Positions 1 to 64,000 of a stretch of 64,000 bases of DNA are shown piece by piece. The stretch lies in IMG/VR virus record IMGVR_UViG_3300005330_000014, positions 144,234 through 208,233 of that record. One strand, 5' to 3'. This DNA comes from a virus (taxonomy: Duplodnaviria > Caudoviricetes). A program made the translations under genes and the position numbers. Positions within the stretch are counted from its first letter, which is position 1. The number at the start of each line of letters is the position of its first letter. The notes below the pieces were generated by a model, which saw only the letters and a program-made list of their open reading frames with translations, did not search any database and was not told where the DNA came from.

Positions 1-156
1 TTACAAAAAAGTGTATTTCCTGTTCGTTCTTGGTGGAGTTTTGGGATGCAAACAGATTTCGTTAAACAGTTAGAATCTCAGAATAGAAATCTTAACTTCA
101 AAACACCAGATGTTAAATCTATTCAAGAGTCTCATTTGGGAGATTTAGCTCCTTAA
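1..156 (+). CDS. 3' end of a gene entering the window (partial)
   Basis: Frame 1 open from base 1 to TAA at 154-156 (LQKSVFPVRSWWSF...GDLAP*). Confidence 0.55.
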   Translation, partial: LQKSVFPVRSWWSFGMQTDFVKQLESQNRNLNFKTPDVKSIQESHLGDLAP

Positions 157-169
157 ATTAATGAATCAA

Positions 170-178
170 AATCATATA
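170..178 (+). promoter_or_regulatory. AAT[CT]ATATA promoter-like motif
   Basis: AATCATATA, intergenic, 15 nt before ATG 193. Confidence 0.45.
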
Positions 179-192
179 GCTTAAAAGAGCTT

Positions 193-975
193 ATGATTGA
201 CATACTGGTATTAGATTTTAATAAAGAGCAGGAAAGTATTATCCTGCTTCATTCTATACAGAAATATTGTAAGTTTCCATATAGAGTAATATTTTTAGAT
301 AATGGCTCAAAAAAGTATTATTCTTATGATTTTCGAGATAAGGGATTTATAGACTACTTAATAGTCAATGATAAAAACTACGGATTAGGGATAGGAACAA
401 AGCAATTATTTGAAGCCGCGCAATCTGAGTACTGTTTTTACATACAAAATGATCAATATTTTCATAGAGATTTTCTAGAAACTGAACTTCTTTATCTACA
501 AAGCGCGATTGATCAGAATTACCAAGGAAAAATAATTAAGTCTGTTTCTATTGCCGGGGATACTTGCCAAGGGCAATACTCCGAAAGGGCGCATTTAATT
601 AAAGCTAAATTTTACCAATCGTTAGAACCCTTAAGTGAAGGTGGCTGTGGCCCAAAACACAACCTGATTTGGAGAGAAGAACAAATCCAAAAGATTTATA
701 AAAATAATAATTATCTTCACTATATCTATCAACATCCGTTAGTGGCGGATAATGGCAAAAGAGCCATCCGAGAGAATCCAGACGGCTCCCTGTGGCAGCA
801 TGAGCCTGATTCCAAACGTCTTTGGTTATTGAATGGTCCAGTTAAGGAAAAGTTTGTTTATCCTTATTTTACTGATGAAGAATGGGATAAAGTATTAGAA
901 ACTCAAACTTGGGCACCCGGGGTCGTACCCGAACGAGAACAAAACTCTTCATTTATAGTTCCACATTGGCATTAA
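193..975 (+). CDS. Glycosyltransferase, GT-A fold (GT2-like)
   Basis: N-terminal ILVLDFNK...VIFLDNGS, NYGLGIG, FYIQNDQYF pattern. Confidence 0.75.
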   Translation: MIDILVLDFNKEQESIILLHSIQKYCKFPYRVIFLDNGSKKYYSYDFRDKGFIDYLIVNDKNYGLGIGTKQLFEAAQSEYCFYIQNDQYFHRDFLETELLYLQSAIDQNYQGKIIKSVSIAGDTCQGQYSERAHLIKAKFYQSLEPLSEGGCGPKHNLIWREEQIQKIYKNNNYLHYIYQHPLVADNGKRAIRENPDGSLWQHEPDSKRLWLLNGPVKEKFVYPYFTDEEWDKVLETQTWAPGVVPEREQNSSFIVPHWH

Positions 976-981
976 AACAAT

Positions 982-1800
982 ATGTTTAGTATCTATTCTA
1001 GTTTATTCAATCTAAAATCTTTTGATATTGATTATCAATTCATTCTTAAGAATTGGGCGGATTTCATTGGTTATCGTGGGGAAATTGTAATTGCAATCAA
1101 TAATTCTTATGAGGATGACGGATATACTACCCAAAAGATAGTTACTTTGTCGCAAAAATACCCAATCAGAGTAGTTTATACAAATATTCCTTATAGTAAA
1201 AATACATTTGATGGAGATATTAAGAATGCCGCGCTACAGGCAACTAGCGATAAATTTCCTTTAAAAATACAAATGGATTTTGACGAAGTAATTCCTTCAT
1301 TTAGCCGCCCGCTTTGGGATGAAGTAGCAGACAAATTACTTAATTCTCCATATGAAGCAGTTTTTGTCCCAAGTATTGATTTGTATGGAGGTGAAACTCA
1401 AATTCGTAAAAATCATAATATTGGTCTAAAATGGAGAATTCATAAGAGAGGGTTAAAGCGTGGAGTTTGGCGCGGGGCTAAATTAGATAAAGGATTAATT
1501 GCTACCGACCGTTCGGATACATGTGAACTTTTATCCCCCGATGACGAATTAGTTCCTACTATTAATATTACGCCGCCCGACTTCCTTAAGCCTGAAAATT
1601 CTCATAACCTAAGAGATAAAATTTATACTTTTCATTTAGGATATTTAAACTTAGCTCGTCGTCAAAAGCTAAATGAAGATTTTTGGTCTAAAAAATGGTC
1701 TGAACGCAGCGGAAAACCAGAAAATGTTATTATAGATTTAGAAAAACTTAAAAGAGAAGATACGGTTCCCCATAATTTGCCTCTTTGGGATAAAATTTAA
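982..1800 (+). CDS. Glycosyltransferase-like, GT-A fold
   Basis: EIVIAINNSYEDDG, IKNAALQA, QMDFDE (DxD) motifs. Confidence 0.7.
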   Translation: MFSIYSSLFNLKSFDIDYQFILKNWADFIGYRGEIVIAINNSYEDDGYTTQKIVTLSQKYPIRVVYTNIPYSKNTFDGDIKNAALQATSDKFPLKIQMDFDEVIPSFSRPLWDEVADKLLNSPYEAVFVPSIDLYGGETQIRKNHNIGLKWRIHKRGLKRGVWRGAKLDKGLIATDRSDTCELLSPDDELVPTINITPPDFLKPENSHNLRDKIYTFHLGYLNLARRQKLNEDFWSKKWSERSGKPENVIIDLEKLKREDTVPHNLPLWDKI

Positions 1801-1806
1801 GATAAA

Positions 1807-1817
1807 AATTATATACT
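1807..1817 (+). promoter_or_regulatory. AATTATATA motif with -10-like TATACT; leaderless geometry
   Basis: TATACT 1812-1817; ATG at 1824. Confidence 0.5.
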
Positions 1818-1823
1818 CTAGTC

Positions 1824-2069
1824 ATGATACTAGATCGTAAATTTTTTAAATATCAGGTAATTGATAAAGCCACCGGACGCGAAGTTAAGTTACCGGAAAA
1901 TTGCATATTAGATTATGTCAACGATAAAGAAGGAATGGTATGCTTTAAGAGTGTAGATAGTTTCACTAAAAGAGTGGTAAATCCCATGACTCATGAAGAA
2001 TATGATGTTACGACTCCCGTTTCATATCACGTAAAATCGGCGGAAATTGAAATAATTTCACTATATTAA
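1824..2069 (+). CDS. Hypothetical protein
   Basis: 81 aa ORF tightly packed between neighbours. Confidence 0.6.
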   Translation: MILDRKFFKYQVIDKATGREVKLPENCILDYVNDKEGMVCFKSVDSFTKRVVNPMTHEEYDVTTPVSYHVKSAEIEIISLY

Positions 2070-2072
2070 TTC

Positions 2073-2822
2073 ATGAGTTTACCAATTTCTCTACTTTTTG
2101 CTACTACTACTAAGGGTCATTTTGATAGACGCTATATTTATAGTTCCACTCTCCAAGATTGGGAAGCTCAAAAACATTTAGATATTTTCTCATACAAACG
2201 CGCACATATCAAGAATGGCAAAGAGGATGCTAATTGGACGGCAGAAGGAATGAGAGAAGATATTTTATCTTATGATTTTAATGAAGTTTTAATTACTGAA
2301 GGTAATTTTAAACATTTTGATGCCAGTCACTCAATCGGTCAACTTCAAGATATAGGAACTTTAATCGAAAATATTCCCACTCCTTATATTTTCTTTCTTG
2401 AAGATGATTTTTTGGTCAGAGCTAAGAATAATAATTTAGAATTTCATATTAAACAATCAATTGAATTATTGGAATCAAATGAGGGTGTATCTCAAGTTAG
2501 AGTTCCCCGGCATTTTAATGATTTCCCTCATTATAAAACTTTGCATCGCTGTCATAATGGTTGGTTAAGTCAAGATGATATTTTCAGTTTTAATCCATAT
2601 ATCGCGCGGACAAGTGATATTGTTAAATTATATAACTCAGTAGCCGTGCAACAAGATTTGATTATTGGATTAATTAACCAAGGAATATTAAACTCGGAAT
2701 TAACTTTCACAAACTTGGCCCGCCAACTTCGCGGCCCTTATTCATTTTGGTCTTTTGGTAGCTCGAACATTCAATGCTATCACATTGGAACGAAACAGGG
2801 AGAAGAAGATAAATTAGATTAA
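2073..2822 (+). CDS. Glycosyltransferase-like, GT-A fold
   Basis: YIFFLEDDF DxD-type motif, FSFNPYIAR, C-terminal CYHIG. Confidence 0.6.
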   Translation: MSLPISLLFATTTKGHFDRRYIYSSTLQDWEAQKHLDIFSYKRAHIKNGKEDANWTAEGMREDILSYDFNEVLITEGNFKHFDASHSIGQLQDIGTLIENIPTPYIFFLEDDFLVRAKNNNLEFHIKQSIELLESNEGVSQVRVPRHFNDFPHYKTLHRCHNGWLSQDDIFSFNPYIARTSDIVKLYNSVAVQQDLIIGLINQGILNSELTFTNLARQLRGPYSFWSFGSSNIQCYHIGTKQGEEDKLD

Positions 2823-2825
2823 TTT

Positions 2826-3290
2826 ATGCTTAATCCTAAAATTCGATTAATTATTAAAAATGCTTTCAAAGACACTACTTACTTTGGAAAAAGTATAATT
2901 ATTTCACCAGATCAATTTCAGTCAGATTTAATTTGGAAAGAAGTAAATAGTATTCTGCCTACTTGGATGCTTAGTCAGTCAAAATACTCGGCTATCAAGG
3001 AAATAAGATTAAAAAATCAGCATACTTTAATTTTTATCACCGATAGAAATCCTGATTATCTATGTGGATATCGGGCAAATATAGTTTATCTAAACAAAAT
3101 CACAAATCCTGAAACAATCCAACTAATCGCGCGGCCTTTGTTATCTGTTCAATTTAACCCAGTAGAACAAGAAAAAACAAATGAATTTGAAAATGAATTG
3201 ATTAGATTGGGGATTTATGATGAATCCGACCGAACTAAATTTCCACAACCCAAACTAATTAATTTAGACGAATTAGGCATTTTACTATAA
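2826..3290 (+). CDS. Degenerate terminase-ATPase-like fragment
   Basis: LPTWM...NPDYLCGYRANIVYLNKI...ARPLLS resembles the T4 gp17 segment around Walker B (from memory), but with DE replaced by NK. Confidence 0.4.
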   Translation: MLNPKIRLIIKNAFKDTTYFGKSIIISPDQFQSDLIWKEVNSILPTWMLSQSKYSAIKEIRLKNQHTLIFITDRNPDYLCGYRANIVYLNKITNPETIQLIARPLLSVQFNPVEQEKTNEFENELIRLGIYDESDRTKFPQPKLINLDELGILL

Positions 3291-3292
3291 CT

Positions 3293-3652
3293 ATGATTAA
3301 CCTCTTAATTGATGAAGGGTATTACGTTGATTTTCTAAGTATTTTAGAAGTCAAGTTGTTAAAATCTGATGACAAAACGCGCGACTCACTTTCCAAACAA
3401 TTTCTTTTTTATTCTAATTCTTTAGGCGAACAAATTGGAGATTCAAAACTCGAAGAAATTCTCGACAGCGTTCTTTATAAAAAACTAAAAGATGTTAATC
3501 AAATTCTTTTTGAGACGATAGATAATTGTAAGAAGTATCAAATTGATGCGCGCACGATTGACGCAATGAACCATACTCGCTGGATTTTAAAGAACGAAAT
3601 ACAAAGAACATTTTTTGGTAAATCTACGGGGGAAGTTAAAATAGGATATTAA
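3293..3652 (+). CDS. DUF6165-like helical protein
   Basis: VDFLSILEVK near the N-terminus and RWILKNEIQ...GEVKIGY at the C-terminus. Confidence 0.5.
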   Translation: MINLLIDEGYYVDFLSILEVKLLKSDDKTRDSLSKQFLFYSNSLGEQIGDSKLEEILDSVLYKKLKDVNQILFETIDNCKKYQIDARTIDAMNHTRWILKNEIQRTFFGKSTGEVKIGY

Positions 3653-3655
3653 AAA

Positions 3656-4300
3656 ATGGTTTTTCCTTTTGTTGTTTACGGTAAGAATCGTTCTAATGAT
3701 GTTTTAGAATGGCATAAGAAAGTATATGACCGTTTGGGAATCGCGATGAATTATTTTGAATTTGATTTCCCTTATATTTCTCATGGCAACGCTATTGATC
3801 AAGTCATTCATTCTTTAATTAATGGCGGAAACTGTCCCGATTACTTTATAATCAGTGAAATTGATAGTATTCCTTTAAGATTTGATACTTTTGGCGATCT
3901 ATATAAAAAAGTTGAAGACAAGCAAACAATAGCGGGCGGATTTCATCAGAGCAATCATTTAACCAAAGCAGATGGAACTTGTAATCGGCCTTATATCAGT
4001 CCTTCCATGCATATGATTTCAACAAAATTATATAATGATTTAGGGCGACCAAGCTATGACCACGGCGGGGATTGTGATTGCGCCGAATTAGTAACTAAAG
4101 TAGCTCAAGAAAAAGGATATTGTATAGCTGGAATTTGGCCGCGCGCAGTAGATCAACCTATGTATGATTTAGGGAATGGTTTAAAATTTGGATTTGGAAC
4201 GACCTACGGGAATTACTATTACCATCAAATGAATTCGAGTCAAGATGGTCATGTAGAAAATTTTATAGCTAAATGCAAAGAAGTAATACAAAATAACTAA
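3656..4300 (+). CDS. Glycosyltransferase-like
   Basis: ISHGNAID, ISEIDSIP (degenerate DxD), YISPS, GFGTTYG; cluster context. Confidence 0.5.
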   Translation: MVFPFVVYGKNRSNDVLEWHKKVYDRLGIAMNYFEFDFPYISHGNAIDQVIHSLINGGNCPDYFIISEIDSIPLRFDTFGDLYKKVEDKQTIAGGFHQSNHLTKADGTCNRPYISPSMHMISTKLYNDLGRPSYDHGGDCDCAELVTKVAQEKGYCIAGIWPRAVDQPMYDLGNGLKFGFGTTYGNYYYHQMNSSQDGHVENFIAKCKEVIQNN

Positions 4301-4309
4301 AAAATTAAT

Positions 4310-4480
4310 ATGCTAGATTCGGGAATACAACAAATCAGTGACTATATGACTTCAATTGGAGATGATGACTATATTTTAGATGATTATACGATAATTGATG
4401 GGGAAGTAAGATTAATAGCGACTTGTACGCAGGGAGAATTACATCCCGATTCTTACGACGAATTTGGTTATCCTATTTAA
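4310..4480 (+). CDS. Small acidic hypothetical protein (56 aa, below ORF-track cutoff)
   Basis: ATG 4310 to TAA 4480 fills the gap exactly. Confidence 0.55.
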   Translation: MLDSGIQQISDYMTSIGDDDYILDDYTIIDGEVRLIATCTQGELHPDSYDEFGYPI

Positions 4481-4482
4481 TT

Positions 4483-5151
4483 ATGAAGATCGACGCTTTT
4501 ATTACTTGTGTTGGGGAAAATGCTAGGAAATTTCTAGCTGTTTCTCTCGGCTTTAACAAGAAACTATTTGACAATGTTTATGTTATCACGACTGAAAAAT
4601 CAACTGAAACTCATGAATTGTGCGCCCGGGCCGGAGTAGAATGTGTTACTACTGATTTATTTTACAAAAATCACGCAGTATTCAATCGCGGGGCTGCCCT
4701 TAATGATGTTTTTGATTTAATTAAACCTGCCGATTGGGTTTGTCATTTAGATGCCGACATTATCTTACCCTCCACTTTCCTTGAATGGAAAAATAATTAT
4801 AATGATTCTATTGAATATTTTTGGGGGTGCCGCCGGATTTTTATCCCGGCCATTTATGATTTATCTGATTTAATGACTGGAAAAGTAATCGAAGACGTTT
4901 TTGAAAAACCTTACGGAATTGGTTATGGGTATATGCAACTTTGGAACGTTAATAGTGAAGTTGTTAAATCGGGGGCTAAATATCCTGAAAGTTATGATTC
5001 ATCTAATTCTGACTGGCAGTGGCGCAACTTTTGGGGCGAAACAATTAACGGAGACAAAGAATATACTAAAAATTTAAAGGAATTACCAATTAGCTGTTTA
5101 CATTTAGGGCTGCCCGGCCTTGATAATAACCAAAGTTTTTGGGGAGAATAA
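4483..5151 (+). CDS. Glycosyltransferase, GT-A fold
   Basis: FNRGAALN, WVCHLDADIIL (DxD), GYMQLWN; start moved to ATG 4483. Confidence 0.75.
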   Translation: MKIDAFITCVGENARKFLAVSLGFNKKLFDNVYVITTEKSTETHELCARAGVECVTTDLFYKNHAVFNRGAALNDVFDLIKPADWVCHLDADIILPSTFLEWKNNYNDSIEYFWGCRRIFIPAIYDLSDLMTGKVIEDVFEKPYGIGYGYMQLWNVNSEVVKSGAKYPESYDSSNSDWQWRNFWGETINGDKEYTKNLKELPISCLHLGLPGLDNNQSFWGE

Positions 5152-5152
5152 C

Positions 5153-5752
5153 ATGGGAAGTTTATCTTACTTCAATCTCAATGATTATGTTAATCAGTAT
5201 AATCTAAATGGATTTCTTGAAACGGGTTTGGGACACGGGCATGGGATTCAATATGCTACTACTTGCAACTTTGAAATTTGTTATTCAATTGAAATATCTA
5301 AAGAAGTAATTCAACGATATCACAGGATGTATGGTAATAATTCAAAAATTAATATTATACAAGGAACTAGCAAATTTGGATTACAGCATGTATTTGAACA
5401 TGATTCCAATAAACAATATTTAATCTTTTTGGATGCCCATTTCCCGGCGGCTGATTTAGGTTTTGCAGGTTTTAATGATGAAAAGAATGACTCTCTTAAG
5501 TATCCCCTGCTTGACGAATTAAAAATAATTAAAAGCCGCGCGGATAAAGGTTATAAAGACGTTATAATTGTCGATGACTTAATGTTTTATTCAAACGAGA
5601 TTTTCCCAGATTCTCATATTAAAAGCTATTTTAAAATTGAGCCGCCAAAAGACAATAACTGCTTAGATAAAATCATGAGTTATTTTGATAAAACTCACAA
5701 AGCAGAATTGGTTAAACAGTTTAGTGGTTTTGGGATTTTTACACCTAATTAA
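5153..5752 (+). CDS. SAM-dependent methyltransferase-like
   Basis: FLETGLGHG motif I, SIEIS, IFLDAHF, IIVDD; start moved to ATG 5153. Confidence 0.6.
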   Translation: MGSLSYFNLNDYVNQYNLNGFLETGLGHGHGIQYATTCNFEICYSIEISKEVIQRYHRMYGNNSKINIIQGTSKFGLQHVFEHDSNKQYLIFLDAHFPAADLGFAGFNDEKNDSLKYPLLDELKIIKSRADKGYKDVIIVDDLMFYSNEIFPDSHIKSYFKIEPPKDNNCLDKIMSYFDKTHKAELVKQFSGFGIFTPN

Positions 5753-5753
5753 T

Positions 5754-6569
5754 ATGAAAATAGCAGGATGGAATTTCGGATTGTTTGGTGATTTAGTTAT
5801 GAATACTACATTAGCCAAAACTTTTAAAACTCATAACCCAGATAGTAATTTAATTTTTTGTGTTGGACGCAAATATTCTGCAATTTTACCTTTATTTTAT
5901 AATCATCCTTGCATAGATGGATTTCACGTATGGGAAGGTTGTGATGATTGGCCGACCAATAATGATAGTAAATATATAGAGTCTGGGCGATTTGATAAAG
6001 TATATTCCGCGTGCCCTCAACATAAACGGCAAGATTGGTATAAATACAATCATTATATTGAAGAAGTGCATGATATGAACGATTTCCCTCCACCTGTCGA
6101 TATGCAATGTCATTTAGATAAATGGTTTCAAACAGAAGAAAGAAGTCAAAAACTAATAACAACTTCTTTAGTTTCTGGAAATGATCCGCTTGGGCGCGCA
6201 CTTGATTCTAATCAAATACTAAGCTTACACAAAGATATTGAAAAGTTAGGATATAAAGTGGTTAGGCTGGATACCAAACAATGCCCAACATTAGAAAATG
6301 ATTATCCTGCTTCCAAACTTAGTTTATTAGACGCGGTAAAGTTATTACTAACTTCTAAACTACATTTAACAGTTGACACTTCTTATTCGTGGATCGGTTC
6401 AAGTTATAGTCATCCAGTTTTATCTCTACATGGAATTAATTATCCAGATATGGATATTGAGCATGTGAAAAGTCACGTTCCCTTTAATCCAAATGCGCGA
6501 GCTATAATTTCAAACAGTGTCAAGGAAATAAAAAATCAATCTATTATTGATGTTATCAAATCTTTCTAA
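5754..6569 (+). CDS. Glycosyltransferase family 9-like (heptosyltransferase fold)
   Basis: GLFGDLVMNT N-terminus, LHLTVDTSYSWIG..YSHP C-terminus; start moved to ATG 5754. Confidence 0.7.
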   Translation: MKIAGWNFGLFGDLVMNTTLAKTFKTHNPDSNLIFCVGRKYSAILPLFYNHPCIDGFHVWEGCDDWPTNNDSKYIESGRFDKVYSACPQHKRQDWYKYNHYIEEVHDMNDFPPPVDMQCHLDKWFQTEERSQKLITTSLVSGNDPLGRALDSNQILSLHKDIEKLGYKVVRLDTKQCPTLENDYPASKLSLLDAVKLLLTSKLHLTVDTSYSWIGSSYSHPVLSLHGINYPDMDIEHVKSHVPFNPNARAIISNSVKEIKNQSIIDVIKSF

Positions 6570-6577
6570 ATTATATA
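6569..6577 (+). promoter_or_regulatory. AATTATATA motif
   Basis: Intergenic, 9 nt before ATG 6586. Confidence 0.4.
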
Positions 6578-6585
6578 GATAAAGA

Positions 6586-7083
6586 ATGAGTAACACTGAA
6601 GTTCATTTTAGTTCAAAATCTAACGAATGGGAAACCCCTAAATATGTTTTTAATTATTTAGACAATGAGTTCAATTTTACTCTGGACGCAGCAGCGACAA
6701 AAGATAATTGGTTGATTTCTGATTACTTTACTCCTGAAGACGATGCTCTTACAAAAGATTGGTCGGCATATAAATCAATTTGGTGTAATCCTCCTTATGG
6801 CAGGTTAATAAGTAAGTTTATTCAAAAAGGTTATGAAGAATCTTTGAAAGGATGTACTGTTGTTTTCCTAATCCCGGCCCGCGTGGATACTAAATGGTGG
6901 CACGAATATTGTTCAAAAGGTGAAGTTAGATTTATAAAAGGTAGATTGAGTTTTAACAACAGATCATTTCCGTCGTGGCGCGAAGATGGAAGTCATTTAA
7001 AATCCCCGGCACCCTTTCCGTGCGCCGTTGTTATTTTCGGCAACTCACCATCAACTTCCTATGTCACTATTCCAAAACCTTAA
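6586..7083 (+). CDS. Phage DNA N6-adenine methyltransferase (Dam family)
   Basis: EWETP, FTLDAAA, WCNPPYG, LIPARVDT, GRLSF, APFP. Confidence 0.9.
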   Translation: MSNTEVHFSSKSNEWETPKYVFNYLDNEFNFTLDAAATKDNWLISDYFTPEDDALTKDWSAYKSIWCNPPYGRLISKFIQKGYEESLKGCTVVFLIPARVDTKWWHEYCSKGEVRFIKGRLSFNNRSFPSWREDGSHLKSPAPFPCAVVIFGNSPSTSYVTIPKP

Positions 7084-7099
7084 ACAACTAATTTTCAAT

Positions 7100-8156
7100 A
7101 TGATTCATGCAAAACGTCCCCGGGTTTTATTCATTTTAAAAAAAAGAAATAATCAATGGGGGCCGCATGATGGATACAGTGCTTGCGGTGGATTTAGTTC
7201 GGGATTGTATAATTCTGCTAATTTCGTTAATGAAATGCTACGAGAAAATAATATCGAATCCAATATTGTTGAGGTATTTGACGGACATTGTATTGATAAA
7301 GAAGTTCATACTTTTCAACCCACTCATGTAATTTTAGAAGCAATTGTTTTTCCTCCTGAGAAGTTTCAAATTTTAACTAAACTTCATCCAAAAATTAAAT
7401 GGATTATTCGTAACCATAGCGAAGTTCCTTTTCTAGCAAATGAGGGGAACGGGATAGATTGGATGCTGAAATATATTAAATATCCAAATGTTTATATTTC
7501 AAATAATTCAAAAAATATCAATACTGATTTTATGGATTTGGTTGGATATTTGGGGTGCCCACCGGATAAAGTTGTTTATTTACCCAACTATTATCATCCA
7601 AAAAGATCATACAAAACATGTCCATCGGCACGGGGAAGAGTTGCATATTGCCTGTCTAGGGGCAATCCGTCCGTTGAAAAATCAAGTCATTCAAGCAGTG
7701 GCCGCAATTGAGTTTGCAGAGAAAATTAATAAACCATTAAGATTTCATGTTAACGGAACAAGAGTCGAGGGTAATGGTGAGCCAGTTCTTAAAAATCTCA
7801 GATTACTATTTACTCATTTTCCGAAGCATAAGTTGATTGAACATCCTTGGCGTCCTCATAATGAGTTTTTAGAACTTATTGGGAAGATGGATATTTCAAT
7901 GCAGGTATCTTTTAGTGAGACGTTCAATATAATTACTGCCGATGCCGTTTCAATGGGTATTCCAATTGTTGTATCCCCTGAAATTAAATGGGTGGATTAT
8001 ATGTCACATGCCAATCCAAACGACACAGACAGTATAGTAAACAAATTAAATGCGGCATATGGCAACTACTATCTCCCCACAGTAAATAAACATTTGCTTA
8101 AACAATACTCTAAGAAAAGTAAAGATATTTGGTTAGATTTTCTAAAAATAAAATGA
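7100..8156 (+). pseudogene. GT-B (GT4-like) glycosyltransferase split by a +1 frameshift (programmed, mutational or assembly error)
   Basis: N-half in the frame of 7028..7711 and C-half (GAIRPLKN, SFSETFNIITADAVSMG) in the frame of 7488..8156; junction CCA AAA AGA at 7598-7606; fused product about 351 aa. Confidence 0.75.
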
Positions 8157-8515
8157 GTAAAACTATTCTTCCTTCGTTTTGTTTCCCTTGGGAAAATTCT
8201 TTTAAATCTGGCGATGTAATTTCATTAGAAAATGAAGTAACTAAAGAAGGAAAACATATTACCAATTATTACAAATTTATTGGAGTGTTGTCTTGTAAAG
8301 GACACATAAACAATAAACAAAAGCCGCGCGATTTGATTGTTTTGCAAAACATTAATACCAAAGATTTCATCGGCGGGCGGATTGGAGTTGATGTAGCTTT
8401 TAGTAAAAGTTTATTAAGATTTGTTACTATGTTCGACGGGATTTGCTATGGGAAAACTATAAGCGAATTGAAAAGAGTATATGGTTGGCAGGACGCACTA
8501 GAATTAGAAAAGTAA
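8153..8515 (+). CDS. Hypothetical protein
   Basis: ORF overlapping the upstream stop; start moved to ATG 8153. Confidence 0.55.
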   Translation: MSKTILPSFCFPWENSFKSGDVISLENEVTKEGKHITNYYKFIGVLSCKGHINNKQKPRDLIVLQNINTKDFIGGRIGVDVAFSKSLLRFVTMFDGICYGKTISELKRVYGWQDALELEK

Positions 8516-8521
8516 CTAATT

Positions 8522-9415
8522 ATGAAAATTAGAATATATGGTGAACCCAGTGATAATACAGTTTGGCCCCCGGCCTATTTACCAGCGATTAAGCGCGGAT
8601 TAATTGAACTGGGTCATGAGTTAGTTGATGACGTAAAATTAGCAGACGTATTATATTGTAATGATCCTAACGGGGAATACCAAATTTCACATGATACGAT
8701 AGATTTTAATAAGCCGAGTGTTCTTAATATTTTAGATATTCCAACGTATTTATCTGAATTTCATCTAAATAGAGTGCTTGGAAACTTAAATTGGAGAATT
8801 GAACAAGTTAATGCGGTTACTTCAATTTCTAAAACCGTTCAATCACAAATCAAAGAGATATTTGGAGTAGATAGTACGGTTGTATATCAGCCAACTAAAC
8901 CAATAACGCGATTGAATTTAGAAAAAAAAGAAAGTGGAGTAAAGTTTCTTTATGTTGGTCGCGCACATAGCCCAAACAAAAGATTTGATTTGGTCAAGAA
9001 TCTAATTCAAAAGTATTACGAAGAGGGCCAATTACTTATTATAGGATCAGAAAATCCTTGTTTTGGAACATATGTTGGCATGGTTAATGATGTAACTTTA
9101 AATAATTATTATAATCTTTGCGATTATGTTTTATTGCCAAGCTCATTTGAAGGAATTGGTTTAACTAGCATTGAAGCAATTTTAGCAGGCAAATATCCAA
9201 TACTAAGTAATGATTGCGCGGCTGCAATAGAATTTCTCCCCGAGTTCGCCTGCGACCCAAATCCGGCGGCTATGTTTGAAAAAATTCAAGAAATTGAAAA
9301 CAATAAATCCCATTATGACTGGTTAGTTCGACAGTATGATAGAAAGTACCGTGAACAATTCAATTATAAATCCGTGGCACAAAATATTGTCAATGTTTTA
9401 GAAAGCGTTATTTAA
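8522..9415 (+). CDS. Glycosyltransferase family 4 (GT-B)
   Basis: FLYVGR...NKR, LLPSSFEGIGLTSIEAILAG (E-x7-E). Confidence 0.85.
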   Translation: MKIRIYGEPSDNTVWPPAYLPAIKRGLIELGHELVDDVKLADVLYCNDPNGEYQISHDTIDFNKPSVLNILDIPTYLSEFHLNRVLGNLNWRIEQVNAVTSISKTVQSQIKEIFGVDSTVVYQPTKPITRLNLEKKESGVKFLYVGRAHSPNKRFDLVKNLIQKYYEEGQLLIIGSENPCFGTYVGMVNDVTLNNYYNLCDYVLLPSSFEGIGLTSIEAILAGKYPILSNDCAAAIEFLPEFACDPNPAAMFEKIQEIENNKSHYDWLVRQYDRKYREQFNYKSVAQNIVNVLESVI

Positions 9416-9416
9416 A

Positions 9417-10166
9417 ATGAAAATAGGAATTATTTTTACAGCGTTCAACTCAGCAGATTTAATCCTTAAATGCCTAGACCCGTGGATTAAAGTTAAAAAC
9501 ACTTTAAATCATCAGTTTGTTTATAGTTGCGTTTCAGTCCCTTTTGAAAAATTCAATATAGATAAAACTGACAATACAGTTGAATTAATTAAAACAACTG
9601 GCATCATGGATTTTTTGTTTGCCGATGGACAATTCAAATCTGAAATAGCCGCGCGGGGCATCTGTTTAGATTATTTAAAAGATAATGGGTGTGATTTTAT
9701 TTGGCAAGTTGATGCTGACGAATTTTATACAGTAGAAGATATAACAAATATAGTTAATTACATAGAAAAAGACAAATCTACATTCTGGTGGAAACTTTGT
9801 CTTAAAAACTATTTTCAAACAGACAAACAATATTTGGCTGAACCATTTACTCCGGCGCGGATTTTTAGAGTTAATCAACCTCCTTATAAATTGGGTGATT
9901 TCATTCAAGATAATGACATTTCGTTTTTTTATCAACGGGCAGAAATACCTAATTCATTTGTTAAAAGTAAAGTGATTCCACGCGAAGTAAATTGGACAAA
10001 GCACTTAAGTTGGTTAAACGGGTCGCGTAGTCGCGACAAAATTTTTTACCAAAATAAACGCTGGGGTAAGTCAAGTTATATATATGATGAGGTTACAGAA
10101 ACGGTAAACTTTAATCCTGACTATTATCCCGGTGGACAATTTCCTGAAGTAATACAAGAAATTTAA
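9417..10166 (+). CDS. Glycosyltransferase-like, GT-A fold
   Basis: IIFTAFNS, EIAARG, WQVDADEFY, KHLSW. Confidence 0.7.
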   Translation: MKIGIIFTAFNSADLILKCLDPWIKVKNTLNHQFVYSCVSVPFEKFNIDKTDNTVELIKTTGIMDFLFADGQFKSEIAARGICLDYLKDNGCDFIWQVDADEFYTVEDITNIVNYIEKDKSTFWWKLCLKNYFQTDKQYLAEPFTPARIFRVNQPPYKLGDFIQDNDISFFYQRAEIPNSFVKSKVIPREVNWTKHLSWLNGSRSRDKIFYQNKRWGKSSYIYDEVTETVNFNPDYYPGGQFPEVIQEI

Positions 10167-10168
10167 AT

Positions 10169-10672
10169 ATGATTATAGAAACACACAAATCCGACACCCA
10201 AGATCAGATTTTCTTTTACGAACAAGATTTTTATTGTTTATCTAATTTTTCTTCATTTACCTTACAGTGGAAAGGGCTTAGATTTGATACTTCGGAAGCC
10301 ACGTATCATTGGGAAAAATTCTTAACTTATGAATCCGCGTCTATTTCCGAATTAGAAGTTATTCGTAAAAAAATCTCACTTGCTCCATCCGCTCACGAAG
10401 CATTTCAATTATCTAGAAAATATAAAGAGTTAGTTCGCCCAGATTGGGACAATGTTAAAATTGATATTATGAAAGAAATTTTATGGGCGAAAGTAAAACA
10501 ACACGAATATGTGCGCCAGAAACTTGTATCATCTGGCAATAGACAATTAATTGAAGATTCGTGGCGGGACGATTTTTGGGGTTGGGGACCAAATAAAGAC
10601 GGCAAAAATATACTTGGTGAGTTATGGATGATGATACGAGGAGAATTAGATAATCAAAATTATATAACTTAA
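10169..10672 (+). CDS. NADAR (YbiA-like) N-glycosidase
   Basis: LSNFS, TSEATY, RPDWDNVK, AKVKQH, DDFWG, GKNILG. Confidence 0.9.
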   Translation: MIIETHKSDTQDQIFFYEQDFYCLSNFSSFTLQWKGLRFDTSEATYHWEKFLTYESASISELEVIRKKISLAPSAHEAFQLSRKYKELVRPDWDNVKIDIMKEILWAKVKQHEYVRQKLVSSGNRQLIEDSWRDDFWGWGPNKDGKNILGELWMMIRGELDNQNYIT

Positions 10673-10681
10673 ATATATAAT
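10658..10681 (+). promoter_or_regulatory. AATTATATA motif plus TATAAT
   Basis: AATTATATA 10658-10666 (overlaps the NADAR 3' end); TATAAT 10676-10681; ATG 10685. Confidence 0.35.
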
Positions 10682-10684
10682 ATA

Positions 10685-10855
10685 ATGACAGAATTTGATA
10701 AAGCTAAACAAGAATTTCTAGATAACTACCTTGAAGAAAAATTTCCCGGGGAATTAAAAGAGTTATACGGGGACATTGTTGGAATTTTAAAAGCTGGATT
10801 TGAAGCTGGAATTAGATTTGTCGAAGATTACGAAGATATCAGAAGAGATAATTAA
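10685..10855 (+). CDS. Small hypothetical protein (56 aa)
   Basis: ATG 10685 to TAA 10855, abutting the next ATG. Confidence 0.55.
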   Translation: MTEFDKAKQEFLDNYLEEKFPGELKELYGDIVGILKAGFEAGIRFVEDYEDIRRDN

Positions 10856-11176
10856 ATGACTGACGCCCAATTTGAGAAACAACGATTTGATATAGTCAAA
10901 AACTACTTTGATTATTACAATATTTTGTGTCTTGAAGAAGATTTAGGATTATCTATAAGCTCGTCTGCGCCCGGCTTATATCATGTTTTTACTACCAAAG
11001 ACGATATTCTGACTCATCAATATAGTATTTCAGACGCCAAACTAAAAGAAATCTCGAAAAGTCTTAAATTAATTACGATTAAAAATATTTTCATTAGCAC
11101 AAAATTAAAATCGTATGAAGATAAATTAATGAAGAGATACGAAAATAATCCGCTGGATTGGGAACAAAGTCACTAA
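10856..11176 (+). CDS. Hypothetical protein
   Basis: 106 aa packed ORF. Confidence 0.55.
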   Translation: MTDAQFEKQRFDIVKNYFDYYNILCLEEDLGLSISSSAPGLYHVFTTKDDILTHQYSISDAKLKEISKSLKLITIKNIFISTKLKSYEDKLMKRYENNPLDWEQSH

Positions 11177-11182
11177 GTTTTT

Positions 11183-12034
11183 ATGAAAGTTTGCATCTTA
11201 GGTGGTGGATTTATTGCTAAAAACCTTATCAAATATCTTGAAAAGCAAAAAGATATTAATATCTTAGCTGTTGGATATGAAGCTGTTAATTCGCACGCTT
11301 CAATTAGATTCGACATTAGAAATTCTGACAGTATTGAATTGTGTTTTATAAATGGTCCTTATAATATTATTATAAATTGTACGGGTATTTCCAATTTTTC
11401 TAGCTGCGAAGATAATAATAATTATTCTTTTGATGTAAATTGTCATGGACCCCTTAATATTTTAGACTATATCCATTGTGATTCTCATACCACTCGTTTT
11501 ATTAACTTAGGAAGCATTCGAGAATTTGATTCTGATTCGTGGTATGCGCGCACAAAAAAAATATCTAGAGAAATCGTTGGGTATTATCGTGAACAAAAAG
11601 GCATGTGGGCCGCGCAATTATATTTACCTAATATAGTAGGAAAAGAACAGGATGCCGCGCGATTTGTTGTCCCTAAAGTTATTGATTTTGTTGAAAATTT
11701 TGCTAAAAATCCGGCGGACTCAAAACTCAAATTAGGGAATCTAGATTCTACACTTAATTTAATTCATGTGGATACAGCCTGTGAACTTATCTGGCGCGCG
11801 GCTCAATCGCAAACCCCTATAGACTACTTACTTACAGGAGAAAAAATTTTGTTAAAAGATTTTGTAGTTAAAATATTTCAAAAATTTGGCATACAAGATT
11901 GGGAAAATTACGTTGAAATTGACCAGTCATTAGTTCGCCCGAACGATAATCCTTATTATATAGAATTAGTTAAACATGCTTTAAAAAGTAATGATACGGT
12001 TGATGACATTATTAATAAGCTATGTCAGGCTTAA
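11183..12034 (+). CDS. NAD-dependent sugar epimerase/dehydratase (GDP-mannose dehydratase-like)
   Basis: VCILGGGFIA Rossmann start, YARTK (YxxxK), KLGNLDS, VEIDQSLVRP. Confidence 0.75.
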   Translation: MKVCILGGGFIAKNLIKYLEKQKDINILAVGYEAVNSHASIRFDIRNSDSIELCFINGPYNIIINCTGISNFSSCEDNNNYSFDVNCHGPLNILDYIHCDSHTTRFINLGSIREFDSDSWYARTKKISREIVGYYREQKGMWAAQLYLPNIVGKEQDAARFVVPKVIDFVENFAKNPADSKLKLGNLDSTLNLIHVDTACELIWRAAQSQTPIDYLLTGEKILLKDFVVKIFQKFGIQDWENYVEIDQSLVRPNDNPYYIELVKHALKSNDTVDDIINKLCQA

Positions 12035-12789
12035 TCGGAGTTGAATGGCGCGGTGGCAACAAATTAGGAGATAGACTTTGCCGAATTTCTCTTTTCGAGA
12101 ATTATTACAAGAATACAGGCGATAAATTAATTGATTTGATTGGCATGGAATATACTAAGTATAATCCTTATGTTTTACAAATCTCTGATATTCACCCCAA
12201 TACTTTATCTAGAATTGAAAAGCGGTGCTTATGGAATTATCCGCCGCGTGCCGTTCCTTTTGATTCGTTTAAAACGATGGCGCACGAAGTTTGTGCCCGA
12301 TGGGATTTGCCAGTTTGTTATTTAAATAGGTCGCGCTTATATAAATACGAAGATTCGATTAAGTTTCCTAGAAGTTTAGTTATCAACACTACGGGGCGTG
12401 GACACGGCGCAATTCCCCTACATGTTATTAAACATATTCGAGAAGCTTATAAAAATTATACAATTATACAAATTGGTGGTTTGACTGATATTGACGCGGG
12501 CGCGGATTTAGATCGGCGCGGCTGTGATTTTTGGGAATCTGCTAAATACATGAGTGAATGTGAAATCGCTATCATTCCAGATAGTTTTTGTTATTGGCTT
12601 TCCAAGTGTTATAGAATGCATCGTAAAGTTATACTAACTAACTTATCCGCCGAGAATTGTGAAAAGTTCTTACCGCGCGGCTATCATATTGATAATTGGG
12701 AACAAGATTGGTGGCTAGAGTTAGATGCTGAATTTTACAATATTTACGAACAAGACTTTGGCATAACTAAATCCTATTTATCAATCTAA
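12022..12789 (+). CDS. GT9-like glycosyltransferase
   Basis: NKLGDRL, IIQIGG, IAIIPDSFCYWLSK. Confidence 0.55.
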   Translation: MSGLIGVEWRGGNKLGDRLCRISLFENYYKNTGDKLIDLIGMEYTKYNPYVLQISDIHPNTLSRIEKRCLWNYPPRAVPFDSFKTMAHEVCARWDLPVCYLNRSRLYKYEDSIKFPRSLVINTTGRGHGAIPLHVIKHIREAYKNYTIIQIGGLTDIDAGADLDRRGCDFWESAKYMSECEIAIIPDSFCYWLSKCYRMHRKVILTNLSAENCEKFLPRGYHIDNWEQDWWLELDAEFYNIYEQDFGITKSYLSI

Positions 12790-13142
12790 TGAATACGGTT
12801 AATGGTCGTTTTGATTTACTTTGTTTAAAAGGATCAACTACTGAGATTTTAGATTTTGGTTCGGGCGCGCGAAATAAGATTGTAATATCTAATCAAAAAG
12901 TTCCCTTTACTACCTTTTTCATATCACCAAATATTTACATACTCCCAGACCACTTCTATATATTACAAAATGACAAACTTATTAAAGTAAATGAATTAAT
13001 TTCCAAATCGGGTGGCTTCATTTTAGACAAATTCGGGCGGACGAAATCATATATTTTGGTAGACAAACAAGAAAATAACATTGGAATTCCTGATATTGAT
13101 ATTTGGTATGACGGAGATTTAGTAATTAGAAAAAATATTTAA
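12789..13142 (+). CDS. Hypothetical protein
   Basis: 117 aa packed ORF. Confidence 0.55.
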   Translation: MNTVNGRFDLLCLKGSTTEILDFGSGARNKIVISNQKVPFTTFFISPNIYILPDHFYILQNDKLIKVNELISKSGGFILDKFGRTKSYILVDKQENNIGIPDIDIWYDGDLVIRKNI

Positions 13143-13146
13143 AGTA

Positions 13147-13587
13147 ATGAATAATCGTATTAAGTTTAGAATTTGGGACAAAGTAGAAAAAGAGTGGCTT
13201 GATCCCGATAGTTTCGCTTTATCAGGAAACGGAAATGGATTATTGTTTAAAGATTATAATGAATGGATACAATTTAATTCTGAAGATTTTGAGATTCAAC
13301 AGTTTACAGGTGAATATGATAGTAAAAATATTCCGATTTATGAGGGCGATATTATGGCTTCGCGCGGGAACTACATAACCGATGAACTTGATAAAAATGG
13401 TAAATTCCCTGACTTATTTTGTGTTGTTGTTTGGAATAAAAATCATACTAGATTTGGTTTAAAAGCAATTGAAGACTATAAGGATTATGATCCAAATGGG
13501 GAATTTAGCCATGTTTGGACATGTTATCTTTCGACTTTCAAAGAAGTAATTGGCAATATTTATGAAAACCCGAAACTGCTTAAATAA
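13147..13587 (+). CDS. YopX family protein
   Basis: IKFRIWD...QQFTG...IYEGDI...VIGNIYENP. Confidence 0.85.
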   Translation: MNNRIKFRIWDKVEKEWLDPDSFALSGNGNGLLFKDYNEWIQFNSEDFEIQQFTGEYDSKNIPIYEGDIMASRGNYITDELDKNGKFPDLFCVVVWNKNHTRFGLKAIEDYKDYDPNGEFSHVWTCYLSTFKEVIGNIYENPKLLK

Positions 13588-13890
13588 ATGAGTGAAGAAC
13601 AAGGCAGTAGTTTCACTATTTTTATAGGTGGGAAGCCGCCCGATCCTGTGCCTGCCGAAAATGAACCTAATAATATTGGGGAAATCAACCGACAAGCACA
13701 AGCTGGTAATATTGACTTTGCTAAATGGTGGACATGCAAATGGAAATCGGGTATCGAAAAAAGAGTTATAAAAAGTTGCTGCGGTCGTAGTGAAGAAGTT
13801 CTAACTATCGCATGTAACAAACTCGAAATAACTATGTTGACCCCCTTGATATGTGCAAGGTGCTCTCACCATTCTCCAAAAGACATTTAA
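13588..13890 (+). CDS. Cys-rich hypothetical protein
   Basis: KSCCG, IAC, CARC. Confidence 0.55.
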   Translation: MSEEQGSSFTIFIGGKPPDPVPAENEPNNIGEINRQAQAGNIDFAKWWTCKWKSGIEKRVIKSCCGRSEEVLTIACNKLEITMLTPLICARCSHHSPKDI

Positions 13891-13898
13891 TAACAACT

Positions 13899-15035
13899 AT
13901 GAGTAAAGCTAAAGAAAAAAATAAAGAGGAAGAAACAGACGAAAAAGTTTTAACACCACAGCAGCAAGCCGCCGCGTTATTTAAAGGTAATAAAACAGAT
14001 ATTTACAACCACGAAGCAGATCATCATTCTCAAACTCCATCTTCTAGTTTGATTATGAATTCTATTATGGGTGGTGGATTGCCTTCGGGCGCGTCCCGTG
14101 CAATCGGCAATAGTTCCGGCGGCAAATCTTCTTGTTCTCTGGATTTTATGTTTCATTTCTTGCAGCAAGTTACTAAACGTAAAGGCGTTTACGCCGACGC
14201 GGAAGGAAAACTAAACAAAAATATTAGAGAACGTTCTGGTGTTAAATTCGTGACTGATCCCGAGTTATGGGAAGATGGAACTTGTTTAATTGTTCAAACT
14301 AATGTGTTTGAATTTTTATTCTCCTTTATGGGGGATTTAATGAGAAACAATCCAACTGATACTAAATATTTCTTTATTGTTGATTCAATTGATATGTTAG
14401 CGCGGCGCGATGACTTGCTTAAAAATATGGAAGATTCAGCCAAGGTTGCGGGCGGAGCAGTTTTAACTTCAGTATTTTTAAAACAAACTTCAGCGGCGAT
14501 GGCAAAGCGCGGACATTATTGCGTATTTATTTCTCAAGTTAGAGATGCGGTAAAAATTGACCCGCGCCAAAAAACGGATACTAATAAACAAGGAAAAGCG
14601 TCGGGCGGACATGCGTTAGAACATGCCCCTGAATGGGTATTAGATTTTCAACCTAGATATCAGGATGATATAATCAGGGAAGATGACAATGACAAGAAAT
14701 CTAAACCATTAGGACATTATTGCAGAATTAACATTGTTAAATCGAATAATGAGACTTACGGACAAGAGATTAGATATCCAATTAGATATGGGCGCACAGG
14801 CGGCACTTCTGTTTGGGTGGAAAAAGAGATTGCAGACTTTGCTTTAATGTGGAATTTCGCCAAAAAAGAGAAAAGCTCTTATTACTTTTCAGACGAATTA
14901 AAACAAGAATTTGCCGATAACAATATAGAAATCCCTGAAAAATTCGTTGGAATTAATAAGTATATGCAATTTTTTGAAGACCGCGCGGACGTAACCAGTT
15001 TTCTTTACAAAAAATTCACCAAACTCTTAGGGTAA
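13899..15035 (+). CDS. recA: RecA/UvsX-like recombinase
   Basis: GNSSGGKSS Walker A, FIVDSI, FISQVR, SGGHALEH; start moved to ATG 13899. Confidence 0.85.
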   Translation: MSKAKEKNKEEETDEKVLTPQQQAAALFKGNKTDIYNHEADHHSQTPSSSLIMNSIMGGGLPSGASRAIGNSSGGKSSCSLDFMFHFLQQVTKRKGVYADAEGKLNKNIRERSGVKFVTDPELWEDGTCLIVQTNVFEFLFSFMGDLMRNNPTDTKYFFIVDSIDMLARRDDLLKNMEDSAKVAGGAVLTSVFLKQTSAAMAKRGHYCVFISQVRDAVKIDPRQKTDTNKQGKASGGHALEHAPEWVLDFQPRYQDDIIREDDNDKKSKPLGHYCRINIVKSNNETYGQEIRYPIRYGRTGGTSVWVEKEIADFALMWNFAKKEKSSYYFSDELKQEFADNNIEIPEKFVGINKYMQFFEDRADVTSFLYKKFTKLLG

Positions 15036-15036
15036 A

Positions 15037-15450
15037 ATGAAATTCTATTCAATTCACGGCAAATTAGTCACTGTTAATGTGTCTAAATATCGCGTGGATT
15101 GGCAAAGAAAAGTCAGCGCGCCACAATTTGCCGCAAAATCCTTCTTATTTCCGTACTGGAGAAATGATATAGTATTGGAGGAATTAAGGATTCCCGGCAG
15201 TTTGTTTAGAATTGATTTGGTTAATTTAAGTAAAAAAGTAATAATTGAAATTAGTCCCCGCTCCTTACACGTTAATTATAACAAATTTATGCATAGAAAC
15301 CGGGCTGGCTATCTCAAGAAAATTAAAAGTGACGCAGAAAAACTAAAATGGGCAGAAAAATCAGGGTTTAAATTTGTAGAATTCTACGATGAAGACCTTG
15401 CCAATCTTTCTCCAGAGTATTTAAAAGAAAAATTTGATTTAGATTTATGA
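15037..15450 (+). CDS. PD-(D/E)XK / DUF559-like endonuclease
   Basis: RIDLV...IIEISP...H...D.EK..WAE..G...VE. Confidence 0.55.
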   Translation: MKFYSIHGKLVTVNVSKYRVDWQRKVSAPQFAAKSFLFPYWRNDIVLEELRIPGSLFRIDLVNLSKKVIIEISPRSLHVNYNKFMHRNRAGYLKKIKSDAEKLKWAEKSGFKFVEFYDEDLANLSPEYLKEKFDLDL

Positions 15451-15662
15451 CTAATGAAGAATTAAGGGAATTGACGGGTAAAGTTGAGATAGAAGATATG
15501 TTAACTCATTTTCTATATCTGTTAGTCCGCGATTATTTACCTGCCGGAATAATTGAAGAGTTGGTCAGAAAAACGGAAAAAAATAAAATTCTATATACTA
15601 ATGGATATTTAGCTAAATATGCAGAATTGCTATCCAATAGATTAAAAGATAAAAATGTGTAA
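15447..15662 (+). CDS. Hypothetical protein
   Basis: 71 aa, ATGA overlap. Confidence 0.55.
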   Translation: MTNEELRELTGKVEIEDMLTHFLYLLVRDYLPAGIIEELVRKTEKNKILYTNGYLAKYAELLSNRLKDKNV

Positions 15663-15665
15663 ATA
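15657..15665 (+). promoter_or_regulatory. GTGTAAAT[AT] putative late promoter
   Basis: GTGTAAATA overlapping a stop codon, upstream of ATG 15694. Confidence 0.45.
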
Positions 15666-15693
15666 TTGATAGCTTTTTAAAATTTACGAAATT

Positions 15694-15984
15694 ATGCCCA
15701 AAAAATTTAAAGACCCGGCGGATCAACCATTCCAATTCCCCCAAGCATTGCTAAAGTCCATCGACGAATGCAGCCCAGAAGCATTTATGTTATTTTATAT
15801 TGACGCTCATGGAGAACCAGTAGTAGCCGCCAATTTCAAAAATTCAATTAATGAATTGGGTTTAAGGAGTTTCGTTACTAACTTCATCGAATCCATAAAC
15901 CAAGCGGAGGAAATTTCTTCGACCCAAAATCTTTTAGCTTCAGATCGTCCGCCCGAAGATTTTGAAGAAGATAACGAAGAGTAA
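15694..15984 (+). CDS. Hypothetical protein with acidic tail
   Basis: 96 aa ORF. Confidence 0.6.
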   Translation: MPKKFKDPADQPFQFPQALLKSIDECSPEAFMLFYIDAHGEPVVAANFKNSINELGLRSFVTNFIESINQAEEISSTQNLLASDRPPEDFEEDNEE

Positions 15985-15996
15985 AGGTTTAGTCAA

Positions 15997-16007
15997 AATT
16001 ATATAGT
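15997..16007 (+). promoter_or_regulatory. AATTATATA motif with TATAGT; leaderless geometry
   Basis: TATAGT 16002-16007; GTG at 16014. Confidence 0.5.
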
Positions 16008-16013
16008 TTTGGA

Positions 16014-16400
16014 GTGAAGAAGCCTCCAAAGCCGAGCAAAGCCCCGGCACCGTTCAGTAAAGAGCGAAAAGATTTAATCAAAAAACTCATATCTAAGATA
16101 GATTACACAGTCTTTCCTAGAGAAATGAAAATGGCGGGACAACTTTTCGAGTTAATCCCCGATGCTGCTTTTTGGGCGCAATTCGAGCCGCCAAAATTTA
16201 TCGGAGAATTAGATAGTTTAAGAATTTTCATGGGAGAATGGGGGCAAGACTATCTTCGTAAACAATTCAATTTGTACAATCATATAAAAGAGAATGAGAT
16301 TGTAAAACCAATTGAGCCGCGCGGCCTTAAAGTCGGCGAAGATTACAAAATCATTCCTAAGTCAAAACAATCTAATTTACTAGAATTTTTAAAAAGCTAA
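16014..16400 (+). CDS. Hypothetical replication-associated protein
   Basis: Directly upstream of dnaB; C-terminus KQSNLLEFLKS. Confidence 0.55.
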   Translation: MKKPPKPSKAPAPFSKERKDLIKKLISKIDYTVFPREMKMAGQLFELIPDAAFWAQFEPPKFIGELDSLRIFMGEWGQDYLRKQFNLYNHIKENEIVKPIEPRGLKVGEDYKIIPKSKQSNLLEFLKS

Positions 16401-16404
16401 AGTA

Positions 16405-17841
16405 ATGTCATTACAAATTAAAAACAGACTCGAAACAGAACGGCAAAGCCTTGCGGCATTAGTCCAATACCCTGAAATTTTTCCTGATATTGATGCAGTA
16501 GTTAAAGAAAATTTTTACTCAAATAAACTAAATCAAGTAATTTTTGGGATAATTAAAACAACCATTCTCGCTAAAGAGCCGTTGGATAAGTTTACAATTG
16601 CCAATAAAATTGCAAATCTTAACTTAACTTTTGAAGTTGATGTTTATGGTTACTTGGAAGCTCTTGAAATAATTCAAATAAATAAAGCCGCCGCGCTTTC
16701 TTACTTCAAACAGTTGGCAACTATTTGGGGAAAAGAGCAGATTTACAAGCAAACCGAAGGAATTCAAAAGTATTTAAATAATACAGGAAATGATAGTTTC
16801 GATAGAATTATTGCTAATACTGATTCTTTATATAGTGAAATTACTAACAGCTTTCATTTAAACAATGAGCCGCAGGATTTATTTGAAGGAACAAAAGAAT
16901 ATATTGAAGAATTAGGTAATTTAGACGGGTCGGAAGAAATTAAGTTTCCGTTCCCCCGCTTCCATAGATATTACGGCGGGTTAGAGCCGGGATTAATTTT
17001 GTTTGTTGCCGGTTTTAAAGTCGGAAAGTCGTGGTGGCTACTTAATCTCTTGAAAAGAGCTTGCACTGATAATAATGATGTTGAAGGCTTGTATATTGAC
17101 ACTGAAATGTCTACTAAGGAGGTTAAACGCCGGGCGGTAGCAGAATTGGCTCAAATTAATGAGTATTATTTAAGACATGGGTGGAGAAATGACAAAGAGT
17201 TATGTGATAAAGTCCGCGCGGTGTGGCCGAAAATTGAAGCATGGTTTGGCAGAATGCAACATCTATATGTAGGTAATATTTCTAGCGAAGAAACTGAATC
17301 AATTATCCGCCGATGGGTTTGGAAGAAACGGGCGGAAAAACCGGGGATCAAGCCAGTTATTTTCTATGATTACTTTAAGTTACATGATGGTGATTCTATT
17401 AAAGATGCTTTTGCTAGTTCAATGGTTTTAGGTTACAAAGTAGATAGATTAAAGAAAATTTCCCAAGAGCTACAAATTCCAATCGTCGCGGCGGCGCAAA
17501 CAAATGCGGAGGGTAACGTTGGATTAAGTAGAGAAATACCTAAATTTGTCGATAGTGCTTATAAACTAAGGCTGAGAAGCACTGAAGAAATTGAGGATGA
17601 AGGCGGGCCAGCAACTCATAAAATTGAAAGTATTTGTAATAGAAGTCTCGGCCCCGAAATGAAACAGTTTAATGATAAGGTTAAAATTGGTAAAGACAAG
17701 GAAGGAAAAACAATTTGGCGGGAAAATGCAATACTTTACAAATTCAAAGACTTTCGAGTGGAAGAACTTAATACGGTCAAAGAGCAAATGAGTCTTCAAT
17801 TAATGTCAAATAAAAGAAAAGATTCGGGGGAGATACTATAA
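16405..17841 (+). CDS. dnaB: Replicative DNA helicase (DnaB family)
   Basis: DnaB N-domain (ERQSLAALV), AGFKVGKS Walker A, YIDTEM, FYDYF, VAAAQ. Confidence 0.85.
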   Translation: MSLQIKNRLETERQSLAALVQYPEIFPDIDAVVKENFYSNKLNQVIFGIIKTTILAKEPLDKFTIANKIANLNLTFEVDVYGYLEALEIIQINKAAALSYFKQLATIWGKEQIYKQTEGIQKYLNNTGNDSFDRIIANTDSLYSEITNSFHLNNEPQDLFEGTKEYIEELGNLDGSEEIKFPFPRFHRYYGGLEPGLILFVAGFKVGKSWWLLNLLKRACTDNNDVEGLYIDTEMSTKEVKRRAVAELAQINEYYLRHGWRNDKELCDKVRAVWPKIEAWFGRMQHLYVGNISSEETESIIRRWVWKKRAEKPGIKPVIFYDYFKLHDGDSIKDAFASSMVLGYKVDRLKKISQELQIPIVAAAQTNAEGNVGLSREIPKFVDSAYKLRLRSTEEIEDEGGPATHKIESICNRSLGPEMKQFNDKVKIGKDKEGKTIWRENAILYKFKDFRVEELNTVKEQMSLQLMSNKRKDSGEIL

Positions 17842-17844
17842 GTT

Positions 17845-18912
17845 ATGAAAATTCAGATTAATAATCCTCTAAACGGTAATACTCATACGGCATGGCATGA
17901 ATGTACAACTCCAGACTGGTTTTATCGCAAATCTAGCTTAACACATTCTTCGCGGACGTATAAAGATTCGGTCTTTGGGATTAAAGATATACAGCAATTT
18001 TGCAAACAGTTTGGATTTTCTCAAATTGACGAAGATTGTCTTCGTTTTCAAGATAGTAAGTGTAATTGGGGAGAATCTTGGTGGAGCGATAAATATCAAA
18101 CATGTTTAACTTGCTATTTGAATAATAACGAAAAACATTATAACACGGTCAAATTGTTATATAGTTTAGAATGCAAATCTCAAAAGTTAATAGATTCTCT
18201 AGATAAAATATCCCGCCCTTTAAAATCTAAAGAGAATTTCATAAATCTGATTACTACTTCAAATATGGGTGGATTTACCCTTAAGCCTCTAGAAATCAAA
18301 AAACAAGACAATATTGATTTAACTTTAAACTACAATCAAGGATTCGACAAAGTAGACAAACAAATTAAGTCGATTTTGAATAGCGATGAAAACGGAATTT
18401 TGATTCTAAATGGGCAACCGGGCACCGGGAAAACGTCCTATATTCGCTATCTTCTTTCGGTTTTAAATAAGAAAGTTATTTATATCCCGCCGAACATGGT
18501 GGAAAAGATATCTGATCCTTCTTTAGTTACTTTCCTTTTAGATCATCCTGATTCAATACTTTTAATTGAAGATGCAGAAGAGGCAGTAATCGCGCGCGAG
18601 GATAATGTCAGAACGCAAAGCGTTTCTAATTTACTTAACTTAAGTGATGGGATTCTAGGAGACTGTTTAAGAATGAAGATTCTTTGCACATTTAATGTTG
18701 ATATTCACCGTATTGATGACGCTCTTTTAAGACGTGGCAGATTAAAGATAAAATACGAATTCAAGCCTTTAAGTATTGAAAATTCAAATAAGTTACTGAA
18801 ATCATTAGGCAAGGATTGTATTGTTGATAAGCCGTCCACGCTTGCTGAGTTATACAATATCACTTCAGACAATTTATACAAACCCAAAGAAACTCAAAGA
18901 TTAGGATTCTAA
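17845..18912 (+). CDS. AAA+ ATPase
   Basis: GQPGTGKTS, LLIEDAE, LLNLSDG, TFN, ALLRRGR. Confidence 0.85.
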   Translation: MKIQINNPLNGNTHTAWHECTTPDWFYRKSSLTHSSRTYKDSVFGIKDIQQFCKQFGFSQIDEDCLRFQDSKCNWGESWWSDKYQTCLTCYLNNNEKHYNTVKLLYSLECKSQKLIDSLDKISRPLKSKENFINLITTSNMGGFTLKPLEIKKQDNIDLTLNYNQGFDKVDKQIKSILNSDENGILILNGQPGTGKTSYIRYLLSVLNKKVIYIPPNMVEKISDPSLVTFLLDHPDSILLIEDAEEAVIAREDNVRTQSVSNLLNLSDGILGDCLRMKILCTFNVDIHRIDDALLRRGRLKIKYEFKPLSIENSNKLLKSLGKDCIVDKPSTLAELYNITSDNLYKPKETQRLGF

Positions 18913-19799
18913 TGGAAGTTGAATTAGAACATTTTGATATTAAAGACTTTTTAAGATCGAATGGTTATCCCGTACGTGATTCCGGCGGCCAATGGATTCA
19001 GTCTGTTTGTAAATATCGCGGTGGACAAAAATTCAATTTAAGTATCAACAAACTTTCAGGTAAATGGGTGGATTTCGTAACAGGTCAAAAAGGAACAATC
19101 AACGAATTAGTTAAAGTAATTGGCGGCGAATATCAAGATGTTAGTTTTGAGCATTTTACCAATGAACCAAAGCTAGATTTACCCAAAAAATTCGACAAAT
19201 CAATACTAAATTATCTAGAAAAGGATCATAGTTATTGGGTGAATAGGGGAATTAGCCGCGCGGTTTGCGAGGATTTGGGCGGAGGTATTGCTGACCCCGA
19301 GAAACTACCCAAACTTAAAAACAGGTATATTCTGCCAATTATAGGATTAAAACAAGAATTAGCAGGCTTTACGGCGCGCTATATAGGTAATAGTAAATCT
19401 AAATCAATTCCCAAATACAAACATATAGGAGAAAAGAGCAAATGGATTTGGCCACGCGCCAACTCTATAGATGAAACCAAAAGAGTAATATTAGTAGAAT
19501 CCCCGGCTTGTTGCATGAGTCTTATGACTTGCGGGATTAATGATTCTTTGTGCTTATTTGGGGTTAAGCTGTCTGGTACTATTATCAATTATCTTATTGG
19601 TTTGTCGGTAAATCATATAGTTATATCAACAAATAACGAACCTGATAATGAAAGTATAGGCAATCGGGCGGCTCAGGATATCAAAGATCAACTAAGCAAC
19701 TATTTTGATAATGTTGAAGTTCGATTACCCTCTTTAAAAGATTTTAACGAAATGATTTGTAAAATGGATAAACAATCAATTATAGAATTACTAAAATGA
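18912..19799 (+). CDS. dnaG: DNA primase (DnaG-like, TOPRIM)
   Basis: CKYRGG zinc-finger remnant, GFTARY, KYKH, LVES, KDFNEM. Confidence 0.75.
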   Translation: MEVELEHFDIKDFLRSNGYPVRDSGGQWIQSVCKYRGGQKFNLSINKLSGKWVDFVTGQKGTINELVKVIGGEYQDVSFEHFTNEPKLDLPKKFDKSILNYLEKDHSYWVNRGISRAVCEDLGGGIADPEKLPKLKNRYILPIIGLKQELAGFTARYIGNSKSKSIPKYKHIGEKSKWIWPRANSIDETKRVILVESPACCMSLMTCGINDSLCLFGVKLSGTIINYLIGLSVNHIVISTNNEPDNESIGNRAAQDIKDQLSNYFDNVEVRLPSLKDFNEMICKMDKQSIIELLK

Positions 19800-20299
19800 A
19801 ACAACGAATTGCGTGTATTGGTAGCCGGTCTATCACCCAAGATCAACAACAATTATTCAATTTAATAGGACAATACTTAGCAAGTGAAGATTACTATTTA
19901 TCTTCGGGTAACGCGGATGGCGCTGATTGCGAGTTTGCCGCCGGAGCAAGTATGATTAATCCAAGTTGTGTTCTTTTGTATCTTCCGTGGAGTTCTTATA
20001 ATAAGGAGTATATCGTCCCCGGAAATAAGGTATTAAGTAATCCTAAAGACGAATGGTTTAATATAGTAGCGCCGTTTCATCCAGCATGGGCAAATCTAAC
20101 CCAAGGAGCCCGGCGGCTCCACGCAAGGAACTACGGTATCGTATACAAAGCCGATAAAGTAATTGCTTTATTAAATCATAACAAACCTTCGGGCGGCGGC
20201 ACGGGGATGGGCTGGAAATTGGCTGAATATCTCAAAATTCCTAGACTAGATTTGAACGAGAAATCATATAAACAAGTAATAGAATTTATAGAAAATTGA
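19796..20299 (+). CDS. SLOG / DprA-like Rossmann-fold protein
   Basis: IACIGSR, SGNADGAD, LHARN, GGTG. Confidence 0.7.
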   Translation: MKQRIACIGSRSITQDQQQLFNLIGQYLASEDYYLSSGNADGADCEFAAGASMINPSCVLLYLPWSSYNKEYIVPGNKVLSNPKDEWFNIVAPFHPAWANLTQGARRLHARNYGIVYKADKVIALLNHNKPSGGGTGMGWKLAEYLKIPRLDLNEKSYKQVIEFIEN

Positions 20300-20303
20300 T
20301 ATT

Positions 20304-20420
20304 ATGGGATTGTTTAATGATAGATATTGGCGAAAAGGTTTCAATTGGCCTAACTTCATTTTAGGAATGATGTTTGGAATGTTATTCGTTTTTGGGCTAC
20401 TTAGGTATACTCATTCATAA
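20304..20420 (+). CDS. Small membrane protein (38 aa)
   Basis: ATG 20304 to TAA 20420; hydrophobic FILGMMFGMLFVFGLL. Confidence 0.5.
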   Translation: MGLFNDRYWRKGFNWPNFILGMMFGMLFVFGLLRYTHS

Positions 20421-20839
20421 TGACTAAAGAATATTCTTGCGGTTTTATCTTTGATTTGTCGGCCACTCGCGTTCTACTTTTGAAAAAGAGGCCGGGCGCT
20501 CCCAATGCAGGTTTTTGGAACGGTCATGGCGGGAAAATAGAACCAAACGGCGAATCTCCTTTAGATTGTATAATTAGAGAAACTAAAGAGGAAGTTGGAT
20601 TAAATATAACAACTTGGGACGAATTTTGTGAACTGCGCGGCCCCGGATTTGTAGTTCATTTTTTCAGAACCTTCACAAACAAGATAGGACAAGCAGCCCA
20701 ACAAGAGGTTGAAGAAATCGAGATATATAACGTTAAACTTCTTCCCAACGTCGTTCCTAATGTCAAATTTCTAATTCCTATGGCTTTAAGTATAGATTTA
20801 GATTCGGCAAGTAAGTTTGTTATTCAAGAAATTATATAG
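20420..20839 (+). CDS. NUDIX hydrolase
   Basis: GGKIEPNGESPLDCIIRETKEEVG Nudix box. Confidence 0.9.
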   Translation: MTKEYSCGFIFDLSATRVLLLKKRPGAPNAGFWNGHGGKIEPNGESPLDCIIRETKEEVGLNITTWDEFCELRGPGFVVHFFRTFTNKIGQAAQQEVEEIEIYNVKLLPNVVPNVKFLIPMALSIDLDSASKFVIQEII

Positions 20840-20876
20840 ATTATTAAGCAAAATCGGCCAAAAGTCAGGCCAGCCG

Positions 20877-20885
20877 GTGTAAATT
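20877..20885 (+). promoter_or_regulatory. GTGTAAAT[AT] putative late promoter
   Basis: GTGTAAATT, intergenic, upstream of ATG 20940. Confidence 0.45.
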
Positions 20886-20939
20886 AGATAAACAAACCCT
20901 CATTTAGCCGCGCGGCTCAACTTAGTTTTCAAAAATATT

Positions 20940-22418
20940 ATGAAGAAAATCAATCCTGAAATTATAGAGAAATTGCAAGTATTTTTAAAAGAAGGGCACA
21001 AAGAATCTGATGTGCGTCGCTGGTTCCGTGAAACGCTAGGTTTAAGTAAGTCACAAGGTAATTCAGTATATAATGAGACTGTTAAATCTCTAAAATCAGT
21101 AGCTAAATCTGACAATATCATTTCTGATTCGGCTGGCCTAGAATTCGTTTCAGATCGTTATACGTATAATCAACTTAATGATACTTATGTTATTAATTTG
21201 AAATGCCAAGGTAAGCCTCTAGTCGTGTCAGGCTCTAGGCATCGGGCGATTTGCCGCAGTTATTCAGATTGGGGCGATGGGCTCAATTCTGATGAAATTT
21301 GCAAGAAATATGCATTAACCCCTGAAATTTTTGACGAATATCGGCGTATCTTTAGTTTAACTAAACAAAAAGAGCCTTTGTCTATCGAAGAAGTTTTGGA
21401 AAACTCGGTGGAGGATAATGTAGGAAAAATTCTAGAAGAGAAAAGATATAAAATATATCAGCAATATGAAAAAGAAAGTTGGAAAAATATTCAAGCGGCT
21501 GCAATCAAATGGCAGCGTTTTCAAGCCAAGGAATTTGACCCATTTTGTAACTTCATCGAGTCATGGAATCCGCCAGTTTATAATCCTGTCGAATTTAAAA
21601 ATAAAACAAAAGTCGGGGATAAACACTTTGTCGCTTCTCTTAGCGATATTCACGTAGGATTAATTTCTCACGGGCGATTCAATTATTTTAAAGGTGAATG
21701 GTCACACAAAGATTTAGAAGAATCAATTAAGCAATATACTGCTAAAATTAGAGATGAAGTAGATAATCGCAAGACCGGGTTTAAAGACGCTTATTTACTT
21801 TTAGCTGGCGATATTTGCCATACCCTTAGTGGTTTTACAGATAAGGGCACCAAACTAGAATATGAATTTATTGCGGAAAATCAATTTGATTTAGCTTTCA
21901 ATATTATTGTTTATTTTTTGAATGAATTACTAGCTATCTTTCCTGAGATTAACATTAAGTCAGTCGCAGGCAACCATTCTAGTTTTGGTGATTATGTTGT
22001 AGCTAAAGCTTTAGAAGCATATTATAGAACTGAGCCGCGCCTTAAATTTGAAATAACTACCAAACGTTATTTACCATTTAAAATCGAAGATTCATTATTT
22101 ATCCTAGAGCACGGTTATAGTCCGTTTTACAAATCTCGTTTACCCAATGCTAAGAATCAACGAGAAAACTATATTAATGGATTATTTTTATCTAAACCAG
22201 AATTACTTCAAGGGATTAGAACAAAATACTATCTATCCGCCGACCAACATCATTCTGAAACTAAAGAAACCAATTTCTACGAACAGATTATGTTTTCTAC
22301 GATAGTAGCCGCCGACCGTCACTCTGATAATTGTGGTTATGTTAATCGGGCGCGGCAAAACTGCTTAGTTATTGATAAAGAAGGATTAAGAGAAATCATT
22401 CATTTCTATTTCGACTAG
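20940..22418 (+). CDS. Calcineurin-like metallophosphoesterase with long N-terminal extension
   Basis: SDIH, AGD, GNH, EHG, ADQHH metal-binding motifs. Confidence 0.8.
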   Translation: MKKINPEIIEKLQVFLKEGHKESDVRRWFRETLGLSKSQGNSVYNETVKSLKSVAKSDNIISDSAGLEFVSDRYTYNQLNDTYVINLKCQGKPLVVSGSRHRAICRSYSDWGDGLNSDEICKKYALTPEIFDEYRRIFSLTKQKEPLSIEEVLENSVEDNVGKILEEKRYKIYQQYEKESWKNIQAAAIKWQRFQAKEFDPFCNFIESWNPPVYNPVEFKNKTKVGDKHFVASLSDIHVGLISHGRFNYFKGEWSHKDLEESIKQYTAKIRDEVDNRKTGFKDAYLLLAGDICHTLSGFTDKGTKLEYEFIAENQFDLAFNIIVYFLNELLAIFPEINIKSVAGNHSSFGDYVVAKALEAYYRTEPRLKFEITTKRYLPFKIEDSLFILEHGYSPFYKSRLPNAKNQRENYINGLFLSKPELLQGIRTKYYLSADQHHSETKETNFYEQIMFSTIVAADRHSDNCGYVNRARQNCLVIDKEGLREIIHFYFD

Positions 22419-22424
22419 TCTATT

Positions 22425-23660
22425 ATGTTAGATATAAACAAAATTTATCAGGGTCATAGCCTTGATATCCTAAAAACTTTCCCTAATGAGTCGGTGCAGT
22501 GTGTAGTAACGTCGCCCCCTTATTTTTCGTTGAGAAGTTATTTAGATACTGAAAATCCTAATAAACATTTAGAAATTGGATTCGATAATTCACTACAAGA
22601 ATATATCACAAATTTAACAAGTCTATTTTCTGAAATTCACAGAGTATTAAGAAAAGATGGAACATTTTGGCTAAATTTAGGAGATACTTATGCTGGTAAT
22701 AAACTTGGCAATACTCAAGGTACTTATTCTTCTAACTTAAAGTATGCAAACCCAGAGAAAGACTTAGAAAGCTTCCGTAAAGAGAATGAATATAAAAAGA
22801 CAGTGCCAATGGGACTCAAATCAAAAGACTTAATAGGTGTTCCTTGGCGTGTTGCTTTTGCTTTGCAAGATGCTGGGTGGTATTTACGCTCTGATATAAT
22901 TTGGGCAAAAAGTATTAGTTTCAACTCTAAATATACAGGTAGCTGCTTACCGGAAAGCTGCAAGGACCGCCCTACTAAATCTCACGAATACTTATTCTTA
23001 TTAACAAAATCTCCAAAATATTTCTATGATAAAGAAGCTGTACAAGAAAAAGCTCAAGATTGGGGTTCAAGAAATCGTGATGAATTCCGGGGTGGGACTA
23101 CTGATCCTAAACTAAAACATCATGGATTAGCTGATTGTGATTTTAGTGCATCCGGCAGAAATCTAAGATCGGTTTGGACAGTAAATCCAAAACCATTTAA
23201 AGGCGCTCATTTCGCCACCTTTCCCGAAAAACTAATTGAACCATGTATTAAAGCGGGAACTAGCGAATACGGTTGTTGTGTGAATTGTGGGAAACCTTAC
23301 AAAAGAATAACAGTTAAAGGTAATGCTGACGAAGAACACAAGAAGACTTGCGGCGCGGATTCTAATGGAGAATATCTGGGATTAGCTACTAAAGATTATG
23401 ATTCCGCCCGAGCGCAAAATGCCAGCGAAGTAAAAGCAAGAATTTTGGCCGGAATGGTTAAAACTAAAACAACTGGGTGGAAAAAAGATTGTAAATGTTT
23501 AACTAATGATATTAAACCTTGTGTTGTGCTCGATCCATTTTTCGGTGCAGGGACGACAGGAGTTGTATCTAAAAAATTAGGTCGTAGCTGGGTCGGAATT
23601 GATTTGAATCCAGAGTATTGTGAAATCGCACGGACAAGAATTAATGAAGTTCTTATTTAA
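22425..23660 (+). CDS. DNA amino-methyltransferase (N4-C/N6-A, beta class)
   Basis: VTSPPY, WLNLGD, RSDIIWAK, HFATFP, VLDPFFGAGTT. Confidence 0.9.
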   Translation: MLDINKIYQGHSLDILKTFPNESVQCVVTSPPYFSLRSYLDTENPNKHLEIGFDNSLQEYITNLTSLFSEIHRVLRKDGTFWLNLGDTYAGNKLGNTQGTYSSNLKYANPEKDLESFRKENEYKKTVPMGLKSKDLIGVPWRVAFALQDAGWYLRSDIIWAKSISFNSKYTGSCLPESCKDRPTKSHEYLFLLTKSPKYFYDKEAVQEKAQDWGSRNRDEFRGGTTDPKLKHHGLADCDFSASGRNLRSVWTVNPKPFKGAHFATFPEKLIEPCIKAGTSEYGCCVNCGKPYKRITVKGNADEEHKKTCGADSNGEYLGLATKDYDSARAQNASEVKARILAGMVKTKTTGWKKDCKCLTNDIKPCVVLDPFFGAGTTGVVSKKLGRSWVGIDLNPEYCEIARTRINEVLI

Positions 23661-23663
23661 ATT

Positions 23664-23987
23664 ATGAAATACAAAATCTTAACAATGTGCGCCGGAGGTA
23701 ATGTTCGCAGCGTAGGAATGAAATATTTACTTAAATATAAGTACGGACATGAGGCTTTAGCTTGCGGGCAAGACGCCAACTCAACAGAGACTATTGATAT
23801 GTTATGTAGTTGGGCGGATTATGTTATTGTCATGACGGATGATTATGCAAAGTTTGTTCCAGAAAAATATAAAGATAAGTTACTTTGTTATGATGTCGGC
23901 GAAGATCGTTTCGGTTATGCCTTTCATCCTGAATTATTGCAAATTATAGATAGAATGATTATTGAACGCGGTTTATTTAATTTATAA
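23664..23987 (+). CDS. Low-molecular-weight protein-tyrosine-phosphatase-like
   Basis: CAGGNVRS (C-x5-R-S), WADYVIVM. Confidence 0.65.
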   Translation: MKYKILTMCAGGNVRSVGMKYLLKYKYGHEALACGQDANSTETIDMLCSWADYVIVMTDDYAKFVPEKYKDKLLCYDVGEDRFGYAFHPELLQIIDRMIIERGLFNL

Positions 23988-24724
23988 TGGGTCGTCCTCC
24001 TAAAAATCCATTTGCTCAAAACGAAATAGTATTTGAACCTATCAGTCATAAATACACTGAAGTTTCTACCGGGCGGACTCTAATATCAGTTTCTCAATTA
24101 CTTCACTTATTTCAGAAACCGTTTGACCCAACAGGGATTGTTCTTTTTAAGTGTGCCCAACGTGAGGGAATATCAAAAGAAGTATTGAAAAAACGCTGGG
24201 ATGATAAACGTGACAAGAGTTGTATCTATGGCACGGCTGTACACGCAGAAATTGAACATTTCATTAATACCAGTAAATTAAGAAAATCTGAGTACAAAGA
24301 TATAGCTGCCGACTTTAAGAAACGAATATTCCCAACATTCTCAAATCCTATATTTTCTGAAGTGCTGGTTTACTCTTTAGATTACTTAATTGCAGGTTTA
24401 AGCGATCTTGTAGAATACAATCAAGAAACTAACGAAATCTGCATTTTTGATATAAAAACGAACGAATCTCTATTCAAGAAATCCTATAATAACCTATTGT
24501 ATCCGCTCGATCATCTCAAAGATACAGCTATCAACCGTTATTCATTACAATTGAGTTTCTACGGATACCTTCTAAAATTGCGCGGTTTTCAAATTAAACC
24601 ACATTTCAAAATCTTTTGGGTTAATCCAGAAACACGCAAAATTGAAATCATTCCAATTCAATATCTCGAAAAGGAAGTTAAACTCCTAATCGACCATTAC
24701 AAAAATGGGGCCGATCTGATTTAA
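23987..24724 (+). CDS. PD-(D/E)XK exonuclease
   Basis: ISVSQLL, GTAVHAEIE, IAGLSDL, IFDIKT, YSLQLSFY. Confidence 0.8.
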   Translation: MGRPPKNPFAQNEIVFEPISHKYTEVSTGRTLISVSQLLHLFQKPFDPTGIVLFKCAQREGISKEVLKKRWDDKRDKSCIYGTAVHAEIEHFINTSKLRKSEYKDIAADFKKRIFPTFSNPIFSEVLVYSLDYLIAGLSDLVEYNQETNEICIFDIKTNESLFKKSYNNLLYPLDHLKDTAINRYSLQLSFYGYLLKLRGFQIKPHFKIFWVNPETRKIEIIPIQYLEKEVKLLIDHYKNGADLI

Positions 24725-24728
24725 GTAA

Positions 24729-24908
24729 TTAACTTTTCTTAGTTAATTTGGTAATTTCTGCCCGAGCTTCATCGGCCAATTTTTCGCCTTCAGCTTTAAT
24801 TTTGTCCTCAATATCCGCCAAATGTTCGGGGGAATTACGTTTAAGTAGATAAAAACCTACCCCAAGTCCTATAACAATCACCGCAACAACGATAAATAAT
24901 CCAGTCAT
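24729..24908 (-). CDS. Small single-pass membrane protein with charged helical tail
   Basis: MTGLFIVVAVIVIGLGVGFYLLK...; AGGA RBS 8 nt before ATG 24908; the only minus-strand gene in 1-54 kb. Confidence 0.7.
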   Translation of the reverse strand: MTGLFIVVAVIVIGLGVGFYLLKRNSPEHLADIEDKIKAEGEKLADEARAEITKLTKKS

Positions 24909-24947
24909 ATTTTTAATCCTATTTAAATGAGCGATATTGCTCAATCT

Positions 24948-24956
24948 TATTTACAC
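24948..24956 (-). promoter_or_regulatory. GTGTAAATA putative late promoter
   Basis: TATTTACAC on the + strand, upstream of the minus-strand gene. Confidence 0.55.
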
Positions 24957-25024
24957 GTCCGCGCGGAATTATTTTCAAAAAATCCAAAGAAAATCGAAAA
25001 AAATCTGAAAAACCGAGAAATCAG

Positions 25025-25035
25025 AATCATATAGT
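25025..25035 (+). promoter_or_regulatory. AATCATATA motif with TATAGT; leaderless geometry
   Basis: TATAGT 25030-25035; ATG 25042. Confidence 0.55.
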
Positions 25036-25041
25036 CTGGAT

Positions 25042-25227
25042 ATGACCAAAAAAGAAACCATTACATTTCTCAACGAAGACACGGCGACAATTTACAGAGA
25101 TGAAGAAACGAAGGAATTATCTCTAGAAATTAGAATTAAAGAATTGGACAAACAAATCATCATATTTGGAAATGATGCAGTTCAAAAACTTTCTTACCTT
25201 TTGGAATTTTGGGCTCCAACTCATTAA
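25042..25227 (+). CDS. Hypothetical protein
   Basis: 61 aa. Confidence 0.55.
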   Translation: MTKKETITFLNEDTATIYRDEETKELSLEIRIKELDKQIIIFGNDAVQKLSYLLEFWAPTH

Positions 25228-25233
25228 ATAACT

Positions 25234-25521
25234 ATGCCTTATCTTAAATCACAAGACAAATCCAAATTTGAACGAGCATTAGAAATATTGCCCGTTCCTG
25301 AATCCGCTGGAGAAATTAACTATATAGTTACCGAAATTATAAAAGGTTATATAGGTAGTAAAGGTTTATCGTATCAAACCTGTAACGATATTGTAGGAGC
25401 TTTGGATAACTGCAAAGACGAGTTCAAACGGCGAGTCCAAAATTCTTATGAAGATTTTAAAATCTCCCAAAATGGAGATGTATATAATGTGCCTCCGCCT
25501 GATACTCAAAATAAACAATAA
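25234..25521 (+). CDS. DUF6899-like phage protein
   Basis: MPYLK, GEINY, SYQTCNDIVGAL, EFKRR, YEDFKI..NGDVY. Confidence 0.65.
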   Translation: MPYLKSQDKSKFERALEILPVPESAGEINYIVTEIIKGYIGSKGLSYQTCNDIVGALDNCKDEFKRRVQNSYEDFKISQNGDVYNVPPPDTQNKQ

Positions 25522-25543
25522 ATAAGTAACTAAGTAATAAACA

Positions 25544-26407
25544 ATGAAACTAATCAGTAAAATCGTTCTAACAGCAATCGTAAGTCTAGCTTCTGCTACT
25601 TCGCTATTTTCCGAAGACTTGGCCGAGCATTTACAGAATCTATCGGTAACTATCCACGCGAAAGGCGCGCAGGGCAGTGGTACTATTATTACCCGCGATG
25701 GAGTTAACTATGTAATTTCCGCCGGGCACGTTGTCGAAGGCTGCCGTCACTTAGTTAAATTTCATGACAATACTACAGGTGGGACAAAAGTTTTATCTAA
25801 ATTTGACGTAGTTAAAGTAGTAAAAGAAATTGTCCGAGATGGTAAAAGTATTGGATTTACTGAAATTGAAGCTGACGTAGTAGCATATAGTTCTCCTAAA
25901 TTCGGGGATGACTTAGTATTACTTAAGCTTCGTGACCATATTACTGATGATTCTATTGAGTTTTGGAAGGAAGGAGATAAAACTACTCCCCCTGTCGGCT
26001 CAAAGCTTTGCCACGTAGGTTCGTTTCTTGGTCAAGATGGTTCTAACTCTTACAGTGAAGGTAGAATTAGTCAAATAGGTAGAACTCTATTTGATCATGT
26101 GTTTGATCAAACTGATGTTATTGCATTCCCCGGTTCTTCTGGTGGCCTAATTGCTACAATGGACGGTAAGTATATGGGTACTTTAGTTAGAGGGGCAGGC
26201 CAAGGTTACATTCTATATGTTCCTCTCCGTCGCGTGCATACATGGGCTAAAGAGCATAATATTGAGTTTATTTTCGACCATGACGGAAAACCAAAAGGAG
26301 CAATTAAATTGGAATCTCTAGAGCCGCAAAGCGACTCTGAAAGTGGGGACGAAACATCCTTTGAAAGTTTCAATAAAGTTTATCCCTATCTTTTGTTTAG
26401 TAAGTAA
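25544..26407 (+). CDS. Secreted trypsin-like serine protease
   Basis: Signal peptide; SAGHV, DDLVLL, PGSSGG catalytic triad motifs. Confidence 0.85.
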   Translation: MKLISKIVLTAIVSLASATSLFSEDLAEHLQNLSVTIHAKGAQGSGTIITRDGVNYVISAGHVVEGCRHLVKFHDNTTGGTKVLSKFDVVKVVKEIVRDGKSIGFTEIEADVVAYSSPKFGDDLVLLKLRDHITDDSIEFWKEGDKTTPPVGSKLCHVGSFLGQDGSNSYSEGRISQIGRTLFDHVFDQTDVIAFPGSSGGLIATMDGKYMGTLVRGAGQGYILYVPLRRVHTWAKEHNIEFIFDHDGKPKGAIKLESLEPQSDSESGDETSFESFNKVYPYLLFSK

Positions 26408-26419
26408 AATTGATTCAAT

Positions 26420-26493
26420 TGCAGGTTGGACAAGTAGTTAAGTTGCCGCCCTCATAAGGCGTGAGATCGCTCGTGCAAATCGAGCACCTGCAA
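26420..26493 (+). tRNA. tRNA with CAT anticodon (Met, possibly initiator; Ile2 not excluded); no encoded CCA
   Basis: Acceptor TGCAGGT/ACCTGCA, anticodon loop CTCATAA, T arm GCTCG-TGCAAAT-CGAGC. Confidence 0.85.
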
Positions 26494-26566
26494 CTCTTTA
26501 AATAAGTATTTGGTATTGCGTCGCAGTTTTTATTACAGGTAATTACTGTGGTTAGCTCGCATCACC

Positions 26567-26606
26567 TGCCCCGGTAAGCGCATAAAAGCCGGGGCAAATT
26601 TTTTTT
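26567..26606 (+). terminator. Intrinsic terminator
   Basis: TGCCCCGG / CCGGGGCA stem followed by AA and T8. Confidence 0.75.
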
Positions 26607-26624
26607 ATAAAGGCCGCGCGGCAG

Positions 26625-26635
26625 AATCATATACT
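26625..26635 (+). promoter_or_regulatory. AATCATATA motif with TATACT
   Basis: Immediately after the terminator; leader hairpin AGAGC/CGCC...GGCG/GCTCT at 26644-26669; ATG 26698. Confidence 0.5.
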
Positions 26636-26697
26636 CTGAGTAGAGAGCAACGCCAAATTCGGCGGCTCTAAGTTCTTTGAAATCTTAAATCTCAAAT

Positions 26698-27171
26698 ATG
26701 TCCAATTTTGAATTAATCAATAAATCAACAGTATCAGATAATAAACTAATTAAAATAATTGAATTTGTAAAGTCTCCGCGCCTTGCTCCCTGTAAAATGG
26801 TAATTAAGAATTCTAAAAACCATGCTTATGACGCGGGTTTCTATTTTGGATTATACAATGAACCTTATATTATAGCAAGATTTGCAAGTCACAAAGCCTT
26901 CCCCTTTAAGTTCCAATTTAGAAGTGATAAGTCCGCCCGCAAGGGCTATTATGATGGGGTTTATGATTTTCCTACTAAAACTCATTGTCTAGTATATACT
27001 TTGGCCCATGAATTAAGGCATTGGTATCAATACAACCACCCAAAGAAAAGGTTTTGGTTATATACAAACCCTCAAAGGCTTGCTGAAAATGATGCGGACG
27101 CTTACGCTCTTAAAAAACTTGACGAGTTCAATCTCTTAAGAGAAGAAGGAATTGATATATTTAAGGATTAA
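26698..27171 (+). CDS. Zinc metallopeptidase-like (HExxH)
   Basis: LAHELRHWYQ...AENDADAY. Confidence 0.7.
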   Translation: MSNFELINKSTVSDNKLIKIIEFVKSPRLAPCKMVIKNSKNHAYDAGFYFGLYNEPYIIARFASHKAFPFKFQFRSDKSARKGYYDGVYDFPTKTHCLVYTLAHELRHWYQYNHPKKRFWLYTNPQRLAENDADAYALKKLDEFNLLREEGIDIFKD

Positions 27172-27173
27172 TT

Positions 27174-27365
27174 ATGAAGCCGCCGAAAACCGTTACCGTT
27201 ACATCAACTGTTGATTTAGACGAAATATCTTACGTTTTGCAAACCAATCTAAAAACTAAACAGTTAATTGAATTTGTTTTGTCTATGGGAGAAGATTTGA
27301 CAGATTGTGAAAATTATTATAAAGGCTTACATGAAGAATTATCTAAATACAATTTAGAAGATTAA
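27174..27365 (+). CDS. Hypothetical protein
   Basis: 63 aa packed ORF. Confidence 0.55.
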   Translation: MKPPKTVTVTSTVDLDEISYVLQTNLKTKQLIEFVLSMGEDLTDCENYYKGLHEELSKYNLED

Positions 27366-27368
27366 ATT

Positions 27369-27584
27369 ATGAATCAAAAAATACTAAATAAAATTGCGGA
27401 AGCAGAAGAAAGACAAAAGGAATTAGCTTTGCGTGGTAAAGCTATATCTTTAGGAGTTTGCCCTGATTGCGGGAATAATATACATTGGGAATCTTACAAT
27501 ACTTACGGACCTTGTATTGATACTAGAATGAAATGCCGAAAATGCGGGTTTCATCACCCTGAATGGTCAGCTAAATTTCCTTAA
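27369..27584 (+). CDS. Zinc-ribbon protein
   Basis: CPDC...CRKC. Confidence 0.6.
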   Translation: MNQKILNKIAEAEERQKELALRGKAISLGVCPDCGNNIHWESYNTYGPCIDTRMKCRKCGFHHPEWSAKFP

Positions 27585-27595
27585 AATTATTTAAT

Positions 27596-28054
27596 ATGGA
27601 CATTATAGAAAAAGCCAAAGCAGCCTATCACAAAAAGAAAGAAAAAGATGATGCCGCGCGCATTGCTGAATTAAGAAGTCAATTCGTAAAATTATCCTCA
27701 CGTATCGAAGGGATAAAATGGGACGGATCAACTGAAAAAGTTCAAATTGCTGGGTATTTATTTGATATGACTTATGCTCACCCTACCGAATGGGAGCAGC
27801 GCAAACTTGTTCTGAATCCTCATAATCGACGTTGTGGTTATATTAATGATATGGTAGATTTGGGGGCTTACTTTATTCATTGTGAAAAATATAATTTAAA
27901 GCCACAACTCTTTGAAAAAGAAGAAGTAAAACGCGAACGAAAACCTACTTGTCGCAAATGTAAAAAACATGATTTGAGAATGGTTTTCATCGGCGTGGAT
28001 GATTATGAATATAGATGTTATGATTGCGGAAATGAACAAGAAACTGAAATTTAA
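27596..28054 (+). CDS. Hypothetical protein with C-terminal zinc ribbon; paralog of 28319..28621
   Basis: EKAKAAY...VDLGAYF; CRKC...CYDC. Confidence 0.6.
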   Translation: MDIIEKAKAAYHKKKEKDDAARIAELRSQFVKLSSRIEGIKWDGSTEKVQIAGYLFDMTYAHPTEWEQRKLVLNPHNRRCGYINDMVDLGAYFIHCEKYNLKPQLFEKEEVKRERKPTCRKCKKHDLRMVFIGVDDYEYRCYDCGNEQETEI

Positions 28055-28058
28055 TTAT

Positions 28059-28322
28059 ATGATTAAAGAATCTTGGAATTTTCTTGGTTTTGAAGAAGGC
28101 GAGGATGGCTGGCCGGTTGCCCGCCTGTTTGGGAAACCAAATGACAGATTTAGAATTATTAACAGATTTAAACAACCTTTTTGGGTGGCGTCTATAGATA
28201 ATGTTAGCAGATTAGGGTGGCCGGTTGCAAATTACAAAACTGAAAAAATTTCTAAAAAAGAAGCTGAAAACTTAATTGCTAATGCGACATGGGATCAATT
28301 TTACAAATGTTATAAGTTATGA
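28059..28322 (+). CDS. Hypothetical protein
   Basis: Start moved to ATG 28059. Confidence 0.5.
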   Translation: MIKESWNFLGFEEGEDGWPVARLFGKPNDRFRIINRFKQPFWVASIDNVSRLGWPVANYKTEKISKKEAENLIANATWDQFYKCYKL

Positions 28323-28621
28323 ATATGACTATTAAAGAAAAAGCGATTGCGGCCTATAAAAATAAAGAATTATCAGATAAAGCTGCATACCTAGTATTCT
28401 TGCAATCAAAATCAAAAGAACTTGGGGATAGACTTGGTATTAATATAGTCGGAGAATATGTCTTCATCGAAGGAGTTAAATTTAGAGTCGGGATTCATTT
28501 TGGAAGATTTGGTGATCCAGCTTGTTTGTACCCTGTAAATCAAAACAAACAGGACTACTGGCAAAATTCTATTTATGACTTAGTTGATCTTGGAAAGTAT
28601 TTTCTTAATAATTCTTTATGA
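28319..28621 (+). CDS. Hypothetical protein; paralog of 27596..28054
   Basis: EKAIAAY...VDLGKYF. Confidence 0.6.
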   Translation: MNMTIKEKAIAAYKNKELSDKAAYLVFLQSKSKELGDRLGINIVGEYVFIEGVKFRVGIHFGRFGDPACLYPVNQNKQDYWQNSIYDLVDLGKYFLNNSL

Positions 28622-29094
28622 TTGAATATTATAATGGAGATATTTTCAATGCTCCAATTAACATACTAATCCATTCAGCTAATTGCTGGCACACAATGGG
28701 CGCTGGAATCGCAAAAGAAATAAAGTTAAAGTATCCGCGCGCCTATCAAAGTGATTGCATGACGCAAAAAGGGGATAGAAAGAAAATGGGTCAGTTTTCA
28801 TTAAGTGCCCCGGCGGACGATCAACCCTTTTATATTCTTAATTGTTATACTCAATACCGATATGGCCGCGATAAACAATATGTTGAATATGATAAGTTTC
28901 ATGAGTGTTTGGAAAATGTTAAAAATTGGGTAATTAAAATGAAAATTGAAAATCCAGTCATCGGCTGCCCTTATAAAATTTCCTGCCAAAATGCAGGGGG
29001 AGATTGGAATGGTAAAATATTACCAATTATTAAATATGTTTTTGACGATGAATCATTAATTAAATTTCTAATATGTCAGATCGAGAAAAAATAA
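28618..29094 (+). CDS. Macrodomain (ADP-ribose processing) protein
   Basis: GDIF, IHSANC..TMGAGIA, NCYTQ, PYKISC..AGGDW. Confidence 0.85.
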   Translation: MIEYYNGDIFNAPINILIHSANCWHTMGAGIAKEIKLKYPRAYQSDCMTQKGDRKKMGQFSLSAPADDQPFYILNCYTQYRYGRDKQYVEYDKFHECLENVKNWVIKMKIENPVIGCPYKISCQNAGGDWNGKILPIIKYVFDDESLIKFLICQIEKK

Positions 29095-29453
29095 CAATTT
29101 TAACTAAAAAAGACTGTGATATTTCCTATTTTATAGGTTCTGGTGCTGGCGGGCAAAATAGGCAAAAGAATCATACGGGAGTTCAAATTCAACATCGAGA
29201 ATCCGGGGCAACAGGAAGGTGTTCAGAAAGTCGTTCTAGAGAACAAAATAAAAAACAAGCTTTTCTTAATTTAACTAAAACGCCTAAATTCAAAGTTTGG
29301 TTGAATAAAAAGTTATATGAAATTCAACAAAATGAAACAATTGAAGAGACAGTAGAAAAACAAATGAAAGCCGAGAACTTAGTAGTTGAAATGAAAAAGG
29401 ACGGAAAATGGATTCCATATGAAGAAACAAAAACAAAAACCGAAAATATTTAA
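29073..29453 (+). CDS. Peptide-chain-release-factor-like GGQ protein (ArfB/PrfH-like)
   Basis: GSGAGGQNRQK..TGVQIQH...SRSREQNK..A. Confidence 0.85.
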   Translation: MSDREKITILTKKDCDISYFIGSGAGGQNRQKNHTGVQIQHRESGATGRCSESRSREQNKKQAFLNLTKTPKFKVWLNKKLYEIQQNETIEETVEKQMKAENLVVEMKKDGKWIPYEETKTKTENI

Positions 29454-29577
29454 ATCAAGAGAACAATTAAATCATTGGGTGCATATGGGAATGCCTGACT
29501 GCTATCCAGCGGCGATAGCTCCATTAATAGCTGAAGATATGTTAAAAGCCGGGGCGGTAATTATAAAGAAAAACTAA
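29419..29577 (+). CDS. Small hypothetical protein (52 aa)
   Basis: ATG 29419 to TAA 29577 fills the gap before 29581. Confidence 0.45.
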   Translation: MKKQKQKPKIFKSREQLNHWVHMGMPDCYPAAIAPLIAEDMLKAGAVIIKKN

Positions 29578-29580
29578 AAT

Positions 29581-30120
29581 ATGAACAATTTAAAAAACAC
29601 AGAATGTTACTTAGCGGGCAATTTAGAAAACACAGATGATGCCGTTTCTTGGCGCGAAAATGCAACGACTGTTCTTAAAGAATTAGGAATTGTTTCATTA
29701 AATCCCCGCATTCAATGTTTTACCAATCAGCTTAATGAGGATCAAGAGTCCGCCGATTTTTTAAAAGGTTTATTAGCTAAAGGTGAACATCACACGGTTA
29801 AAGATTTCATGCAGAAAATTATCCGCCGGGATTTACGGATGGTTGACCGCGCGGACTTTATTATAGTAAATCTAGAACCAAAATTACCTACTTACGGAAC
29901 AACCCATGAGATTGTAGTAGCTTCATTACAAAGAAAACCAATTTTACTTAGAATGGACGATAAATCTAAATTACCTTTATGGTATTGTGGATTATTAGAT
30001 ATGAGTTTAGTTTTTGAAAAATGGGATGATTTATATCATTATATAAGATATGTTAATGACTGCAACCCGCAAGAATTAGATGGAAAATATTGGAAAATAT
30101 GGAGTGACGAATACAAATAA
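29581..30120 (+). CDS. Nucleoside 2-deoxyribosyltransferase / NMP N-glycosidase-like
   Basis: YLAG, LNP, DLRMVDRADFII, YGTTHEI, KP. Confidence 0.75.
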   Translation: MNNLKNTECYLAGNLENTDDAVSWRENATTVLKELGIVSLNPRIQCFTNQLNEDQESADFLKGLLAKGEHHTVKDFMQKIIRRDLRMVDRADFIIVNLEPKLPTYGTTHEIVVASLQRKPILLRMDDKSKLPLWYCGLLDMSLVFEKWDDLYHYIRYVNDCNPQELDGKYWKIWSDEYK

Positions 30121-30135
30121 TTTAGATATTAGTAT

Positions 30136-30657
30136 ATGAATATGAGTGAACATAAGAAGGAGTTAGAAATTTTAAAACAATTTGATGGAGGGAATCAGGC
30201 CAACGACGAAGCTGGAACTGGAATTTGGCAAATCGGGCGGCAATTAGGAAAAACCGAAACGACTATGAAGTTTATTGAAGCTAAAATTAAATCTGAGGTA
30301 GATGAAATCAGAAAGTTTGAAGGTGGGGCAATAAGAGATTCTGAAAGAGGCAAAGAAGATTATATTGAAACGATTAGTTGGATTGCTTTTCGTCGCTATG
30401 CTCAATATATGACAAAATGTAAAGAACGTTATGGCTCGGGAAACTTCAAGAAACACATTCCCATCGACGCTTACGAAAGAAGTTTGGTCCGCCATCTTCA
30501 AAAGTATTTAGCTAATAAATATGAAGAACAAGACTTGGAAAAGGAATCTGATCATCTCTGTGGAATGCTGTTTAATATTTTTGGAATCCTTCATGAAGAA
30601 GAAACAGAGAGAATAAACAAATCTAAATTAAATCTGCCCGAAAACCTCAAAACTTGA
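30136..30657 (+). CDS. DUF5664 (dATP/dGTP diphosphohydrolase-like) protein
   Basis: FEGGAIRD..GK, RYG..NF.K, SLVRHL, DHL...FN. Confidence 0.7.
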   Translation: MNMSEHKKELEILKQFDGGNQANDEAGTGIWQIGRQLGKTETTMKFIEAKIKSEVDEIRKFEGGAIRDSERGKEDYIETISWIAFRRYAQYMTKCKERYGSGNFKKHIPIDAYERSLVRHLQKYLANKYEEQDLEKESDHLCGMLFNIFGILHEEETERINKSKLNLPENLKT

Positions 30658-30681
30658 CTTTCCCTACAAAGGTGCTAGGAT
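30654..30681 (+). promoter_or_regulatory. Sigma70-type promoter, leaderless geometry
   Basis: TTGACT-16 nt-TAGGAT with extended -10 TG; ATG at 30689. Confidence 0.7.
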
Positions 30682-30688
30682 TGGCGGC

Positions 30689-30985
30689 ATGAGTGACATT
30701 ATTAAGAAAGATCGCAAATTAGCAGAAGCAGCGCGAGCTATTTTTGGCAATATTGTAAAAAGTGCATTTGTTTCGACATACGATTCTAGAGACACGGATA
30801 GTAACAGTGAAATCGAAGCAGAATTTCAACAAGCCTCCAAAAGTATAGAGTATGGAGTTAAGAAATATATTGCTTATGGTGGATTAACAATTTATATTCT
30901 ATTTTCAAATGGAAATATGGTTAAATTTTCAAATTCAGAATGGGCAACTATATCCAAAGTAGAAAACAAATTAGAAACTTTATGA
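30689..30985 (+). CDS. Hypothetical protein
   Basis: 98 aa. Confidence 0.55.
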   Translation: MSDIIKKDRKLAEAARAIFGNIVKSAFVSTYDSRDTDSNSEIEAEFQQASKSIEYGVKKYIAYGGLTIYILFSNGNMVKFSNSEWATISKVENKLETL

Positions 30986-31242
30986 TTAATTTATCCAATC
31001 TTTCTTTCAAAGAAAAAATATATCTGGCCGAATTGGTCCGCGCGAGTCCTTTAGAAGTTGAAATAACCCCAGAAAGTCTCCACGCTTTAAAACCGGGCGT
31101 TTTGGAAGTTGCATTAAGTCTTGTGACCGTGCGGCTGGATAAAAGACAAACTCAGGTAATCAAGAAAATAATTGAAAAGATTCCCGTGCCCGACTTACAG
31201 GATGGAGAATTATTAGCCCCTAAAGAAAATAGATTAAATTAA
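30982..31242 (+). CDS. Hypothetical protein
   Basis: Start moved to ATG 30982 (ATGA overlap). Confidence 0.5.
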   Translation: MINLSNLSFKEKIYLAELVRASPLEVEITPESLHALKPGVLEVALSLVTVRLDKRQTQVIKKIIEKIPVPDLQDGELLAPKENRLN

Positions 31243-31246
31243 AGTA

Positions 31247-31687
31247 ATGAAAAAAGAAAAAATCGAAGACCGTAAGATTAAAATTAAGATAATTAAGACC
31301 GAAAGAGATAATCGTCATGGTTATTGTGATTGTTGTGATTCCGGTTCCGATCCTATTTTTACTAGTATAATGCAGTGGGATGAAGTAGATTTAAAGAAGT
31401 ACGGTGAATTATCTGAGGCAGTTAGATGCGCTAACAATAATCAAAAAGACCCATATCATTATTCTATTATTCAACAAGTTGATATAGATAACTGCGCGGA
31501 CATTTTCAAATCGGCGGATGAATATATTAAATATCAAAAGAATCTTCAAGAACAATATAAAAAGCGCGAAGCCGCCGATAAAATCAAGAGAGAAAAAACA
31601 AAGAAAGAACGAGAAGCAAGACAGCTAGAAAAACTAAAACAAAAACTAAAGCAATTAGAAGGAGAACAAAATGACAAAGTTACTTAA
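31247..31687 (+). CDS. Hypothetical protein with coiled-coil C-terminus
   Basis: CDCCD motif, charged tail. Confidence 0.55.
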   Translation: MKKEKIEDRKIKIKIIKTERDNRHGYCDCCDSGSDPIFTSIMQWDEVDLKKYGELSEAVRCANNNQKDPYHYSIIQQVDIDNCADIFKSADEYIKYQKNLQEQYKKREAADKIKREKTKKEREARQLEKLKQKLKQLEGEQNDKVT

Positions 31688-31976
31688 ACTTACATTAGCC
31701 GCCGCGTTTCTGGTGTTATCCACTGTTTCGCGCGCCCAAGATCGAGAAGTTGCTACTTATTCTGACGGCGTAATTACTGTTTATTCTAGTAGAACTGCGC
31801 TTAATGCCGTTGTTTTATATTCAGCTATTTATAAATCAATTACAATCCCCGGCCAAGAAACTCAATTCGGGATGAAAGTAATTAAAGATTGGGGAAATAT
31901 TGAGCCGTGGAGAAATGATTACTTTTACTATATTAGTGATAGGATGGGGCCGATTATTGAAAGGAAGTTTTACTAA
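31671..31976 (+). CDS. Hypothetical secreted protein
   Basis: Signal-peptide-like MTKLLKLTLAAAFLVLS. Confidence 0.55.
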   Translation: MTKLLKLTLAAAFLVLSTVSRAQDREVATYSDGVITVYSSRTALNAVVLYSAIYKSITIPGQETQFGMKVIKDWGNIEPWRNDYFYYISDRMGPIIERKFY

Positions 31977-31978
31977 AT

Positions 31979-32380
31979 ATGCGTGAATTAAAGTTCAGAG
32001 TTTGGCGATATTGTCACAGCGACAATAAGTTTAAGTTTTATTACTTAGATAATTTAAGGATAACCTGTAATTCTGGCGCGGGTATTGTTTTTGAATCTAA
32101 TGACTACGATTTAAGTTTCTTTGATAGTTCGCTAGTATCTTTGTCCAAAAATGAAGTAATCCAACAATTTACCGGGTTAACAGATAAAAACGGTCGGTAT
32201 ATTTACGAAGGAGATATTATTGAAAATCACAATGAAATTTTTGAAGTAATATTCAAAGACGGTAGCTTTCAAGGTAAAGAAATCAAAAGAAAAGTGTTAG
32301 CCGATCATTGGTTCATGGGAACTTTATTTTGGGATACTATTATTGGTAATACTCTAGAAAATCCTGAATTATTAAAATAA
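31979..32380 (+). CDS. YopX family protein
   Basis: LKFRVW...QQFTGLTDKNG..IYEGDII...IGNTLENPELL. Confidence 0.85.
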   Translation: MRELKFRVWRYCHSDNKFKFYYLDNLRITCNSGAGIVFESNDYDLSFFDSSLVSLSKNEVIQQFTGLTDKNGRYIYEGDIIENHNEIFEVIFKDGSFQGKEIKRKVLADHWFMGTLFWDTIIGNTLENPELLK

Positions 32381-32388
32381 TTAAAACC

Positions 32389-32397
32389 GTGTAAATA
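32389..32397 (+). promoter_or_regulatory. GTGTAAATA putative late promoter
   Basis: Intergenic; followed by hairpin TGCTAG-ACAAA-CTAGCA (32402-32418); ATG 32438. Confidence 0.5.
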
Positions 32398-32437
32398 TAG
32401 ATGCTAGACAAACTAGCAAAACTAGAAAGCACGGCCT

Positions 32438-33238
32438 ATGAAAAACAAAATAATTGGGTTAGTCATTTTACTCTGTTTAGGTTGTAACAGTCAGATAAAA
32501 GAGGCCGCGCGGCCACCCGATTTACTCAGTAAAACAGGATATAACTTAGTTTTTAATGATGAATTTAATGGGAATAAATTAGATGCCAATAAATGGAATA
32601 TCGAAGATGGTCCGCGAAATTCAGCTATAAACTGTCCGCAATCCATTATCGAATCCGGTGGCTCACTTAAAATTCATACTTTTATTAACAATAATAAGTA
32701 TTACACGGGAATAATTAATACTAGAAATAAGTTTATCTTTAATAAGGGATATTTAGAAGTCCGCGCGGCTTTCAATGATATCCCCGGCTCATGGTCAGAC
32801 GTTTGGTTATTTAATGACAATGTTTCAAAAGATGAAATAAATCCTGAAATTAATGGCGTGGAAATAGATGTTTTTGAACATCGTGCGTTTAATTATTATA
32901 ATAATCCAATATCAGATAGAGTTAATTTTGCAACTCATTATAATGGCTATGCCAAATTACATGAAGGAGAATACTTTTTAACGCCTCCACTTGATTTAAA
33001 TAAAGGTTTTCATATTTTCGGATTCTTGTGGGATGATAATGGCGGGACTTTTTATATAGACGGCAAACAAGCTGGGCATTTAAATATTCCTTACACAGTC
33101 GCTAAGAATTTCATAGTAATTGGGTCAGAATTAAGTAATCATCAATTTGAATGGACTTATTTTTTACCGAAAGAGTTAAATCAAAATGTTATGGAGATAG
33201 ATTATATAAGAGTATATCAGAAAATTTTAAAGAAATAA
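32438..33238 (+). CDS. Glycoside hydrolase family 16, predicted lipoprotein
   Basis: LVFNDEFNG..LD..KW, EIDVFE (ExDxxE), FHIFG..W, MEIDYIRVYQ; LCLGC lipobox-like. Confidence 0.9.
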   Translation: MKNKIIGLVILLCLGCNSQIKEAARPPDLLSKTGYNLVFNDEFNGNKLDANKWNIEDGPRNSAINCPQSIIESGGSLKIHTFINNNKYYTGIINTRNKFIFNKGYLEVRAAFNDIPGSWSDVWLFNDNVSKDEINPEINGVEIDVFEHRAFNYYNNPISDRVNFATHYNGYAKLHEGEYFLTPPLDLNKGFHIFGFLWDDNGGTFYIDGKQAGHLNIPYTVAKNFIVIGSELSNHQFEWTYFLPKELNQNVMEIDYIRVYQKILKK

Positions 33239-33239
33239 T

Positions 33240-33764
33240 ATGAGTGAATCAGAAAAACAAGAAAAGAAAGCTGAAAAGCTAGAAGAAGAAATAGAATTAG
33301 CATTAAAGAAATTAGATTTAGTCCAGCGACATAGAGCAAGAGTGATGGAAAATTGCGATATTATTGGCCGCAAATTGATACAAGAAGGCGAAATAGGATT
33401 AGGAATACGATTAATTGCTAATTCATATGTGCATGATGACCCCAAGCTAACTAGCCCCCTCCAATTTAAGTATCTCTTTCAAAATGAAGATAAGGATATG
33501 CTTAAATTAGCTATCGAAGAACATAATACAACTTGCGATCATCATTTATCTTTTTATACAGATATCAATTCAGTGCCAACCGTTAAAATTGCAGAAATAG
33601 TTGCAGACTTATCAGCACGTTCAGCAGAACAAGGAACCTGTCTAAAAGATTACTTAGATGAAATATATTATCCTAAATATAACATTAAAAAGAATAGTAA
33701 TCTTGACAAGAGTATCCGCCGATTTATGAGTTTACTTTTAGAAGAAAAGTTCAAAAAGCTATAA
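33240..33764 (+). CDS. HD-like (DUF5662-like) protein
   Basis: HDDPKL, H...CDHH, EIVAD..ARS. Confidence 0.55.
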   Translation: MSESEKQEKKAEKLEEEIELALKKLDLVQRHRARVMENCDIIGRKLIQEGEIGLGIRLIANSYVHDDPKLTSPLQFKYLFQNEDKDMLKLAIEEHNTTCDHHLSFYTDINSVPTVKIAEIVADLSARSAEQGTCLKDYLDEIYYPKYNIKKNSNLDKSIRRFMSLLLEEKFKKL

Positions 33765-33767
33765 ATT

Positions 33768-33971
33768 ATGAAACATTGCACAAGCTGTGGTAGTCCAATT
33801 CCTGACGGTCAAGGCAAGTCTTGCAGTATGTGTTACGGAGATATAGCCCACGGCACGGATGGATATTATGAAAATTGGGCGCGCGAACAAGAACGATTAC
33901 AGGCTCAAGAAAATTATATACGTTCTTTGGAAGATGAATCAAACTTAAAACAAGATAATTCTCAATTTTAA
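33768..33971 (+). CDS. Zinc-ribbon protein
   Basis: CTSC...CSMC. Confidence 0.6.
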   Translation: MKHCTSCGSPIPDGQGKSCSMCYGDIAHGTDGYYENWAREQERLQAQENYIRSLEDESNLKQDNSQF

Positions 33972-33985
33972 ATAGAAACAACATT

Positions 33986-34258
33986 ATGACAAAAGAAAAG
34001 GAATCGGGCGGCGGGACACCAGTACCAAAAACAAAACTACTAGTAACAGTATCATATGATCCTAATAAGATTGATTACAAGACTTACGTATTAGCTTCAA
34101 TTATCGAATACTATGGTTGCTGGTTAGAACACAAACGAACTAAAACCAAACATTCAATGATTGCGTTATTTGATAATATAAAGAATGGCGCGGAATACTT
34201 TGATATTTTTAAGCAATTTGTTGGGATGACGGTGATTAAAGAAGAAGTGGTTGAATAA
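33986..34258 (+). CDS. Hypothetical protein
   Basis: 90 aa. Confidence 0.55.
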   Translation: MTKEKESGGGTPVPKTKLLVTVSYDPNKIDYKTYVLASIIEYYGCWLEHKRTKTKHSMIALFDNIKNGAEYFDIFKQFVGMTVIKEEVVE

Positions 34259-34266
34259 CCTTAATA

Positions 34267-34455
34267 ATGACACTGAAATCTATCAATTACGACCACCAAG
34301 ATTTAATTAATTTAATTAAACAAAATACAGCGATAATTTGTGATATTGAGCCCGCGCGATTATTTGTCGAATTTCAAATACAAGGTAAAAGGGTTAATGT
34401 GAAAGTGATTAGGTTGGATAAAAAGGAAATAGAGATAAATGACTCACACGATTAA
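34267..34455 (+). CDS. Hypothetical protein
   Basis: 62 aa. Confidence 0.5.
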   Translation: MTLKSINYDHQDLINLIKQNTAIICDIEPARLFVEFQIQGKRVNVKVIRLDKKEIEINDSHD

Positions 34456-34621
34456 ACATAAAGAATCCGGGCGCAATTATGAATATCGACGATGTTTAGG
34501 CTGTGGAGAATGTTGGGATGCCACGCCTCAAACTACAAATCAATGTCAGGTTTGTAGAAGTAAACAATCTCTATATATGTCCGAATGGATTTCAGATAGG
34601 ATAATGAAAAATGACAAATGA
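34439..34621 (+). CDS. Zinc-finger protein
   Basis: CLGC...CQVC. Confidence 0.55.
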   Translation: MTHTIKHKESGRNYEYRRCLGCGECWDATPQTTNQCQVCRSKQSLYMSEWISDRIMKNDK

Positions 34622-35261
34622 TCTTGGGGCTAATTTGCTTCGTTACAATTATAAAGATAAAACGTTTAACACGTTCGACACGGAAACAGAAAGCCTCAAC
34701 TTAAGATTTTCCCGCCCGTGGAATATTGCTTGGATAGTTTCGCGCGGCGACCAAGTAATTGAAACCCAAGATAGATATTTATATTGGAAAGACTTTAATA
34801 TTTCCAAAGATGCCGCGCGAATAACTCAATTTAATTTACAAGAATACAAAGAGAAAGCGGAAGACCCTAAAAAAGTTTTCCAAGAGTTTGAACCTGTTTT
34901 GTATGATAAAAACATTACAAATATCATGCATAATGGATTCGGTCTTGACATTTTCCAAATTGATTCTTGGCGTCGTAATATTGGATTAAAATCAGATTAT
35001 TCATTTATTAATCATTGCCTTGATACACATTGTCTTGAAAAAGCAATTAGATTAGGATTAAATCCTCAATATCCTTTACTTGCTTGGCAGTATAAATTGA
35101 ACAGCGTAATTAAAAAAGGACTGAAAACTAATCTAACCCTTTTAGCTAAAGAATACGAATTAGGTGCGGACGAATCAAAGTTTCACGCTGGCCTTTTCGA
35201 CTCTGAAATCACTCGACAACTTTTGTTAAAACAAATGTGGAAGTTGGAATTAGTTATTTAA
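34611..35261 (+). CDS. DEDDh 3'-5' exonuclease (Pol III epsilon-like)
   Basis: FDTET, HNGFGLD, DT, HAGLFD. Confidence 0.8.
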   Translation: MTNDLGANLLRYNYKDKTFNTFDTETESLNLRFSRPWNIAWIVSRGDQVIETQDRYLYWKDFNISKDAARITQFNLQEYKEKAEDPKKVFQEFEPVLYDKNITNIMHNGFGLDIFQIDSWRRNIGLKSDYSFINHCLDTHCLEKAIRLGLNPQYPLLAWQYKLNSVIKKGLKTNLTLLAKEYELGADESKFHAGLFDSEITRQLLLKQMWKLELVI

Positions 35262-35291
35262 TTGGTTTAAACATGATTTAACATCGAAACT

Positions 35292-35319
35292 TTGACTTTC
35301 TCAGATTAAGTGCTAGACT
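35292..35319 (+). promoter_or_regulatory. Sigma70-type promoter
   Basis: TTGACT-16 nt-TAGACT with TG; same TTGACTTT...GTGCTAG frame as 30654. Confidence 0.7.
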
Positions 35320-35328
35320 CTTTGGGTA

Positions 35329-35337
35329 GTGTAAATT
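35329..35337 (+). promoter_or_regulatory. GTGTAAATT putative late promoter
   Basis: Upstream of RBS AAGGAGG and ATG 35360. Confidence 0.45.
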
Positions 35338-35359
35338 ACTCTAAATAAAGGAGGTTAGT

Positions 35360-35791
35360 ATGAAAATAAGAGAATTAGTAGTTTGTTTGTTTTGTTGTTT
35401 GGTGATTGGTTGCGCGGGCACTAATTCCCAGCAAGGAAACAAAAAAATGTTAGTTAGATTAACAACATACAGTAGGGATGAAAAGTTACCCAAAAAACAT
35501 CCTGATAAATGGAGTCGGCATGGAATATCGTCCACAGGAATCCCTTTAAAAAATATGCAAAGTGCGGCAGTAGACCCCAAAGATATTGCTTATTTTAGTA
35601 AAATTCAATTACCATGTTTCAATCATTTTGTTTTAGCTCAAGATACGGGATCATGGGTGAAAAGTAGGCGCGCGGCTTTGCGATTAGGTAGGAATTGTCC
35701 GGTTATTGATTTATTCTTTGATAGAGAAAGGGACGCGGCAGCTTTCCGTCGGCGCAACCCCTTATTTATGGAAGCGGTGATAATAAACTAA
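35360..35791 (+). CDS. 3D-domain (double-psi beta-barrel) cell-wall enzyme-like lipoprotein
   Basis: TTYS, AAVDP, AQDTG, IDLFF (three Asp); LVIGC lipobox-like. Confidence 0.8.
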   Translation: MKIRELVVCLFCCLVIGCAGTNSQQGNKKMLVRLTTYSRDEKLPKKHPDKWSRHGISSTGIPLKNMQSAAVDPKDIAYFSKIQLPCFNHFVLAQDTGSWVKSRRAALRLGRNCPVIDLFFDRERDAAAFRRRNPLFMEAVIIN

Positions 35792-35816
35792 ATTTAAGTT
35801 AAAAAAGGAGCAAGGA

Positions 35817-36113
35817 ATGCTAACTCGAATATATTGTGGTAAAAAATATAAAATCAGCGAAGAGTTCTTAACTGACCTGTATAGGAATGTTATTTTTACT
35901 CCCGAAATCCCAACAACGGGAAGTTCCCATTTTAAGAAAGATTTTTTAGGTTGTCGTTTATCCCCACCAATCCGTAATGCCTTTGGTGAAACAAGTCTTC
36001 TTTTTTTTACAAAATCGTATTTAAAAAAAGTTTTAGAGCCGATTTCTAAAAAAGATTATAAAAAATCTAAGAAACATAATCACCCATTAACTGATATGTT
36101 TTGTGTAAAATAA
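35817..36113 (+). CDS. Hypothetical protein with C-terminal HNHPLTDMF
   Basis: 98 aa; AGGAG RBS. Confidence 0.6.
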   Translation: MLTRIYCGKKYKISEEFLTDLYRNVIFTPEIPTTGSSHFKKDFLGCRLSPPIRNAFGETSLLFFTKSYLKKVLEPISKKDYKKSKKHNHPLTDMFCVK

Positions 36114-36117
36114 TCTA

Positions 36118-36447
36118 ATGGAAAAGCCAAATTTGAATCTGGAAGATATGCTGTTTTGCCTAGTTCCGTTATGTAGTCACTACAATCAGCCTTGGGAAGA
36201 CTATTTACCTGAACGTTATAAAAATTACTTATTTAAGATAGATAGAGTAATTGAACACCCTGTAGAGAAGGCAATTTTAGAATTATCGTCCATCCCTGAC
36301 CCGTCTTTAGAGGAAATAGATTTAGCAACTAATACGCGACCCAAATTGGTTATCTCGTATCAGCAACTATTCAAATATTTTGAAGCAGTTGATTTGCAAA
36401 TAATTAGACATAATCACCCCCTGACCAATATGTTTACTTTTAAATAG
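36118..36447 (+). CDS. Hypothetical protein with C-terminal HNHPLTNMF
   Basis: 109 aa. Confidence 0.6.
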   Translation: MEKPNLNLEDMLFCLVPLCSHYNQPWEDYLPERYKNYLFKIDRVIEHPVEKAILELSSIPDPSLEEIDLATNTRPKLVISYQQLFKYFEAVDLQIIRHNHPLTNMFTFK

Positions 36448-36474
36448 AAATATGGTAGGTTAGAGGTTGGATGG

Positions 36475-36483
36475 AATTATATA
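36475..36483 (+). promoter_or_regulatory. AATTATATA motif
   Basis: Intergenic, 10 nt before ATG 36493. Confidence 0.4.
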
Positions 36484-36492
36484 AGGTATGGA

Positions 36493-39400
36493 ATGGATAA
36501 GGTAACTTGCATATTTGGCAGTCATTATAGCTTCAGCGGTTCTAGCATTCTCACGGTTGACGAAGCAGAGGAAATTAATGAATCTAAACCAGTTTCGGTT
36601 TTTTCTATAGCTAAACACTACGAACTAAAAGACGTATTTTTAGCAGACAAAACATTAAGTGGCTTAATTGATTCGTATAATGCCGCCGGGAAAATCGGAA
36701 TCAATCTTCATTTTGGTTTTAAAGTCATTTGTTGCGAGGATATAAATGACAAAAGCGAAAAATCATTTGAAACTGAACATAAGATAATTGTTTGGTTAAA
36801 TGATTCGCGCGGCTACGTTAATTTTGTCAAATTGGTTTCAAAGGCACAAATTGACGGGTTTTATTATATCCCCCGCGTGGACAAGAATCTTTTGAAGGAA
36901 TTTTGGTCGGAACACCTTTCCATCTCAATCCCCTTCTATGATTCCTTTATTCATAAAAATACCTTAGAGTTCGGCAAGTGTGTTCCCGAGTTTCCCGCCG
37001 CCCCAACCCTATTTATAGAAAATAATGGGCTGCCATTCGATGACTTGCTAAAGGAACGGGTTTTAGAATATGGCAAAAGCGAAAATCTAGAAATTGTCAA
37101 TTCTAAATCAATTTACTATTATAAAAACGAAGATTATAAAGCTTATTTAGTAAATAAAGCAATTAATAAACGAACAACTTTAGAAAAACCTAACTTAGAA
37201 CATAATAGCTCAGATCAGTTTTCTTTTGAATCCGCGCAGGAAATTGGAATTGATTACGAAAATAAGTCAAAGTTTTCTCAATCATTTTCTAAATATAATT
37301 TACCGTTTTATGGTATCCGCCTCCCAAGCGTCGATATTACTTCGGAAATTAGAACCAAAATTGGCGCGAAAATTGATGATGACAATTATACTATTCTAAA
37401 AGCTTTATGTGTTACCGGCTTCAAACGAAGAATTGCTGATGGCACAATTCAAGACTCTGAAACTCAATGGTATAAAGATAGAATCAAACACGAATTAAAA
37501 ACGCTAAAAACTCTTGGGTTTGTTGATTATATCCTAATTGTTTGGGATATGGTTAACTTTTGCCATGATAACAAAATCCCAGTCGGGCGAGGTAGAGGCT
37601 CGGCAGCGGGCTCGGCAGTTTTGTATTTACTGAATATTACTGATATTCCAGTCAAAAGGCATGGACTTTGGTTTGAACGATTCTTGTCAGCGGATCGCGC
37701 GGCGGTAATTATTAAAGATGGTATTTCGTTTTTGCAAGATTCACCTGACGTAGATCAAGACGTTTCCCGCTCACAAAGATACAAAGTAGTTGACTATTTA
37801 AATAAAAAATATCCGGGGCAAACTTCTAAAATTCTCAATATATCAACCTTACAAGGGAAAGTATTAATTAAGGAAGTTGCTAAATGCGTGGATAATTGCG
37901 AGCAAACTGAACTTAATTTAATTACTGATTTGATTCCAGTAGAGTTCGGGAATGTTGCCGATATTGAAAGAACGTATAATGAAAATCCTGATTTCAAAAC
38001 TTGGTGCGACAATCATTCCGAATCTTATAAAATTGCTTTAAAATTGCGTGGACTCGCTAAAAATGTGTCCGTTCATGCTTCTGGCTATTTAATTACTCAC
38101 TGTCAAATTAATGAATTTATTCCAACACAACTGACCGCCGATAAAGAGATAGTTAGTTCTTTTGATATGTATTCCGCCGGGAATATTGCGGTTAAGATTG
38201 ATTTGCTTGGATTGAAGACTTTAGATATTTTAGATACGGCTGGCAAATTATGCGACAAACCTTTTGATAAAATAAACATTGATGATCCAAGTATCTATAA
38301 GTACTTATCAAATCCTGAAGCCCCTTTTATGGGTATATTTCAGGCGGAAGAAGGATTAGGAGAAAAAACTTTAAGAAAAATCAGTCCTGAAAAGATTGAT
38401 CATATTATTGACTCTATTGCAATTGGTCGCCCGGGCGCTATGCGATACACCCAAGACTATTGCGATTTCAAAACTAAAGTTAAATTTCCTAATATTGATC
38501 CTCGCGTCGAAGACATTTTGGGGCCGACTGGCGGACTTTTGATATATCAAGAACAACTCATGGCATTAAGCGTGAGAATGGCAAAGTTTACTCCAATCGA
38601 GTCTGGAGGAATTAGAAAAGCTGTTGGCAAAAAAATCAAAGCCAAAATGCTTTCGTATAAAGAAAGATTCATTAAACAAAGTATTGAAAACGATTATTCG
38701 GAAGAGTATTCAGAAGATATTTGGAAGACTTTTGAAAATAGCGCAGACTATTCTTTCAATCTTAGCCACAGTGCAAGTTATGGCTATTTAACAGCTATTA
38801 CTGCTTATTTCAAAGCTAACCACCCGAAAGAGTTTTTCTTAGCATTACTTAAAAATGCACAAAATGAATCTGAACCATTAACTGAAGTAAACAAAATTCA
38901 AAAAGAATTAAAATACTTTGGAATCCAACTGTTACCCCCTTGCTTATTAAAAGGCAATATTGATTTTGTTATTGAGGGAAACGACATTCGGTTTGGTTTG
39001 AATTCTATTAAAGGACTTGGTGAAGCAGTAATTGAAAAACTTAATAATTTCCGCCCGGAAAATTGTAATAAATTCCAAATGTTTCAAGCCGCGCGGCAAG
39101 CTGGATTGTCTTGCGGTGCAATGGCGGCGCTTGTTATGTCCGGCGCTTTGGATATATTTGTTAAAGAATCTCGCAGTAAATTATCATTTGAATGCTTACT
39201 TTTCTCTAAACTAAAAGACAAAGAAAAACTATTTTGTATTGATAATGCTCCACAGTATAATGATGACTTAATTACAATGTGTCAAGATATTCTGAATTGG
39301 CATGACTCCCGAGGGAAAAAAGTCGCACGCTCTACCCGTTTAAATACTCTCAGAAAAGAAACTAAAAAGTATCAAGAAATCTATAGGAATAACAAAGCCA

Positions 39401-39909
39401 ATCAAGCTTTAAGTAACTATTGGTACGAAAAAGAATTACTTGGGTTCGGCTATTCTAGCAATCTAAAAACAATATTTAGTGAGTCGGGCAGCCGCACGGA
39501 CTTAATTAACTTGGAAGAATACCAAAATCTTGACCCTAATAAAACCGGAATCGTTGTTTGTATTGTTGATGATGTTAAAACTTCAATTTCTAAAAAGGGT
39601 AATGCGGTGATGAAATTGTTTGTTAGCGATGAAACTAAATGTAATTACTTTTATTTCGCGGGCAAATCTTACCAAGAATATCTATCAGAAAACAAGACGC
39701 CACCTAAAGAAAAGGATATTATTGCAATTAAATTAATGAAATCCAAAGATGGAACTTCAGGATTTGTCCAAAAATTATCCATTCAATCAGTGAAAATCTT
39801 CACGAAAATGTCGGAAATTAAGGATGCCCCACTTGAAAACACAGAGGAAAACGAAATAATTGTGCAAAAAATCGCAGAAAACCCACAAACGGAAATGATA
39901 TATTCCTGA
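36493..39909 (+). CDS. dnaE: DNA polymerase III alpha subunit (family C)
   Basis: PHP-like N-domain, GRGSAAGS, PDVDQD, SVHASG, KIDLLGL, YSFNLSHSASY, OB fold; no intein. Confidence 0.95.
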   Translation: MDKVTCIFGSHYSFSGSSILTVDEAEEINESKPVSVFSIAKHYELKDVFLADKTLSGLIDSYNAAGKIGINLHFGFKVICCEDINDKSEKSFETEHKIIVWLNDSRGYVNFVKLVSKAQIDGFYYIPRVDKNLLKEFWSEHLSISIPFYDSFIHKNTLEFGKCVPEFPAAPTLFIENNGLPFDDLLKERVLEYGKSENLEIVNSKSIYYYKNEDYKAYLVNKAINKRTTLEKPNLEHNSSDQFSFESAQEIGIDYENKSKFSQSFSKYNLPFYGIRLPSVDITSEIRTKIGAKIDDDNYTILKALCVTGFKRRIADGTIQDSETQWYKDRIKHELKTLKTLGFVDYILIVWDMVNFCHDNKIPVGRGRGSAAGSAVLYLLNITDIPVKRHGLWFERFLSADRAAVIIKDGISFLQDSPDVDQDVSRSQRYKVVDYLNKKYPGQTSKILNISTLQGKVLIKEVAKCVDNCEQTELNLITDLIPVEFGNVADIERTYNENPDFKTWCDNHSESYKIALKLRGLAKNVSVHASGYLITHCQINEFIPTQLTADKEIVSSFDMYSAGNIAVKIDLLGLKTLDILDTAGKLCDKPFDKINIDDPSIYKYLSNPEAPFMGIFQAEEGLGEKTLRKISPEKIDHIIDSIAIGRPGAMRYTQDYCDFKTKVKFPNIDPRVEDILGPTGGLLIYQEQLMALSVRMAKFTPIESGGIRKAVGKKIKAKMLSYKERFIKQSIENDYSEEYSEDIWKTFENSADYSFNLSHSASYGYLTAITAYFKANHPKEFFLALLKNAQNESEPLTEVNKIQKELKYFGIQLLPPCLLKGNIDFVIEGNDIRFGLNSIKGLGEAVIEKLNNFRPENCNKFQMFQAARQAGLSCGAMAALVMSGALDIFVKESRSKLSFECLLFSKLKDKEKLFCIDNAPQYNDDLITMCQDILNWHDSRGKKVARSTRLNTLRKETKKYQEIYRNNKANQALSNYWYEKELLGFGYSSNLKTIFSESGSRTDLINLEEYQNLDPNKTGIVVCIVDDVKTSISKKGNAVMKLFVSDETKCNYFYFAGKSYQEYLSENKTPPKEKDIIAIKLMKSKDGTSGFVQKLSIQSVKIFTKMSEIKDAPLENTEENEIIVQKIAENPQTEMIYS

Positions 39910-39919
39910 AGAGGCTTAA

Positions 39920-40138
39920 ATGCAACGAAATCCAGACAATAATATCATTCGAGTAAGCCGCGCGGAATTAGATAAATTAGGTTATAAACCTCTTGAAATA
40001 ACTAAAGATAAAAAAGGAAATGTAATCCCCGCGCCTGCCGGTAGTTTATTAGCTTTACTTAAAGATGAAAATTTATGGGCTGAGTTAGACAAACACGCGA
40101 AAGTAACGCCCGATAAACATTTAATACTGATTAAATAA
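39920..40138 (+). CDS. Hypothetical protein
   Basis: 72 aa. Confidence 0.5.
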   Translation: MQRNPDNNIIRVSRAELDKLGYKPLEITKDKKGNVIPAPAGSLLALLKDENLWAELDKHAKVTPDKHLILIK

Positions 40139-40563
40139 TGAATAAGAAACTACTAAAACAATTTTTAAAATCAGATAAAGAGCAAAGAGTTGCATATTTA
40201 CATGGTACAAAATATTACATTGATTGGGATGAATCCAAAAAGGAATTAGCTTATTTTCATTGGAAAACAAATAAAATCTTTAGTAAAAGCGATCAACCTT
40301 CAAAATGCCTGCAATGTAAAAAATCTTTCAAAAAAGACCCTGACCCAAATAATAATTATTGGTATGATCCGTGTTTAGGAATTCTGCCCGGCGTATCTGA
40401 TGCTTGTTGCGGGCATGGCGTTGAAGACGGATATATTAGCTTCAAAAATGGTATTGTGCTTAGATTTCCTAAAGAGGTTACAATAGAACGATATAAGAAC
40501 TACAAAACTAAAGAAGATACTTCGACAATTAAAGTTACTAACTTAAATGGCATAGAATTATGA
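40138..40563 (+). CDS. Hypothetical Cys/His-containing protein
   Basis: CLQC, DPCLG..ACCGHG. Confidence 0.6.
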   Translation: MNKKLLKQFLKSDKEQRVAYLHGTKYYIDWDESKKELAYFHWKTNKIFSKSDQPSKCLQCKKSFKKDPDPNNNYWYDPCLGILPGVSDACCGHGVEDGYISFKNGIVLRFPKEVTIERYKNYKTKEDTSTIKVTNLNGIEL

Positions 40564-40736
40564 AAGTAAAACAAAAATATTGGTATAAACAATACGTCGG
40601 AGAATGTCCAGTTTGTGGTCGCAATCAAGGATATAAAATCCGAGTAAACGGTAAAAAACCTAAGAATCTCAAAAAAGTATATATCCAATTATCTCATTTA
40701 GAAACATACGATCATTGTCTCGAACAAGAGTTTTAA
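40560..40736 (+). CDS. Small zinc-ribbon-like protein (58 aa)
   Basis: ATG 40560 to TAA 40736; CPVC. Confidence 0.5.
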   Translation: MKVKQKYWYKQYVGECPVCGRNQGYKIRVNGKKPKNLKKVYIQLSHLETYDHCLEQEF

Positions 40737-40930
40737 TGGAAGAACCAATTAAATTACTAACCCGCGCAGAATGCTCAGAGATTCTTAAATCGCGCGGCTA
40801 CACGTTAGCAGATTATCCGGGCGTTTGGTTCACTCCTAACGGAGATAAATTAGCTTGGTTTCAAGCGGTTTGCCAAGAAGGATTAAAATTTGATAGAAAA
40901 GACAAACCTTGGATCAAGAAAGAAAGTTAA
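40736..40930 (+). CDS. Hypothetical protein
   Basis: Start moved to ATG 40736 (TAATG overlap). Confidence 0.5.
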   Translation: MEEPIKLLTRAECSEILKSRGYTLADYPGVWFTPNGDKLAWFQAVCQEGLKFDRKDKPWIKKES

Positions 40931-41034
40931 ATATATGGAACCAGACAGAAGAGACGATGGAACGTTAATAGTAATATTAGTCATGTTGGGTTTAATGAGT
41001 TTGCCATTTGTAATAACGTTAATATATAGATAAT

Positions 41035-41244
41035 ATGAAATACCGAATAATCAAAGATGGCGAAAATAAGTATCATATTGAACGCAGAATTTTTATGATT
41101 TGGTGGGATGTTGACGACAATCATCCTGTTCATAATAGTGAAACATTGTATTTCCAAAGGATATCATCCGCCGAGTTTTATATCAAGCAACTGGAATACG
41201 AACAAAATAGAAAATCTGAAATAGTAAAAGAATTAGAATACTAA
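41035..41244 (+). CDS. Hypothetical protein
   Basis: 69 aa. Confidence 0.55.
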   Translation: MKYRIIKDGENKYHIERRIFMIWWDVDDNHPVHNSETLYFQRISSAEFYIKQLEYEQNRKSEIVKELEY

Positions 41245-41246
41245 AT

Positions 41247-41525
41247 ATGAACTACTATAAAATCAATTATCGTGGCCGCTCTAATTATGGCTGCAATAGT
41301 CATAGTTTTTATGAATTGATTGTTGAAGGAGTGTCCGAAAAGGACGCTATATCTAAATTACCTAATATTGCTAAATTAGATATTGAATCAGGTCATTCAG
41401 TTCTCTCCATAGAGAATGTAGAGCTTGCAAATATAAATGAATATAATAATCAGCTTCGTTTAGCCAAAGAAAAAGACGAAAAAAGAGTTAAACGATTAAT
41501 TTGGAATAGTTATCTGAAATCATGA
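41247..41525 (+). CDS. Hypothetical protein
   Basis: 92 aa. Confidence 0.55.
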   Translation: MNYYKINYRGRSNYGCNSHSFYELIVEGVSEKDAISKLPNIAKLDIESGHSVLSIENVELANINEYNNQLRLAKEKDEKRVKRLIWNSYLKS

Positions 41526-42052
41526 AGGGTATTGTAGCTATTTCAGAAAATTGGGGAATCGGGCGAAACAACGTGCTTCCGTGGCCTTCTATAAAATCCG
41601 ATTTCGCTTGGTTTAAGAAATCCACCCTTAATCAAAGTATTATAGTGGGGCGGACAACCGCCAAAGACCTACCCCCGCTTCCCAACCGTTTCATTTATAC
41701 TTTAAGTTCAAAATATGCTGACCCAAATAACTTAGAAACTGATTTATGGGGCGAGCCAATTCAACGAACCTACAATACTAATACCAAAGGTGATTTTTAC
41801 GTCAATCATTATATTCATAAAATTGAACAAGCCCCGGCGGACTCTTGGTTATGTGGCGGTGCTTCAATTTACAAGCAATTCCTTCATTTATGTGATGAAT
41901 TATATGTAACTCATGTGAATGGAGTTTATGAATGCGATACCTATTTCCCTTTTAGTTTAGTTCAAATCACTCATTTATTTCCGTATGTAACAAAAATACA
42001 TGATTTGGATGGTGGCCATAAAATTGTTAGATATAGTAAAAATGAGTCATAA
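41522..42052 (+). CDS. folA: Dihydrofolate reductase
   Basis: IVA...GIG..N.LPW, D..WF, IVGRTT, LPNR, GGASIY, CDTYFP. Confidence 0.95.
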   Translation: MKGIVAISENWGIGRNNVLPWPSIKSDFAWFKKSTLNQSIIVGRTTAKDLPPLPNRFIYTLSSKYADPNNLETDLWGEPIQRTYNTNTKGDFYVNHYIHKIEQAPADSWLCGGASIYKQFLHLCDELYVTHVNGVYECDTYFPFSLVQITHLFPYVTKIHDLDGGHKIVRYSKNES

Positions 42053-42344
42053 AAAATTGCCTCAAATTAAAAATCCTGAAAATTTTATTGGTTATAAAAT
42101 CGGTAAATTAGAAGTAATAGGATTTGATAGATTAGAATGGTTTGATTCTATTGGTAGAAGAGAGAAAAAATTAAAAAATTATATAAATGGACTAGACAGG
42201 GTAGATTCTTCTAAGGGTTACATAAAAGATAATGTTGTAACATGTTGCGAAAATTGTAATAGAGCAAAATTAGATTTAACACAACAAGAATTTTTTGCAA
42301 TGATTAAAAGTATATATGAAAATCATAATTTATCTACGAAATGA
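42042..42344 (+). pseudogene. HNH endonuclease remnant with internal deletion
   Basis: GYKIGKLEV N-terminus joined directly to GLDRVDSSKGY..DNVVTCC..CN.AK. Confidence 0.6.
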
Positions 42345-42422
42345 TTAGCAATATTCTATATCTTTTAGGTTCGATTTTCTTTGCGGCGGGCACAATTATT
42401 AACATGTTAAAAAATTAAAACT

Positions 42423-42668
42423 ATGGGTGAAAATAATGACTTAACTGAAAAAGAACCCCCAACAAATACTTACACAACGACTTGGAATTACCGTCCTGAT
42501 TTAGTGGCGGGTCTGAAAGAAATGAATAAATATTATATGACATTTTCTACTGTTTCCACTGCATACCATGATGCTGGAGTTTCTCTTGAATCCGTTCATT
42601 CTAAAAAAATCAAATCTCACAATCACCCATTAACAAATATGTTTGTAATTGAATCGGCCAAATCATGA
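42423..42668 (+). CDS. Hypothetical protein with near-C-terminal HNHPLTNMF
   Basis: 81 aa; overlaps the clpP start. Confidence 0.6.
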   Translation: MGENNDLTEKEPPTNTYTTTWNYRPDLVAGLKEMNKYYMTFSTVSTAYHDAGVSLESVHSKKIKSHNHPLTNMFVIESAKS

Positions 42669-43267
42669 ATATTATAGTAAATAAAGACAAGAATATTGCC
42701 GCTGACCCTCTTTTAAATAAACCGGAATTAATTTATGTAAGGGATTTCAATGAAGATTCCTATAAAAAACTAAAAGAAGATTTTAGTAAAGCGATAAATG
42801 CTGAATTTGATGTTATTCCAGTAATTATAGATTCATATGGCGGCACTGTCGATAGTTTACTCGGAATGATATCTATTTTTAGAAATTCTCCTATTCCGGT
42901 GGCTACTATACTAGAAAGTAAAGCAATGTCTTGTGGTATTATTTTATTCTCATGTGGAACGCCCGGCTACCGTTATATGTCTGATTTAGCTAGTATAATG
43001 ATACATGAAGTTAGTAACTTTTCTCATGGTAAAATTGAAGATATGAAAGTATCTGTTGAGTATGGAACTTTACTAAATAATAAGATTTTTTCTATATTGG
43101 ACAAAAATTGCAAACAGCCGCCCGGATTCTTTCAAAAAGAAATGCATAAACGAAAAAATACTGATTGGTTTTTAGGAGCGGCGGAAGCAAAAAAACTAGG
43201 TATTGCCGACCACATTAAAATCCCAAATTTCACAGTATCAGTAAGTCAAAAATGCGTATTAAATTAA
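42665..43267 (+). CDS. clpP: ClpP-like protease
   Basis: IDSYGG, AMSCG, IMIHE, DWFL.A.EA..LGIADHI. Confidence 0.85.
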   Translation: MNIIVNKDKNIAADPLLNKPELIYVRDFNEDSYKKLKEDFSKAINAEFDVIPVIIDSYGGTVDSLLGMISIFRNSPIPVATILESKAMSCGIILFSCGTPGYRYMSDLASIMIHEVSNFSHGKIEDMKVSVEYGTLLNNKIFSILDKNCKQPPGFFQKEMHKRKNTDWFLGAAEAKKLGIADHIKIPNFTVSVSQKCVLN

Positions 43268-43276
43268 TTTTAAATT

Positions 43277-43483
43277 ATGAATAAATCTTATAGATTCTTT
43301 TATCATTTTCGTAAATCCACGCGTGGCATGACTGTGCATTTTAAAAATACCTGCCTCTCCTGCAAAAACGTAGTTTGTAAAACTGAATGTTCTACTAAAT
43401 GGAATTCCCGGCAACCTAGATTGGTTATGCAAGGATTTGCTAAAAAAGTTACTGTAGAAAATGATATAGCTTATATAGAATGA
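43277..43483 (+). CDS. Hypothetical protein
   Basis: 68 aa. Confidence 0.55.
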   Translation: MNKSYRFFYHFRKSTRGMTVHFKNTCLSCKNVVCKTECSTKWNSRQPRLVMQGFAKKVTVENDIAYIE

Positions 43484-43950
43484 GTAGTCTAACTTTATTA
43501 GTTGGGTCCATAGCGTCAGGAAAATCAACTTATATATCTCAAAATATAAACGAAAACGTTTTAGTAATTAATGACGACGCTATCGTTAATGCTCTACACG
43601 GTAATTTTTATAGATTTTACAACAAAAAACTTAAACCTTTATACAAATCTATTGAAAATTTGGCTATTAGTTGGGGGTTATCCGCCGGATTAGATGTTGT
43701 TATTGATCGACCAAATCTAAGTCCAGATACTAGACAAAGATATATTCAACTAGCCAAATCATTTGATTGTAAAGATATCATTGCAGTAGTATTTCCGATG
43801 ATAACTCCAGAAGAGGCCGCTCGCCGTCGCTTTAATTCAGACAATCGCGGACAAAATTATGAATATTGGCTTCGCGCGGCTCAAGATCAATTAAAATCAT
43901 ATAAAACGGTAGAATTAAATGAAGGATTTAGCGAAATAGTTAATCTATAA
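43480..43950 (+). CDS. P-loop kinase (AAA_33 / PNK-like)
   Basis: GSIASGKST, VVIDRPN, R..R. Confidence 0.75.
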   Translation: MSSLTLLVGSIASGKSTYISQNINENVLVINDDAIVNALHGNFYRFYNKKLKPLYKSIENLAISWGLSAGLDVVIDRPNLSPDTRQRYIQLAKSFDCKDIIAVVFPMITPEEAARRRFNSDNRGQNYEYWLRAAQDQLKSYKTVELNEGFSEIVNL

Positions 43951-43951
43951 C

Positions 43952-44362
43952 ATGAACCAAGAACAACAAGAAGCTTTACAGCAAGATGTTAATGCTAAAC
44001 GTCAAACCTTAACTGATGGATTACCTGAAGAAATTGAAAAACAATTCAAAGCAGTCGAAAAAGCAGTTAAAACATTAGTAGATGCCAAGGTAGTTTTTTA
44101 CTTATTTCCTTTATTGCCGGATAATACAGGCAGACAGGGAACTTGGCAATGGAACTCCATCGGCGCATTGGCTGAATATGATCAATCGGGGAATGTTACC
44201 GAAAATTGGAAACAAGTTACTAGTGATATGAATATCGGGTTAGTTTGCTCAGTATTTCATACTTTCGTTAATCAAAGTCAATATGCACAATTTTCTGAAA
44301 ACGATAAGTTGCTTATGTACATGGAATGGTTAAAAGATAGTTTAAATTTAAAAAATGAGTAA
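43952..44362 (+). CDS. Hypothetical protein
   Basis: 136 aa. Confidence 0.55.
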   Translation: MNQEQQEALQQDVNAKRQTLTDGLPEEIEKQFKAVEKAVKTLVDAKVVFYLFPLLPDNTGRQGTWQWNSIGALAEYDQSGNVTENWKQVTSDMNIGLVCSVFHTFVNQSQYAQFSENDKLLMYMEWLKDSLNLKNE

Positions 44363-45365
44363 ATATCTATCATATAAAGACGTTTGTTTAGTTCCTAAGT
44401 ATTCGGAGTTAGAAAGCCGCGCGCTGGCCGATACTTCAGTGGACTTATGCGGATTTAGATTCAAGCTTCCATGTGTGCCCGCGAATATGGAGACGGTAAT
44501 TGATCCTAAAATAGCTCATTTCTTAAGCGAGAATGGTTATTTCTATATAATGCACCGATTCAATATTGATGTTGATTTCGTACGTAAAGCACAAGATTGG
44601 AAATTGATTAGTATTAGCTGCGGAGTTAACTACAATCAGAAAGAAGCCGACTTATTAGGAGATGCTTATGTTAATAACCGAAGAATCGACTTCATTACTA
44701 TTGATGTGGCCCACGGCGATCACCTTAAAGTTAAACAGAAAATAGAATGGCTTAAGCAAGTTTTCCCAAAAACCAAGATTATTGCTGGTAATATAGCCAC
44801 CCCACAAGCCGCGCGGCATTTAGTTAAATGGGGTGCGGACATAATTAAGGCCGGAATTGCGGGCGGAAGCATTTGCAGCACTCGTTATCAAACAGGTTTT
44901 CATATTCCTATGTTTAGTTGCATTAAGAATATTGATTATGATTTTCGCCCGGCTACTTATTCGTTTTACGTAGGGTCTAATCCACATGGAATACCTAATC
45001 GAGCCGGAATAACTAATCAAATTAACACTCCTATTATTGCCGATGGTTCTATTTCTAACATTGGAGATATTGCCAAAGCAATCAACGCCGGGGCCACTAT
45101 GGTTATGTGCGGTAAATTATTTGCTGAATGTATAGATTCCCCGGCCAAAACAGTTAATGGTAAAAAGCAATATTACGGTTCTACCTCATTTGAGGCAAAG
45201 AAAACTAATTCCCATATTGAGGGACATTTATTAGAAATGGATTTTGGAGTAACCGTGCAAGAAAGATTAAAAGAAATAGAAATGGCTCTCCAGTCTTCGA
45301 TTTCCTACGCGGGCGGCAATAAAATTGAAGATTTAAGAAAAGTAGATTATATAGAGGTTAATTAA
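44355..45365 (+). CDS. guaC: GMP reductase
   Basis: PANMETVID, YIMHRF, ITIDVAHG, IAGNIAT, GSICSTR, LQSSISYAGG. Confidence 0.9.
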   Translation: MSKYLSYKDVCLVPKYSELESRALADTSVDLCGFRFKLPCVPANMETVIDPKIAHFLSENGYFYIMHRFNIDVDFVRKAQDWKLISISCGVNYNQKEADLLGDAYVNNRRIDFITIDVAHGDHLKVKQKIEWLKQVFPKTKIIAGNIATPQAARHLVKWGADIIKAGIAGGSICSTRYQTGFHIPMFSCIKNIDYDFRPATYSFYVGSNPHGIPNRAGITNQINTPIIADGSISNIGDIAKAINAGATMVMCGKLFAECIDSPAKTVNGKKQYYGSTSFEAKKTNSHIEGHLLEMDFGVTVQERLKEIEMALQSSISYAGGNKIEDLRKVDYIEVN

Positions 45366-45369
45366 GTTA

Positions 45370-45795
45370 ATGTTTCAAATTTTTAACCCGTTTAAATCAG
45401 TCACAAGAAATAGTGAAGTTTTAATCACTACTTGGGGCATCGCGCCCACGCACCGAATGGAAGAAGTAATTAAAAATGTTAGCCACGCGGCCAAGGTTAA
45501 ATTACTTGTTGGATTTAGTAAAGAAACACATGATTTAAAAAAACTGCATCAAACACTGATGTATTATAAAAGGTTGGGCTGGATTGTTAAAGCCATGCCC
45601 GGCTTTCATGCTAAAATTTGGTTAATTAATAATGATTGTTGGGTAGGATCGGCGAACTGGTGCCCGAATACTATTCATAATTACATGCATAGAACAAAAA
45701 TAACCACGCGAATTAGAAATTTTACAAATCTTCATTGGAAAAATTCATATAATGTAAATGAAACGACCAAACTTTGGTTGCTGGCACAAAAATAA
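45370..45795 (+). CDS. Phospholipase-D-fold nuclease (single HKD-like motif)
   Basis: FHAKIWLIN...VGSANW. Confidence 0.7.
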   Translation: MFQIFNPFKSVTRNSEVLITTWGIAPTHRMEEVIKNVSHAAKVKLLVGFSKETHDLKKLHQTLMYYKRLGWIVKAMPGFHAKIWLINNDCWVGSANWCPNTIHNYMHRTKITTRIRNFTNLHWKNSYNVNETTKLWLLAQK

Positions 45796-45804
45796 TCCTA
45801 ATTC

Positions 45805-46272
45805 ATGAATAAACTAACTTTAGAAGAATATCAAAGTCTATACTCTGATAAAATAACAAAAGGAGAATACGACAGAATCATAGATAAAATAGATAAGAGA
45901 TTTCTCTATATTATGGAAACTATCTGCACTAGACTTAACTGGTATGATTATGATAACGGCTGGAAAGAAACTAACGGTCATTTTGAACCAAATAAGTATC
46001 ATGCTAATAGAAATTCCTATATTAATTTTGACGGAGAATATACGCTGCCTCCGCCCTATAATACCTGCCCAGACATTCCAATTAAATGGCTATGGGAGGA
46101 TTTTGAAGAAAACTTTAAGAAAGAAGTATCTGATTTTAAAACCCAAAAAGAGCATGAAAAGATTAAACTAAAAAATCAAAGGATAGAATTAAAAGCTAAA
46201 AAAGTTGCGATGAAACGATTGATTCAATCCAAGCTTTCAAAAGAAGAATTAAAGTTTATAAAATTCAAATAG
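45805..46272 (+). CDS. Hypothetical protein
   Basis: 155 aa. Confidence 0.55.
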   Translation: MNKLTLEEYQSLYSDKITKGEYDRIIDKIDKRFLYIMETICTRLNWYDYDNGWKETNGHFEPNKYHANRNSYINFDGEYTLPPPYNTCPDIPIKWLWEDFEENFKKEVSDFKTQKEHEKIKLKNQRIELKAKKVAMKRLIQSKLSKEELKFIKFK

Positions 46273-46274
46273 TT

Positions 46275-46961
46275 ATGAAAGCTAATTGGCAAGAGTTGCA
46301 AACTCAATTTTGGAAAGATGGGTATTGTATACTTGATAATTTAATTCCAAAGGATTTAGTAGAATATTGGGCTGCAATTGCTTTGGATTTATCTACTAAA
46401 CTAACTCGACAAGGGGTTAAAAAAATAGAAAAGCAATTTGATGCCGCCGATTTAGAAACACGCGACGCTGCTGGAATTTATAGTTTAGTTAGTATTCCGG
46501 GGTATGTTGCTTTTTGTGATTTTGAAAATTTAAAGATATATTATCAAAATTTAGCTAATTTTTTAAGTTTATTCACTGGATTAGATATTGTTTTAAGCGA
46601 AGATATAGAAAGTGCGGTAACTGTTATGGTTTATCCGCCTCCCGCCGGACAAATGACGGCACACTACGATACAAACCCAATCACTGTATTATTATATTTA
46701 ACTGACAATCAAGATGGTGGTACTGAATTATACCCACTAACTGCTCGCCGACCTACCACTTTAACTACAATTGATGAATTTATTGCTGATCCAATTGTTA
46801 TTCTACCAAAAGTTGGTCGCATAGTATTATTCCAAGGGCAAAAAATTTGGCATAAAGCATTACCTGTAACTAAAACTACAAAAATTAGTTCAGCATGGAA
46901 TTATTATATTAAAGGAGAAAATTGGCGACCCAAAGGGGTGTCGGAAAGATTGTATAAATAA
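46275..46961 (+). CDS. 2OG-Fe(II) dioxygenase
   Basis: HYD, VLLYL, GG, G.IVLF, WH...PV, K.S. Confidence 0.8.
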   Translation: MKANWQELQTQFWKDGYCILDNLIPKDLVEYWAAIALDLSTKLTRQGVKKIEKQFDAADLETRDAAGIYSLVSIPGYVAFCDFENLKIYYQNLANFLSLFTGLDIVLSEDIESAVTVMVYPPPAGQMTAHYDTNPITVLLYLTDNQDGGTELYPLTARRPTTLTTIDEFIADPIVILPKVGRIVLFQGQKIWHKALPVTKTTKISSAWNYYIKGENWRPKGVSERLYK

Positions 46962-46962
46962 C

Positions 46963-47697
46963 ATGGAAGCAGAAGTATGGAAGTCTATTGATGGATATGA
47001 AGGTATTTATGAAATTTCTTCATTTGGTAATGTAAGAAGCTATGCTCGTGAAACTGTATGCTTAATTAAGCCTAGGATTAACCAAGGTTATTTTATTTTA
47101 GGCTTATGGAATAAAGGCAAATGTAAAACCTCTAAAATCCATAGGTTAGTAGCATTACACTTTATTGAAAACCCCGACAACAAACCTCAAGTAAATCATA
47201 TCGACGGCAATAAACTAAATAATCATTTAGATAATTTGGAATGGGTAACACCACAAGAAAATAGTGCCCATGCCTCAAAATTAAAATTAGTAGCTTACGG
47301 CACTAGAAATGCAGCAGCAAAAATAACTGACGAAGATGTTGTTAGTATTAGAAAAATGTATGATTCCGGGGAATTTACCCAAAATCAACTATCAAATAAG
47401 TTCAATCTATCACAAGGAATTATAGGGAAAATTATTAATGGTCTGTTATGGGAGCACGTTCCATATAGCGGAGAACGTTCATTAGAACGGATTAGCTGTA
47501 ATCAATCTAATTATACTAGAAATTTACGCGGAGATAATAACTATTGGTCTAAAATCACAGAATCCCAAGTTAAAGAAATAAGAGAAATGTATAATAATGG
47601 GGATATGACTTACAAACAGATAGCAGATTTATACGGCGTTACCCCTCAAAATATTCGTTCTATTATTATTAGAAAAACATGGAAAAATCTAGAATGA
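46963..47697 (+). mobile_element. Free-standing NUMOD4-HNH homing endonuclease with two C-terminal HTH repeats
   Basis: WKSIDGYEGIYEISSFG, HRLVA..F, VNHIDGNK.NN..DNLEW; KITxxxVxxIRxMY repeated twice. Confidence 0.85.
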
Positions 47698-47942
47698 AAG
47701 AATACAATCTCAAAATACCTGAAAACACTGATTCCCGCCGCCGCGCGCCCGTCGGTAAAATTACCTTCACTTACGATAAAAGTTTTCAGAATAATTGGCA
47801 AAAATATCCAAAATTCGTGAAAACAACCATTTCAGTAATCATATATGAGAATGAAGACGTTAATAAACTGATAAGTAATTTGAAAAAGGATTATAAAAAT
47901 GCGCGGGAATTTGAAGTCATTTTAAATAATGAAACTAAATAA
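47679..47942 (+). CDS. Hypothetical protein
   Basis: Likely start ATG 47694. Confidence 0.5.
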   Translation: MEKSRMKEYNLKIPENTDSRRRAPVGKITFTYDKSFQNNWQKYPKFVKTTISVIIYENEDVNKLISNLKKDYKNAREFEVILNNETK

Positions 47943-48144
47943 TACTCAAATTAAACAACTGGCAATTTTAGGATATTTTCTAGTAGAATCTGAACCTCAA
48001 CGCTTCATCGCGGGCACTCAATTTATTGGCGGTTATGATTATGTGTCCGCCGAGGCTGCACTTAAAAGATTAGAAGAGGCGGAGCTTGTTAATCGCATCT
48101 GGAGAAGAAATTTCGGAAAAGATTTGTATAATTTAGAAAAGTAG
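47929..48144 (+). CDS. Hypothetical protein
   Basis: 71 aa. Confidence 0.5.
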   Translation: MKLNNTQIKQLAILGYFLVESEPQRFIAGTQFIGGYDYVSAEAALKRLEEAELVNRIWRRNFGKDLYNLEK

Positions 48145-48153
48145 AATCATATA
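48145..48153 (+). promoter_or_regulatory. AATCATATA motif heading a leader of about 95 nt
   Basis: Directly after the stop at 48144. Confidence 0.45.
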
Positions 48154-48248
48154 ACTCAAATACAAGATTTAAGCGCCCAATGTTTCAATGACGAAACACG
48201 GCATTAAAAACAAAAAACGCCTAACGGCAAAATAAAAAAACAAATAGT

Positions 48249-48443
48249 ATGAAGAATAGTAAGACAATCGCCGCCCGCCTCGCCTCAACTAAGGGTCGTA
48301 TCGTCGGCATTACCACGAAGTCGCGGAAATTCAATGGTCAGATTCGTTCCGTTACTCCTAGTTACGTAACTATGTATGATCGTAATGCCCAAAAGCAATT
48401 CAAATTTGCTCTAAGTTCCGTGGTTTCAGTTACTGGTGTATAA
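48249..48443 (+). CDS. Small basic protein, possible Sm/Hfq-like fold
   Basis: helix-GRIVGIT..RKFNGQI.SV...V......QFKFALSSVVSV; about 48% GC in 48301-48360. Confidence 0.5.
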   Translation: MKNSKTIAARLASTKGRIVGITTKSRKFNGQIRSVTPSYVTMYDRNAQKQFKFALSSVVSVTGV

Positions 48444-48452
48444 GTTAGTTAG

Positions 48453-48556
48453 TTTTTCCGGCCTCGGTTTTCAAACTTGGGCTAGAAAATGAGGAAGAAG
48501 TAATATCCCGTAGCAATACGGTGGGTGGATAACCTCAAAAAACAAGCCACCCAACC
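48453..48556 (+). ncRNA. Candidate structured RNA
   Basis: CCGTA-GCAA-TACGG GNRA hairpin nested in TATCC/GGATA and GAGG/CCTC; alternative pairing TGGGTGG/CCACCCA. Confidence 0.45.
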
Positions 48557-48590
48557 ACTTTCAAATAAATCAATAAAATCAACTAAAAAC

Positions 48591-48601
48591 AATTATATAA
48601 T
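48591..48601 (+). promoter_or_regulatory. AATTATATA motif with TATAAT; leaderless geometry
   Basis: TATAAT 48596-48601; ATG 48607. Confidence 0.55.
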
Positions 48602-48606
48602 TAATA

Positions 48607-48852
48607 ATGACAAACCTCAATAATATCATGAAGAATCCGGCGGATAATACTAGAGAAAAAGCTGACCGAATTTTAACACTAACTGAAGAGTTACATGACC
48701 TGCAAAATAAGCGAAAGAGTGTTGCGGCGGCTTTCACAACTCGGATTAAAGAAGTAAAACAAGACATTTTAGATGTTCTAAATGATGAACAGACCGCCGA
48801 GGAAATCGTCAAGAATGTTCATAATGAACATGATTTGGAAGTAATTAAGTAA
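48607..48852 (+). CDS. Coiled-coil hypothetical protein
   Basis: 81 aa heptad pattern. Confidence 0.55.
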   Translation: MTNLNNIMKNPADNTREKADRILTLTEELHDLQNKRKSVAAAFTTRIKEVKQDILDVLNDEQTAEEIVKNVHNEHDLEVIK

Positions 48853-48876
48853 ATTTAACAATTAAATAACAAAAAT

Positions 48877-49560
48877 ATGGCTTTAGGTAACAAAAACAAC
48901 AACGACAATAGTAAGCTTCTAATTTTAAAAATTCGGACACAAGACCTTGATAAAAAAGCGATTGATCCAATTTTTCAAGTTAATGAAAAAGTAGATGGTA
49001 AATGGGTTTCAACCGATACCACCACGGCGGTAGAAGGACAACTAACTCGGGCGGAAGTCAAAGAGGGTGAATATGAAGGGCAAAAAACCTATAATATTTC
49101 GCTATATCTAAAAGATACTGAAGCCGCCGAGACTTATCTTGTCGATCTTAAGTTAAATATGTTAACGCGTGGACTTCTAAATAGTGTTCTTAATTTAACT
49201 AAATTTGATGAAGTTAAGTTTGGTCTTTATACTGGTAAGAATGGCTATCCAAATGTTGCCGTCCGCCAGCACGGGGAAATGGTTAAATGGAAGTACTCAT
49301 TAGATGAAATGCCCACGCCCGATGAAGTAATGTTTAAGGGTAAGAAAATGCGGGATTATAGTGCGGTAGATGAATTCTTTATTGAAAAAATTAAGGAATT
49401 GGCCGCGCGAGTAAATGGTGCCGCGCCTGCAAAATCAAAAGATAAAACAGTTAATACTACTAAGGTAGTTAAATCTGAGGCGAAAGCAGAAAGTCCGGCG
49501 GATTCTGATATGTTTGACGATAAGGAATCTGATAGCACTGATGATGATAGTTTGCTATAA
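48877..49560 (+). CDS. Probable single-stranded DNA-binding protein
   Basis: Beta-rich OB-like core plus acidic tail ending DDDSLL. Confidence 0.55.
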   Translation: MALGNKNNNDNSKLLILKIRTQDLDKKAIDPIFQVNEKVDGKWVSTDTTTAVEGQLTRAEVKEGEYEGQKTYNISLYLKDTEAAETYLVDLKLNMLTRGLLNSVLNLTKFDEVKFGLYTGKNGYPNVAVRQHGEMVKWKYSLDEMPTPDEVMFKGKKMRDYSAVDEFFIEKIKELAARVNGAAPAKSKDKTVNTTKVVKSEAKAESPADSDMFDDKESDSTDDDSLL

Positions 49561-49775
49561 TGAAAAACAGAGTATCAATTACATTATCTGATAATTTAGA
49601 TAATCACGAAGCTTTTCTTAAAGTATTAGAAAATGATCTAGAAACCGAAATTAAATTCGGAGATTTCTCTTTAGGAAAATTTAAATTAGATTATCATAAT
49701 ACCTCTTCGATTAGAGGAAAACTTGCAGAAATTTCTTTAGGATTCAAAGAATGCCCAAAAAACGCTGTGGTGTAA
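49560..49775 (+). CDS. Hypothetical protein
   Basis: 71 aa. Confidence 0.5.
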   Translation: MKNRVSITLSDNLDNHEAFLKVLENDLETEIKFGDFSLGKFKLDYHNTSSIRGKLAEISLGFKECPKNAVV

Positions 49776-51670
49776 TTTCGTCTTCTCCATTAGTACGCAC
49801 GGGTTTTAGTAATAATGCCCGTGCGATTTTGCCGTTATTGTATGCAAATAATAAGTACGAAATCTTCCTTTTAGCTCAGGGGAGCGATGACCGCGATCCT
49901 ACTCTGCAAAAAATGCCGTGGAAAACTCGCGGAACGATTCGCCCGGGGGAATTTAATGAAGATTTATTTGGTCGTGATCCGAATTATCAAAGATTAGTGG
50001 CATATGGAAATCTTTCAGTCCAAAATTGGATCATTGAAAATAAGTTAGATTGTGTTATTCATATTGAAGATATTTGGAGTTCATCTGAAGAACATTATCT
50101 TAATGCTAAATGGTGGCCTTATTTCAAAGATAATTTCCTCCAATGGAGCACGGCGGATTCATTACCAATTTTAAATAACTATAAAACTTGGGCAGAAAAA
50201 TGTTCTAACGTTTGGTTATGGGCGACTTTTGGGGTTAATGCTTTACATAAAGAAAATAAAGAAAAGTATGGACATGTAAAATGTGTCCACGGAGTTTTGG
50301 ATACGACCGAATACGCTCCTATTTCTTTTCTTAAGAAGAACGAATTAAGAGATAAATTCAATATTGATCGTGATGCCGTTGTTTTCTTCAAACTCGGACG
50401 CTCACAATTAAGAAAGTTATATCCCTCAGTTTTAGAGGCTTACGCATCATTCAAAAAACAATATCCTCAATATAAAACTAAACTTCATTTTCATTGCAGC
50501 TTTTCGGAAGGTTGGCCTTATAATGATCTAATCAAGTATTATAACATTGATAAAAATGATGTTTTAGCTACTTATTTTTGCCGTTCATGTGGCGATTATG
50601 AAATCAAACCTTGGGTTGGCGAAGATCAAGATTGTCGATTCTGTAATAATAAGAAAAGTCAAATCACTGCTGGCGTAACAAGTTCAATTTCAAATAAAGA
50701 TTTATCTGATATATATGGAATTTCAGATGCTTGTATTAGCGCATTCACTTCGGGCGGCTTAGAATTTCATAATGTCCAATCATTATTATGCGGACTTCCT
50801 TTACTGTCTTCGGATTATTCATCAGGAGAAGATTTCGTTAAGAATGATTTCGTATTTAAATTAGACGGCACACATACTTATGAGGCAGGTACAGGCTTCA
50901 TTAAGCACGTTCCCAACATAAATACAATTGTTAAATATATGCGGAAGATTTGTGAAATGAATCCGCGCGAACGACAAAATATTGGCAAACAAGGACGGGA
51001 ATGGGCATTAAAAACTTTTGAGCCATTCGCTGCTATTCAAGAGCTAGAGAATTTTATTGATAATTGTCCGCCGATTACTTGGGATTACGTTTTGCCTCCC
51101 GAAAATCTAAAGAATCCCGGCGCACAAGTTCCTGATTTAGATAATCCTAAAGAATGGGTTAGAAGTCTATATAAATTAATTTTAAATATGGACATGCCGG
51201 ATGACGATACTGGCTTAAATGGTTGGGTAACTTCTTTAGCTAATGGAATGTCCAAGACTGAAATTGTTAACTACTTTAGAAAAGTTGCCAACGAAGAAAA
51301 CGAAAAGATTAACCAGAATAATCCCAAACACATTACTTTAGAAAGTTTATTCCCTAGAATTGATAATAAAAAGAATGTTCTTTTAGTTTTGCCGCAGTCA
51401 CTTGGCGATCACGTAATTTTAACAGGATTACTACCGGGAATTTACGAAAAGTACCCTTTAGATAGTCATACGATATACTTAGCCGCCGATCCTAAATTCT
51501 TTGAGGTTTATGAAGGTAATACTAACATTAAATTAGTTCCATTTGCGCTTATTATGAGGAACGAGATGGCAATGTCCGGTTCGGGCGAACACGGACCAAT
51601 TGATTATTTCATTGATGTCGCGCCCAGCACGCAAGTTCATTTAAACTATTTAACTAATAAATATGACTAA
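49751..51670 (+). CDS. Multidomain glycosyltransferase: GT4 with Zn-ribbon insert, DUF4214-like region and GT9 N-half
   Basis: TGFSNNA, FFKLGRSQLRK, TSGGLEFHNVQSLLCG, CRSC/CRFC, LYKLIL..D.GL..W, PQSLGDHV. Confidence 0.75.
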   Translation: MPKKRCGVISSSPLVRTGFSNNARAILPLLYANNKYEIFLLAQGSDDRDPTLQKMPWKTRGTIRPGEFNEDLFGRDPNYQRLVAYGNLSVQNWIIENKLDCVIHIEDIWSSSEEHYLNAKWWPYFKDNFLQWSTADSLPILNNYKTWAEKCSNVWLWATFGVNALHKENKEKYGHVKCVHGVLDTTEYAPISFLKKNELRDKFNIDRDAVVFFKLGRSQLRKLYPSVLEAYASFKKQYPQYKTKLHFHCSFSEGWPYNDLIKYYNIDKNDVLATYFCRSCGDYEIKPWVGEDQDCRFCNNKKSQITAGVTSSISNKDLSDIYGISDACISAFTSGGLEFHNVQSLLCGLPLLSSDYSSGEDFVKNDFVFKLDGTHTYEAGTGFIKHVPNINTIVKYMRKICEMNPRERQNIGKQGREWALKTFEPFAAIQELENFIDNCPPITWDYVLPPENLKNPGAQVPDLDNPKEWVRSLYKLILNMDMPDDDTGLNGWVTSLANGMSKTEIVNYFRKVANEENEKINQNNPKHITLESLFPRIDNKKNVLLVLPQSLGDHVILTGLLPGIYEKYPLDSHTIYLAADPKFFEVYEGNTNIKLVPFALIMRNEMAMSGSGEHGPIDYFIDVAPSTQVHLNYLTNKYD

Positions 51671-51938
51671 CTCCGATAAAATAAAACTAAAATCAGTATT
51701 AGAATATTGTTTGGTAAATTTAAAACATCCTGAAACTCCAGTTGGTAGTATATATGGATTAAACCTCACAACGGATGGATACTACCCACCACCAATTCCT
51801 ACTTACGATAGTTTAATAAATGACGCAAATGCCACTTATGAAAAAATGAAAGCACGGGCTGAAAAAATCAAACAATACGAAGATTGTCTTGTCAATATTC
51901 AATTACTTTTGCTAGATTTGAATTATATAGTTGAATAA
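51663..51938 (+). CDS. Hypothetical protein
   Basis: 91 aa. Confidence 0.5.
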   Translation: MTNSDKIKLKSVLEYCLVNLKHPETPVGSIYGLNLTTDGYYPPPIPTYDSLINDANATYEKMKARAEKIKQYEDCLVNIQLLLLDLNYIVE

Positions 51939-53152
51939 TGAAGCTAGCAGAAACATATGCTAACAATTGTTCAATTGATAAAATTGGACGACCCGATTTA
52001 CCTACTCAATACTTTCCTCTTCCGGTAGATAAGTATATAACTATCCAAAATAGTTCGGGAATGCCCGCGAAAGACTATTCTTTATGGCAGGATGTAGTTA
52101 ATTTAATCCACCCATACTTAGAAAAAGAAGGAATTAGTATTGTTCAAATTGGACGCGGAGAAATTCAACCGTTAAATCGTACAATTAACTTGCTTAATCA
52201 AACTAATTTCGCCCAAACGGTTTATTTGCTTCATAATTCACTCCTTCATTGCGGGAATGACAGTTTCGCTAGCCACGCGTGCGGCGATACAACGCCTTGT
52301 ATAATCGTTTTCGGCAGCACTTCGGCACAATGTCATGCCCCCGCTGTTACGCACCCTCAGAGCATTTTTACAGAAAGTCATCGAAACGGTAATAATCCAA
52401 GTTACCAAGCTCAAGAACAACCAAAATCTATTAATAAGATTCCAGTTGAAAAAGTAGCCGCCGATATTCTTAAAGTTTTGGGTATATCTCACCAAATTAA
52501 TCAAAAAACCATACTCGTTGGCGACCAATACCCTCAAATTGTAATTGAAATAGTTCCTGACGGAATTGTAAATCCTCAATCTTTGCCGCCGGGCGCAATC
52601 AACCTTCGGGCGGATTTATTCTTTGATTTAAACAATATTATTCAAAATCTTCAATTACGACAATACGTATTGTCATTAAATCAACAAATTGACATTAATA
52701 TACTTAAACAACTCAAGCCAAATATTCCTTTATTAATTTATGAAATTGATGAAGAAACTGATGTAGATTATTTACTGTCTATAGTCCGCGCGGGAATTCA
52801 GTTGCAATTAACAACTAAAGTAGATGAAGAAACGTTGAAAGGATTGAAATTGAAGTATTTAGACCTTCCTTTGATCGTGCGCCGAGTCGATACGCCACTT
52901 TCTCAAGTTCTAGAACAAATTAAATCATATAATAATATAGACAATCTAAATAAAATAGAATTAGATAAGCCCTTAAGATATCAATCAAGCAGACTACTTT
53001 TAAGTAATAACAAACAATACCTTTCATTGGCTGACTGGAAATTAGATCGTCCAGTAGAAAATATGGAATGTTCCTCAGTTGCAGATTTAGATAATCAAGA
53101 TTTTTTGAACGAAGTAAATTATTTTAGGATTTATGAGACAATTGAAGTTTAG
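51938..53152 (+). CDS. GT9 C-half-like protein with C-terminal extension
   Basis: AKDY..W, IVQIG, LHCGNDSFASH, VFGST. Confidence 0.65.
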   Translation: MKLAETYANNCSIDKIGRPDLPTQYFPLPVDKYITIQNSSGMPAKDYSLWQDVVNLIHPYLEKEGISIVQIGRGEIQPLNRTINLLNQTNFAQTVYLLHNSLLHCGNDSFASHACGDTTPCIIVFGSTSAQCHAPAVTHPQSIFTESHRNGNNPSYQAQEQPKSINKIPVEKVAADILKVLGISHQINQKTILVGDQYPQIVIEIVPDGIVNPQSLPPGAINLRADLFFDLNNIIQNLQLRQYVLSLNQQIDINILKQLKPNIPLLIYEIDEETDVDYLLSIVRAGIQLQLTTKVDEETLKGLKLKYLDLPLIVRRVDTPLSQVLEQIKSYNNIDNLNKIELDKPLRYQSSRLLLSNNKQYLSLADWKLDRPVENMECSSVADLDNQDFLNEVNYFRIYETIEV

Positions 53153-53570
53153 AGTATGGAGCCCCACGAAAAATCGGTGGATTAAAGAATCTAGTCATCC
53201 TAATGATAGTTATTCTTTTGGAAATATAGTTAATCCATTGCAAGTTAACAAACTATCTTACGGAGAATTCATATATAAAGTAGAAAACGCGATTATTCAG
53301 CAATTTACCGGACTCAAAGATAAGAATGGCGTGGATATTTATGAAGGAGATATTGTCAAATATGATGGTAATTCCGATTTAACTTATAGAAAACCGGGGA
53401 TTGTTTCCATAGGAGAATACTTCACCCATGCCAAAGAATTTTACCATTTCGGCGTCAGAGCGCAAAGAATAGATATGAAAGAGAGTTACTTTGGTTTATC
53501 GTTAAAAGATAACGACTATCTAATCATTGGTAATATTTTTGAAAATCCTGAATTAATAAAAGTCAAATAA
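53133..53570 (+). CDS. YopX family protein
   Basis: LKFRVW...QQFTGLKDKNG.DIYEGDIV...IGNIFENPEL. Confidence 0.85.
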   Translation: MRQLKFRVWSPTKNRWIKESSHPNDSYSFGNIVNPLQVNKLSYGEFIYKVENAIIQQFTGLKDKNGVDIYEGDIVKYDGNSDLTYRKPGIVSIGEYFTHAKEFYHFGVRAQRIDMKESYFGLSLKDNDYLIIGNIFENPELIKVK

Positions 53571-53577
53571 TCATATA
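53569..53577 (+). promoter_or_regulatory. AATCATATA motif
   Basis: At a gene boundary, 16 nt before ATG 53593. Confidence 0.45.
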
Positions 53578-53592
53578 AATAACTAGTTCAAT

Positions 53593-54516
53593 ATGGCTAA
53601 AAATAAGAACAAAGAAAATCAAGAAACTACTGAAGCTTTACAATTGGCAAAATCCGCCGGAGAAACTGCCCAAAACTCGGTCGAAGCTATGACGGAAGCA
53701 GTTAATGATAAATCAGCAGACTCGGGTGATTTTTGCCCTTCGGAAAAGATTAAAGTCATTCGTCAATGTAATATTGAACGCGATCATTGCGGTCTAATCA
53801 AAGGATTAGAATATGAATTTGATAGTTTAGGCTTTGTTAATTATAAGAAACTTATCCCCCGAGAATTTCTTTACCCAAACAAACAGTATTTTCAAAAACG
53901 AAAATTAGCTGTGCCTAACAGTATTGATGATTTGTCGGATTCTCAATTGATCTGCGCCCTCAATGGTTATCGTTTACTCGGCGCAATCCGTGGGTTTAAA
54001 TCGATTAAACATAAAATCATTAGCGAAAGCTATGACAAAGTAGTAATTGAAACGAAAATTATATGGATTGGTAATTATGAAACCGGATTCAAAGATGTAG
54101 CATATACTGCCTTATCCACAGCTTCTCTATCGAATACATTTGATTTTGCTCAAAATTATCTGGCTGAAATTGCTCAGAATCGTGGAGAATGTCGTGCAAT
54201 TCGTGGATTTTTACGTATTCCAATTGTAGCATCTGATGAATTAGGCCCACCGCAAAAAGAAGATGAAGAAAAAGATAGCCAAAAAGCTAAATTTGCTCCT
54301 GCTGGCCCGCACGCAATCCTTCAAAAGAAATTAAATGAAAAAAATACTTCTTGGGATAAATTTAAGGAATCTTGTATTAAGAAAAATATCCCCGGCTCAG
54401 ACACTTGGACCGATTTGGCCAGTCTGGAAACTACACAAGTAGTAACTTTAGTTGATTTGATGAATAAAAAAGAAGAAGAAAAGAATCCTCAAAAGAAACT
54501 GCCAATTGATAATTAA
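53593..54516 (+). CDS. Possible ssDNA-annealing (Rad52-like) protein
   Basis: IAQNRGECRAIRGFLRI helix resembles the Rad52/ERF-type AExRA..RA pattern; tentative. Confidence 0.35.
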   Translation: MAKNKNKENQETTEALQLAKSAGETAQNSVEAMTEAVNDKSADSGDFCPSEKIKVIRQCNIERDHCGLIKGLEYEFDSLGFVNYKKLIPREFLYPNKQYFQKRKLAVPNSIDDLSDSQLICALNGYRLLGAIRGFKSIKHKIISESYDKVVIETKIIWIGNYETGFKDVAYTALSTASLSNTFDFAQNYLAEIAQNRGECRAIRGFLRIPIVASDELGPPQKEDEEKDSQKAKFAPAGPHAILQKKLNEKNTSWDKFKESCIKKNIPGSDTWTDLASLETTQVVTLVDLMNKKEEEKNPQKKLPIDN

Positions 54517-55205
54517 GAGTCTCTCCATCTTTTATCAATTGTAATTTTAACATTGCCATAAGGCAGTGTGGCATTATCTGTTAAAATATCACATTTAGCA
54601 CCAAGAAAATCGAGTTCTCCTACAGTAATAGCATCAGGGTTTAGATTAACATTAGTCACCCCCAATATTTTATCTCCGTTATCCTTTGAATCACTAAAAA
54701 ACACCTCAAAATAATAACCTCCATTCCCGTCGCTTAAAGGAAATTCTAAGCCTTGAGACAATGAAATCAATCTTCCTATGATCATTCGGATTCTAATATT
54801 CTCTCCGGTCGCTCCTTCATCAACAAACTCAACTTCCCAATCTAAAGGATAGGCGAACGATTCTTGTCTTGGCGGAAAATGATTATTTGCTGCTCGCGAA
54901 CCTCCACCATCGGGTATACTTACGCTAGAAAAAATTCTATCGATAGAACAATATGCATTACCCGTAGGAGCAGAAATTTTTAATCGTTTAGCTTCATACC
55001 ATAATTGTTGTAATTGAAATCGGTTAAATTTTAAAGGGAATATTGATCCACGTTTGCCCAAACTTGCTAATACCCCCGGGGAAATACTTTCATTAGGAAT
55101 AATAGCGGGAAAGGGTATTCCGGTATTGTGGTCTAATTCTGCTGTTACTGTAGAATTACCAAAATTTTTCATAGCTACTCCTTGGAAATCTGGTGCGCAA
55201 TTCAT
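54513..55205 (-). CDS. Probable virion/tail-associated protein
   Basis: Last gene of the minus-strand structural block. Confidence 0.45.
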   Translation of the reverse strand: MNCAPDFQGVAMKNFGNSTVTAELDHNTGIPFPAIIPNESISPGVLASLGKRGSIFPLKFNRFQLQQLWYEAKRLKISAPTGNAYCSIDRIFSSVSIPDGGGSRAANNHFPPRQESFAYPLDWEVEFVDEGATGENIRIRMIIGRLISLSQGLEFPLSDGNGGYYFEVFFSDSKDNGDKILGVTNVNLNPDAITVGELDFLGAKCDILTDNATLPYGNVKITIDKRWRDS

Positions 55206-55220
55206 TATAATATTTTCTTT

Positions 55221-55817
55221 TTACCCTACGGGGTAAGCCATACGTTGGGGGGTAGATTGAACGTCTCCCCCGGAGTCATTATAGCTATCCCCACCTGTTA
55301 AAGCTAAATATAAATGAGTGGTAGTCCATTGGTCTACTTGATAATTACCATCTCCCTTTGGATTCCAAATAATAGCTAATAAATGACGCATTACTGATTG
55401 TAGGTATATAGGGTCATCCGACGTATTGGCATTAATATATTCCGCTTCTCCCCCGTCCCATGAATTCTGGCTTCCATCATATTGAATAGATGATTTTATA
55501 ATTTCAGGCCATTTCGTAGGATCATTATTATATTCTAATTCTATCCATACTTTTAATCCCTGAGCGAATGCTCCAGAAAGTGAAAATCCAGTCCAACCAG
55601 AATCATTATCTTTAGGATCGTTTACAGAAGCTTTGCCAGTGACAATTACTTCATCGTTATATTTTAATGATTTAGTTAAACGTGACGCCTTATTTACTAT
55701 AAATTTCCATTGTGGAGCTTCTTTATTGCCAAAATTTTTAATTGTTACTTGCCAAGGATGTAAACTATTATTATCACTATTCCCGCCGCTTCTTACTGGT
55801 AATGTTCTAAATGCCAT
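55221..55817 (-). CDS. Probable virion/tail-associated protein
   Basis: Beta-rich; block context. Confidence 0.45.
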   Translation of the reverse strand: MAFRTLPVRSGGNSDNNSLHPWQVTIKNFGNKEAPQWKFIVNKASRLTKSLKYNDEVIVTGKASVNDPKDNDSGWTGFSLSGAFAQGLKVWIELEYNNDPTKWPEIIKSSIQYDGSQNSWDGGEAEYINANTSDDPIYLQSVMRHLLAIIWNPKGDGNYQVDQWTTTHLYLALTGGDSYNDSGGDVQSTPQRMAYPVG

Positions 55818-55829
55818 AATAATTAATAA

Positions 55830-57707
55830 TTAAAATACTCCTGTGATTTGTATTGATATTCCTGTGTCAAAACCTAATCCTGTTATGGTCAACATGGCGA
55901 CATCGTTGTTTTGGTCTTTAGTGTTAATATAATTAATATTAATATAAGAAGTAGAGTTAACATAATTAATTGGATTATTATTTTGATATGTGGAAAATGT
56001 ATTATTAATAAAATTATTTAATAAATAATCTACCTGATTAAACGGACTAGCTCCAGTTAATAAGTTCCACGAACCAGTAAAGGTTTTAATGTGGTCTAAA
56101 ACACGTCCCGATCCGTTTATTGTACCAGAGGCAAATTGAGTGTAATATCCGCTTCCGGTAAATGTTTGATTCAAAAATCCTGTAAACAGATTGCTATTTA
56201 AAATATTACCTATACCTAAATCTCTTCCTCCTATAAGGCTAGAATCAGACAAAGACATATTTCCCAAATTGGTATCGTCTACTAATAAACTAACATTCGT
56301 TGCCGCCCCGCGAATACCACTTAATGTAATAGTATTAATTCCATCATTAATAGCAGTAACTAAATGTGTGCCCGTATTATTATTAATATATGTTGTTAAT
56401 CCAGTCATCCCAAAATATGAGAAATTATTAATTATAGCAGTATTATTATCATTGATATATAACTTGTCAAAATTGCTAGGGGTATTATAATATATCGCGC
56501 CTGTGCCATGAATAAATCCAGTAGCATTCAAACTGCGTAAATTTCCTGTAGTTCCAGTTATGTAACTATTGTAAAAATAAGTTCCGCTCCCGTTAGAAAT
56601 TGGGCCAAGAATATAATCATATAACAACCCTGTTCCGATTCCTGAATAGTTAGTGCCTGTTCCATAACCGCTAACTAATAAAGAATAATCCCAAACAAAA
56701 ATCCCGGTAGCAAATTGGGTAGTGCCCGTAATAATGCCGCTAGCAAATCCTGTCGCTAAATTATTTAATTGTCCACCAGTTCCGCTCCCAATACCAATGG
56801 CTAATTGGCTAATAATCCCTTGATTTTGAATAAATCCACTAATATTCCCAGACCAGCCAGAAAATATATCAATATATTTATAATAATCTCCACTTCCACT
56901 AATATGACTTAAAGAAACTAAAATTGGTAAACCGCTTGATATATTAGAATTAATATTAGCAGTATACAACTGAACAGTATTGGCGAAAATATTCTCTTGT
57001 CCATTCAAAATAATTGAATTCTCAACAACATTTGGCGATCCGGTTATATTGATTGTAATCGGATAAGTTAAATTCCCAGCATTTGTTGTTAATTGTAAAT
57101 TACCAATATAAGAACCAATAGAACTACTTCCACTAGGTAAAATATAAAACTTCCCAATACTAGGAGAAGATAAGTCTCCCGTAGATACCCCCGATAAAGA
57201 AAAAATAGAATTACCAGAATTAAAATTAGAAAATCTACCTCCGTATATTCTAATTGGTAGTTTGTTATTAATAATTGTTCCGGTGGCAACGATATCCCCC
57301 GTAGAACAATTTATATTACTAATTGTTAAATTAGGAGTATCCCCATTTAAATAAAAATTATATGTTGTGTTGACATTATTTGGTTTAATATAAAAATAAT
57401 TATAAATTCCGGTCGATTTATTATTATTATAAGAAATTGGATTACCGTTATAAAAAATATCGTACGAGCCACTATTTAGATTGCCCGATAAACTAAAAAT
57501 AGAATTAATAGGATAATTTTGTATAAATCTACTAGAATTATCTATAATTTTCCCTCCACTGAATAAAAAATTTATATTATTAACCCCTGACCCTGATAAG
57601 CCAAAATTCATTGTGCCCGTATAGTTATCAACAGTAAAGTCGCAGCCAAATTGGAAATTTCCAGTCTGCCCGTAGAATATTCGTTTTAATCCTGTAGTTG
57701 TAAACAT
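55830..57707 (-). CDS. Gly/Ser/Thr/Asn-rich probable virion protein (tail/fibre-like)
   Basis: Many TG/SG dipeptides, beta-strand-like composition. Confidence 0.6.
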   Translation of the reverse strand: MFTTTGLKRIFYGQTGNFQFGCDFTVDNYTGTMNFGLSGSGVNNINFLFSGGKIIDNSSRFIQNYPINSIFSLSGNLNSGSYDIFYNGNPISYNNNKSTGIYNYFYIKPNNVNTTYNFYLNGDTPNLTISNINCSTGDIVATGTIINNKLPIRIYGGRFSNFNSGNSIFSLSGVSTGDLSSPSIGKFYILPSGSSSIGSYIGNLQLTTNAGNLTYPITINITGSPNVVENSIILNGQENIFANTVQLYTANINSNISSGLPILVSLSHISGSGDYYKYIDIFSGWSGNISGFIQNQGIISQLAIGIGSGTGGQLNNLATGFASGIITGTTQFATGIFVWDYSLLVSGYGTGTNYSGIGTGLLYDYILGPISNGSGTYFYNSYITGTTGNLRSLNATGFIHGTGAIYYNTPSNFDKLYINDNNTAIINNFSYFGMTGLTTYINNNTGTHLVTAINDGINTITLSGIRGAATNVSLLVDDTNLGNMSLSDSSLIGGRDLGIGNILNSNLFTGFLNQTFTGSGYYTQFASGTINGSGRVLDHIKTFTGSWNLLTGASPFNQVDYLLNNFINNTFSTYQNNNPINYVNSTSYININYINTKDQNNDVAMLTITGLGFDTGISIQITGVF

Positions 57708-57717
57708 GTTGTAAACA

Positions 57718-60432
57718 TTATAAGTTAGGCTGACCTACCGTTGGAAAATAATTGACTGTATTTGTGTAGCTGCCATGTTGAGTTAACATGCTAATACTAT
57801 TATAATTAATTGCTCGCTCGGCAGGTAAAACCATAAGTCGTGTACCAAACTCGTAAGTAGAAGTCACGCCTTTATCATCAATTCCAATATCTACACTTAA
57901 TAATCCATTGTCGATAGTTGGAATATAATTATTTAAATCTATCCCTGCGATTTTAAAAACCTTAGAAATGGTTGGCTGCGTGTAATTAACAGCTAGGCCC
58001 GCCGAGAACAATTGATGTAATTGCTGTATTTGACTTTGGTCAAATTGACAAATATTATTATTCTTAGTAAGAACTTTCAAAGAGTCATCTGATATATTTC
58101 TATAATTCAATTTTAATTTATTAAAATTACAGTTACTAGAAAGATTGCTAACATTAAATGATTCTACTTTGTTAATAATACGCCTAGTTTTTTTTGTTTT
58201 TTCAATTACAGTACCAAAAAGAGCATCAGTAGGTTCAGTATATTGAAATTTGCCCATAGGAGTACTAAATACTACAACATTAGAATGTAGGGCTGTTCTG
58301 TTATTGAAACTATGATTTCCAATTATAGAGCATTTTAAATCTGGATATTGATAAACAATTTCTGTGTTTTGTAAAGTAGGGTCTTGTTCTTTATTCAAAG
58401 GTTTTCCGTCAAATAGTGTACCGGGAGACGCCTCGTTGTTATATCCGTTCATTTCAGTTAATCGAAAAGCGTCTGCGCTTTGTGTGCAACCTAAATATAA
58501 ATATACATCTCCTGCATTAGTTGCAGAACTGGAATCTCCAGCGTCTAAAACCGAACCGATAAAATCGCCACGCAAATTATTTTTACTACCCAATTTGAAA
58601 GGAAGGAATTTAGCAATATTGCCAAGTAAATAATAGTCATTAACAGAAGTAGCACTTCCAGAGCTAGTCACACTCTCAGGGACAAAAGAGTTTCGCCCCC
58701 TTTCTGCTACAATTAATTTAAAGGATAGTAGCCCGCCCGCATTAGTTAAAGAGTTAGATGAATTTTGTGCCCCTGCATCATGAATAATAGATAAAAATTG
58801 AGCAAACGGTAAATCTCCCATAATTGTACCAAATCCAGATTGCGCCCCCTGAGTCGAGGTATTGTAAAATCTTAAACTACCCATACTATCACCTAAAAAA
58901 TTATATGTGACATTGCCAGTATTAACAAAATATGGAATACCACACAAGTTATCTAATTGGAAATCATAGTCTTCAAAAAACCCATCATTCGGATCAGGAA
59001 CATACACCGCATACTTGTTTAAAAAGCCAGCAAAAGCTCTTTCTTCTGCTACGAATTTTTGATGATGGGTTTCATTATGCTCGGCTAAGAAAAAGAAATA
59101 ATTCCCCGGATTAGTTACTACTTTCCATTGATTTTCAAAATCTAATAATTGAACACAATTGTAAAAATCTTTATTATCTTTAATATCATCTACATTATTA
59201 CTTTGATTAGAGTTTAAGTATCCAGAATTACTATCCGCGAATGGATCAATAGAAGCTGCATCTTTTGGTATTTTATCTATTTCGGGTGGGGTAGGAGCGT
59301 CCGCAATAGATTGTATTGAAATATTTCGATTCCCCGCTAATGAAATTTGACTGGAAAGAATTGTCATTCCTAATTTATCTAAAACTCGACCCTTATAAAA
59401 ATGAGCCGCCGAATACATTTGATATTTCACATAAAAATAATATAAATCGCGCAAATCTTGACTATAATAAGCTAACCCAGAAGCCACTCTATCAATATTC
59501 GGCGTCACAGTCAAAGGCATAGAGTAAGTATTATTTTGTAATAAACTTTGTAATTCTATATATTTTGCAGACTGACATTCATACATTTTAGCGGGGTCGC
59601 CCGGTCTAGAAAAATTAGTGATTGTTGCCGTTTTCACTGAATTTTTCATAGAATAACTCTCATCGTATTCTAACAAGTTAGGACAAAAATTTTGTATATC
59701 CGTGTTTACTTGAATAGTATTTCTTAAATCTTTAAAAACAATTGTACCATTATCCCAATAGAAAAAATAACCATAATCTTGACACCACTGATTCAATACT
59801 TCACGAAGAGTTCCCGTGTATTGTTGTAAATAATTTTTATTAGCAAAAATACCTCCCTTTATTGGAATGGGAATTTTAGATAATAATTCATTAAAATTAT
59901 ATTTTACATCATGTATTTCATATTTAGCTTTTTCTTCACAGTCTACATAATTTTTAATATCTTGCTGCGCTTGATCATTAATGCACGGCGAGCATGGATC
60001 GTAAAAATTAGAAACTGGATTAACGTAATTTTCAGGATTGCAGGGGTCTAATTCAAATCCTACAATAATTAAATTCCCGAATGATTGCGTGCCATACCTT
60101 TTATATAATCCAACCTGAATAATATCTAGAATATGAGAGGTATCAACAAAATGTAAGGTTAAAGTATTGCCCCCCGGGGAAATATGCTTGCTATAATCTT
60201 CCAAATATCCTACAAATGTAATATTAGAACCTATTTGTATATGATAAGGTGAGCAATAAGTGCTTGATAAATCTGCTGGAGTAATAGAATAATTACCATT
60301 TTCGCTAATTACAGAAATAGAAATTGTACTTTGAGAATCACCATAAGCGATATTTAGACGAACAGAATAAATATAGCCTCCAAATATACTTGAAGAACCA
60401 TTGATACTGATATTAGGGATTGTGTTAATCAT
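57718..60432 (-). CDS. Probable tail/baseplate hub-like protein
   Basis: 904 aa; GTLREVLNQWCQDYGYFFYWD hub-like segment; C-terminal TSTYEFGT. Confidence 0.55.
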   Translation of the reverse strand: MINTIPNISINGSSSIFGGYIYSVRLNIAYGDSQSTISISVISENGNYSITPADLSSTYCSPYHIQIGSNITFVGYLEDYSKHISPGGNTLTLHFVDTSHILDIIQVGLYKRYGTQSFGNLIIVGFELDPCNPENYVNPVSNFYDPCSPCINDQAQQDIKNYVDCEEKAKYEIHDVKYNFNELLSKIPIPIKGGIFANKNYLQQYTGTLREVLNQWCQDYGYFFYWDNGTIVFKDLRNTIQVNTDIQNFCPNLLEYDESYSMKNSVKTATITNFSRPGDPAKMYECQSAKYIELQSLLQNNTYSMPLTVTPNIDRVASGLAYYSQDLRDLYYFYVKYQMYSAAHFYKGRVLDKLGMTILSSQISLAGNRNISIQSIADAPTPPEIDKIPKDAASIDPFADSNSGYLNSNQSNNVDDIKDNKDFYNCVQLLDFENQWKVVTNPGNYFFFLAEHNETHHQKFVAEERAFAGFLNKYAVYVPDPNDGFFEDYDFQLDNLCGIPYFVNTGNVTYNFLGDSMGSLRFYNTSTQGAQSGFGTIMGDLPFAQFLSIIHDAGAQNSSNSLTNAGGLLSFKLIVAERGRNSFVPESVTSSGSATSVNDYYLLGNIAKFLPFKLGSKNNLRGDFIGSVLDAGDSSSATNAGDVYLYLGCTQSADAFRLTEMNGYNNEASPGTLFDGKPLNKEQDPTLQNTEIVYQYPDLKCSIIGNHSFNNRTALHSNVVVFSTPMGKFQYTEPTDALFGTVIEKTKKTRRIINKVESFNVSNLSSNCNFNKLKLNYRNISDDSLKVLTKNNNICQFDQSQIQQLHQLFSAGLAVNYTQPTISKVFKIAGIDLNNYIPTIDNGLLSVDIGIDDKGVTSTYEFGTRLMVLPAERAINYNSISMLTQHGSYTNTVNYFPTVGQPNL

Positions 60433-60442
60433 TATTATATTA

Positions 60443-62179
60443 TTATATAATTTCTAAAAAATCATTAGTGTTAGAATAAATAGTAGGTAATATATTCAAA
60501 AAAGAACTAGGGCGATTTAATAAAGAAAAATTAGCTATTTCTATATAATCATGATATACACTCTCTCTTAGTCCGTTCATATATACTATAGAAGTATCAC
60601 GAGCGAACTTAGGTAATACTACATTATTATATGCCCCGCTACTGAAAACGCCCTGCGAATCGTTAGGAAATGTCCAAAATTGCCCGCCCGTTATACTATA
60701 AAATAATGTATCATTCAATATAAAATTATTTCCCGCTGCTCTATAATCTAAACCAGACTGTAATTTAACTCCATTTAAGAAAATAGAAGAGTTGGGTAAA
60801 GCTAATCCAGAAATTCCTGTTGTATTACTAATTATAAAATAATTGCCCGTATTGAATGCCCGCGCTCCCGTAATATAATCTATAATATTAGTATCTAGGT
60901 CATCATAATTATTGCCAGAAAGGAAATTCCCGGAAATATAAAACATGCCAGAAAGATATACTGAAGGATTATAAAAGCTCCCCGAGTTGACATATCCGCT
61001 TCCTAATTGAGCTACCGAATCCAAATAAAAATTAACTTGATCTGAGTTAAGATTAGACGGCAAGATATATTTATTAGAAATTCTATCAAAAATTAAAGAA
61101 TTATTGATATTAGTTTTATTAATTGAATTAGGAAAATAAAAAATTTCAGTAATATCGCTCGTATCAACATTTTTAATATACGAAATAGCTTCCATCCCAA
61201 AACTACGACTATACCCCTCATTTTCAACAGGAAAACCCCCTGTCACACCAGTAAAATAATTGATAATAGTTTGATATTGTGGCGTATTACTAATATCATA
61301 AACAACCCCTGTTAGGTCTATCGCCTGATAGCGGGCTGTTATATTATTGCATTGCCCAGTTAAATATGAATAAAATTCATTGGCCTGCCCTGTCGTGCCA
61401 GAAAATATTTGTACTAATCCAGTTGTATAACCTGTAATAATAGTGCCTGTAGCAGATGTAATACTTTGTCCCGGCGGAAAAATATTGCAATATATACCTG
61501 ACGCAATAGCTGTTTTTTGATAAGGCAATAAAGCGGGGGAAAAAAGTAAAAAATTATCTATATACCCGGAAAAGTTATTTCCTGAAAAATAAGATGGGGC
61601 TCCACTGACTCCTCCCAAATTATATTTATCGCTAAATAGAAAATAATTATCATTAACAGCAAATGATTCGCTTTCAAATAATTTATTATTAAAATTTAAG
61701 TAATCAATAGTTAAATTATTAGAAGTTTTTGTAATCCACAGACTATTTTTACTACCCCAATTATTCTGAGATTGAATAACAGTTGGCCCAAGATTAGAAT
61801 AAAATTCAACATAAGGTTGACAAGAATTATTAACCCCAACTACAAAACCAGAAACTATATTTCCGCTAGTAAAGCTAGAAAATAATACCCCATTTTGACC
61901 TGTAGATATTTCATAATTAATTGCCATTGTCCAAGTAGGCGAAGGATTAAGCCCTGTGGCATTTTGAATATTAATTAGCGTTCGCCCATCGAACTTTCCC
62001 GATCCTGTTATACTATAAAAAGAATTAATATTGCCACTAATAAATCCTGAAAAAATAGAATTACCTAGCGGAATTGACGGAATAGGTTGATTTCCACTTT
62101 CCTTAAAGTCATAAAAAACGGTTAGTTGGGGTATCGCCCCCACACTTTGCGTAAAGTAATTGATTCCGGTTGTTGACAT
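60443..62179 (-). CDS. Probable virion protein with N-terminal LamG/concanavalin-like domain
   Basis: FYDF...GSGKFDG, WTMAI, FSGYIDNFLLFSPAL. Confidence 0.6.
   Translation of the reverse strand: MSTTGINYFTQSVGAIPQLTVFYDFKESGNQPIPSIPLGNSIFSGFISGNINSFYSITGSGKFDGRTLINIQNATGLNPSPTWTMAINYEISTGQNGVLFSSFTSGNIVSGFVVGVNNSCQPYVEFYSNLGPTVIQSQNNWGSKNSLWITKTSNNLTIDYLNFNNKLFESESFAVNDNYFLFSDKYNLGGVSGAPSYFSGNNFSGYIDNFLLFSPALLPYQKTAIASGIYCNIFPPGQSITSATGTIITGYTTGLVQIFSGTTGQANEFYSYLTGQCNNITARYQAIDLTGVVYDISNTPQYQTIINYFTGVTGGFPVENEGYSRSFGMEAISYIKNVDTSDITEIFYFPNSINKTNINNSLIFDRISNKYILPSNLNSDQVNFYLDSVAQLGSGYVNSGSFYNPSVYLSGMFYISGNFLSGNNYDDLDTNIIDYITGARAFNTGNYFIISNTTGISGLALPNSSIFLNGVKLQSGLDYRAAGNNFILNDTLFYSITGGQFWTFPNDSQGVFSSGAYNNVVLPKFARDTSIVYMNGLRESVYHDYIEIANFSLLNRPSSFLNILPTIYSNTNDFLEII
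60444..60452 (-). promoter_or_regulatory. AATTATATA motif on the minus strand
   Basis: TATATAATT on +; TATAAT about 10 nt before ATG 60432. Confidence 0.35.
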
Positions 62180-62204
62180 ATCCTTATTCCTAAATGAACA
62201 TTAA

Positions 62205-62213
62205 TATTTACAC
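62205..62213 (-). promoter_or_regulatory. GTGTAAATA putative late promoter
   Basis: TATTTACAC on +; then AGGAATAAGG RBS and ATG 62179. Confidence 0.6.
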
Positions 62214-63866
62214 TTAATTAAGAGATAAGACATTAATATAATTATAAGGAGCAATCGTTGCAGAGTTAGGGGAATCAAAAGACCAAGCAAAATTTGTGTC
62301 AAAATCTAGCCCAATAAAATTATTTGATTGAGTTATTTGATTCTTATCTAAGAAAATACGATTGGTAGACCCGTATTGTAATATATAACCATTAGCTAGA
62401 TTTTTAATGGCGGTAATTGTGGAGCTATATGAACCAGTGCAAGCTCCTACGAAATGTCCGCGCAATTCAAGACTAGCCCGGTTCTTATATCCTAATGATA
62501 CAGTGTAATAATCTGCGTTACAGGGGCTACCTGACCCCAAATTAACCAAAGGATTACTAGCTATCTGCATAATTGCGGGCTTGAAATTAAGAGTAAAATC
62601 TAAATCTTTAAATTCCACGGGTATCAAGTCTTTATTGTCATAACTAGTACCTACTGATATTTCCCCTACAAAGGGATTTTTAGTTACTGAATAGCTCTGC
62701 TGAATTGGATTCAAAGGATAGATTATAACTCCATTATTGAAGTCTGAATAAGCTTGGTTTGCCAAGAAAAACAAATTTAATTGATTATTATAATAATTCT
62801 GTACATTTGTCCATCTTGTTTTTAAATCTCCGCGCCCCTTGATAGTTCCTCTAATATCTACTGTAGTAATATCAAAATCATCTACTTTAATATCTGTGCT
62901 GTAGTCAAAATAAGTCCGAGGCGTAAAATCATTATCAAATTGAATATTAAATCCAATTTTTTTATTATAATTATCTTCAGAAACTCCTGAACTTAAATAA
63001 GTTGGATTTAAATCTAAACGCCCACAAGCATCTACATACCCTTGCACGGCGGCGGAATAAACATCAAAAGAACTATATTTATTTCTTAAGGTCGCAAGGT
63101 CAGCATTTCTACAAGATTTTACTTCTCCATTTATGCCTAAACTTGCTAGACCGCGATTTAAATCACATGAATAATCAATAGAATAACGAATATAACCTGC
63201 CCCGCCATTATATAAATCGGCAATATATTTCTCTTCAATTGTGTAGATATTATCAAAACGATTAATAGATTCTTTAAACGTATCCACGCAAAGATTAATC
63301 CCTGTACAATAAGAAATAAAATATGGAGAAATAAAACTATTAGTGCCAGTTTGAGATAAAACATAATTTTTAGCATTTTGAAAACCATTGCTAAAGCCAC
63401 TAGAAGTATTTAGTCCCCGTGCCGAAATTCTATGAGTAATTTCTAATAATTGATTATCCTGCTGCGTAAAATTCCATTCATTAACAGGGTTAATTACCCC
63501 ATAATAACCTGAAAATAATTCGGGCGGATAAGTTTCTAATTCAACTTCATAATTAAGAATGCCAACATATAATGAAGCTTGGAAGTTAATGTTTACAATT
63601 CTATTGTAAGGTTCATAATATAGAGTTTGTCCATCTTGGGTGATAGATAAAGCTTTGAAATCTGATGCATAAATTTGCTCTAATTGAATTTTAGCAGTTT
63701 GAATAGCATCATAAGTGCAACCGCTTAACTGCCCCTGTAATCTACAAGACGTAATGGTGCTCCATCGTTCCCCGTAATGAATCGAATTGTTTGTGAAACT
63801 AGGTAAAGGCACGGGTTGCCCAGAGGGATATGCTAGATTAGAGCCGTATAGTATTTGTAGAGACAT
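62214..63866 (-). CDS. Probable virion/tail protein
   Basis: 550 aa with repeated ISARG/IKGRG beta units; late motif and RBS upstream. Confidence 0.55.
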   Translation of the reverse strand: MSLQILYGSNLAYPSGQPVPLPSFTNNSIHYGERWSTITSCRLQGQLSGCTYDAIQTAKIQLEQIYASDFKALSITQDGQTLYYEPYNRIVNINFQASLYVGILNYEVELETYPPELFSGYYGVINPVNEWNFTQQDNQLLEITHRISARGLNTSSGFSNGFQNAKNYVLSQTGTNSFISPYFISYCTGINLCVDTFKESINRFDNIYTIEEKYIADLYNGGAGYIRYSIDYSCDLNRGLASLGINGEVKSCRNADLATLRNKYSSFDVYSAAVQGYVDACGRLDLNPTYLSSGVSEDNYNKKIGFNIQFDNDFTPRTYFDYSTDIKVDDFDITTVDIRGTIKGRGDLKTRWTNVQNYYNNQLNLFFLANQAYSDFNNGVIIYPLNPIQQSYSVTKNPFVGEISVGTSYDNKDLIPVEFKDLDFTLNFKPAIMQIASNPLVNLGSGSPCNADYYTVSLGYKNRASLELRGHFVGACTGSYSSTITAIKNLANGYILQYGSTNRIFLDKNQITQSNNFIGLDFDTNFAWSFDSPNSATIAPYNYINVLSLN

Positions 63867-63892
63867 CCTTATTCCTTAATATTATTTACAAG

Positions 63893-63901
63893 TATTTACA
63901 C
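63893..63901 (-). promoter_or_regulatory. GTGTAAATA putative late promoter
   Basis: TATTTACAC on +; AGGAATAAGG immediately before ATG 63866. Confidence 0.6.
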
Positions 63902-63938
63902 TTTATCGCTAAAAATCGCACGAATTGAAATCCGTTTA

Positions 63939-63947
63939 GTGTAAATA
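63939..63947 (+). promoter_or_regulatory. GTGTAAATA putative late promoter (divergent)
   Basis: Upstream of ATG 63979. Confidence 0.55.
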
Positions 63948-63978
63948 TAACCATACAATAATACTACAATATAAACAT

Positions 63979-64000
63979 ATGAAATTACCACCTAAAACAC
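63979..64000 (+). CDS. 5' end of a gene leaving the window (partial)
   Basis: ATG AAA TTA CCA CCT AAA ACA after the late motif. Confidence 0.4.

Follow-up and report, generated by a model that had tools for sequence, protein, structure and literature searches.

We begin by considering the octamer CCGCGCGG, a palindrome that recurs throughout a phage genome, and the question that it raises: is it a dedicated site, or a by-product of how the genome as a whole is written? For thirty years the debate over hyper-abundant short words like HIP1 has usually centred on their function. HIP1 has the sequence GCGATCGC, and alternate highly iterated palindromes also occur in cyanobacterial chromosomes (Elhai 2015, PMC4390886; Xu et al. 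2018, PMC5861425). The phage, whose source is rhizosphere metagenomes, is an IMG/VR virus record of 208,233 bp (34.8% GC), and the window is the stretch of 64,000 nucleotides from 144234 to 208233 of that record. The first-pass annotation gave 17 window coordinates for CCGCGCGG, and all 17 are exact matches. Fourteen lie in ORFs, where all three frames are used (PRG, xAR, xRA), and three are intergenic; the region from 54 to 64 kb holds no copy, as had been claimed. The copies, in window coordinates, are the following.

5536..5543: in ORF 5120-5752, read xxC CGC GCG G (S-R-A)
9649..9656: in ORF 9417-10166, read xCC GCG CGG (A-A-R)
12673..12680: in ORF 12022-12789, read CCG CGC GGx (P-R-G)
14981..14988: in the RecA-like gene 13851-15035 (D-R-A)
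16317..16324: in ORF 16014-16400 (P-R-G)
17214..17221: in the DnaB-like helicase gene 16405-17841 (V-R-A)
19256..19263: in the primase-like gene 18912-19799 (S-R-A)
20908..20915: intergenic, as GCCGCGCGGC; the ORF before it ends at 20839 and the next starts at 20940
24959..24966: intergenic, in the gap 24724-25234
26614..26621: intergenic, as GGCCGCGCGGC
29847..29854: in ORF 29581-30120 (D-R-A)
32505..32512: in the GH16 gene 32438-33238, as GGCCGCGCGGCC (A-A-R)
32761..32768: in the same GH16 gene (V-R-A)
39089..39096: in dnaE 36493-39909 (A-A-R)
39958..39965: in the small ORF 39920-40138 (S-R-A)
44809..44816: in the GMP reductase gene 44355-45365 (A-A-R)
52786..52793: in ORF 51938-53152 (V-R-A)

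The 26614 copy sits directly downstream of a terminator-like hairpin (GCCCCGG/GCCGGGGC) and a tRNA-Met gene.

The enrichment is real. Dinucleotide-preserving shuffles of the window give a mean of 0.16 copies (maximum 2) versus the 17 observed, and the whole genome holds 57 copies (0.27/kb) versus about 0.2 expected. An assembly artefact, the concern raised with the original claim, is ruled out by independent contigs and by the assemblies of relatives: contigs from two other sequencing runs, belonging to other studies, span the sites at 32505, 32761 and 39958 with zero differences, and relatives assembled by Logan, JGI and ENA have the same property. Reads or contigs of three other runs match 26-46 kb of the window as the same phage with a single difference. 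Whether the enrichment survives stricter null models, the check that the annotation proposed, depends on the model. It outlasts synonymous-codon shuffling within genes, which yields 4.2 +/- 1.9 copies (maximum 10) versus 48 in coding sequences, and it is gone under a maximal-order Markov model. For the 114 copies counted on both strands, Markov orders 0 to 4 predict 0.3, 1.4, 5.9, 19.6 and 27.8; orders 5 and 6 bring the prediction to 93.9 and 116.7. Because these two orders reproduce the count, the signal is that of the hexamer CCGCGC/GCGCGG (324 observed versus 187) and shorter words, not of the octamer itself. A HIP-type palindrome is expected to exceed all models and its non-palindromic neighbours; CCGCGCGG does not.

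The neighbours carry the main point. The annotation had remarked in passing that CGCG, GGCGG and CCCGG clusters are frequent, and this remark turns out to matter more than the palindrome. Among tetramers CGCG has the strongest over-representation (z = 19.5). Enrichment of 5-12x extends to dozens of GC words, among them the non-palindromic CGCGCGGC (12.5x), AGCCGCGC (10.8x) and CCCGGCGG (11x), so the notion of a single iterated site is not borne out; CGCGCGGC alone has 106 sites versus 57 for the palindrome. Words free of CGCG (CCGCCG, CGCCCG, CCCGGC, CCCCGG) are enriched as well, 3.4-3.8x. Genome-wide there are 835 pure G/C runs of at least 7 bases versus about 256 expected, a density 13x that of T4, and 761 of them are coding, versus 327 under synonymous shuffling. 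For the window the corresponding row is:

1..64000: 229 pure G/C runs of at least 7 bases (3.6/kb), versus 66 from a geometric model

At synonymous sites the chance of a G or C varies with the neighbours alone. At four-fold synonymous sites P(S) climbs from 0.16 to 0.77 as the flanking G/C run lengthens, and intergenic DNA has the same cooperativity (0.24 to 0.78). This is far beyond other AT-rich phages: controls of 31-35% GC (T4, Bacillus phage G and P-SSM2) have 0-0.3 runs/kb and lack the cooperativity. The earlier claim that the constraint acts on DNA rather than on protein is thus upheld, the effect being equally strong at four-fold sites and in spacers, symmetric between strands and present in every frame. 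DnaE bears no protein-level imprint; its Ala/Gly/Pro/Arg content and adjacency match those of relatives that lack the clusters. The clusters are spaced at random and not quasi-periodically (CV 1.07 versus 1.02 +/- 0.04 for the null), with 36% of 1,898 potential sites realised.

Two simple sources of the runs were considered and rejected. Hairpins or terminators fail as a source, few runs having an inverted partner within 40 nt (18/761 coding, 12/74 intergenic). Restriction avoidance of SSWSS sites fails too: only CCWGG is purged, and non-palindromic SS_SS contexts prefer S equally, with 21-42% W whether or not the context is palindromic. The S/W clustering is blind to palindromy.

Could translation produce such strings? 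In a GC-richer host, tRNAs might favour G/C-ending Ala, Gly, Pro and Arg codons. GC3 is indeed 41% after SS codon prefixes versus 21-25% otherwise, the phage's own tRNAs serve only A/T-rich codons (Gly-UCC, Arg-UCU, Leu-UAA, Lys-UUU, Asn, Cys, Met), and homologues of a phage methyltransferase discussed below occur in phages of 54-66% GC. With the codon prefix held fixed, however, P(S3) climbs from 0.26 to 0.67 depending on the next codon, the spacers show identical cooperativity, and both orientations are equal (CCGCGC: 151 sense, 142 antisense). We therefore disfavour translational selection and regard it as very improbable.

Equally improbable, in our judgement, is that the words are a Chi-like recombination signal, an uptake-type signal, a mobile GC-cluster element or an artefact of sequencing or assembly. 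The words are short, GC-rich and present at about 0.3/kb, and some intergenic copies have longer common flanks (GCCGCGCGGCCAA, found three times between 48 and 63 kb of the genome). Against a Chi-like signal, there is no strand skew (CCGCGC 161, GCGCGG 163, both on the + strand) and no switch of orientation along the genome. Against a mobile element, the dnaE codon alignment places the clusters (7-13 bp) at aligned codons, with no gaps and no presence/absence indels relative to orthologues, so they are not insertions, and the sequences flanking the CCGCGCGG copies are diverse; the scarcity of inverted partners noted above also speaks against this group of readings. An artefact is contradicted by the independent runs and assemblers that reproduce the sequence. 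A dispersed binding site, which the annotation had offered, may exist, but has nothing specifically in its favour.

We turn our attention to the palindromes that are missing. Twenty of the 64 palindromic hexamers are absent from the genome, with expectations of 5-74 (CCGCGG 0 observed/74 expected, TTCGAA 0/38, GCCGGC 0/31, GGCGCC 0/27, CGGCCG 0/24), and CCWGG has 0 occurrences versus 300 for CCSGG. The purging presumably reflects restriction pressure. Among the GC-only palindromic hexamers 5/8 are gone, and among the GC-rich ones those with CGCG are spared (4/5 versus 3/27 of the rest, p = 0.0044). Of the GC-only palindromic octamers, only CCGCGCGG (C+CGCGCG+G) is free of both the purged hexamers and GCGCGC; it is also the only frequent one, the others having 0-4 copies each. 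It is conspicuous as a palindrome mainly because nearly all other GC palindromes have been purged. The HIP1 word GCGATCGC, for its part, cannot occur in the phage because its core CGATCG is absent.

Taking these results together, we lean towards reading CCGCGCGG as a by-product of two superimposed DNA-level forces and not as a dedicated site. Under the first force, in this phage and its near relatives, a G/C beside another G/C would be kept or created and an isolated G/C lost, and the outcome is that G+C is packed into pure clusters of 7-8 bp about every 250 bp. Clusters form wherever the proteins permit, at adjacent Ala/Gly/Pro/Arg codons whose flanking synonymous sites are pulled to G/C, and equally in spacers and on both strands. 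The clustering is established as a pattern; as its most likely cause we infer a neutral drive, a bias in substitution or mismatch repair that depends on context and is specific to the clade. This drive may be linked to nucleotide-pool or methylation genes that the clade itself carries. The second force is the purging demonstrated by the counts above, and since it spares palindromes built on CGCG, the words still allowed in clusters are CGCG-based. Of the naive enrichment of CCGCGCGG, roughly 300-fold, about 50-fold comes from the general clustering of G/C into runs.

How much do the two forces leave over? The codon-shuffle expectation for the 48 coding copies rises to 12.9 when the S/W pattern is also fixed, and to 16.1 (maximum 26) when the purged hexamers are fixed in addition to S/W pattern and proteins. 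The threefold excess beyond every null implies some word-specific preference for CCGCG/CGCG, and this preference is conserved across the clade. The excess weighs against the by-product reading, as do the correlation between orthologous sites described below, the one-off variants lying at outer positions as in HIP1, the conserved clade-specific methyltransferase, and the failure to find a biased-repair gene in the phage (neither Vsr, PF03852, nor a C5 methylase, PF00145).

The next question is whether relatives of the phage have the same property. Six related metagenomic phages, of which only about 20 kb each was analysed, show the same clustering: the values for L001-L005, L109 and L110 fall within 2.7-6.1 runs/kb and, for P(S|SSS_SSS), within 0.74-0.83. 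Two of these assemblies, L004 (JGI) and L005 (ENA), are identical over 16.9 kb but for 1 base. Eighty more distant relatives with the same replisome (DnaE 36-41% identity) lack the trait, with 0.04-3.7 runs/kb and P(S|SSS_SSS) of 0.13-0.69; the few with more than 2 runs/kb are the GC-richest (41-49% GC), and two complete cluster-negative genomes have 0.86 and 0.74 runs/kb. The cluster-positive phages occupy one side of a tree branch with 100% support. DNA and protein searches of a phage collection gave no close cultured relative, the closest sharing 27% terminase identity. Many clusters are lineage-specific at identical amino acids, and 21/54 cluster blocks in dnaE are unique to one genome. 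At the codons orthologous to the dnaE copy at 39089, relatives have tCG GCC CGa, GCG GCG CGa and gct gcc aag.

The purged set also varies among relatives, and the favoured word varies with it. The sister phage (L001+L109) keeps CCGCGG (56 copies), L003 keeps CGGCCG and GCCGGC (CGGCCG 22x and CCGCGG 13x in 22.7 kb), and cluster-negative relatives purge CCSGG instead. CCGCGG and CCGCGCGG occur at 1.50 and 0.05/kb in the sister phage, at 0 and 0.27/kb in the studied genome, and at 0 and 0.43/kb in L110. Within runs, CCGCGG leads wherever it is permitted (50 versus 25.4 in L001+L109), and CCGCGC takes the lead wherever CCGCGG is purged; at orthologous dnaE codons L001 has tCC GCG Gag and the studied phage tCC GCG Cag. 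In the sister phage, then, the shorter word would fill the role of CCGCGCGG, and the 'iterated palindrome' is swapped among related phages according to the site that is purged. The clade is a natural experiment, because sister phages purge different sets and close outgroups share the replisome without the clustering.

Instead of a neutral bias, selection on the DNA could ask for pure G/C clamps of about 8 bp at intervals of a few hundred bases, or for sites of a shape-reading binding protein, in the service of duplex stability, packaging, or control of recombination or replication, with any allowed GC word serving. The equal strength of the effect in coding and non-coding DNA fits this, as does the run-length continuation ratio, which peaks from 7 to 8 bases (0.79) and falls from 8 to 9 (0.45) in all positive genomes but stays flat across the negatives. 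Homopolymer C or G runs are disfavoured clade-wide, and at orthologous potential sites, where four-fold sites are nearly saturated, the realised status is correlated between genomes (OR 3.35, p = 1e-4); we estimate that length heterogeneity accounts for an OR of only about 1.5. Yet the spacing is that of a random draw of potential sites, about a third of them realised, and the amino-acid composition of DnaE is unaffected. The 8-bp shoulder may be a coding artefact, since two adjacent SSN codons with one flank on each side also give it, and the intergenic counts at the shoulder are small (27, 24, 9). No candidate binding protein was identified. We consider such selection decidedly unlikely.

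Candidate genes for the by-product reading and for a HIP-like one lie in the window itself:

22425..23660, + strand: orphan beta-class N6/N4 DNA methyltransferase, with TSPPYF motif IV, DPFFGAGTT motif I and a Cys-rich insert
30136..30657, + strand: MazG/MazZ-like (d)GTP diphosphohydrolase (PF18909), present in the clade

The MazG/MazZ-like enzyme, absent from four cluster-negative relatives, is a candidate for modifying dNTP pools. PurZ (PF00709) was not found in the phage, which leaves a 2-aminoadenine genome unsupported. Of 355 crude gene calls, just 46 have homologues in the two complete cluster-negative genomes, too few for presence/absence to single out a determinant.

The methyltransferase invites the HIP-like reading, in which an N4-type enzyme marks CGCG-type words, methyl-dependent repair or a shielding of N4-methylcytosine against deamination creates and keeps them, and the cognate palindrome would be CCGCGCGG in the studied phage and CCGCGG in its sister. 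The enzyme is of the SPPY (N4-cytosine) type and no partner nuclease was seen. Homologues with 59-62% identity, above that of DnaE (40%) in the L004 type, lie in the other cluster-positive phages; an orphan SPPY enzyme is present in 4/4 cluster-positive phages with the region visible, and none was found in seven cluster-negative relatives, two of them complete. The presence/absence pattern nevertheless amounts to a single phylogenetic event, and the enzyme is a candidate determinant only; unrelated phages with a homologue are uninformative as a clustering test because of their high GC. The rank of CGCG among tetramers, the escape of CGCG palindromes from the purge, the residual threefold excess and the lead of the palindrome CCGCGG within runs of L001+L109 all suit this reading. 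So does the position of one-off variants (84 at positions 1/8 versus 28 at 2/7, 9 at 3/6 and 25 at 4/5), although part of this bias follows from the purge, since CCCCGCGG includes CCGCGG. On the other side, CGCG-free words are enriched too, the clustering is indifferent to palindromy, CGCGCGGC outnumbers the palindrome, the spacing is irregular, and CCGCGG is purged in the studied phage despite containing CGCG. The annotation's likening of CCGCGCGG to HIP1 holds for density, for outer-position variants and for an orphan methyltransferase in exactly the clade with the trait, and fails for the uneven spacing. As an explanation we think the HIP-like reading unlikely.

A broader version deserves a tentative hearing. 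In this small clade of AT-rich soil phages a new DNA-level process might build and maintain the pure G/C clusters, each about 8 bp long and some 250 bp from the next, using the vocabulary that restriction leaves, with CCGCGCGG and CCGCGG as HIP counterparts written by the N4-type methyltransferase. Behind it could lie a repair drive, either coupled to methylation or specific to context, or else a need for G/C blocks.

Comparison with known systems helps to place the by-product reading that we prefer. Like HIP1, CCGCGCGG is palindromic, GC-rich and 8 bp long, it occurs at about 0.3-1/kb in every reading frame and in spacers, its one-off variants lie mostly at the first or last base, an orphan methyltransferase is found in carrier genomes, and related lineages use a different palindrome. 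Unlike HIP1, it shares its enrichment equally with dozens of other GC words, its excess comes mostly from G/C clustering and palindrome purging, its spacing is not quasi-periodic, it resides in a phage and not in a chromosome, and the phage methyltransferase is only a candidate.

Very-short-patch repair has reportedly left footprints in the oligonucleotide usage of E. coli (Merkl et al. 1992; Bhagwat and McClelland 1992). The favoured kind of process resembles it, in that a context-specific T:G to C:G bias would raise a target word and its relatives synonymously while the word itself is functionless; it differs in that the phage lacks Vsr and a C5 methylase, the context is 'flanked by G/C' and not one pentamer, and the effect is far larger.

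Restriction-site (palindrome) avoidance is known in phage genomes (Sharp 1986; Karlin; Rocha et al. 2001). As is usual there, many 6-bp palindromes and CCWGG are wholly absent and the set differs between related phages; here, unlike the usual case, purging inside a genome that accumulates G/C runs leaves an iterated palindrome and not merely missing words. The phage is thus a worked case in which most of the enrichment of a word splits into word-blind clustering and a restriction-avoidance filter, and a caution for motif hunting in phage genomes. Whichever cause the clustering has, be it repair bias, nucleotide pools or methylation, it would add something new to the biology of phage genome evolution. 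A literature search gave no paper on CCGCGCGG as a genomic motif and no description of GC clustering of this kind, the term 'GC clusters' yielding only yeast mitochondria.

The GC clusters of yeast mitochondria are mobile insertions of 30-50 bp, mostly intergenic. The phage clusters share with them the appearance of short G/C-rich islands across a very AT-rich genome; they differ in being far shorter and in arising by substitution, free of indels.

We begin by considering the GC-only 8-bp palindrome CCGCGCGG. All 17 positions listed for it in the first-pass annotation are matched in the window, where dinucleotide-preserving shuffles give a mean of 0.16 copies and a maximum of 2. The window forms the final 64 kb of the genome (IMG/VR record: 208,233 bp, 34.8% GC, CheckV 95% complete), which contains 57 copies in all; a rough gene prediction (355 ORFs, 90% of the sequence coding) places 48 in genes and 9 in spacers. 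The genic copies occupy all three reading frames (P-R-G 7, x-A-R 17, x-R-A 24), in agreement with the annotation, which had described copies in every frame and in intergenic DNA. When synonymous codons are shuffled within genes, 4.2 +/- 1.9 copies are expected in coding sequence versus the 48 observed, and the excess is therefore real, with neither the encoded proteins nor codon usage as its source. Markov models of orders 0 to 6, however, predict 0.3, 1.4, 5.9, 19.6, 27.8, 93.9 and 116.7 copies on both strands, where 114 are seen; hexamers account fully for the frequency of the octamer. Thus, of the two nulls under which the enrichment had been thought liable to vanish, the codon shuffle leaves it standing and the high-order Markov model predicts the count. 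The observation itself is confirmed, while the interpretation first attached to it (a motif created or protected by a modification- or repair-coupled process, or a dispersed binding site) is supported in part.

An assembly artefact, named at the outset as a possible source of the counts, is ruled out by the sequencing runs of other studies, whose contigs cover several copies without a difference, and by relatives from three different assembly pipelines that carry the same property. At three intergenic copies outside the window (genome positions 48459, 52445 and 63211) the shared sequence extends to (G/T)CCGCGCGGCCAA. All three are in the 45-64 kb region, which is rich in tRNAs and small RNAs, and instead of being independent clusters they may belong to a transcription unit that is repeated.

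The octamer is not alone. The top outliers genome-wide are CGCG (z = 19.5) and CCGCGC/GCGCGG (324 vs 187, z = 15), every GC-only hexamer present in the genome is raised about 2- to 5-fold over the codon-shuffle null, and many GC words match the enrichment of the palindrome over the same null:

GC words, copies observed and copies expected under the codon-shuffle null
CGCGCGGC: 89 observed, 7.1 expected
AGCCGCGC: 66 observed, 6.1 expected
AGCCGCCG: 43 observed, 4.8 expected
CCCGGCGG: 33 observed, 3.0 expected

AACTAA/TTAGTT and TAACTA are also among the most over-represented hexamers (e.g., 561 vs 475 for Markov; 377 vs 235 for the codon shuffle). In spacers throughout the genome they appear repeatedly ahead of genes, in strings resembling TTAGTTAGTTA, and probably act as a promoter of the phage or as a signal for translation initiation.

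With S denoting G/C and W denoting A/T, the genome contains 835 pure G/C runs of at least 7 bases, where its own frequency of S-to-S transitions predicts about 256; in coding sequence there are 761 versus 327 under codon shuffling. The probability of G/C at four-fold sites rises from 0.16 between A/T neighbours to 0.77 between runs of at least 4, in spacers it climbs likewise from 0.24 to 0.78 with G/C flanks, and two-fold sites show the flank dependence to the extent that codons permit. Because four-fold sites and spacers behave alike and both orientations of GC words are equal in frequency, the effect is strand-symmetric and acts at the level of DNA, not of translation. In SS_SS contexts W makes up 21-42% in all ten classes, CCWGG excepted. 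This clustering is not general to AT-rich phage DNA: T4, Bacillus phage G and P-SSM2 (31-35% GC) have 0-0.3 runs/kb and a probability of G/C between three-base G/C flanks, P(S|SSS_SSS), of 0.0-0.36, versus 4.0 and 0.77 here.

The phylogenetic range of the clustering is narrow. Relatives reached through DnaE homologues (L001-L005; 71, 63, 53 and 40% identity) and through a methyltransferase (L109, L110) are positive, with 31-37% GC, 2.7-6.1 runs/kb and P(S|SSS_SSS) of 0.74-0.83. The clustering is absent in 80 IMG/VR relatives (DnaE 36-41% identity; 0.04-3.7 runs/kb, P(S|SSS_SSS) 0.13-0.69), which have RecA-like, DnaB, primase, exonuclease and DnaE genes in common with the phage; the few above 2 runs/kb are the GC-richest (41-49% GC). 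Two complete negative genomes, of 170 kb (35.5% GC) and 151 kb (34.3% GC), have 0.86 and 0.74 runs/kb respectively. The DnaE tree separates the positives from the rest by a branch supported at 100%, with a long-branch caveat for L005, and this split, together with the negatives, makes the clustering a derived character of a small clade. L004 (JGI metagenome 3300014208) and L005 (ENA assembly ERZ27249449) are the same phage assembled independently, with 1 difference in 16,858 bases, and a 224-kb contig exists for it.

The second property of the genome is the purging of palindromes. Palindrome avoidance is a classical phenomenon, and here 20 of the 64 palindromic hexamers have zero copies in 208 kb, eleven of which are given below; the other nine have lower expectations.

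Palindromic hexamers, copies observed and expected
CCGCGG: 0, 74
TTCGAA: 0, 38
GCCGGC: 0, 31
GGCGCC: 0, 27
CGGCCG: 0, 24
TCCGGA: 0, 19
CGATCG: 0, 17
GGATCC: 0, 16
CCATGG: 0, 16
CTGCAG: 0, 14
GGGCCC: 0, 13
CGCGCG: 168, 149
GCGCGC: 66, 118
TCGCGA: 23, 28
ACGCGT: 16, 12

The EcoRII/Dcm-type site CCWGG has 0 copies in the whole genome versus 300 for CCSGG, a pattern inverted in the cluster-negative relatives (CCWGG 71-84, CCSGG 7-24). GATC and GTAC stand at about 0.55 of expectation in the whole genome. Five of the eight GC-only palindromic hexamers are gone, and among the 16 GC-only palindromic octamers CCGCGCGG has its 57 copies and the remaining 15 have 0-4, each rare one including a purged hexamer or GCGCGC (0.56 of expectation). 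The purged set varies among relatives: L001 and L109 retain CCGCGG, and L003 retains CGGCCG and GCCGGC. GC-rich palindromic hexamers that contain CGCG are spared in 4 of 5 cases, the remaining ones in 3 of 27 (Fisher p = 0.0044), a point in favour of a HIP-like reading in which CCGCGCGG is coupled to methylation.

How do clustering and purging yield this particular palindrome? In L001 and L109, where CCGCGG is allowed, it has 56 copies in 37 kb (1.50/kb) and is the top word within runs (50 vs 25.4 expected by C/G resampling), and CCGCGCGG is rare (0.05/kb). In the CCGCGG-purged phages (this genome, L002, L004, L110) the top word is CCGCGC and CCGCGCGG reaches 0.15-0.43/kb. Orthologous dnaE codons read tCC GCG Gag and aCC GCG Gac in L001 versus tCC GCG Cag and aCC GCC Gat in our phage. 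The flanks C...G occur at 57 of the 168 CGCGCG sites, and are the favoured G/C flank since a left G or a right C would make GCGCGC. In the strictest null, the proteins and the S/W pattern are fixed and C versus G is redrawn only at four-fold S sites; it gives 12.9 copies of CCGCGCGG in coding sequence, and 16.1 (sd 3.5, maximum 26) when the 20 absent hexamers are also forbidden. Clustering, coding and purging thus bring the expected number up from about 0.15 to about 16, and the 48 observed leave a threefold word-specific preference for CCGCG/CGCG-type strings, which is conserved across the clade. This residual excess also speaks for the methylation-coupled reading. The compositional phenomenon is real and unusual, and CCGCGCGG is its symptom, not its unit.

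The siting of clusters bears on their cause. In a dnaE codon alignment they coincide with stretches of Ser/Ala/Gly/Pro/Arg codons and involve no indels; relatives often encode these residues by codons ending in A/T, and 21 of 54 cluster blocks are found in one genome alone. Taking two adjacent Ala/Gly/Pro/Arg(CGN) codons, able to form a run of at least 7, as a potential site, 36% of 1,898 are realised (two-codon 27%, three-codon 56%), and the realised clusters are spaced as a random draw (CV 1.07 vs 1.02 +/- 0.04). DnaE has the same Ala/Gly/Pro/Arg content and adjacency in positives as in negatives; the clustering force is thus not strong enough to remodel proteins. There is a correlation between genomes in whether orthologous potential sites are realised (OR 3.35, p = 1e-4, with four-fold sites near saturation), of which site-length heterogeneity is estimated to explain an OR of only about 1.5; this positional correlation is again what a HIP-like element might give. 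Every positive genome has a run-length shoulder at 8 (continuation 0.79 from 7 to 8 and 0.45 from 8 to 9), and the negatives are flat. The shoulder may be a coding effect, since two SSN codons with one flank base per side make exactly 8; the intergenic counts (27, 24, 9) are small.

A clade-specific, context-dependent mutation or mismatch-repair bias would drive the clustering. We favour it because spacers and synonymous sites are equal, the effect is strand-symmetric and blind to palindromy, spacing is random, realisation is partial and proteins carry no imprint; a diffuse substitution-level process accounts for all this better than functional sites would. Selection for GC blocks is unlikely. 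Three genes of the window are considered in this connection:

22425-23660: orphan beta-class methyltransferase with a TSPPYF motif
30136-30657: MazG/MazZ-like (d)GTP diphosphohydrolase (PF18909)
44355-45365: GMP reductase

The methyltransferase, whose JGI homologue is annotated as cytosine-N4-specific, is conserved (59-62% identity) in L109, in L110 and on the L004-type contig of 224 kb, and no homologue was found in seven cluster-negative relatives. The PF18909 gene is in positives and absent from four negatives; GMP reductase is also in some negatives. The first two are candidate determinants of the clustering on correlative grounds only. The methyltransferase belongs to a very common family (8,000 hits at E < 1e-10), and homologues of 46-50% identity occur in three unrelated phages (PolA-type, T4-like; 54-66% GC). 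The phage genome encodes no C5 methylase, Vsr or PurZ. A DHFR gene (41522-42052) also lies in the window, and with GMP reductase and the MazZ-like enzyme it could shift nucleotide pools in infection away from guanine and towards thymine, a possible contributor to AT-richness.

The conserved methyltransferase of the positives and the bias of one-off variants to the outer positions of the octamer count for the HIP-like reading as well. HIP1 and its alternates (PMC4390886) are the closest named system, and the phage word resembles them in this one-off variant pattern but differs in lacking a single outstanding word and in its spacing; we consider the reading unlikely. As far as our searches show, the combination of palindrome avoidance with strong, clade-limited G/C clustering at synonymous sites is undescribed in the literature searched.

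The phage comes from rhizosphere metagenomes and has no close cultured relative. Its seven tRNAs, all for A/T-rich codons or Met (Gly-UCC, Asn-GUU, Leu-UAA, Cys-GCA, Lys-UUU, Arg-UCU, Met-CAU), are located as follows:

Genome 37730, 40634, 51433, 62239, 64985 and 80934: tRNA genes
Window 26420-26494: tRNA-Met

This set, with the methyltransferase homologues in phages of 54-66% GC, hints at a host GC-richer than the phage, which would fit the purging of GC-rich restriction sites.

A 141-aa protein (window 45370-45795, +) has weak matches to PLDc_2 and the NgoFVII restriction-endonuclease N-terminal PLD domain (E ~1e-3) and may be a Nuc-like nuclease; its gene is kept in the cluster-positive L001, L002 and L004, and none was seen in the dnaE neighbourhood of negatives. 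A homing-endonuclease-like gene with NUMOD4, HNH_3 and HTH (window 46963-47697, +) lies between a 2OG-Fe(II) oxygenase gene and small ORFs, and L001, L003 and L109 have LAGLIDADG and GIY-YIG genes inside or beside dnaE and dnaB.

Follow-up and report, generated by a model that had tools for sequence, protein, structure and literature searches.

A conserved nine-residue peptide on dissimilar small proteins of an uncultured soil phage is a candidate recognition tag

Introduction

The ssrA tag and the SspB XB tail are short tail peptides that take different proteins to one Clp machine. The ssrA and SspB peptides are read by an AAA+ partner (ClpX), and ssrA-type degrons need a free C-terminus. Encapsulin cargo-loading peptides, which are C-terminal and about ten residues long, dock unrelated cargo to one HK97-fold shell; the peptides are rich in Gly, Ser, and Leu, and the cargo genes usually adjoin the shell gene. 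In phage T4, the capsid targeting sequence is found at the N-terminus, from which the prohead protease cleaves it. T-even phages also deliver anti-restriction proteins via common tags on hypervariable small proteins. The T-even internal proteins are diverse small proteins with only a short conserved peptide in common (PMC3012670). The beta-clamp is a hub that binds many partners, and its binding motif is defined as Q-phi-x-[L/M]-[F/L], with QADMF in E. coli Pol III alpha (PMC11139829).

Here we analyse the peptide HNHPLT[D/N/T]MF, found in a 64,000-nt window (the whole stretch of DNA that was analysed) of an uncultured soil/rhizosphere phage genome of 208,233 bp. A sequence-only reading of the window had noticed the peptide near the C-termini of three proteins and proposed a portable docking tag that delivers diverse cargo to one partner. 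All three peptides are present, and the genes around them are arranged as that reading described, with carriers A and B directly upstream of dnaE and carrier C overlapping the start of a clpP-like gene. The features of the locus are as follows.

35327..35336, plus strand, TAGTGTAAAT, a copy of a candidate late-promoter motif, lying 31 nt ahead of the 3D-domain gene (the gene before carriers A and B)
35360..35791, plus strand, 3D-domain lipoprotein-like gene (weak Pfam 3D match), first in the run 3D, A, B
35817..36113, plus strand, carrier A, 98 aa, basic body (pI 9.8), ending in KKHNHPLTDMFCVK
36075..36101, plus strand, tag copy HNHPLTDMF in carrier A
36118..36447, plus strand, carrier B, 109 aa, acidic body (pI 4.8), ending in IRHNHPLTNMFTFK
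36409..36435, plus strand, tag copy HNHPLTNMF in carrier B
36493..39909, plus strand, DnaE-type polymerase, 1138 aa, directly downstream of A and B, C-terminus QTEMIYS
42341..42418, plus strand, conserved hydrophobic micro-ORF, 25 aa, directly upstream of carrier C
42423..42668, plus strand, carrier C, 81 aa, ending in KKIKSHNHPLTNMFVIESAKS
42618..42644, plus strand, tag copy HNHPLTNMF in carrier C
42665..43267, plus strand, ClpP-fold serine protease, 200 aa (Pfam CLP_protease PF00574, 2e-19)

Carrier A has a strong AAGGAG ribosome-binding site. The stop codon of carrier B is 45 nt ahead of dnaE, and that of carrier C shares the 4 nt ATGA with the ClpP-like start.

The tag is not known to be related in sequence to any described tag, and its likeness to the described systems is partial. 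One carrier is coupled to a ClpP-fold gene, which recalls the ssrA tag and the SspB XB tail; however, 2–44 residues follow the tag, and an ssrA-like degron with a free carboxylate was rejected accordingly. The tag shares with encapsulin cargo-loading peptides a position near the C-terminus and unrelated cargo, but here the sequence is different and no capsid gene is adjacent. A short peptide alone is common to diverse, fast-evolving small phage proteins, as in the case of the T4 capsid targeting sequence (PMC3012670). In contrast to that sequence, the tag is C-terminal and unrelated in sequence, and the carriers lie away from virion genes. The N-terminal position of a T4-type capsid targeting sequence is likewise not seen, as the tag lies 2–44 residues from the C-terminus.

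Results

Seven exact copies of the tag

A six-frame scan of the whole phage genome finds seven exact copies of HNHPLT[D/N/T]MF, four more than first noticed. Three are inside the window, and the other four are upstream of it, at genome positions 100185, 119128, 122973, and 133797, all on the minus strand. The chance expectation from proteome composition is 1.8e-6 copies in six frames. In a position-specific scan of the phage genome, the seven matches score above 40 bits and the next best 10.5 bits, and no decayed or degenerate copies are found. All seven copies are within small ORFs (81–138 aa), where they are preceded by 65–103 residues. The tag is followed by 3–44 residues in the seven carriers and by 2–44 when P0008, an ORF of a related phage described below, is counted as well, carrier D being the one with 44 further codons. 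The residues after the tag are usually small, then hydrophobic.

Position 7 of the tag is D, N, or T, and the remaining positions are the same in all copies. The identity at third codon positions among the copies is about 0.57 on average, compared with about 0.49 expected by codon usage alone, and the 30-nt flanks of the copies are not more alike than the AT-rich background. Synonymous sites are randomised or saturated and the flanks are unrelated; therefore, selection acts on the peptide and not on the DNA, and it is strictly purifying. The earlier remark that the copies differ at synonymous sites and that the peptide is selected is thereby borne out.

Carrier bodies

Body-only BLASTP and phmmer searches, all-versus-all and against the 370 phage ORFs, detect no significant similarity among the bodies, and no body matches any Pfam or PHROG family. 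Compared with shuffles, most body pairs have a Smith-Waterman z-score near 0, and 26 of the 28 pairs are at 2.4 or less. The exceptions are weak similarities between B and C (z = 4.2) and between D and G (z = 3.1, LKPGxxF). The dissimilarity of the bodies, a premise of the sequence-only reading, holds in the BLASTP and phmmer searches but is qualified by these two pairs, for which very old paralogy of some carriers is conceivable from the sequences. The bodies are also physico-chemically diverse, with pI values from 4.8 to 9.8. Carrier A has no homologue among 5.8e9 proteins, and carrier B has none in the protein search; the ESM Atlas model of carrier B is poor and gives no lead.

Only for carrier E is the model confident enough to be useful on tail disorder (the model of carrier G is poor). 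In the AlphaFold2 model of carrier E, residues 1–75, a small SH3-like barrel, have block pLDDT values of 64–84, and residues 76–104, including the tag, have values below 50. The tag of carrier E is thus predicted to lie within a low-confidence tail behind a folded domain.

The tag in a related phage

An exhaustive HMM profile search of 1.84 billion (1.84e9) representative proteins recovers the seven carriers, one more protein (P0008), and nothing else. P0008, 62 aa long, is encoded by the one relative that could be detected; its ORF immediately precedes a ClpP-like gene on a syntenic fragment. Homologues without the motif would have counted against the sequence-only reading, but P0008, the only positional orthologue found, keeps the tag exactly. 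The part common to carrier C and P0008 is the 16-residue stretch KKIK[S/T]HNHPLTNMF plus one residue, and the bodies are unalignable.

The module of micro-ORF, carrier, and ClpP-like gene is conserved in the relative. The ClpP-like protein is 67% identical to the relative's copy over the first 83 residues, and the DNA differences in the micro-ORF are mostly synonymous. Because the flanking micro-ORF is identical at 22 of 25 residues between both phages, the carrier body is the only hypervariable part of the module. The comparison shows that, in the relative, the tag was retained while the body turned over. In the relative's gene table, the dnaE order and the position of the 3D-domain gene are as in this phage. 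A 595-kb uncultured phage encodes a ClpP-like homologue (45% identical) without a tagged neighbour, and no tag copy is found in its genome, even allowing two mismatches.

A portable recognition tag and its candidate reader

We propose, with a probability of roughly 0.55, that HNHPLT[D/N/T]MF is a trans-acting short linear recognition tag on small, dissimilar, fast-evolving cargo, with a candidate reader common to all. A portable docking or recognition tag is still the best reading because the peptide is selected, the carriers are not detectably homologous, the orthologue keeps the tag, and the tag of carrier E is in a low-confidence tail. To this extent the original proposal stands; the partners that it named (sliding clamp, ClpP, or virion packaging) are not supported, and the clamp is a weak candidate. 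The tag would be placed in a flexible C-terminal tail behind small cargo domains and would bring all of these domains to one common recognition site. We infer that one reader protein probably binds it as a shared trans-acting tag.

The leading candidate for the reader, although the odds are against it, is the phage's own ClpP-fold serine protease. It is favoured because translation of the protease gene is coupled to that of one carrier, in a module conserved in the relative. The gene is the sole ClpP-like gene in the phage genome, and the Ser/His/Asp triad of its product aligns with solved ClpPs in PDB alignments. The Pfam and PDB alignments begin at about residue 40–50 of the protein, corresponding to profile position 43 of 182, and the N-terminal segment of about 45 residues is subfamily-specific and conserved in the relative and in LR756511.1. 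In canonical ClpPs, the N-terminal axial-loop region is the part that docks the unfoldase. If the protease were the reader, the tag would be a docking, degradation, or processing signal through which the protease would receive, remove, or trim the tagged proteins. However, six of the seven carriers are not beside the protease gene, and the adjacency may reflect general synteny only. The lack of the tag in the 595-kb phage with a ClpP-like homologue also speaks against the proposal.

Alternative explanations

A capsid-targeting or packaging signal is an unlikely alternative. The tag would bind scaffold, portal, or shell and so load the variable small proteins into the procapsid, from which they would be ejected into the host, and the ClpP-fold enzyme would possibly be the maturation protease. 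Diverse small proteins with just one short peptide in common are the pattern of the T-even internal proteins (PMC3012670), and fast turnover of the bodies fits arms-race cargo. The PHROG matches of the ClpP-like protein are to head-maturation-protease and ATP-dependent protease families, the best being head maturation proteases, and searches of the phage for a prohead protease of the S78 or S77 type find none. In addition, carriers A and B follow a gene preceded by TAGTGTAAAT, a motif otherwise found 15–60 nt upstream of many virion-module genes. However, the terminase and virion module is a long way from the protease gene and from every carrier; their neighbours are genes for replication and nucleotide metabolism and small genes of early type, and a sigma70-type promoter (TTGACA...TAAAAT) precedes carrier F in a block that looks early. 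The closest protease homologue in the cultured database is in a non-structural neighbourhood, and the tag is at the opposite end of the protein from the T4 signal.

The sequence-only reading had also pointed to the sliding clamp. In this explanation, which we consider improbable, LT[D/N/T]MF docks in the pocket of the host beta-clamp (DnaN) and tethers or blocks the clamp. Like the tag, beta-clamp motifs are short, often lie in C-terminal tails, end in [L/M]-F, and have a free third position (PMC11139829), so that M-F and the variable position before it match the definition. Two carriers adjoin dnaE, and domain searches detect no clamp or clamp-loader domain in the phage proteins, so the phage, which has DnaE, probably depends on the host clamp. 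But Leu replaces the conserved Gln at position 1, and Thr replaces the aliphatic residue at position 2, in eight of eight copies; the four invariant residues HNHP have no counterpart in clamp motifs; and natural clamp motifs vary within an organism, in contrast to the invariant tag. Separate Q-containing clamp-like C-termini are present on DnaE (QTEMIYS) and on a 50-aa ORF (QTDLF), which suggests that the phage's clamp motifs look different from the tag.

The nine-residue tag is unusually rigid for a docking motif, and an enzyme recognition site would suit this rigidity equally well. A phage enzyme that cleaves the carriers or modifies them covalently, for example one of the phage's many enzymes of the amidoligase, ATP-grasp, or amidotransferase type, would then recognise its substrates by the tag. 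All-or-none conservation over nine residues resembles the specificity of a processing site more than that of a docking motif. Carrier E is directly downstream of a gamma-glutamyl cyclotransferase-like gene, and carrier D is directly upstream of a class-II amidotransferase-like gene, but such adjacency is seen for these two carriers only, in a gene-dense genome. Moreover, there is no obvious acceptor residue that is also invariant, and position 7 varies. We consider this explanation very improbable.

A cis-acting nascent-peptide signal would stall or modulate the ribosome to control the downstream gene, with the bodies serving largely as spacers. The conservation of only the C-terminal peptide between carrier C and P0008, with a body free to drift, would agree with this, as would the start codon 16–20 nt past the Phe codon from A to B, from C to ClpP-like, and from P0008 to ClpP-like. 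However, the other five carriers have 44 to about 280 nt to the next start, carrier D continues for 44 codons after the tag, and the model of carrier E, built from a single sequence, shows its body as a folded domain and so not a spacer. This explanation is very unlikely, and the fixed short spacing of a ribosome-arrest or leader peptide is not seen.

Equally hard to credit is one old paralogous family, in which an ancestral small gene was duplicated, the bodies diverged beyond recognition, and the motif is not portable but serves the shared fold itself, as part of its structure or by binding a ligand: body lengths ahead of the tag are similar (65–103 aa), the B–C and D–G pairs are weakly alike, and the predicted secondary-structure elements of E and G (the latter from a poor model) are in similar order, but the other 26 pairs are mostly near zero in z, the bodies differ widely in pI and composition, the tag of carrier E is outside the confidently folded domain, and the number of residues after the tag is not constant.

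Discussion

Returning to the portable recognition tag, it is possible, although doubtful, that the tag belongs to an undescribed phage protein-addressing system in which a rigid C-terminal tag takes small, rapidly diversifying effector domains to one dedicated phage-encoded reader. The reader would be either the stand-alone ClpP-fold protease, for timed destruction, processing, or adaptor-mediated targeting of host proteins, or the procapsid, for co-injection.

Should the tag prove to be an address label, it would single out small ORFan proteins that are linked in function, within a phage that has no annotation for about 90% of its genes, and one peptide could be used to fish for the reader. 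Because T-even anti-restriction proteins are delivered by common tags, the carriers are candidates for effectors of host takeover or counter-defence. A pair of tag and reader that is short, portable, and highly specific would be a useful tool for targeted loading or degradation, and the recurrence of exact motifs across unrelated ORFs can organise viral dark matter.

A C-terminal nonapeptide is shared by seven small proteins

The sequence-only reading described one peptide at the ends of three proteins of the window. All three copies are present. Scanning the entire genome (208,233 bp, of which the window is the last 64 kb; 34.8% GC; CheckV completeness 95%) in six frames adds four exact copies, all on the minus strand. 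The tag, HNHPLT[D/N/T]MF, varies at position 7 only, where D, N or T is found. The residues preceding it are often basic, and of the two residues following it, the first is mostly small and the second mostly hydrophobic.

Proteins carrying the tag (carriers)
Carrier A: window 35817-36113, plus strand, 98 aa, ending in KKHNHPLTDMFCVK and the stop codon
Carrier B: window 36118-36447, plus strand, 109 aa, ending in IRHNHPLTNMFTFK and the stop codon
Carrier C: window 42423-42668, plus strand, 81 aa, ending in KSHNHPLTNMFVIESAKS and the stop codon
Carrier D: genome 133636-134052, minus strand, 138 aa
Carrier E: genome 122926-123240, minus strand, 104 aa
Carrier G: genome 119069-119389, minus strand, 106 aa
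Carrier F: genome 100120-100494, minus strand, 124 aa

All seven carriers belong to dense arrays of co-directional genes whose spacing is normal. As the earlier reading had it, carriers A and B are directly upstream of a DnaE-type polymerase gene (window 36493-39909), and carrier C overlaps the gene of a ClpP-fold serine protease (ClpP-like; window 42665-43267), the stop codon of C and the start codon of the protease gene sharing the sequence ATGA.

The proteome composition predicts 1.8e-6 copies of the tag in six frames, against the seven seen. In a position-specific scan of the 370 called ORFs, the seven copies score 40-43 bits and the next best site 10.5 bits, indicating that there are no decaying copies. 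The codons differ among copies (His, CAT/CAC; Pro, CCA/CCC/CCT; Leu, TTA/CTG/CTA/TTG; Thr, ACT/ACC/ACA), the mean identity at synonymous third positions is ~0.57 versus ~0.49 expected from genome codon usage, and the 30 nt on each side of the tag are unrelated among copies. These observations agree with the earlier proposal that selection is on the peptide; the copies are old, and purifying selection maintains the peptide. Because the flanks are unrelated and the codons vary, a repeated DNA element or promoter is excluded as the source of the tag.

Two readings of the motif itself were rejected. The carrier sequences show neither the N-terminal signal peptide nor the hydrophobic anchor behind the motif that would go with a sortase signal (xPxTx), and the residue following His-Asn is His, not the Cys, Ser or Thr of an intein C-terminus.

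The second most recurrent peptide of the whole genome, IQQFTGLxDKNG, occurs together with IYEGDI in four proteins. The combination resembles what we take to be the signature of the YopX family and, because of this likeness, the four proteins are probably an ordinary paralogue family.

The bodies of the carriers look different

The bodies of the tagged proteins had been called unrelated. In body-only BLASTP and phmmer searches, nothing significant is found among the seven carriers or against all phage ORFs, and Smith-Waterman alignment of 28 body pairs, the orthologue of carrier C described below included, mostly gives z-scores close to zero relative to shuffled sequences. Two pairs stand out: the bodies of B and C reach z=4.2, with the common stretch N-x-R-P-x-L-V...K-Y-[FY], and those of D and G, outside the window, z=3.1, with LKPGxxF in common. 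Very old paralogy is possible for some pairs. The body pI ranges from 4.8 to 9.8.

The best body match, with E=0.002 computed within the phage proteome, is between the N-terminal part of carrier E and the C-terminus of an untagged 158-aa ORF (genome 116449-116925, minus strand). The C-terminal ~45 residues of this ORF resemble carrier E with 35% identity over 46 aa, and the two may share a domain, one protein being tagged and the other untagged.

Pfam and PHROGs give no family match for any carrier. Word-based searches returned the queries alone for carriers A and B (among 5.8e9 proteins) and for the tail of F, and this kind of search is insensitive to a nine-residue match, because it did not gather even the sister carriers as candidates. 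The ESM Atlas holds nothing usable for carrier B. In a single-sequence AlphaFold2 model of carrier E, residues 1-75 (block pLDDT 64-84) make up a small barrel of SH3/Tudor/FeoA type that contains a helical insert, and residues 76-104, comprising the linker, tag and tail, have pLDDT below 50. A fold search with this model gives weak small-barrel matches alone (best Z 4.9). In this one good model, the tag is thus predicted to hang on a flexible tail. The model of carrier G is poor (mean pLDDT 50), with an order of helices and strands similar to that of E. We conclude that the carriers are genuine small proteins whose bodies look different.

The tag is retained in a relative with a conserved module

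An exhaustive profile search with the seven tag regions against 1.84e9 representative proteins, in which a match to the tag alone would come close to the threshold for reporting, returns exactly eight proteins at E<=1e-3. These are the seven carriers and P0008 (62 aa, ending in KKIKTHNHPLTNMFCV and the stop codon), which is found on two contigs, of 13 kb and 1.5 kb, belonging to other JGI samples. The gene table of this relative is syntenic with the window: an RNase_T-like exonuclease, a 3D-domain protein, small ORFs of 95, 107 and 111 aa, DnaE, small ORFs, ThyX, P0008, the ClpP-like protease (200 aa) and a 68-aa ORF.

DNA-level comparisons were made with the 1.5-kb contig. The first 83 residues of the ClpP-like protease are 67% identical between the relative and this phage. 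Carrier C and P0008 can be aligned solely over KKIK[S/T]HNHPLTNMF plus one residue (16 residues, 81%), and their bodies are unalignable. P0008, the single orthologue open to inspection, thus keeps the tag exactly on a body that has turned over, where loss of the motif from homologues would have spoken against the sequence-only reading.

Small ORFs flanking carrier C and the protease gene
Window 42341-42418 (relative's DNA, L022:935-1015), plus strand: hydrophobic micro-ORF MISNILYLLGSIFFAAGTIINMLKN, 25 aa, between an HNH-like ORF and carrier C
Window 43277-43483, plus strand: 68-aa ORF with C-x2-C-x5-C-x3-C, directly 3' of the ClpP-like gene

In the relative, 22 of the 25 residues of the micro-ORF (25/26 aa) are unchanged, and most of the DNA changes are synonymous. 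It probably encodes a real small membrane peptide and, together with a carrier and the ClpP-like protease, forms a conserved module. The 68-aa ORF has no family match; an equally long ORF occupies its position in the relative.

A degenerate DNA pattern for the tag has 0 matches in IMG/VR; those in JGI metagenomes and GTDB genomes are due to chance or stand out of context, most of them a conserved element reading YHNHPLT followed by a stop codon. Peptide patterns for DnaE and ClpP found no relatives in IMG/VR, and a literature text search for the literal string HNHPLT gave no match. On these searches, the tag has no sequence relatives outside this phage lineage. Three rhizosphere DNA runs contain a near-identical phage, in which the carriers have no useful variants; no RNA dataset is listed as containing it. 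Because the phage is known solely from rhizosphere metagenomes, we infer all functional steps.

Promoters and translation signals

About 25 start-proximal copies of the motif (A/T)AGTGTAAAT were found, 15-60 nt ahead of a start codon and for the most part in the virion module. The motif is a candidate late promoter. A generic sigma70 scan of the window gives sites no commoner than in shuffled sequence.

Promoter-like sites
Window 35327-36: (A/T)AGTGTAAAT, upstream of the 3D-domain gene; other examples at genome 9389, 13066, 16896, 22052, 24546, 30383, 206446 and 208134
Genome 65506, 86379, 96883, 102628, 49477 and 60062, minus strand, outside the window: strong sigma70-type promoters (TTGACA, 17-18 nt, TGnTAAAAT)

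Three of these sigma70-type promoters end just 7-10 nt upstream of a start codon, a spacing that suggests leaderless early mRNAs. Genome-wide, a Shine-Dalgarno-like core precedes only 11% of ORFs of at least 80 aa; the host probably relies little on Shine-Dalgarno pairing.

Candidate readers of the tag

As the partner that binds the tag, the ClpP-fold protease ranks first, as a tentative candidate. It matches Pfam CLP_protease (2e-19), its Ser, His and Asp align with those of solved ClpPs, and it is the sole protease of its class in the genome; an S78 or S77 prohead protease cannot be detected there. Among PHROGs it matches head maturation proteases best, then ATP-dependent proteases; its neighbours are replication and nucleotide-metabolism genes. 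It is the best available candidate because micro-ORF, carrier and protease form a conserved module and because of the translational coupling. The link is circumstantial. A co-fold of two ClpP-like copies with carrier C residues 45-81, run without controls, scores 0.02 and speaks neither for nor against it. LR756511.1, a 595-kb uncultured phage, encodes a full-length homologue (45% identity; L026:5995-6603) in a non-structural neighbourhood, with no tagged neighbour and no tag copy in that genome with two mismatches allowed. The two proteases have a subfamily-specific N-terminus and a C-terminal PNF[ST]V in common, and may represent a distinct stand-alone ClpP-like subfamily of large phages.

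The capsid, ranked second, is a doubtful reader. In T-even phages, diverse internal proteins have only the capsid targeting sequence in common (PMC3012670), a precedent that fits, and one copy of the candidate late promoter is placed 31 nt before the 3D-domain gene preceding A and B. However, long distances separate the carriers from the terminase and tail genes, and F follows a TTGACA-N-TAAAAT promoter of sigma70 type within a block that looks early.

The host beta clamp, third, is still less probable. Canonical beta-clamp motifs read Q-phi-x-[L/M]-[F/L] (PMC11139829). The likeness to clamp motifs raised earlier covers only the final two positions and the free third one; all eight copies have Leu at position 1 and Thr at position 2. 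No clamp or clamp loader is detectable in the phage, which may well use the host clamp. Two other proteins end in sequences resembling Q-containing clamp motifs, which speaks for a different reader of the tag.

Clamp-like C-termini
Window 39880-39909: C-terminus of DnaE, ENPQTEMIYS and the stop codon
Genome 79612-79764, minus strand: 50-aa ORF ending in NQTDLF and the stop codon

A processing or modification determinant would suit the rigid conservation of the tag, and carriers E and D adjoin a gamma-glutamyl cyclotransferase-like and a class-II amidotransferase-like gene, respectively. A cis-acting arrest peptide is unlikely, because the next start follows the Phe codon at 16-20 nt in three cases only, the distance in the five others being 44 to about 280 nt, and the body of carrier E is predicted to fold.

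The original observation holds, and with the additional finds it now comprises seven copies and one orthologue. Of the docking proposal, the portable tag stands as the best-supported reading, and the connection to a partner, the ClpP-like protease, is the weaker part. By their membership criteria, the tag system belongs to none of the T4 capsid targeting, encapsulin loading, clamp or protease-adaptor peptides, and it would work like all of these: a portable recognition tag (probability about 0.55-0.6) on fast-evolving small cargo proteins.

Follow-up and report, generated by a model that had tools for sequence, protein, structure and literature searches.

A family of small, very basic phage proteins with a predicted Sm-like fold, and the conserved pseudoknot that accompanies its gene in one clade

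Small Sm-fold proteins are common in phage genomes, and almost none of them has a known function. Among the closest described cases is a pentameric Sm-fold protein of putative cyanophage origin, obtained from a metagenome in the 2009 work described in PMC3710371 and bioRxiv 10.1101/140376. Another is gp39 of mycobacteriophage Adephagia, which has been termed Hfq-like on the basis of its predicted structure. On the RNA side, the pseudoknot in the leader of T4 gene 32 nucleates autoregulation by the single-stranded DNA-binding protein (SSB) of that phage. It is not the existence of phage-borne Sm-like proteins that is new, since these are already known, but the family described here, which finds no match in Pfam, PHROGs, NCBIfam or among GenBank phages.

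The member on which we focus, P0001, is a basic protein of 64 amino acids encoded on the plus strand at 48249-48443 (ATG start, TAA stop) of the window, by which we mean the whole stretch of 64,000 nucleotides that was analysed, i.e. the last 64 kb of the 208,233-bp virus record IMGVR_UViG_3300005330_000014, from rhizosphere soil. The genes of this record (DnaE, DnaB, ClpP and many glycosyltransferases) are those of a large phage. P0001 resembles the cyanophage protein in that it stands alone, belongs to a phage and was recovered from a metagenome; in the descriptions given by the two sources cited above, however, the latter has a C-terminal helix and lacks an N-terminal one, which is the reverse of P0001, and it is absent from the top 50 structural matches of our protein. 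The pseudoknot beside the P0001 gene, like that of the T4 gene 32 mRNA, is a compact H-type structure followed by A/U-rich sequence, here next to a probable SSB operon; unlike the T4 structure, it is linked to the Sm-fold gene upstream of it and has a conserved A-rich loop 3 (GAAAAAUAAU, about 10 nt).

The gene and its family

A basic protein of 64 residues had been proposed at this place by the first-pass annotation, and the proposal holds: the ORF has relatives and, judging from their comparison, is a real and strongly conserved gene under purifying selection. A word-indexed search returned three close relatives (55-66% identity) and an exhaustive HMMER search 21 representatives, 18 of which are proteins of 65-90 amino acids or carry the domain at their C-terminus. 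A scan of IMG/VR added 24 further loci, for about 45 relatives in all, from uncultured phages (locus L140, a single weak match from the metagenome scan, is left out of our counts). Between homologues of the window's own clade (the window, L001-L003 and L141-L145, with motif and structure counts given below out of eight loci), nonsynonymous differences amount to 0.16-0.31 per site against 0.65-0.87 per site for synonymous ones, which are saturated, and dN/dS is at most 0.18 wherever it could be computed for the gene.

Members of the family range from 64 to 90 residues and share the signature G-R-[IF]-x-G-[ILV]-x-T ... N-[GA]-Q ... [TS]-P-x-Y-V-T-x-x-D-R-N ... K. All 37 distinct members have a pI of 9.5-12.0, and P0001 itself has 12 Lys/Arg against 1 Asp/Glu, that is, a net charge of about +11 over its 64 residues. 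No cultured phage was matched when two members of the family were compared by tblastn with GenBank phages; PHROGs and NCBIfam returned nothing meaningful for the family, and no Pfam, PHROG or NCBIfam model reached its cut-off. Three long repeat proteins among the HMMER matches look like chance matches, akin to the NHL/'Pizza' repeats found when solved structures were searched with the family profile (a search that returned no Sm protein); these repeats are spurious, having matched the Y-V-T-D-R-N stretch. In one database protein, P0019, an endonuclease-like N-terminal part is fused to the Sm-fold domain.

The gene is also the most GC-rich of the 99 ORFs of the window: its coding sequence has 44.8% GC where genes average 34.3% (sd 3.1), and its GC3 is 43.8% against 27.4%. 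Since the amino acids of P0001 would give 38% GC under the codon usage of the genome, both composition and codon choice lie behind the observed value. Locally, 58% GC is reached at 48261-48320 (in the top 0.2% of windows), a peak to which a run made of G/C bases only (GCCGCCCGCC, 48270-79) contributes. The 48% GC reported earlier for 48301-48360 is accurate (48.3%, a value reached by only 5% of 60-nt windows), the background of about 31% quoted beside it should be about 34%, and the CGT-rich codons are indeed there (for arginine three CGT, one CGC and one CGG, with no AGA or AGG), in numbers too small to weigh.

A foreign origin had been suggested on these grounds, and here the data contradict the suggestion. 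In each of the 12 homologous loci examined, the GC content of the gene exceeds that of its locus by 4-19 points even with synonymous sites saturated, and a recent import is rejected as the cause; the excess, being present at all of these loci, is an old trait of the family. Over the whole genome, the GC3 of the gene falls just below the 20 highest of 358 ORFs, because there is a block of about 50% GC elsewhere. This block of genes, at about 45-65 kb of the genome on the minus strand and outside the window, is a compositional domain apart, with a GC content of about 49-56% and GC3 values of up to 0.74 in a genome of 34.8% GC.

Predicted fold and relation to Hfq

The AlphaFold2 model of P0001 (from an alignment of 22 sequences) has a mean pLDDT of 85.4 and consists of a helix (residues 4-13) followed by five strands. 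Compared with the PDB by Foldseek, it retrieves mostly Hfq (S. aureus, Listeria, Synechocystis, Methanocaldococcus) together with archaeal and eukaryotic LSm and SmAP proteins, at TM 0.64-0.79 and E values of 4e-3 to 3e-2, as is usual for domains of such small size. With the exhaustive aligner VIA, S. aureus Hfq (1kq1) is aligned over 57 residues (Z 9.2, rmsd 1.6 A), a score exceeded only by that of a designed barrel (Z 10.1); the WYL domain of PafBC (8.8), GerQ (8.7) and MnxE (8.3) follow, then the WYL domains of BrxR and CapW, LSm, YaeO and RimP. The neighbours of P0001 in the ESM Atlas, found by shape and language-model features (viral hypothetical clusters, DUF6897, DUF2642, GerQ, WYL, RimP and Hfq_1), are all Sm-type small barrels, and dozens of uncharacterised phage proteins in BFVD share its shape.

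An Sm-like fold, with an N-terminal helix and a five-stranded bent sheet, is thus well supported by modelling. This is the fold that the first-pass annotation had claimed, and the check that it had proposed (an AlphaFold monomer compared by Foldseek) gives an Sm-like prediction, not the unrelated fold that would have spoken against the claim. Fold alone leaves an RNA chaperone, a sensor of single-stranded DNA and a self-assembling scaffold undistinguished, and the co-folding of four copies of P0001, with a score of 0.00 ('no answer'), says nothing on the oligomer either way.

The register proposed earlier is reproduced when hhalign aligns the family with E. coli Hfq (57 columns, 25% identity, P 0.0018), and in this full-length register Q8, F42, K56 and H57 of Hfq correspond to S4, S38, K52 and F53 of P0001. 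Of the residues of the uridine pocket only the lysine is kept (K52, in at least 90% of members), positions 4 and 38 being variable and position 53 hydrophobic. The counterparts of Gly34/Gln35 are kept as G30 and Q31, and a near-invariant arginine (R17, in at least 90% of members) lies within a basic patch at the place of the rim arginines of Hfq. P0001 is thus like Hfq (1kq1/1kq2, 3hfo, 4nl2, 6gwk) in size, in its helix and five strands, in Gly34/Gln35, in Lys56 and in the basic patch; it differs in its pI (11.5 against 9.7 for the Hfq core) and in a family signature of its own that is devoid of Q8, F42 and H57.

At the level of families the 'Hfq mimic' of the first-pass annotation is not borne out. 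A profile of 85 distinct proteobacterial Hfq domains aligned with the P0001 family over 32 columns without significance (hhalign, E 0.067, probability 0.8%), and the Pfam Hfq model (PF17209, cut-off 27 bits) matched neither P0001 nor anything else in the phage genome at E up to 1, in a search that did find Hfq in control genomes; moreover, three of the four pocket residues are missing. Pfam models touched below threshold among 22 members were DUF2642 (in two), the RimP C-terminal domain (two), Hfq (one, E 0.043) and LSM12_LSM (one, E 0.078). As for Sm/LSm (PF01423), Gly or Ala is present at position 30, where the Sm1 motif has its strand 2 glycine, but loop 3 reads T/S-P where Asp/Asn is expected and loop 5 a lysine and a hydrophobic residue where Arg-Gly is expected. 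We have filed the family as a new one with an Sm-like fold because there is no significant match to the Hfq profile and three of the four pocket residues are not conserved; on its sequence, P0001 is neither an Hfq orthologue nor a member of that family, and belongs to a phage family that has no name as yet.

Two other groups of small barrels come close. DUF2642 (PF10842), to which GerQ and CgeA are related here, gives the best Pfam match (51 of the 64 residues, 16.2 bits, E 0.01, below the gathering score of 22.7; two of the 22 members match at E up to 1), with TM 0.82-0.86 to atlas clusters besides the GerQ match already mentioned; these are Bacillota proteins, several of them components of the spore coat, unlike a basic phage protein such as P0001. 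WYL domains (PafBC, BrxR, CapW, DriD) are Sm-like barrels that bind single-stranded DNA or other ligands and align with all 64 residues of P0001 (Z 7.2-8.8), a fit that does not surpass the one with Hfq. They sit within multi-domain transcription regulators, whereas P0001 stands alone, with no helix-turn-helix (HTH) fusion, and the Pfam WYL model (PF13280) matches neither P0001 nor any of the 22 members.

Transcription unit and RNA structures of the locus

The gene had been credited with a promoter motif of its own. An extended -10-like motif, TGTATAAT, is indeed found on the plus strand at 48125-48132, within the 3' end of ORF 47929-48144, and motifs like GTATATAAT recur 60-125 nt upstream of the ATG in seven of the eight loci of the window's clade, which suggests promoter activity; there is no -35 match upstream of TGTATAAT, and hence it was not listed by a scan for consensus promoters. 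The leader (48145-48248, plus strand) contains both of the hairpins reported earlier, hairpin A (TGTTTC at 48181-86 with GAAACA at 48193-98) and hairpin B (GCC-TAAC-GGC, 48219-28), followed by about 20 A-rich nucleotides with no Shine-Dalgarno sequence, and is predicted to fold better than shuffled sequences (z -3.3).

Leaders of the clade generally have one or two small hairpins, then 20-35 A-rich nucleotides, and most lack a Shine-Dalgarno sequence; four loci give fold z-scores of -3.3, -2.6, -3.2 and -2.9, the remaining four no significant value. Hairpin stems differ between loci at the same place, with UAAC-like loops recurring in the window, L003, L142 and L002 and AAUUCC-like loops in L003, L143 and L145. 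A freshwater relative retains 48150-48281 with four substitutions and one deletion and diverges only from within the coding sequence, which hints at a constraint on the leader.

In the 208-kb genome the sequence GCCTAACGGC is present at two places only; the L003 leader has two copies as well, and the distance from the end of the sequence to the ATG is exactly 20 nt in L003 as in the window. The second GCCTAACGGC hairpin of the genome (genome coordinates 54300-54900, minus strand, about 89.4 kb before the start of the window) is preceded by a ATATATAA motif, followed by an A-rich leader and located 37 nt upstream of a 77-aa ORF (starting MKMTVLQRARFQVGD) that looks like another small beta-barrel protein; this ORF and the Sm-fold gene may share a leader element.

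An RNA contig from a rhizosphere metatranscriptome (285 nt, depth 7, 100% identity) covers 48212-48496, i.e. the gene and short flanks, among them an imperfect hairpin predicted just past the stop codon (48459-48483, plus strand). Only one other RNA contig, of depth 2, falls in 46500-50500. Such contigs fit expression and are neither a proof of transcription nor a map of transcript ends, and gaps in the coverage of the RNA run outside 48212-48496 should not be taken as silence.

The second clade (L004-L027, from IMG/VR) has another arrangement. In L016:1514-7668, for example, DnaE and a Clp-type double-AAA+ ATPase (about 810 aa) are followed by the Sm-fold gene and then by a 356-aa protein, a 153-aa protein, a GT4/DUF4214 glycosyltransferase and a GT9; the ATPase gene (800-820 aa), with DnaE before it, is upstream in all 22 loci with a recovered flank. 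The GT4/DUF4214 gene is homologous to window 49751-51670, and the module is for this reason partly common to both phages. (The 356-aa protein, cluster c4, has an H-G-H-x-x-x-D-N motif that is kinase-like, but an assignment as a kinase has no library support and was rejected.) A consensus sigma-70 promoter sequence, TTGACA-17-TAATAT, ends about 9 nt before the ATG in this clade, leaving almost no leader, and most loci have a canonical intrinsic terminator after the stop codon.

Judged by promoter-like motifs and terminator signals, the Sm-fold gene is its own expression unit in both clades, and either arrangement points to a monocistronic mRNA that is short and strongly expressed; high expression fits these designs and the RNA contig. 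The pseudoknot that we describe below is absent from the second clade, which means that a protein of the P0001 family has no need of it.

A structured 3' neighbour, claimed earlier for the window, turns out to be real and conserved in the window's clade. It is an H-type pseudoknot (48489-48553, plus strand), predicted by an unbiased search and by covariation and followed by ACCACTTTC, in which S1 pairs TGAGG (48490-94) with CCTCA (48533-37) and S2 pairs TGGGTGG (48522-28) with CCACCCA (48547-53); loop 1 contains an extra hairpin (48508-21), and loop 3 (48538-46) is A-rich. In a manual register, the same pseudoknot is found 13-45 nt past the stop in all eight loci. S1 has 5-6 bp; S2, in which the S1 loop pairs with sequence further downstream, has 6-7 bp; loop 3 is A-rich and 9-11 nt long, with the sequence GAAAAAUAAU or one close to it, and the tail reads AAAAUUUY or nearly so (ACCACUUUC in the window).

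Standard pairs occupy 95% of the 96 cells of this register; shuffling the 3' letters among sequences lowers the figure to 61%, and none of 5000 shuffles reaches the observed value; double-sided changes are seen in 11 of the 12 pairs, a number reached by 11 of 5000 shuffles (1 of 5000 with six lineages only). Since the manual register was picked by seeking pairs, these statistics lean to structure, and the fairer control is the unbiased search, which, blind to the other loci, recovered the same architecture in seven of the eight with scores that 1-3 of 100 shuffles reached in each case. The comparison of loci thus indicates that a conserved and covarying pseudoknot is present next to the Sm-fold gene.

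No Rfam model matches it, whether in the window (gathering threshold) or in seven homologous loci (E up to 10), and we found no convincing second copy in the genome. Several roles were considered for this structure and set aside. A terminator for the minus strand is disfavoured by G-U pairs in L145, L002, L142 and L141, which favour the plus strand; a readthrough or frameshift signal is ruled out by a second stop two codons past the TAA; and a PreQ1-I-like riboswitch, which the A-rich loop 3 had brought to mind, is matched by no Rfam model, and loops 1 and 2 lack the conservation of a ligand pocket.

A more serious alternative is that the pseudoknot is unrelated to the Sm-fold protein and would act, by analogy with T4 gene 32, as a translational operator or leader of the genes downstream. 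In the window the first of these encodes an 81-aa helical protein (cluster c8, 48607-48852, plus strand; syntenic in L001, L002, L003, L142 and L143, with no family match) and the second a 227-aa protein with an acidic C-terminal tail (cluster c9, 48877-49560, plus strand). In four of five sequences this tail is D-D-E-x-L-F, the window's version being D-D-D-S-L-L; a low-confidence model (pLDDT 59) matches OB-fold chains of SSB, RPA and PriB at Z 3.3-4.6 and, best of all, a phiC31 RDF chain (9teh_I, Z 7.0, 122 residues), and no family library recognises the protein. From its tail and these weak OB-fold matches it is probably an SSB, presumably of the T7 gp2.5 type.

An operon with a probable SSB would suit an operator, as would the A/U-rich unstructured stretch that separates the pseudoknot from the next start codon and is only 10-13 nt long in L001, L003, L141 and L145. 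However, the pseudoknot stays beside the Sm-fold gene in loci with other genes downstream (endonuclease VII in L003, a lipoprotein-like ORF in L141, a further ORF in L145), and is for this reason tied more closely to the Sm-fold gene than to the downstream operon; in addition, the window and L002 have a TATAAT-like motif between pseudoknot and next gene, and a transcript of that gene begun there would not include the pseudoknot. We consider an operator of this kind possible, and somewhat improbable. In the window this TATAAT (48596-48601) is only 5 nt away from the ATG at 48607, where the 81-aa gene starts (in L002 the distance is 15 nt), and the mRNA of this gene may have little or no leader.

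Possible roles of the protein

The explanation that we prefer, and to which we would give about an even chance, is that P0001 is an abundant Sm-fold protein that binds nucleic acid (probably RNA) and is produced from a short, probably highly expressed unit of its own. In this explanation, these very basic Sm-fold proteins of 64-90 residues would each be made from their own short transcription unit, would bind nucleic acid in quantity, single-stranded RNA being likelier than DNA, and may assemble into an Sm-type ring; the 5' hairpins and the 3' pseudoknot would stabilise the mRNA or allow the protein to regulate it. The parts do not stand equally firm: binding to nucleic acid is likely, RNA rather than DNA as the ligand is close to a balanced choice, assembly into a ring might go either way, and binding to the protein's own untranslated regions is rather unlikely.

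Several observations count against this preferred explanation. No RNA-binding family model reaches threshold and the comparison with the Hfq profile is not significant, variable or hydrophobic residues replace Q8, F42 and H57, and the same fold is found at similar Z in WYL domains that sense single-stranded DNA, in spore proteins (GerQ, CgeA, DUF2642), in MnxE and in RimP. The neighbouring genes, moreover, are concerned with replication and glycosyl transfer and not with RNA metabolism, the RNA contigs are no proof of transcription, and the second clade does without the pseudoknot.

DNA as the ligand deserves to be considered in its own right. P0001 could be a replication accessory that coats or senses single- or double-stranded DNA together with the SSB-like protein and the DnaE/DnaB replisome, in the manner of small chromatin proteins or of WYL domains on single-stranded DNA. 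This role would agree with the position of the gene in 22 IMG/VR loci, where it stands downstream of DnaE and the Clp-type ATPase, with the order in the window's clade, in which the probable SSB is encoded two genes further on, with the high pI of the family, and with the structural matches to WYL domains, both those bound to single-stranded DNA (CapW 9c5g, DriD 8tp8, 7tzv; Z 7.2-7.9) and those of PafBC and BrxR (Z 8.1-8.8). Yet stand-alone proteins of this size with a helix and five strands match Hfq/LSm best, WYL domains are normally fused to an HTH, and the conserved structures of the mRNA suggest, without proving it, a function at the level of RNA. We regard a DNA accessory as unlikely.

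A stronger version of the RNA reading would make the locus a self-contained RNA-protein unit of the phage, in which a P0001 ring binds the hairpins or A-rich tracts of its own leader and/or the pseudoknot, sets its own level and, at high concentration, serves as a phage-specific RNA chaperone. The first-pass annotation had proposed a gene acting with a cis-encoded RNA, an idea strengthened by the conservation of pseudoknot and leader hairpins along with the gene; the part that made the protein a mimic of Hfq does not survive at the family level. We would hold so complete a unit to be improbable, with roughly one chance against several.

It is quite improbable that P0001 acts instead through proteins, as an adaptor for the adjacent Clp-type AAA+ ATPase or for ClpP, as a GerQ/DUF2642-like polymer or as a ring that plugs the virion. 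The Clp-type double-AAA+ gene does precede the Sm-fold gene in 22 of 22 loci with an upstream flank and ClpP is encoded 5 kb upstream in the window; DUF2642 is the best sub-threshold Pfam match, GerQ filaments are matched at Z 8.7 and the T4 gp13/gp14-Hfq complex (9lu5) at Z 8.0, and host Hfq plugging T4 neck proteins in vitro offers a precedent. However, the 22 loci represent one phage clade and their adjacency counts once, the gene has its own promoter and terminator in that clade, adaptors seldom have so high a net charge (about +11 in 64 residues), and the gene lies among early and replication genes, not structural ones.

Least probable is that P0001 is a true, highly diverged orthologue or mimic of Hfq, a hexamer that replaces the host protein or competes with it in matching sRNAs to mRNAs, for the full-length alignment in the correct register, Hfq as best natural structural match and the single member of 22 that touches Pfam Hfq are outweighed by the profile result, by the lack of any Pfam Hfq match in the genome and by the loss of His57, Phe42 and Gln8.

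Being short, easily expressed and endowed with a conserved basic charge and a clear signature, the P0001 family offers an entry point into the small Sm-fold proteins of phages. In the window's clade, the pseudoknot and the leader hairpins are the natural first candidates for RNA ligands; should P0001 bind them, we would have an Sm-type regulator that is encoded by a phage and has a defined target in cis, of which there is no description so far; should its partner turn out to be DNA or Clp, the Sm barrel would have a further use in the replication modules of phages. We found no published description of an Sm-fold gene paired with a covarying pseudoknot, and no Rfam family matches; the pseudoknot is itself a candidate for a new RNA motif.

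Finally, homing-type endonuclease genes (HNH_3/NUMOD4, endonuclease VII) have been inserted repeatedly at different points around the Sm-fold gene, namely at 46963-47697 in the window, at L002:4320-5021 and at L003:879-1397. A 141-aa ORF at 45370-45795 of the window has a sub-threshold similarity (E about 1e-3) to PLD / NgoFVII-type nucleases, and is conserved in L001 beside the gene for the 2OG-Fe(II) oxygenase.
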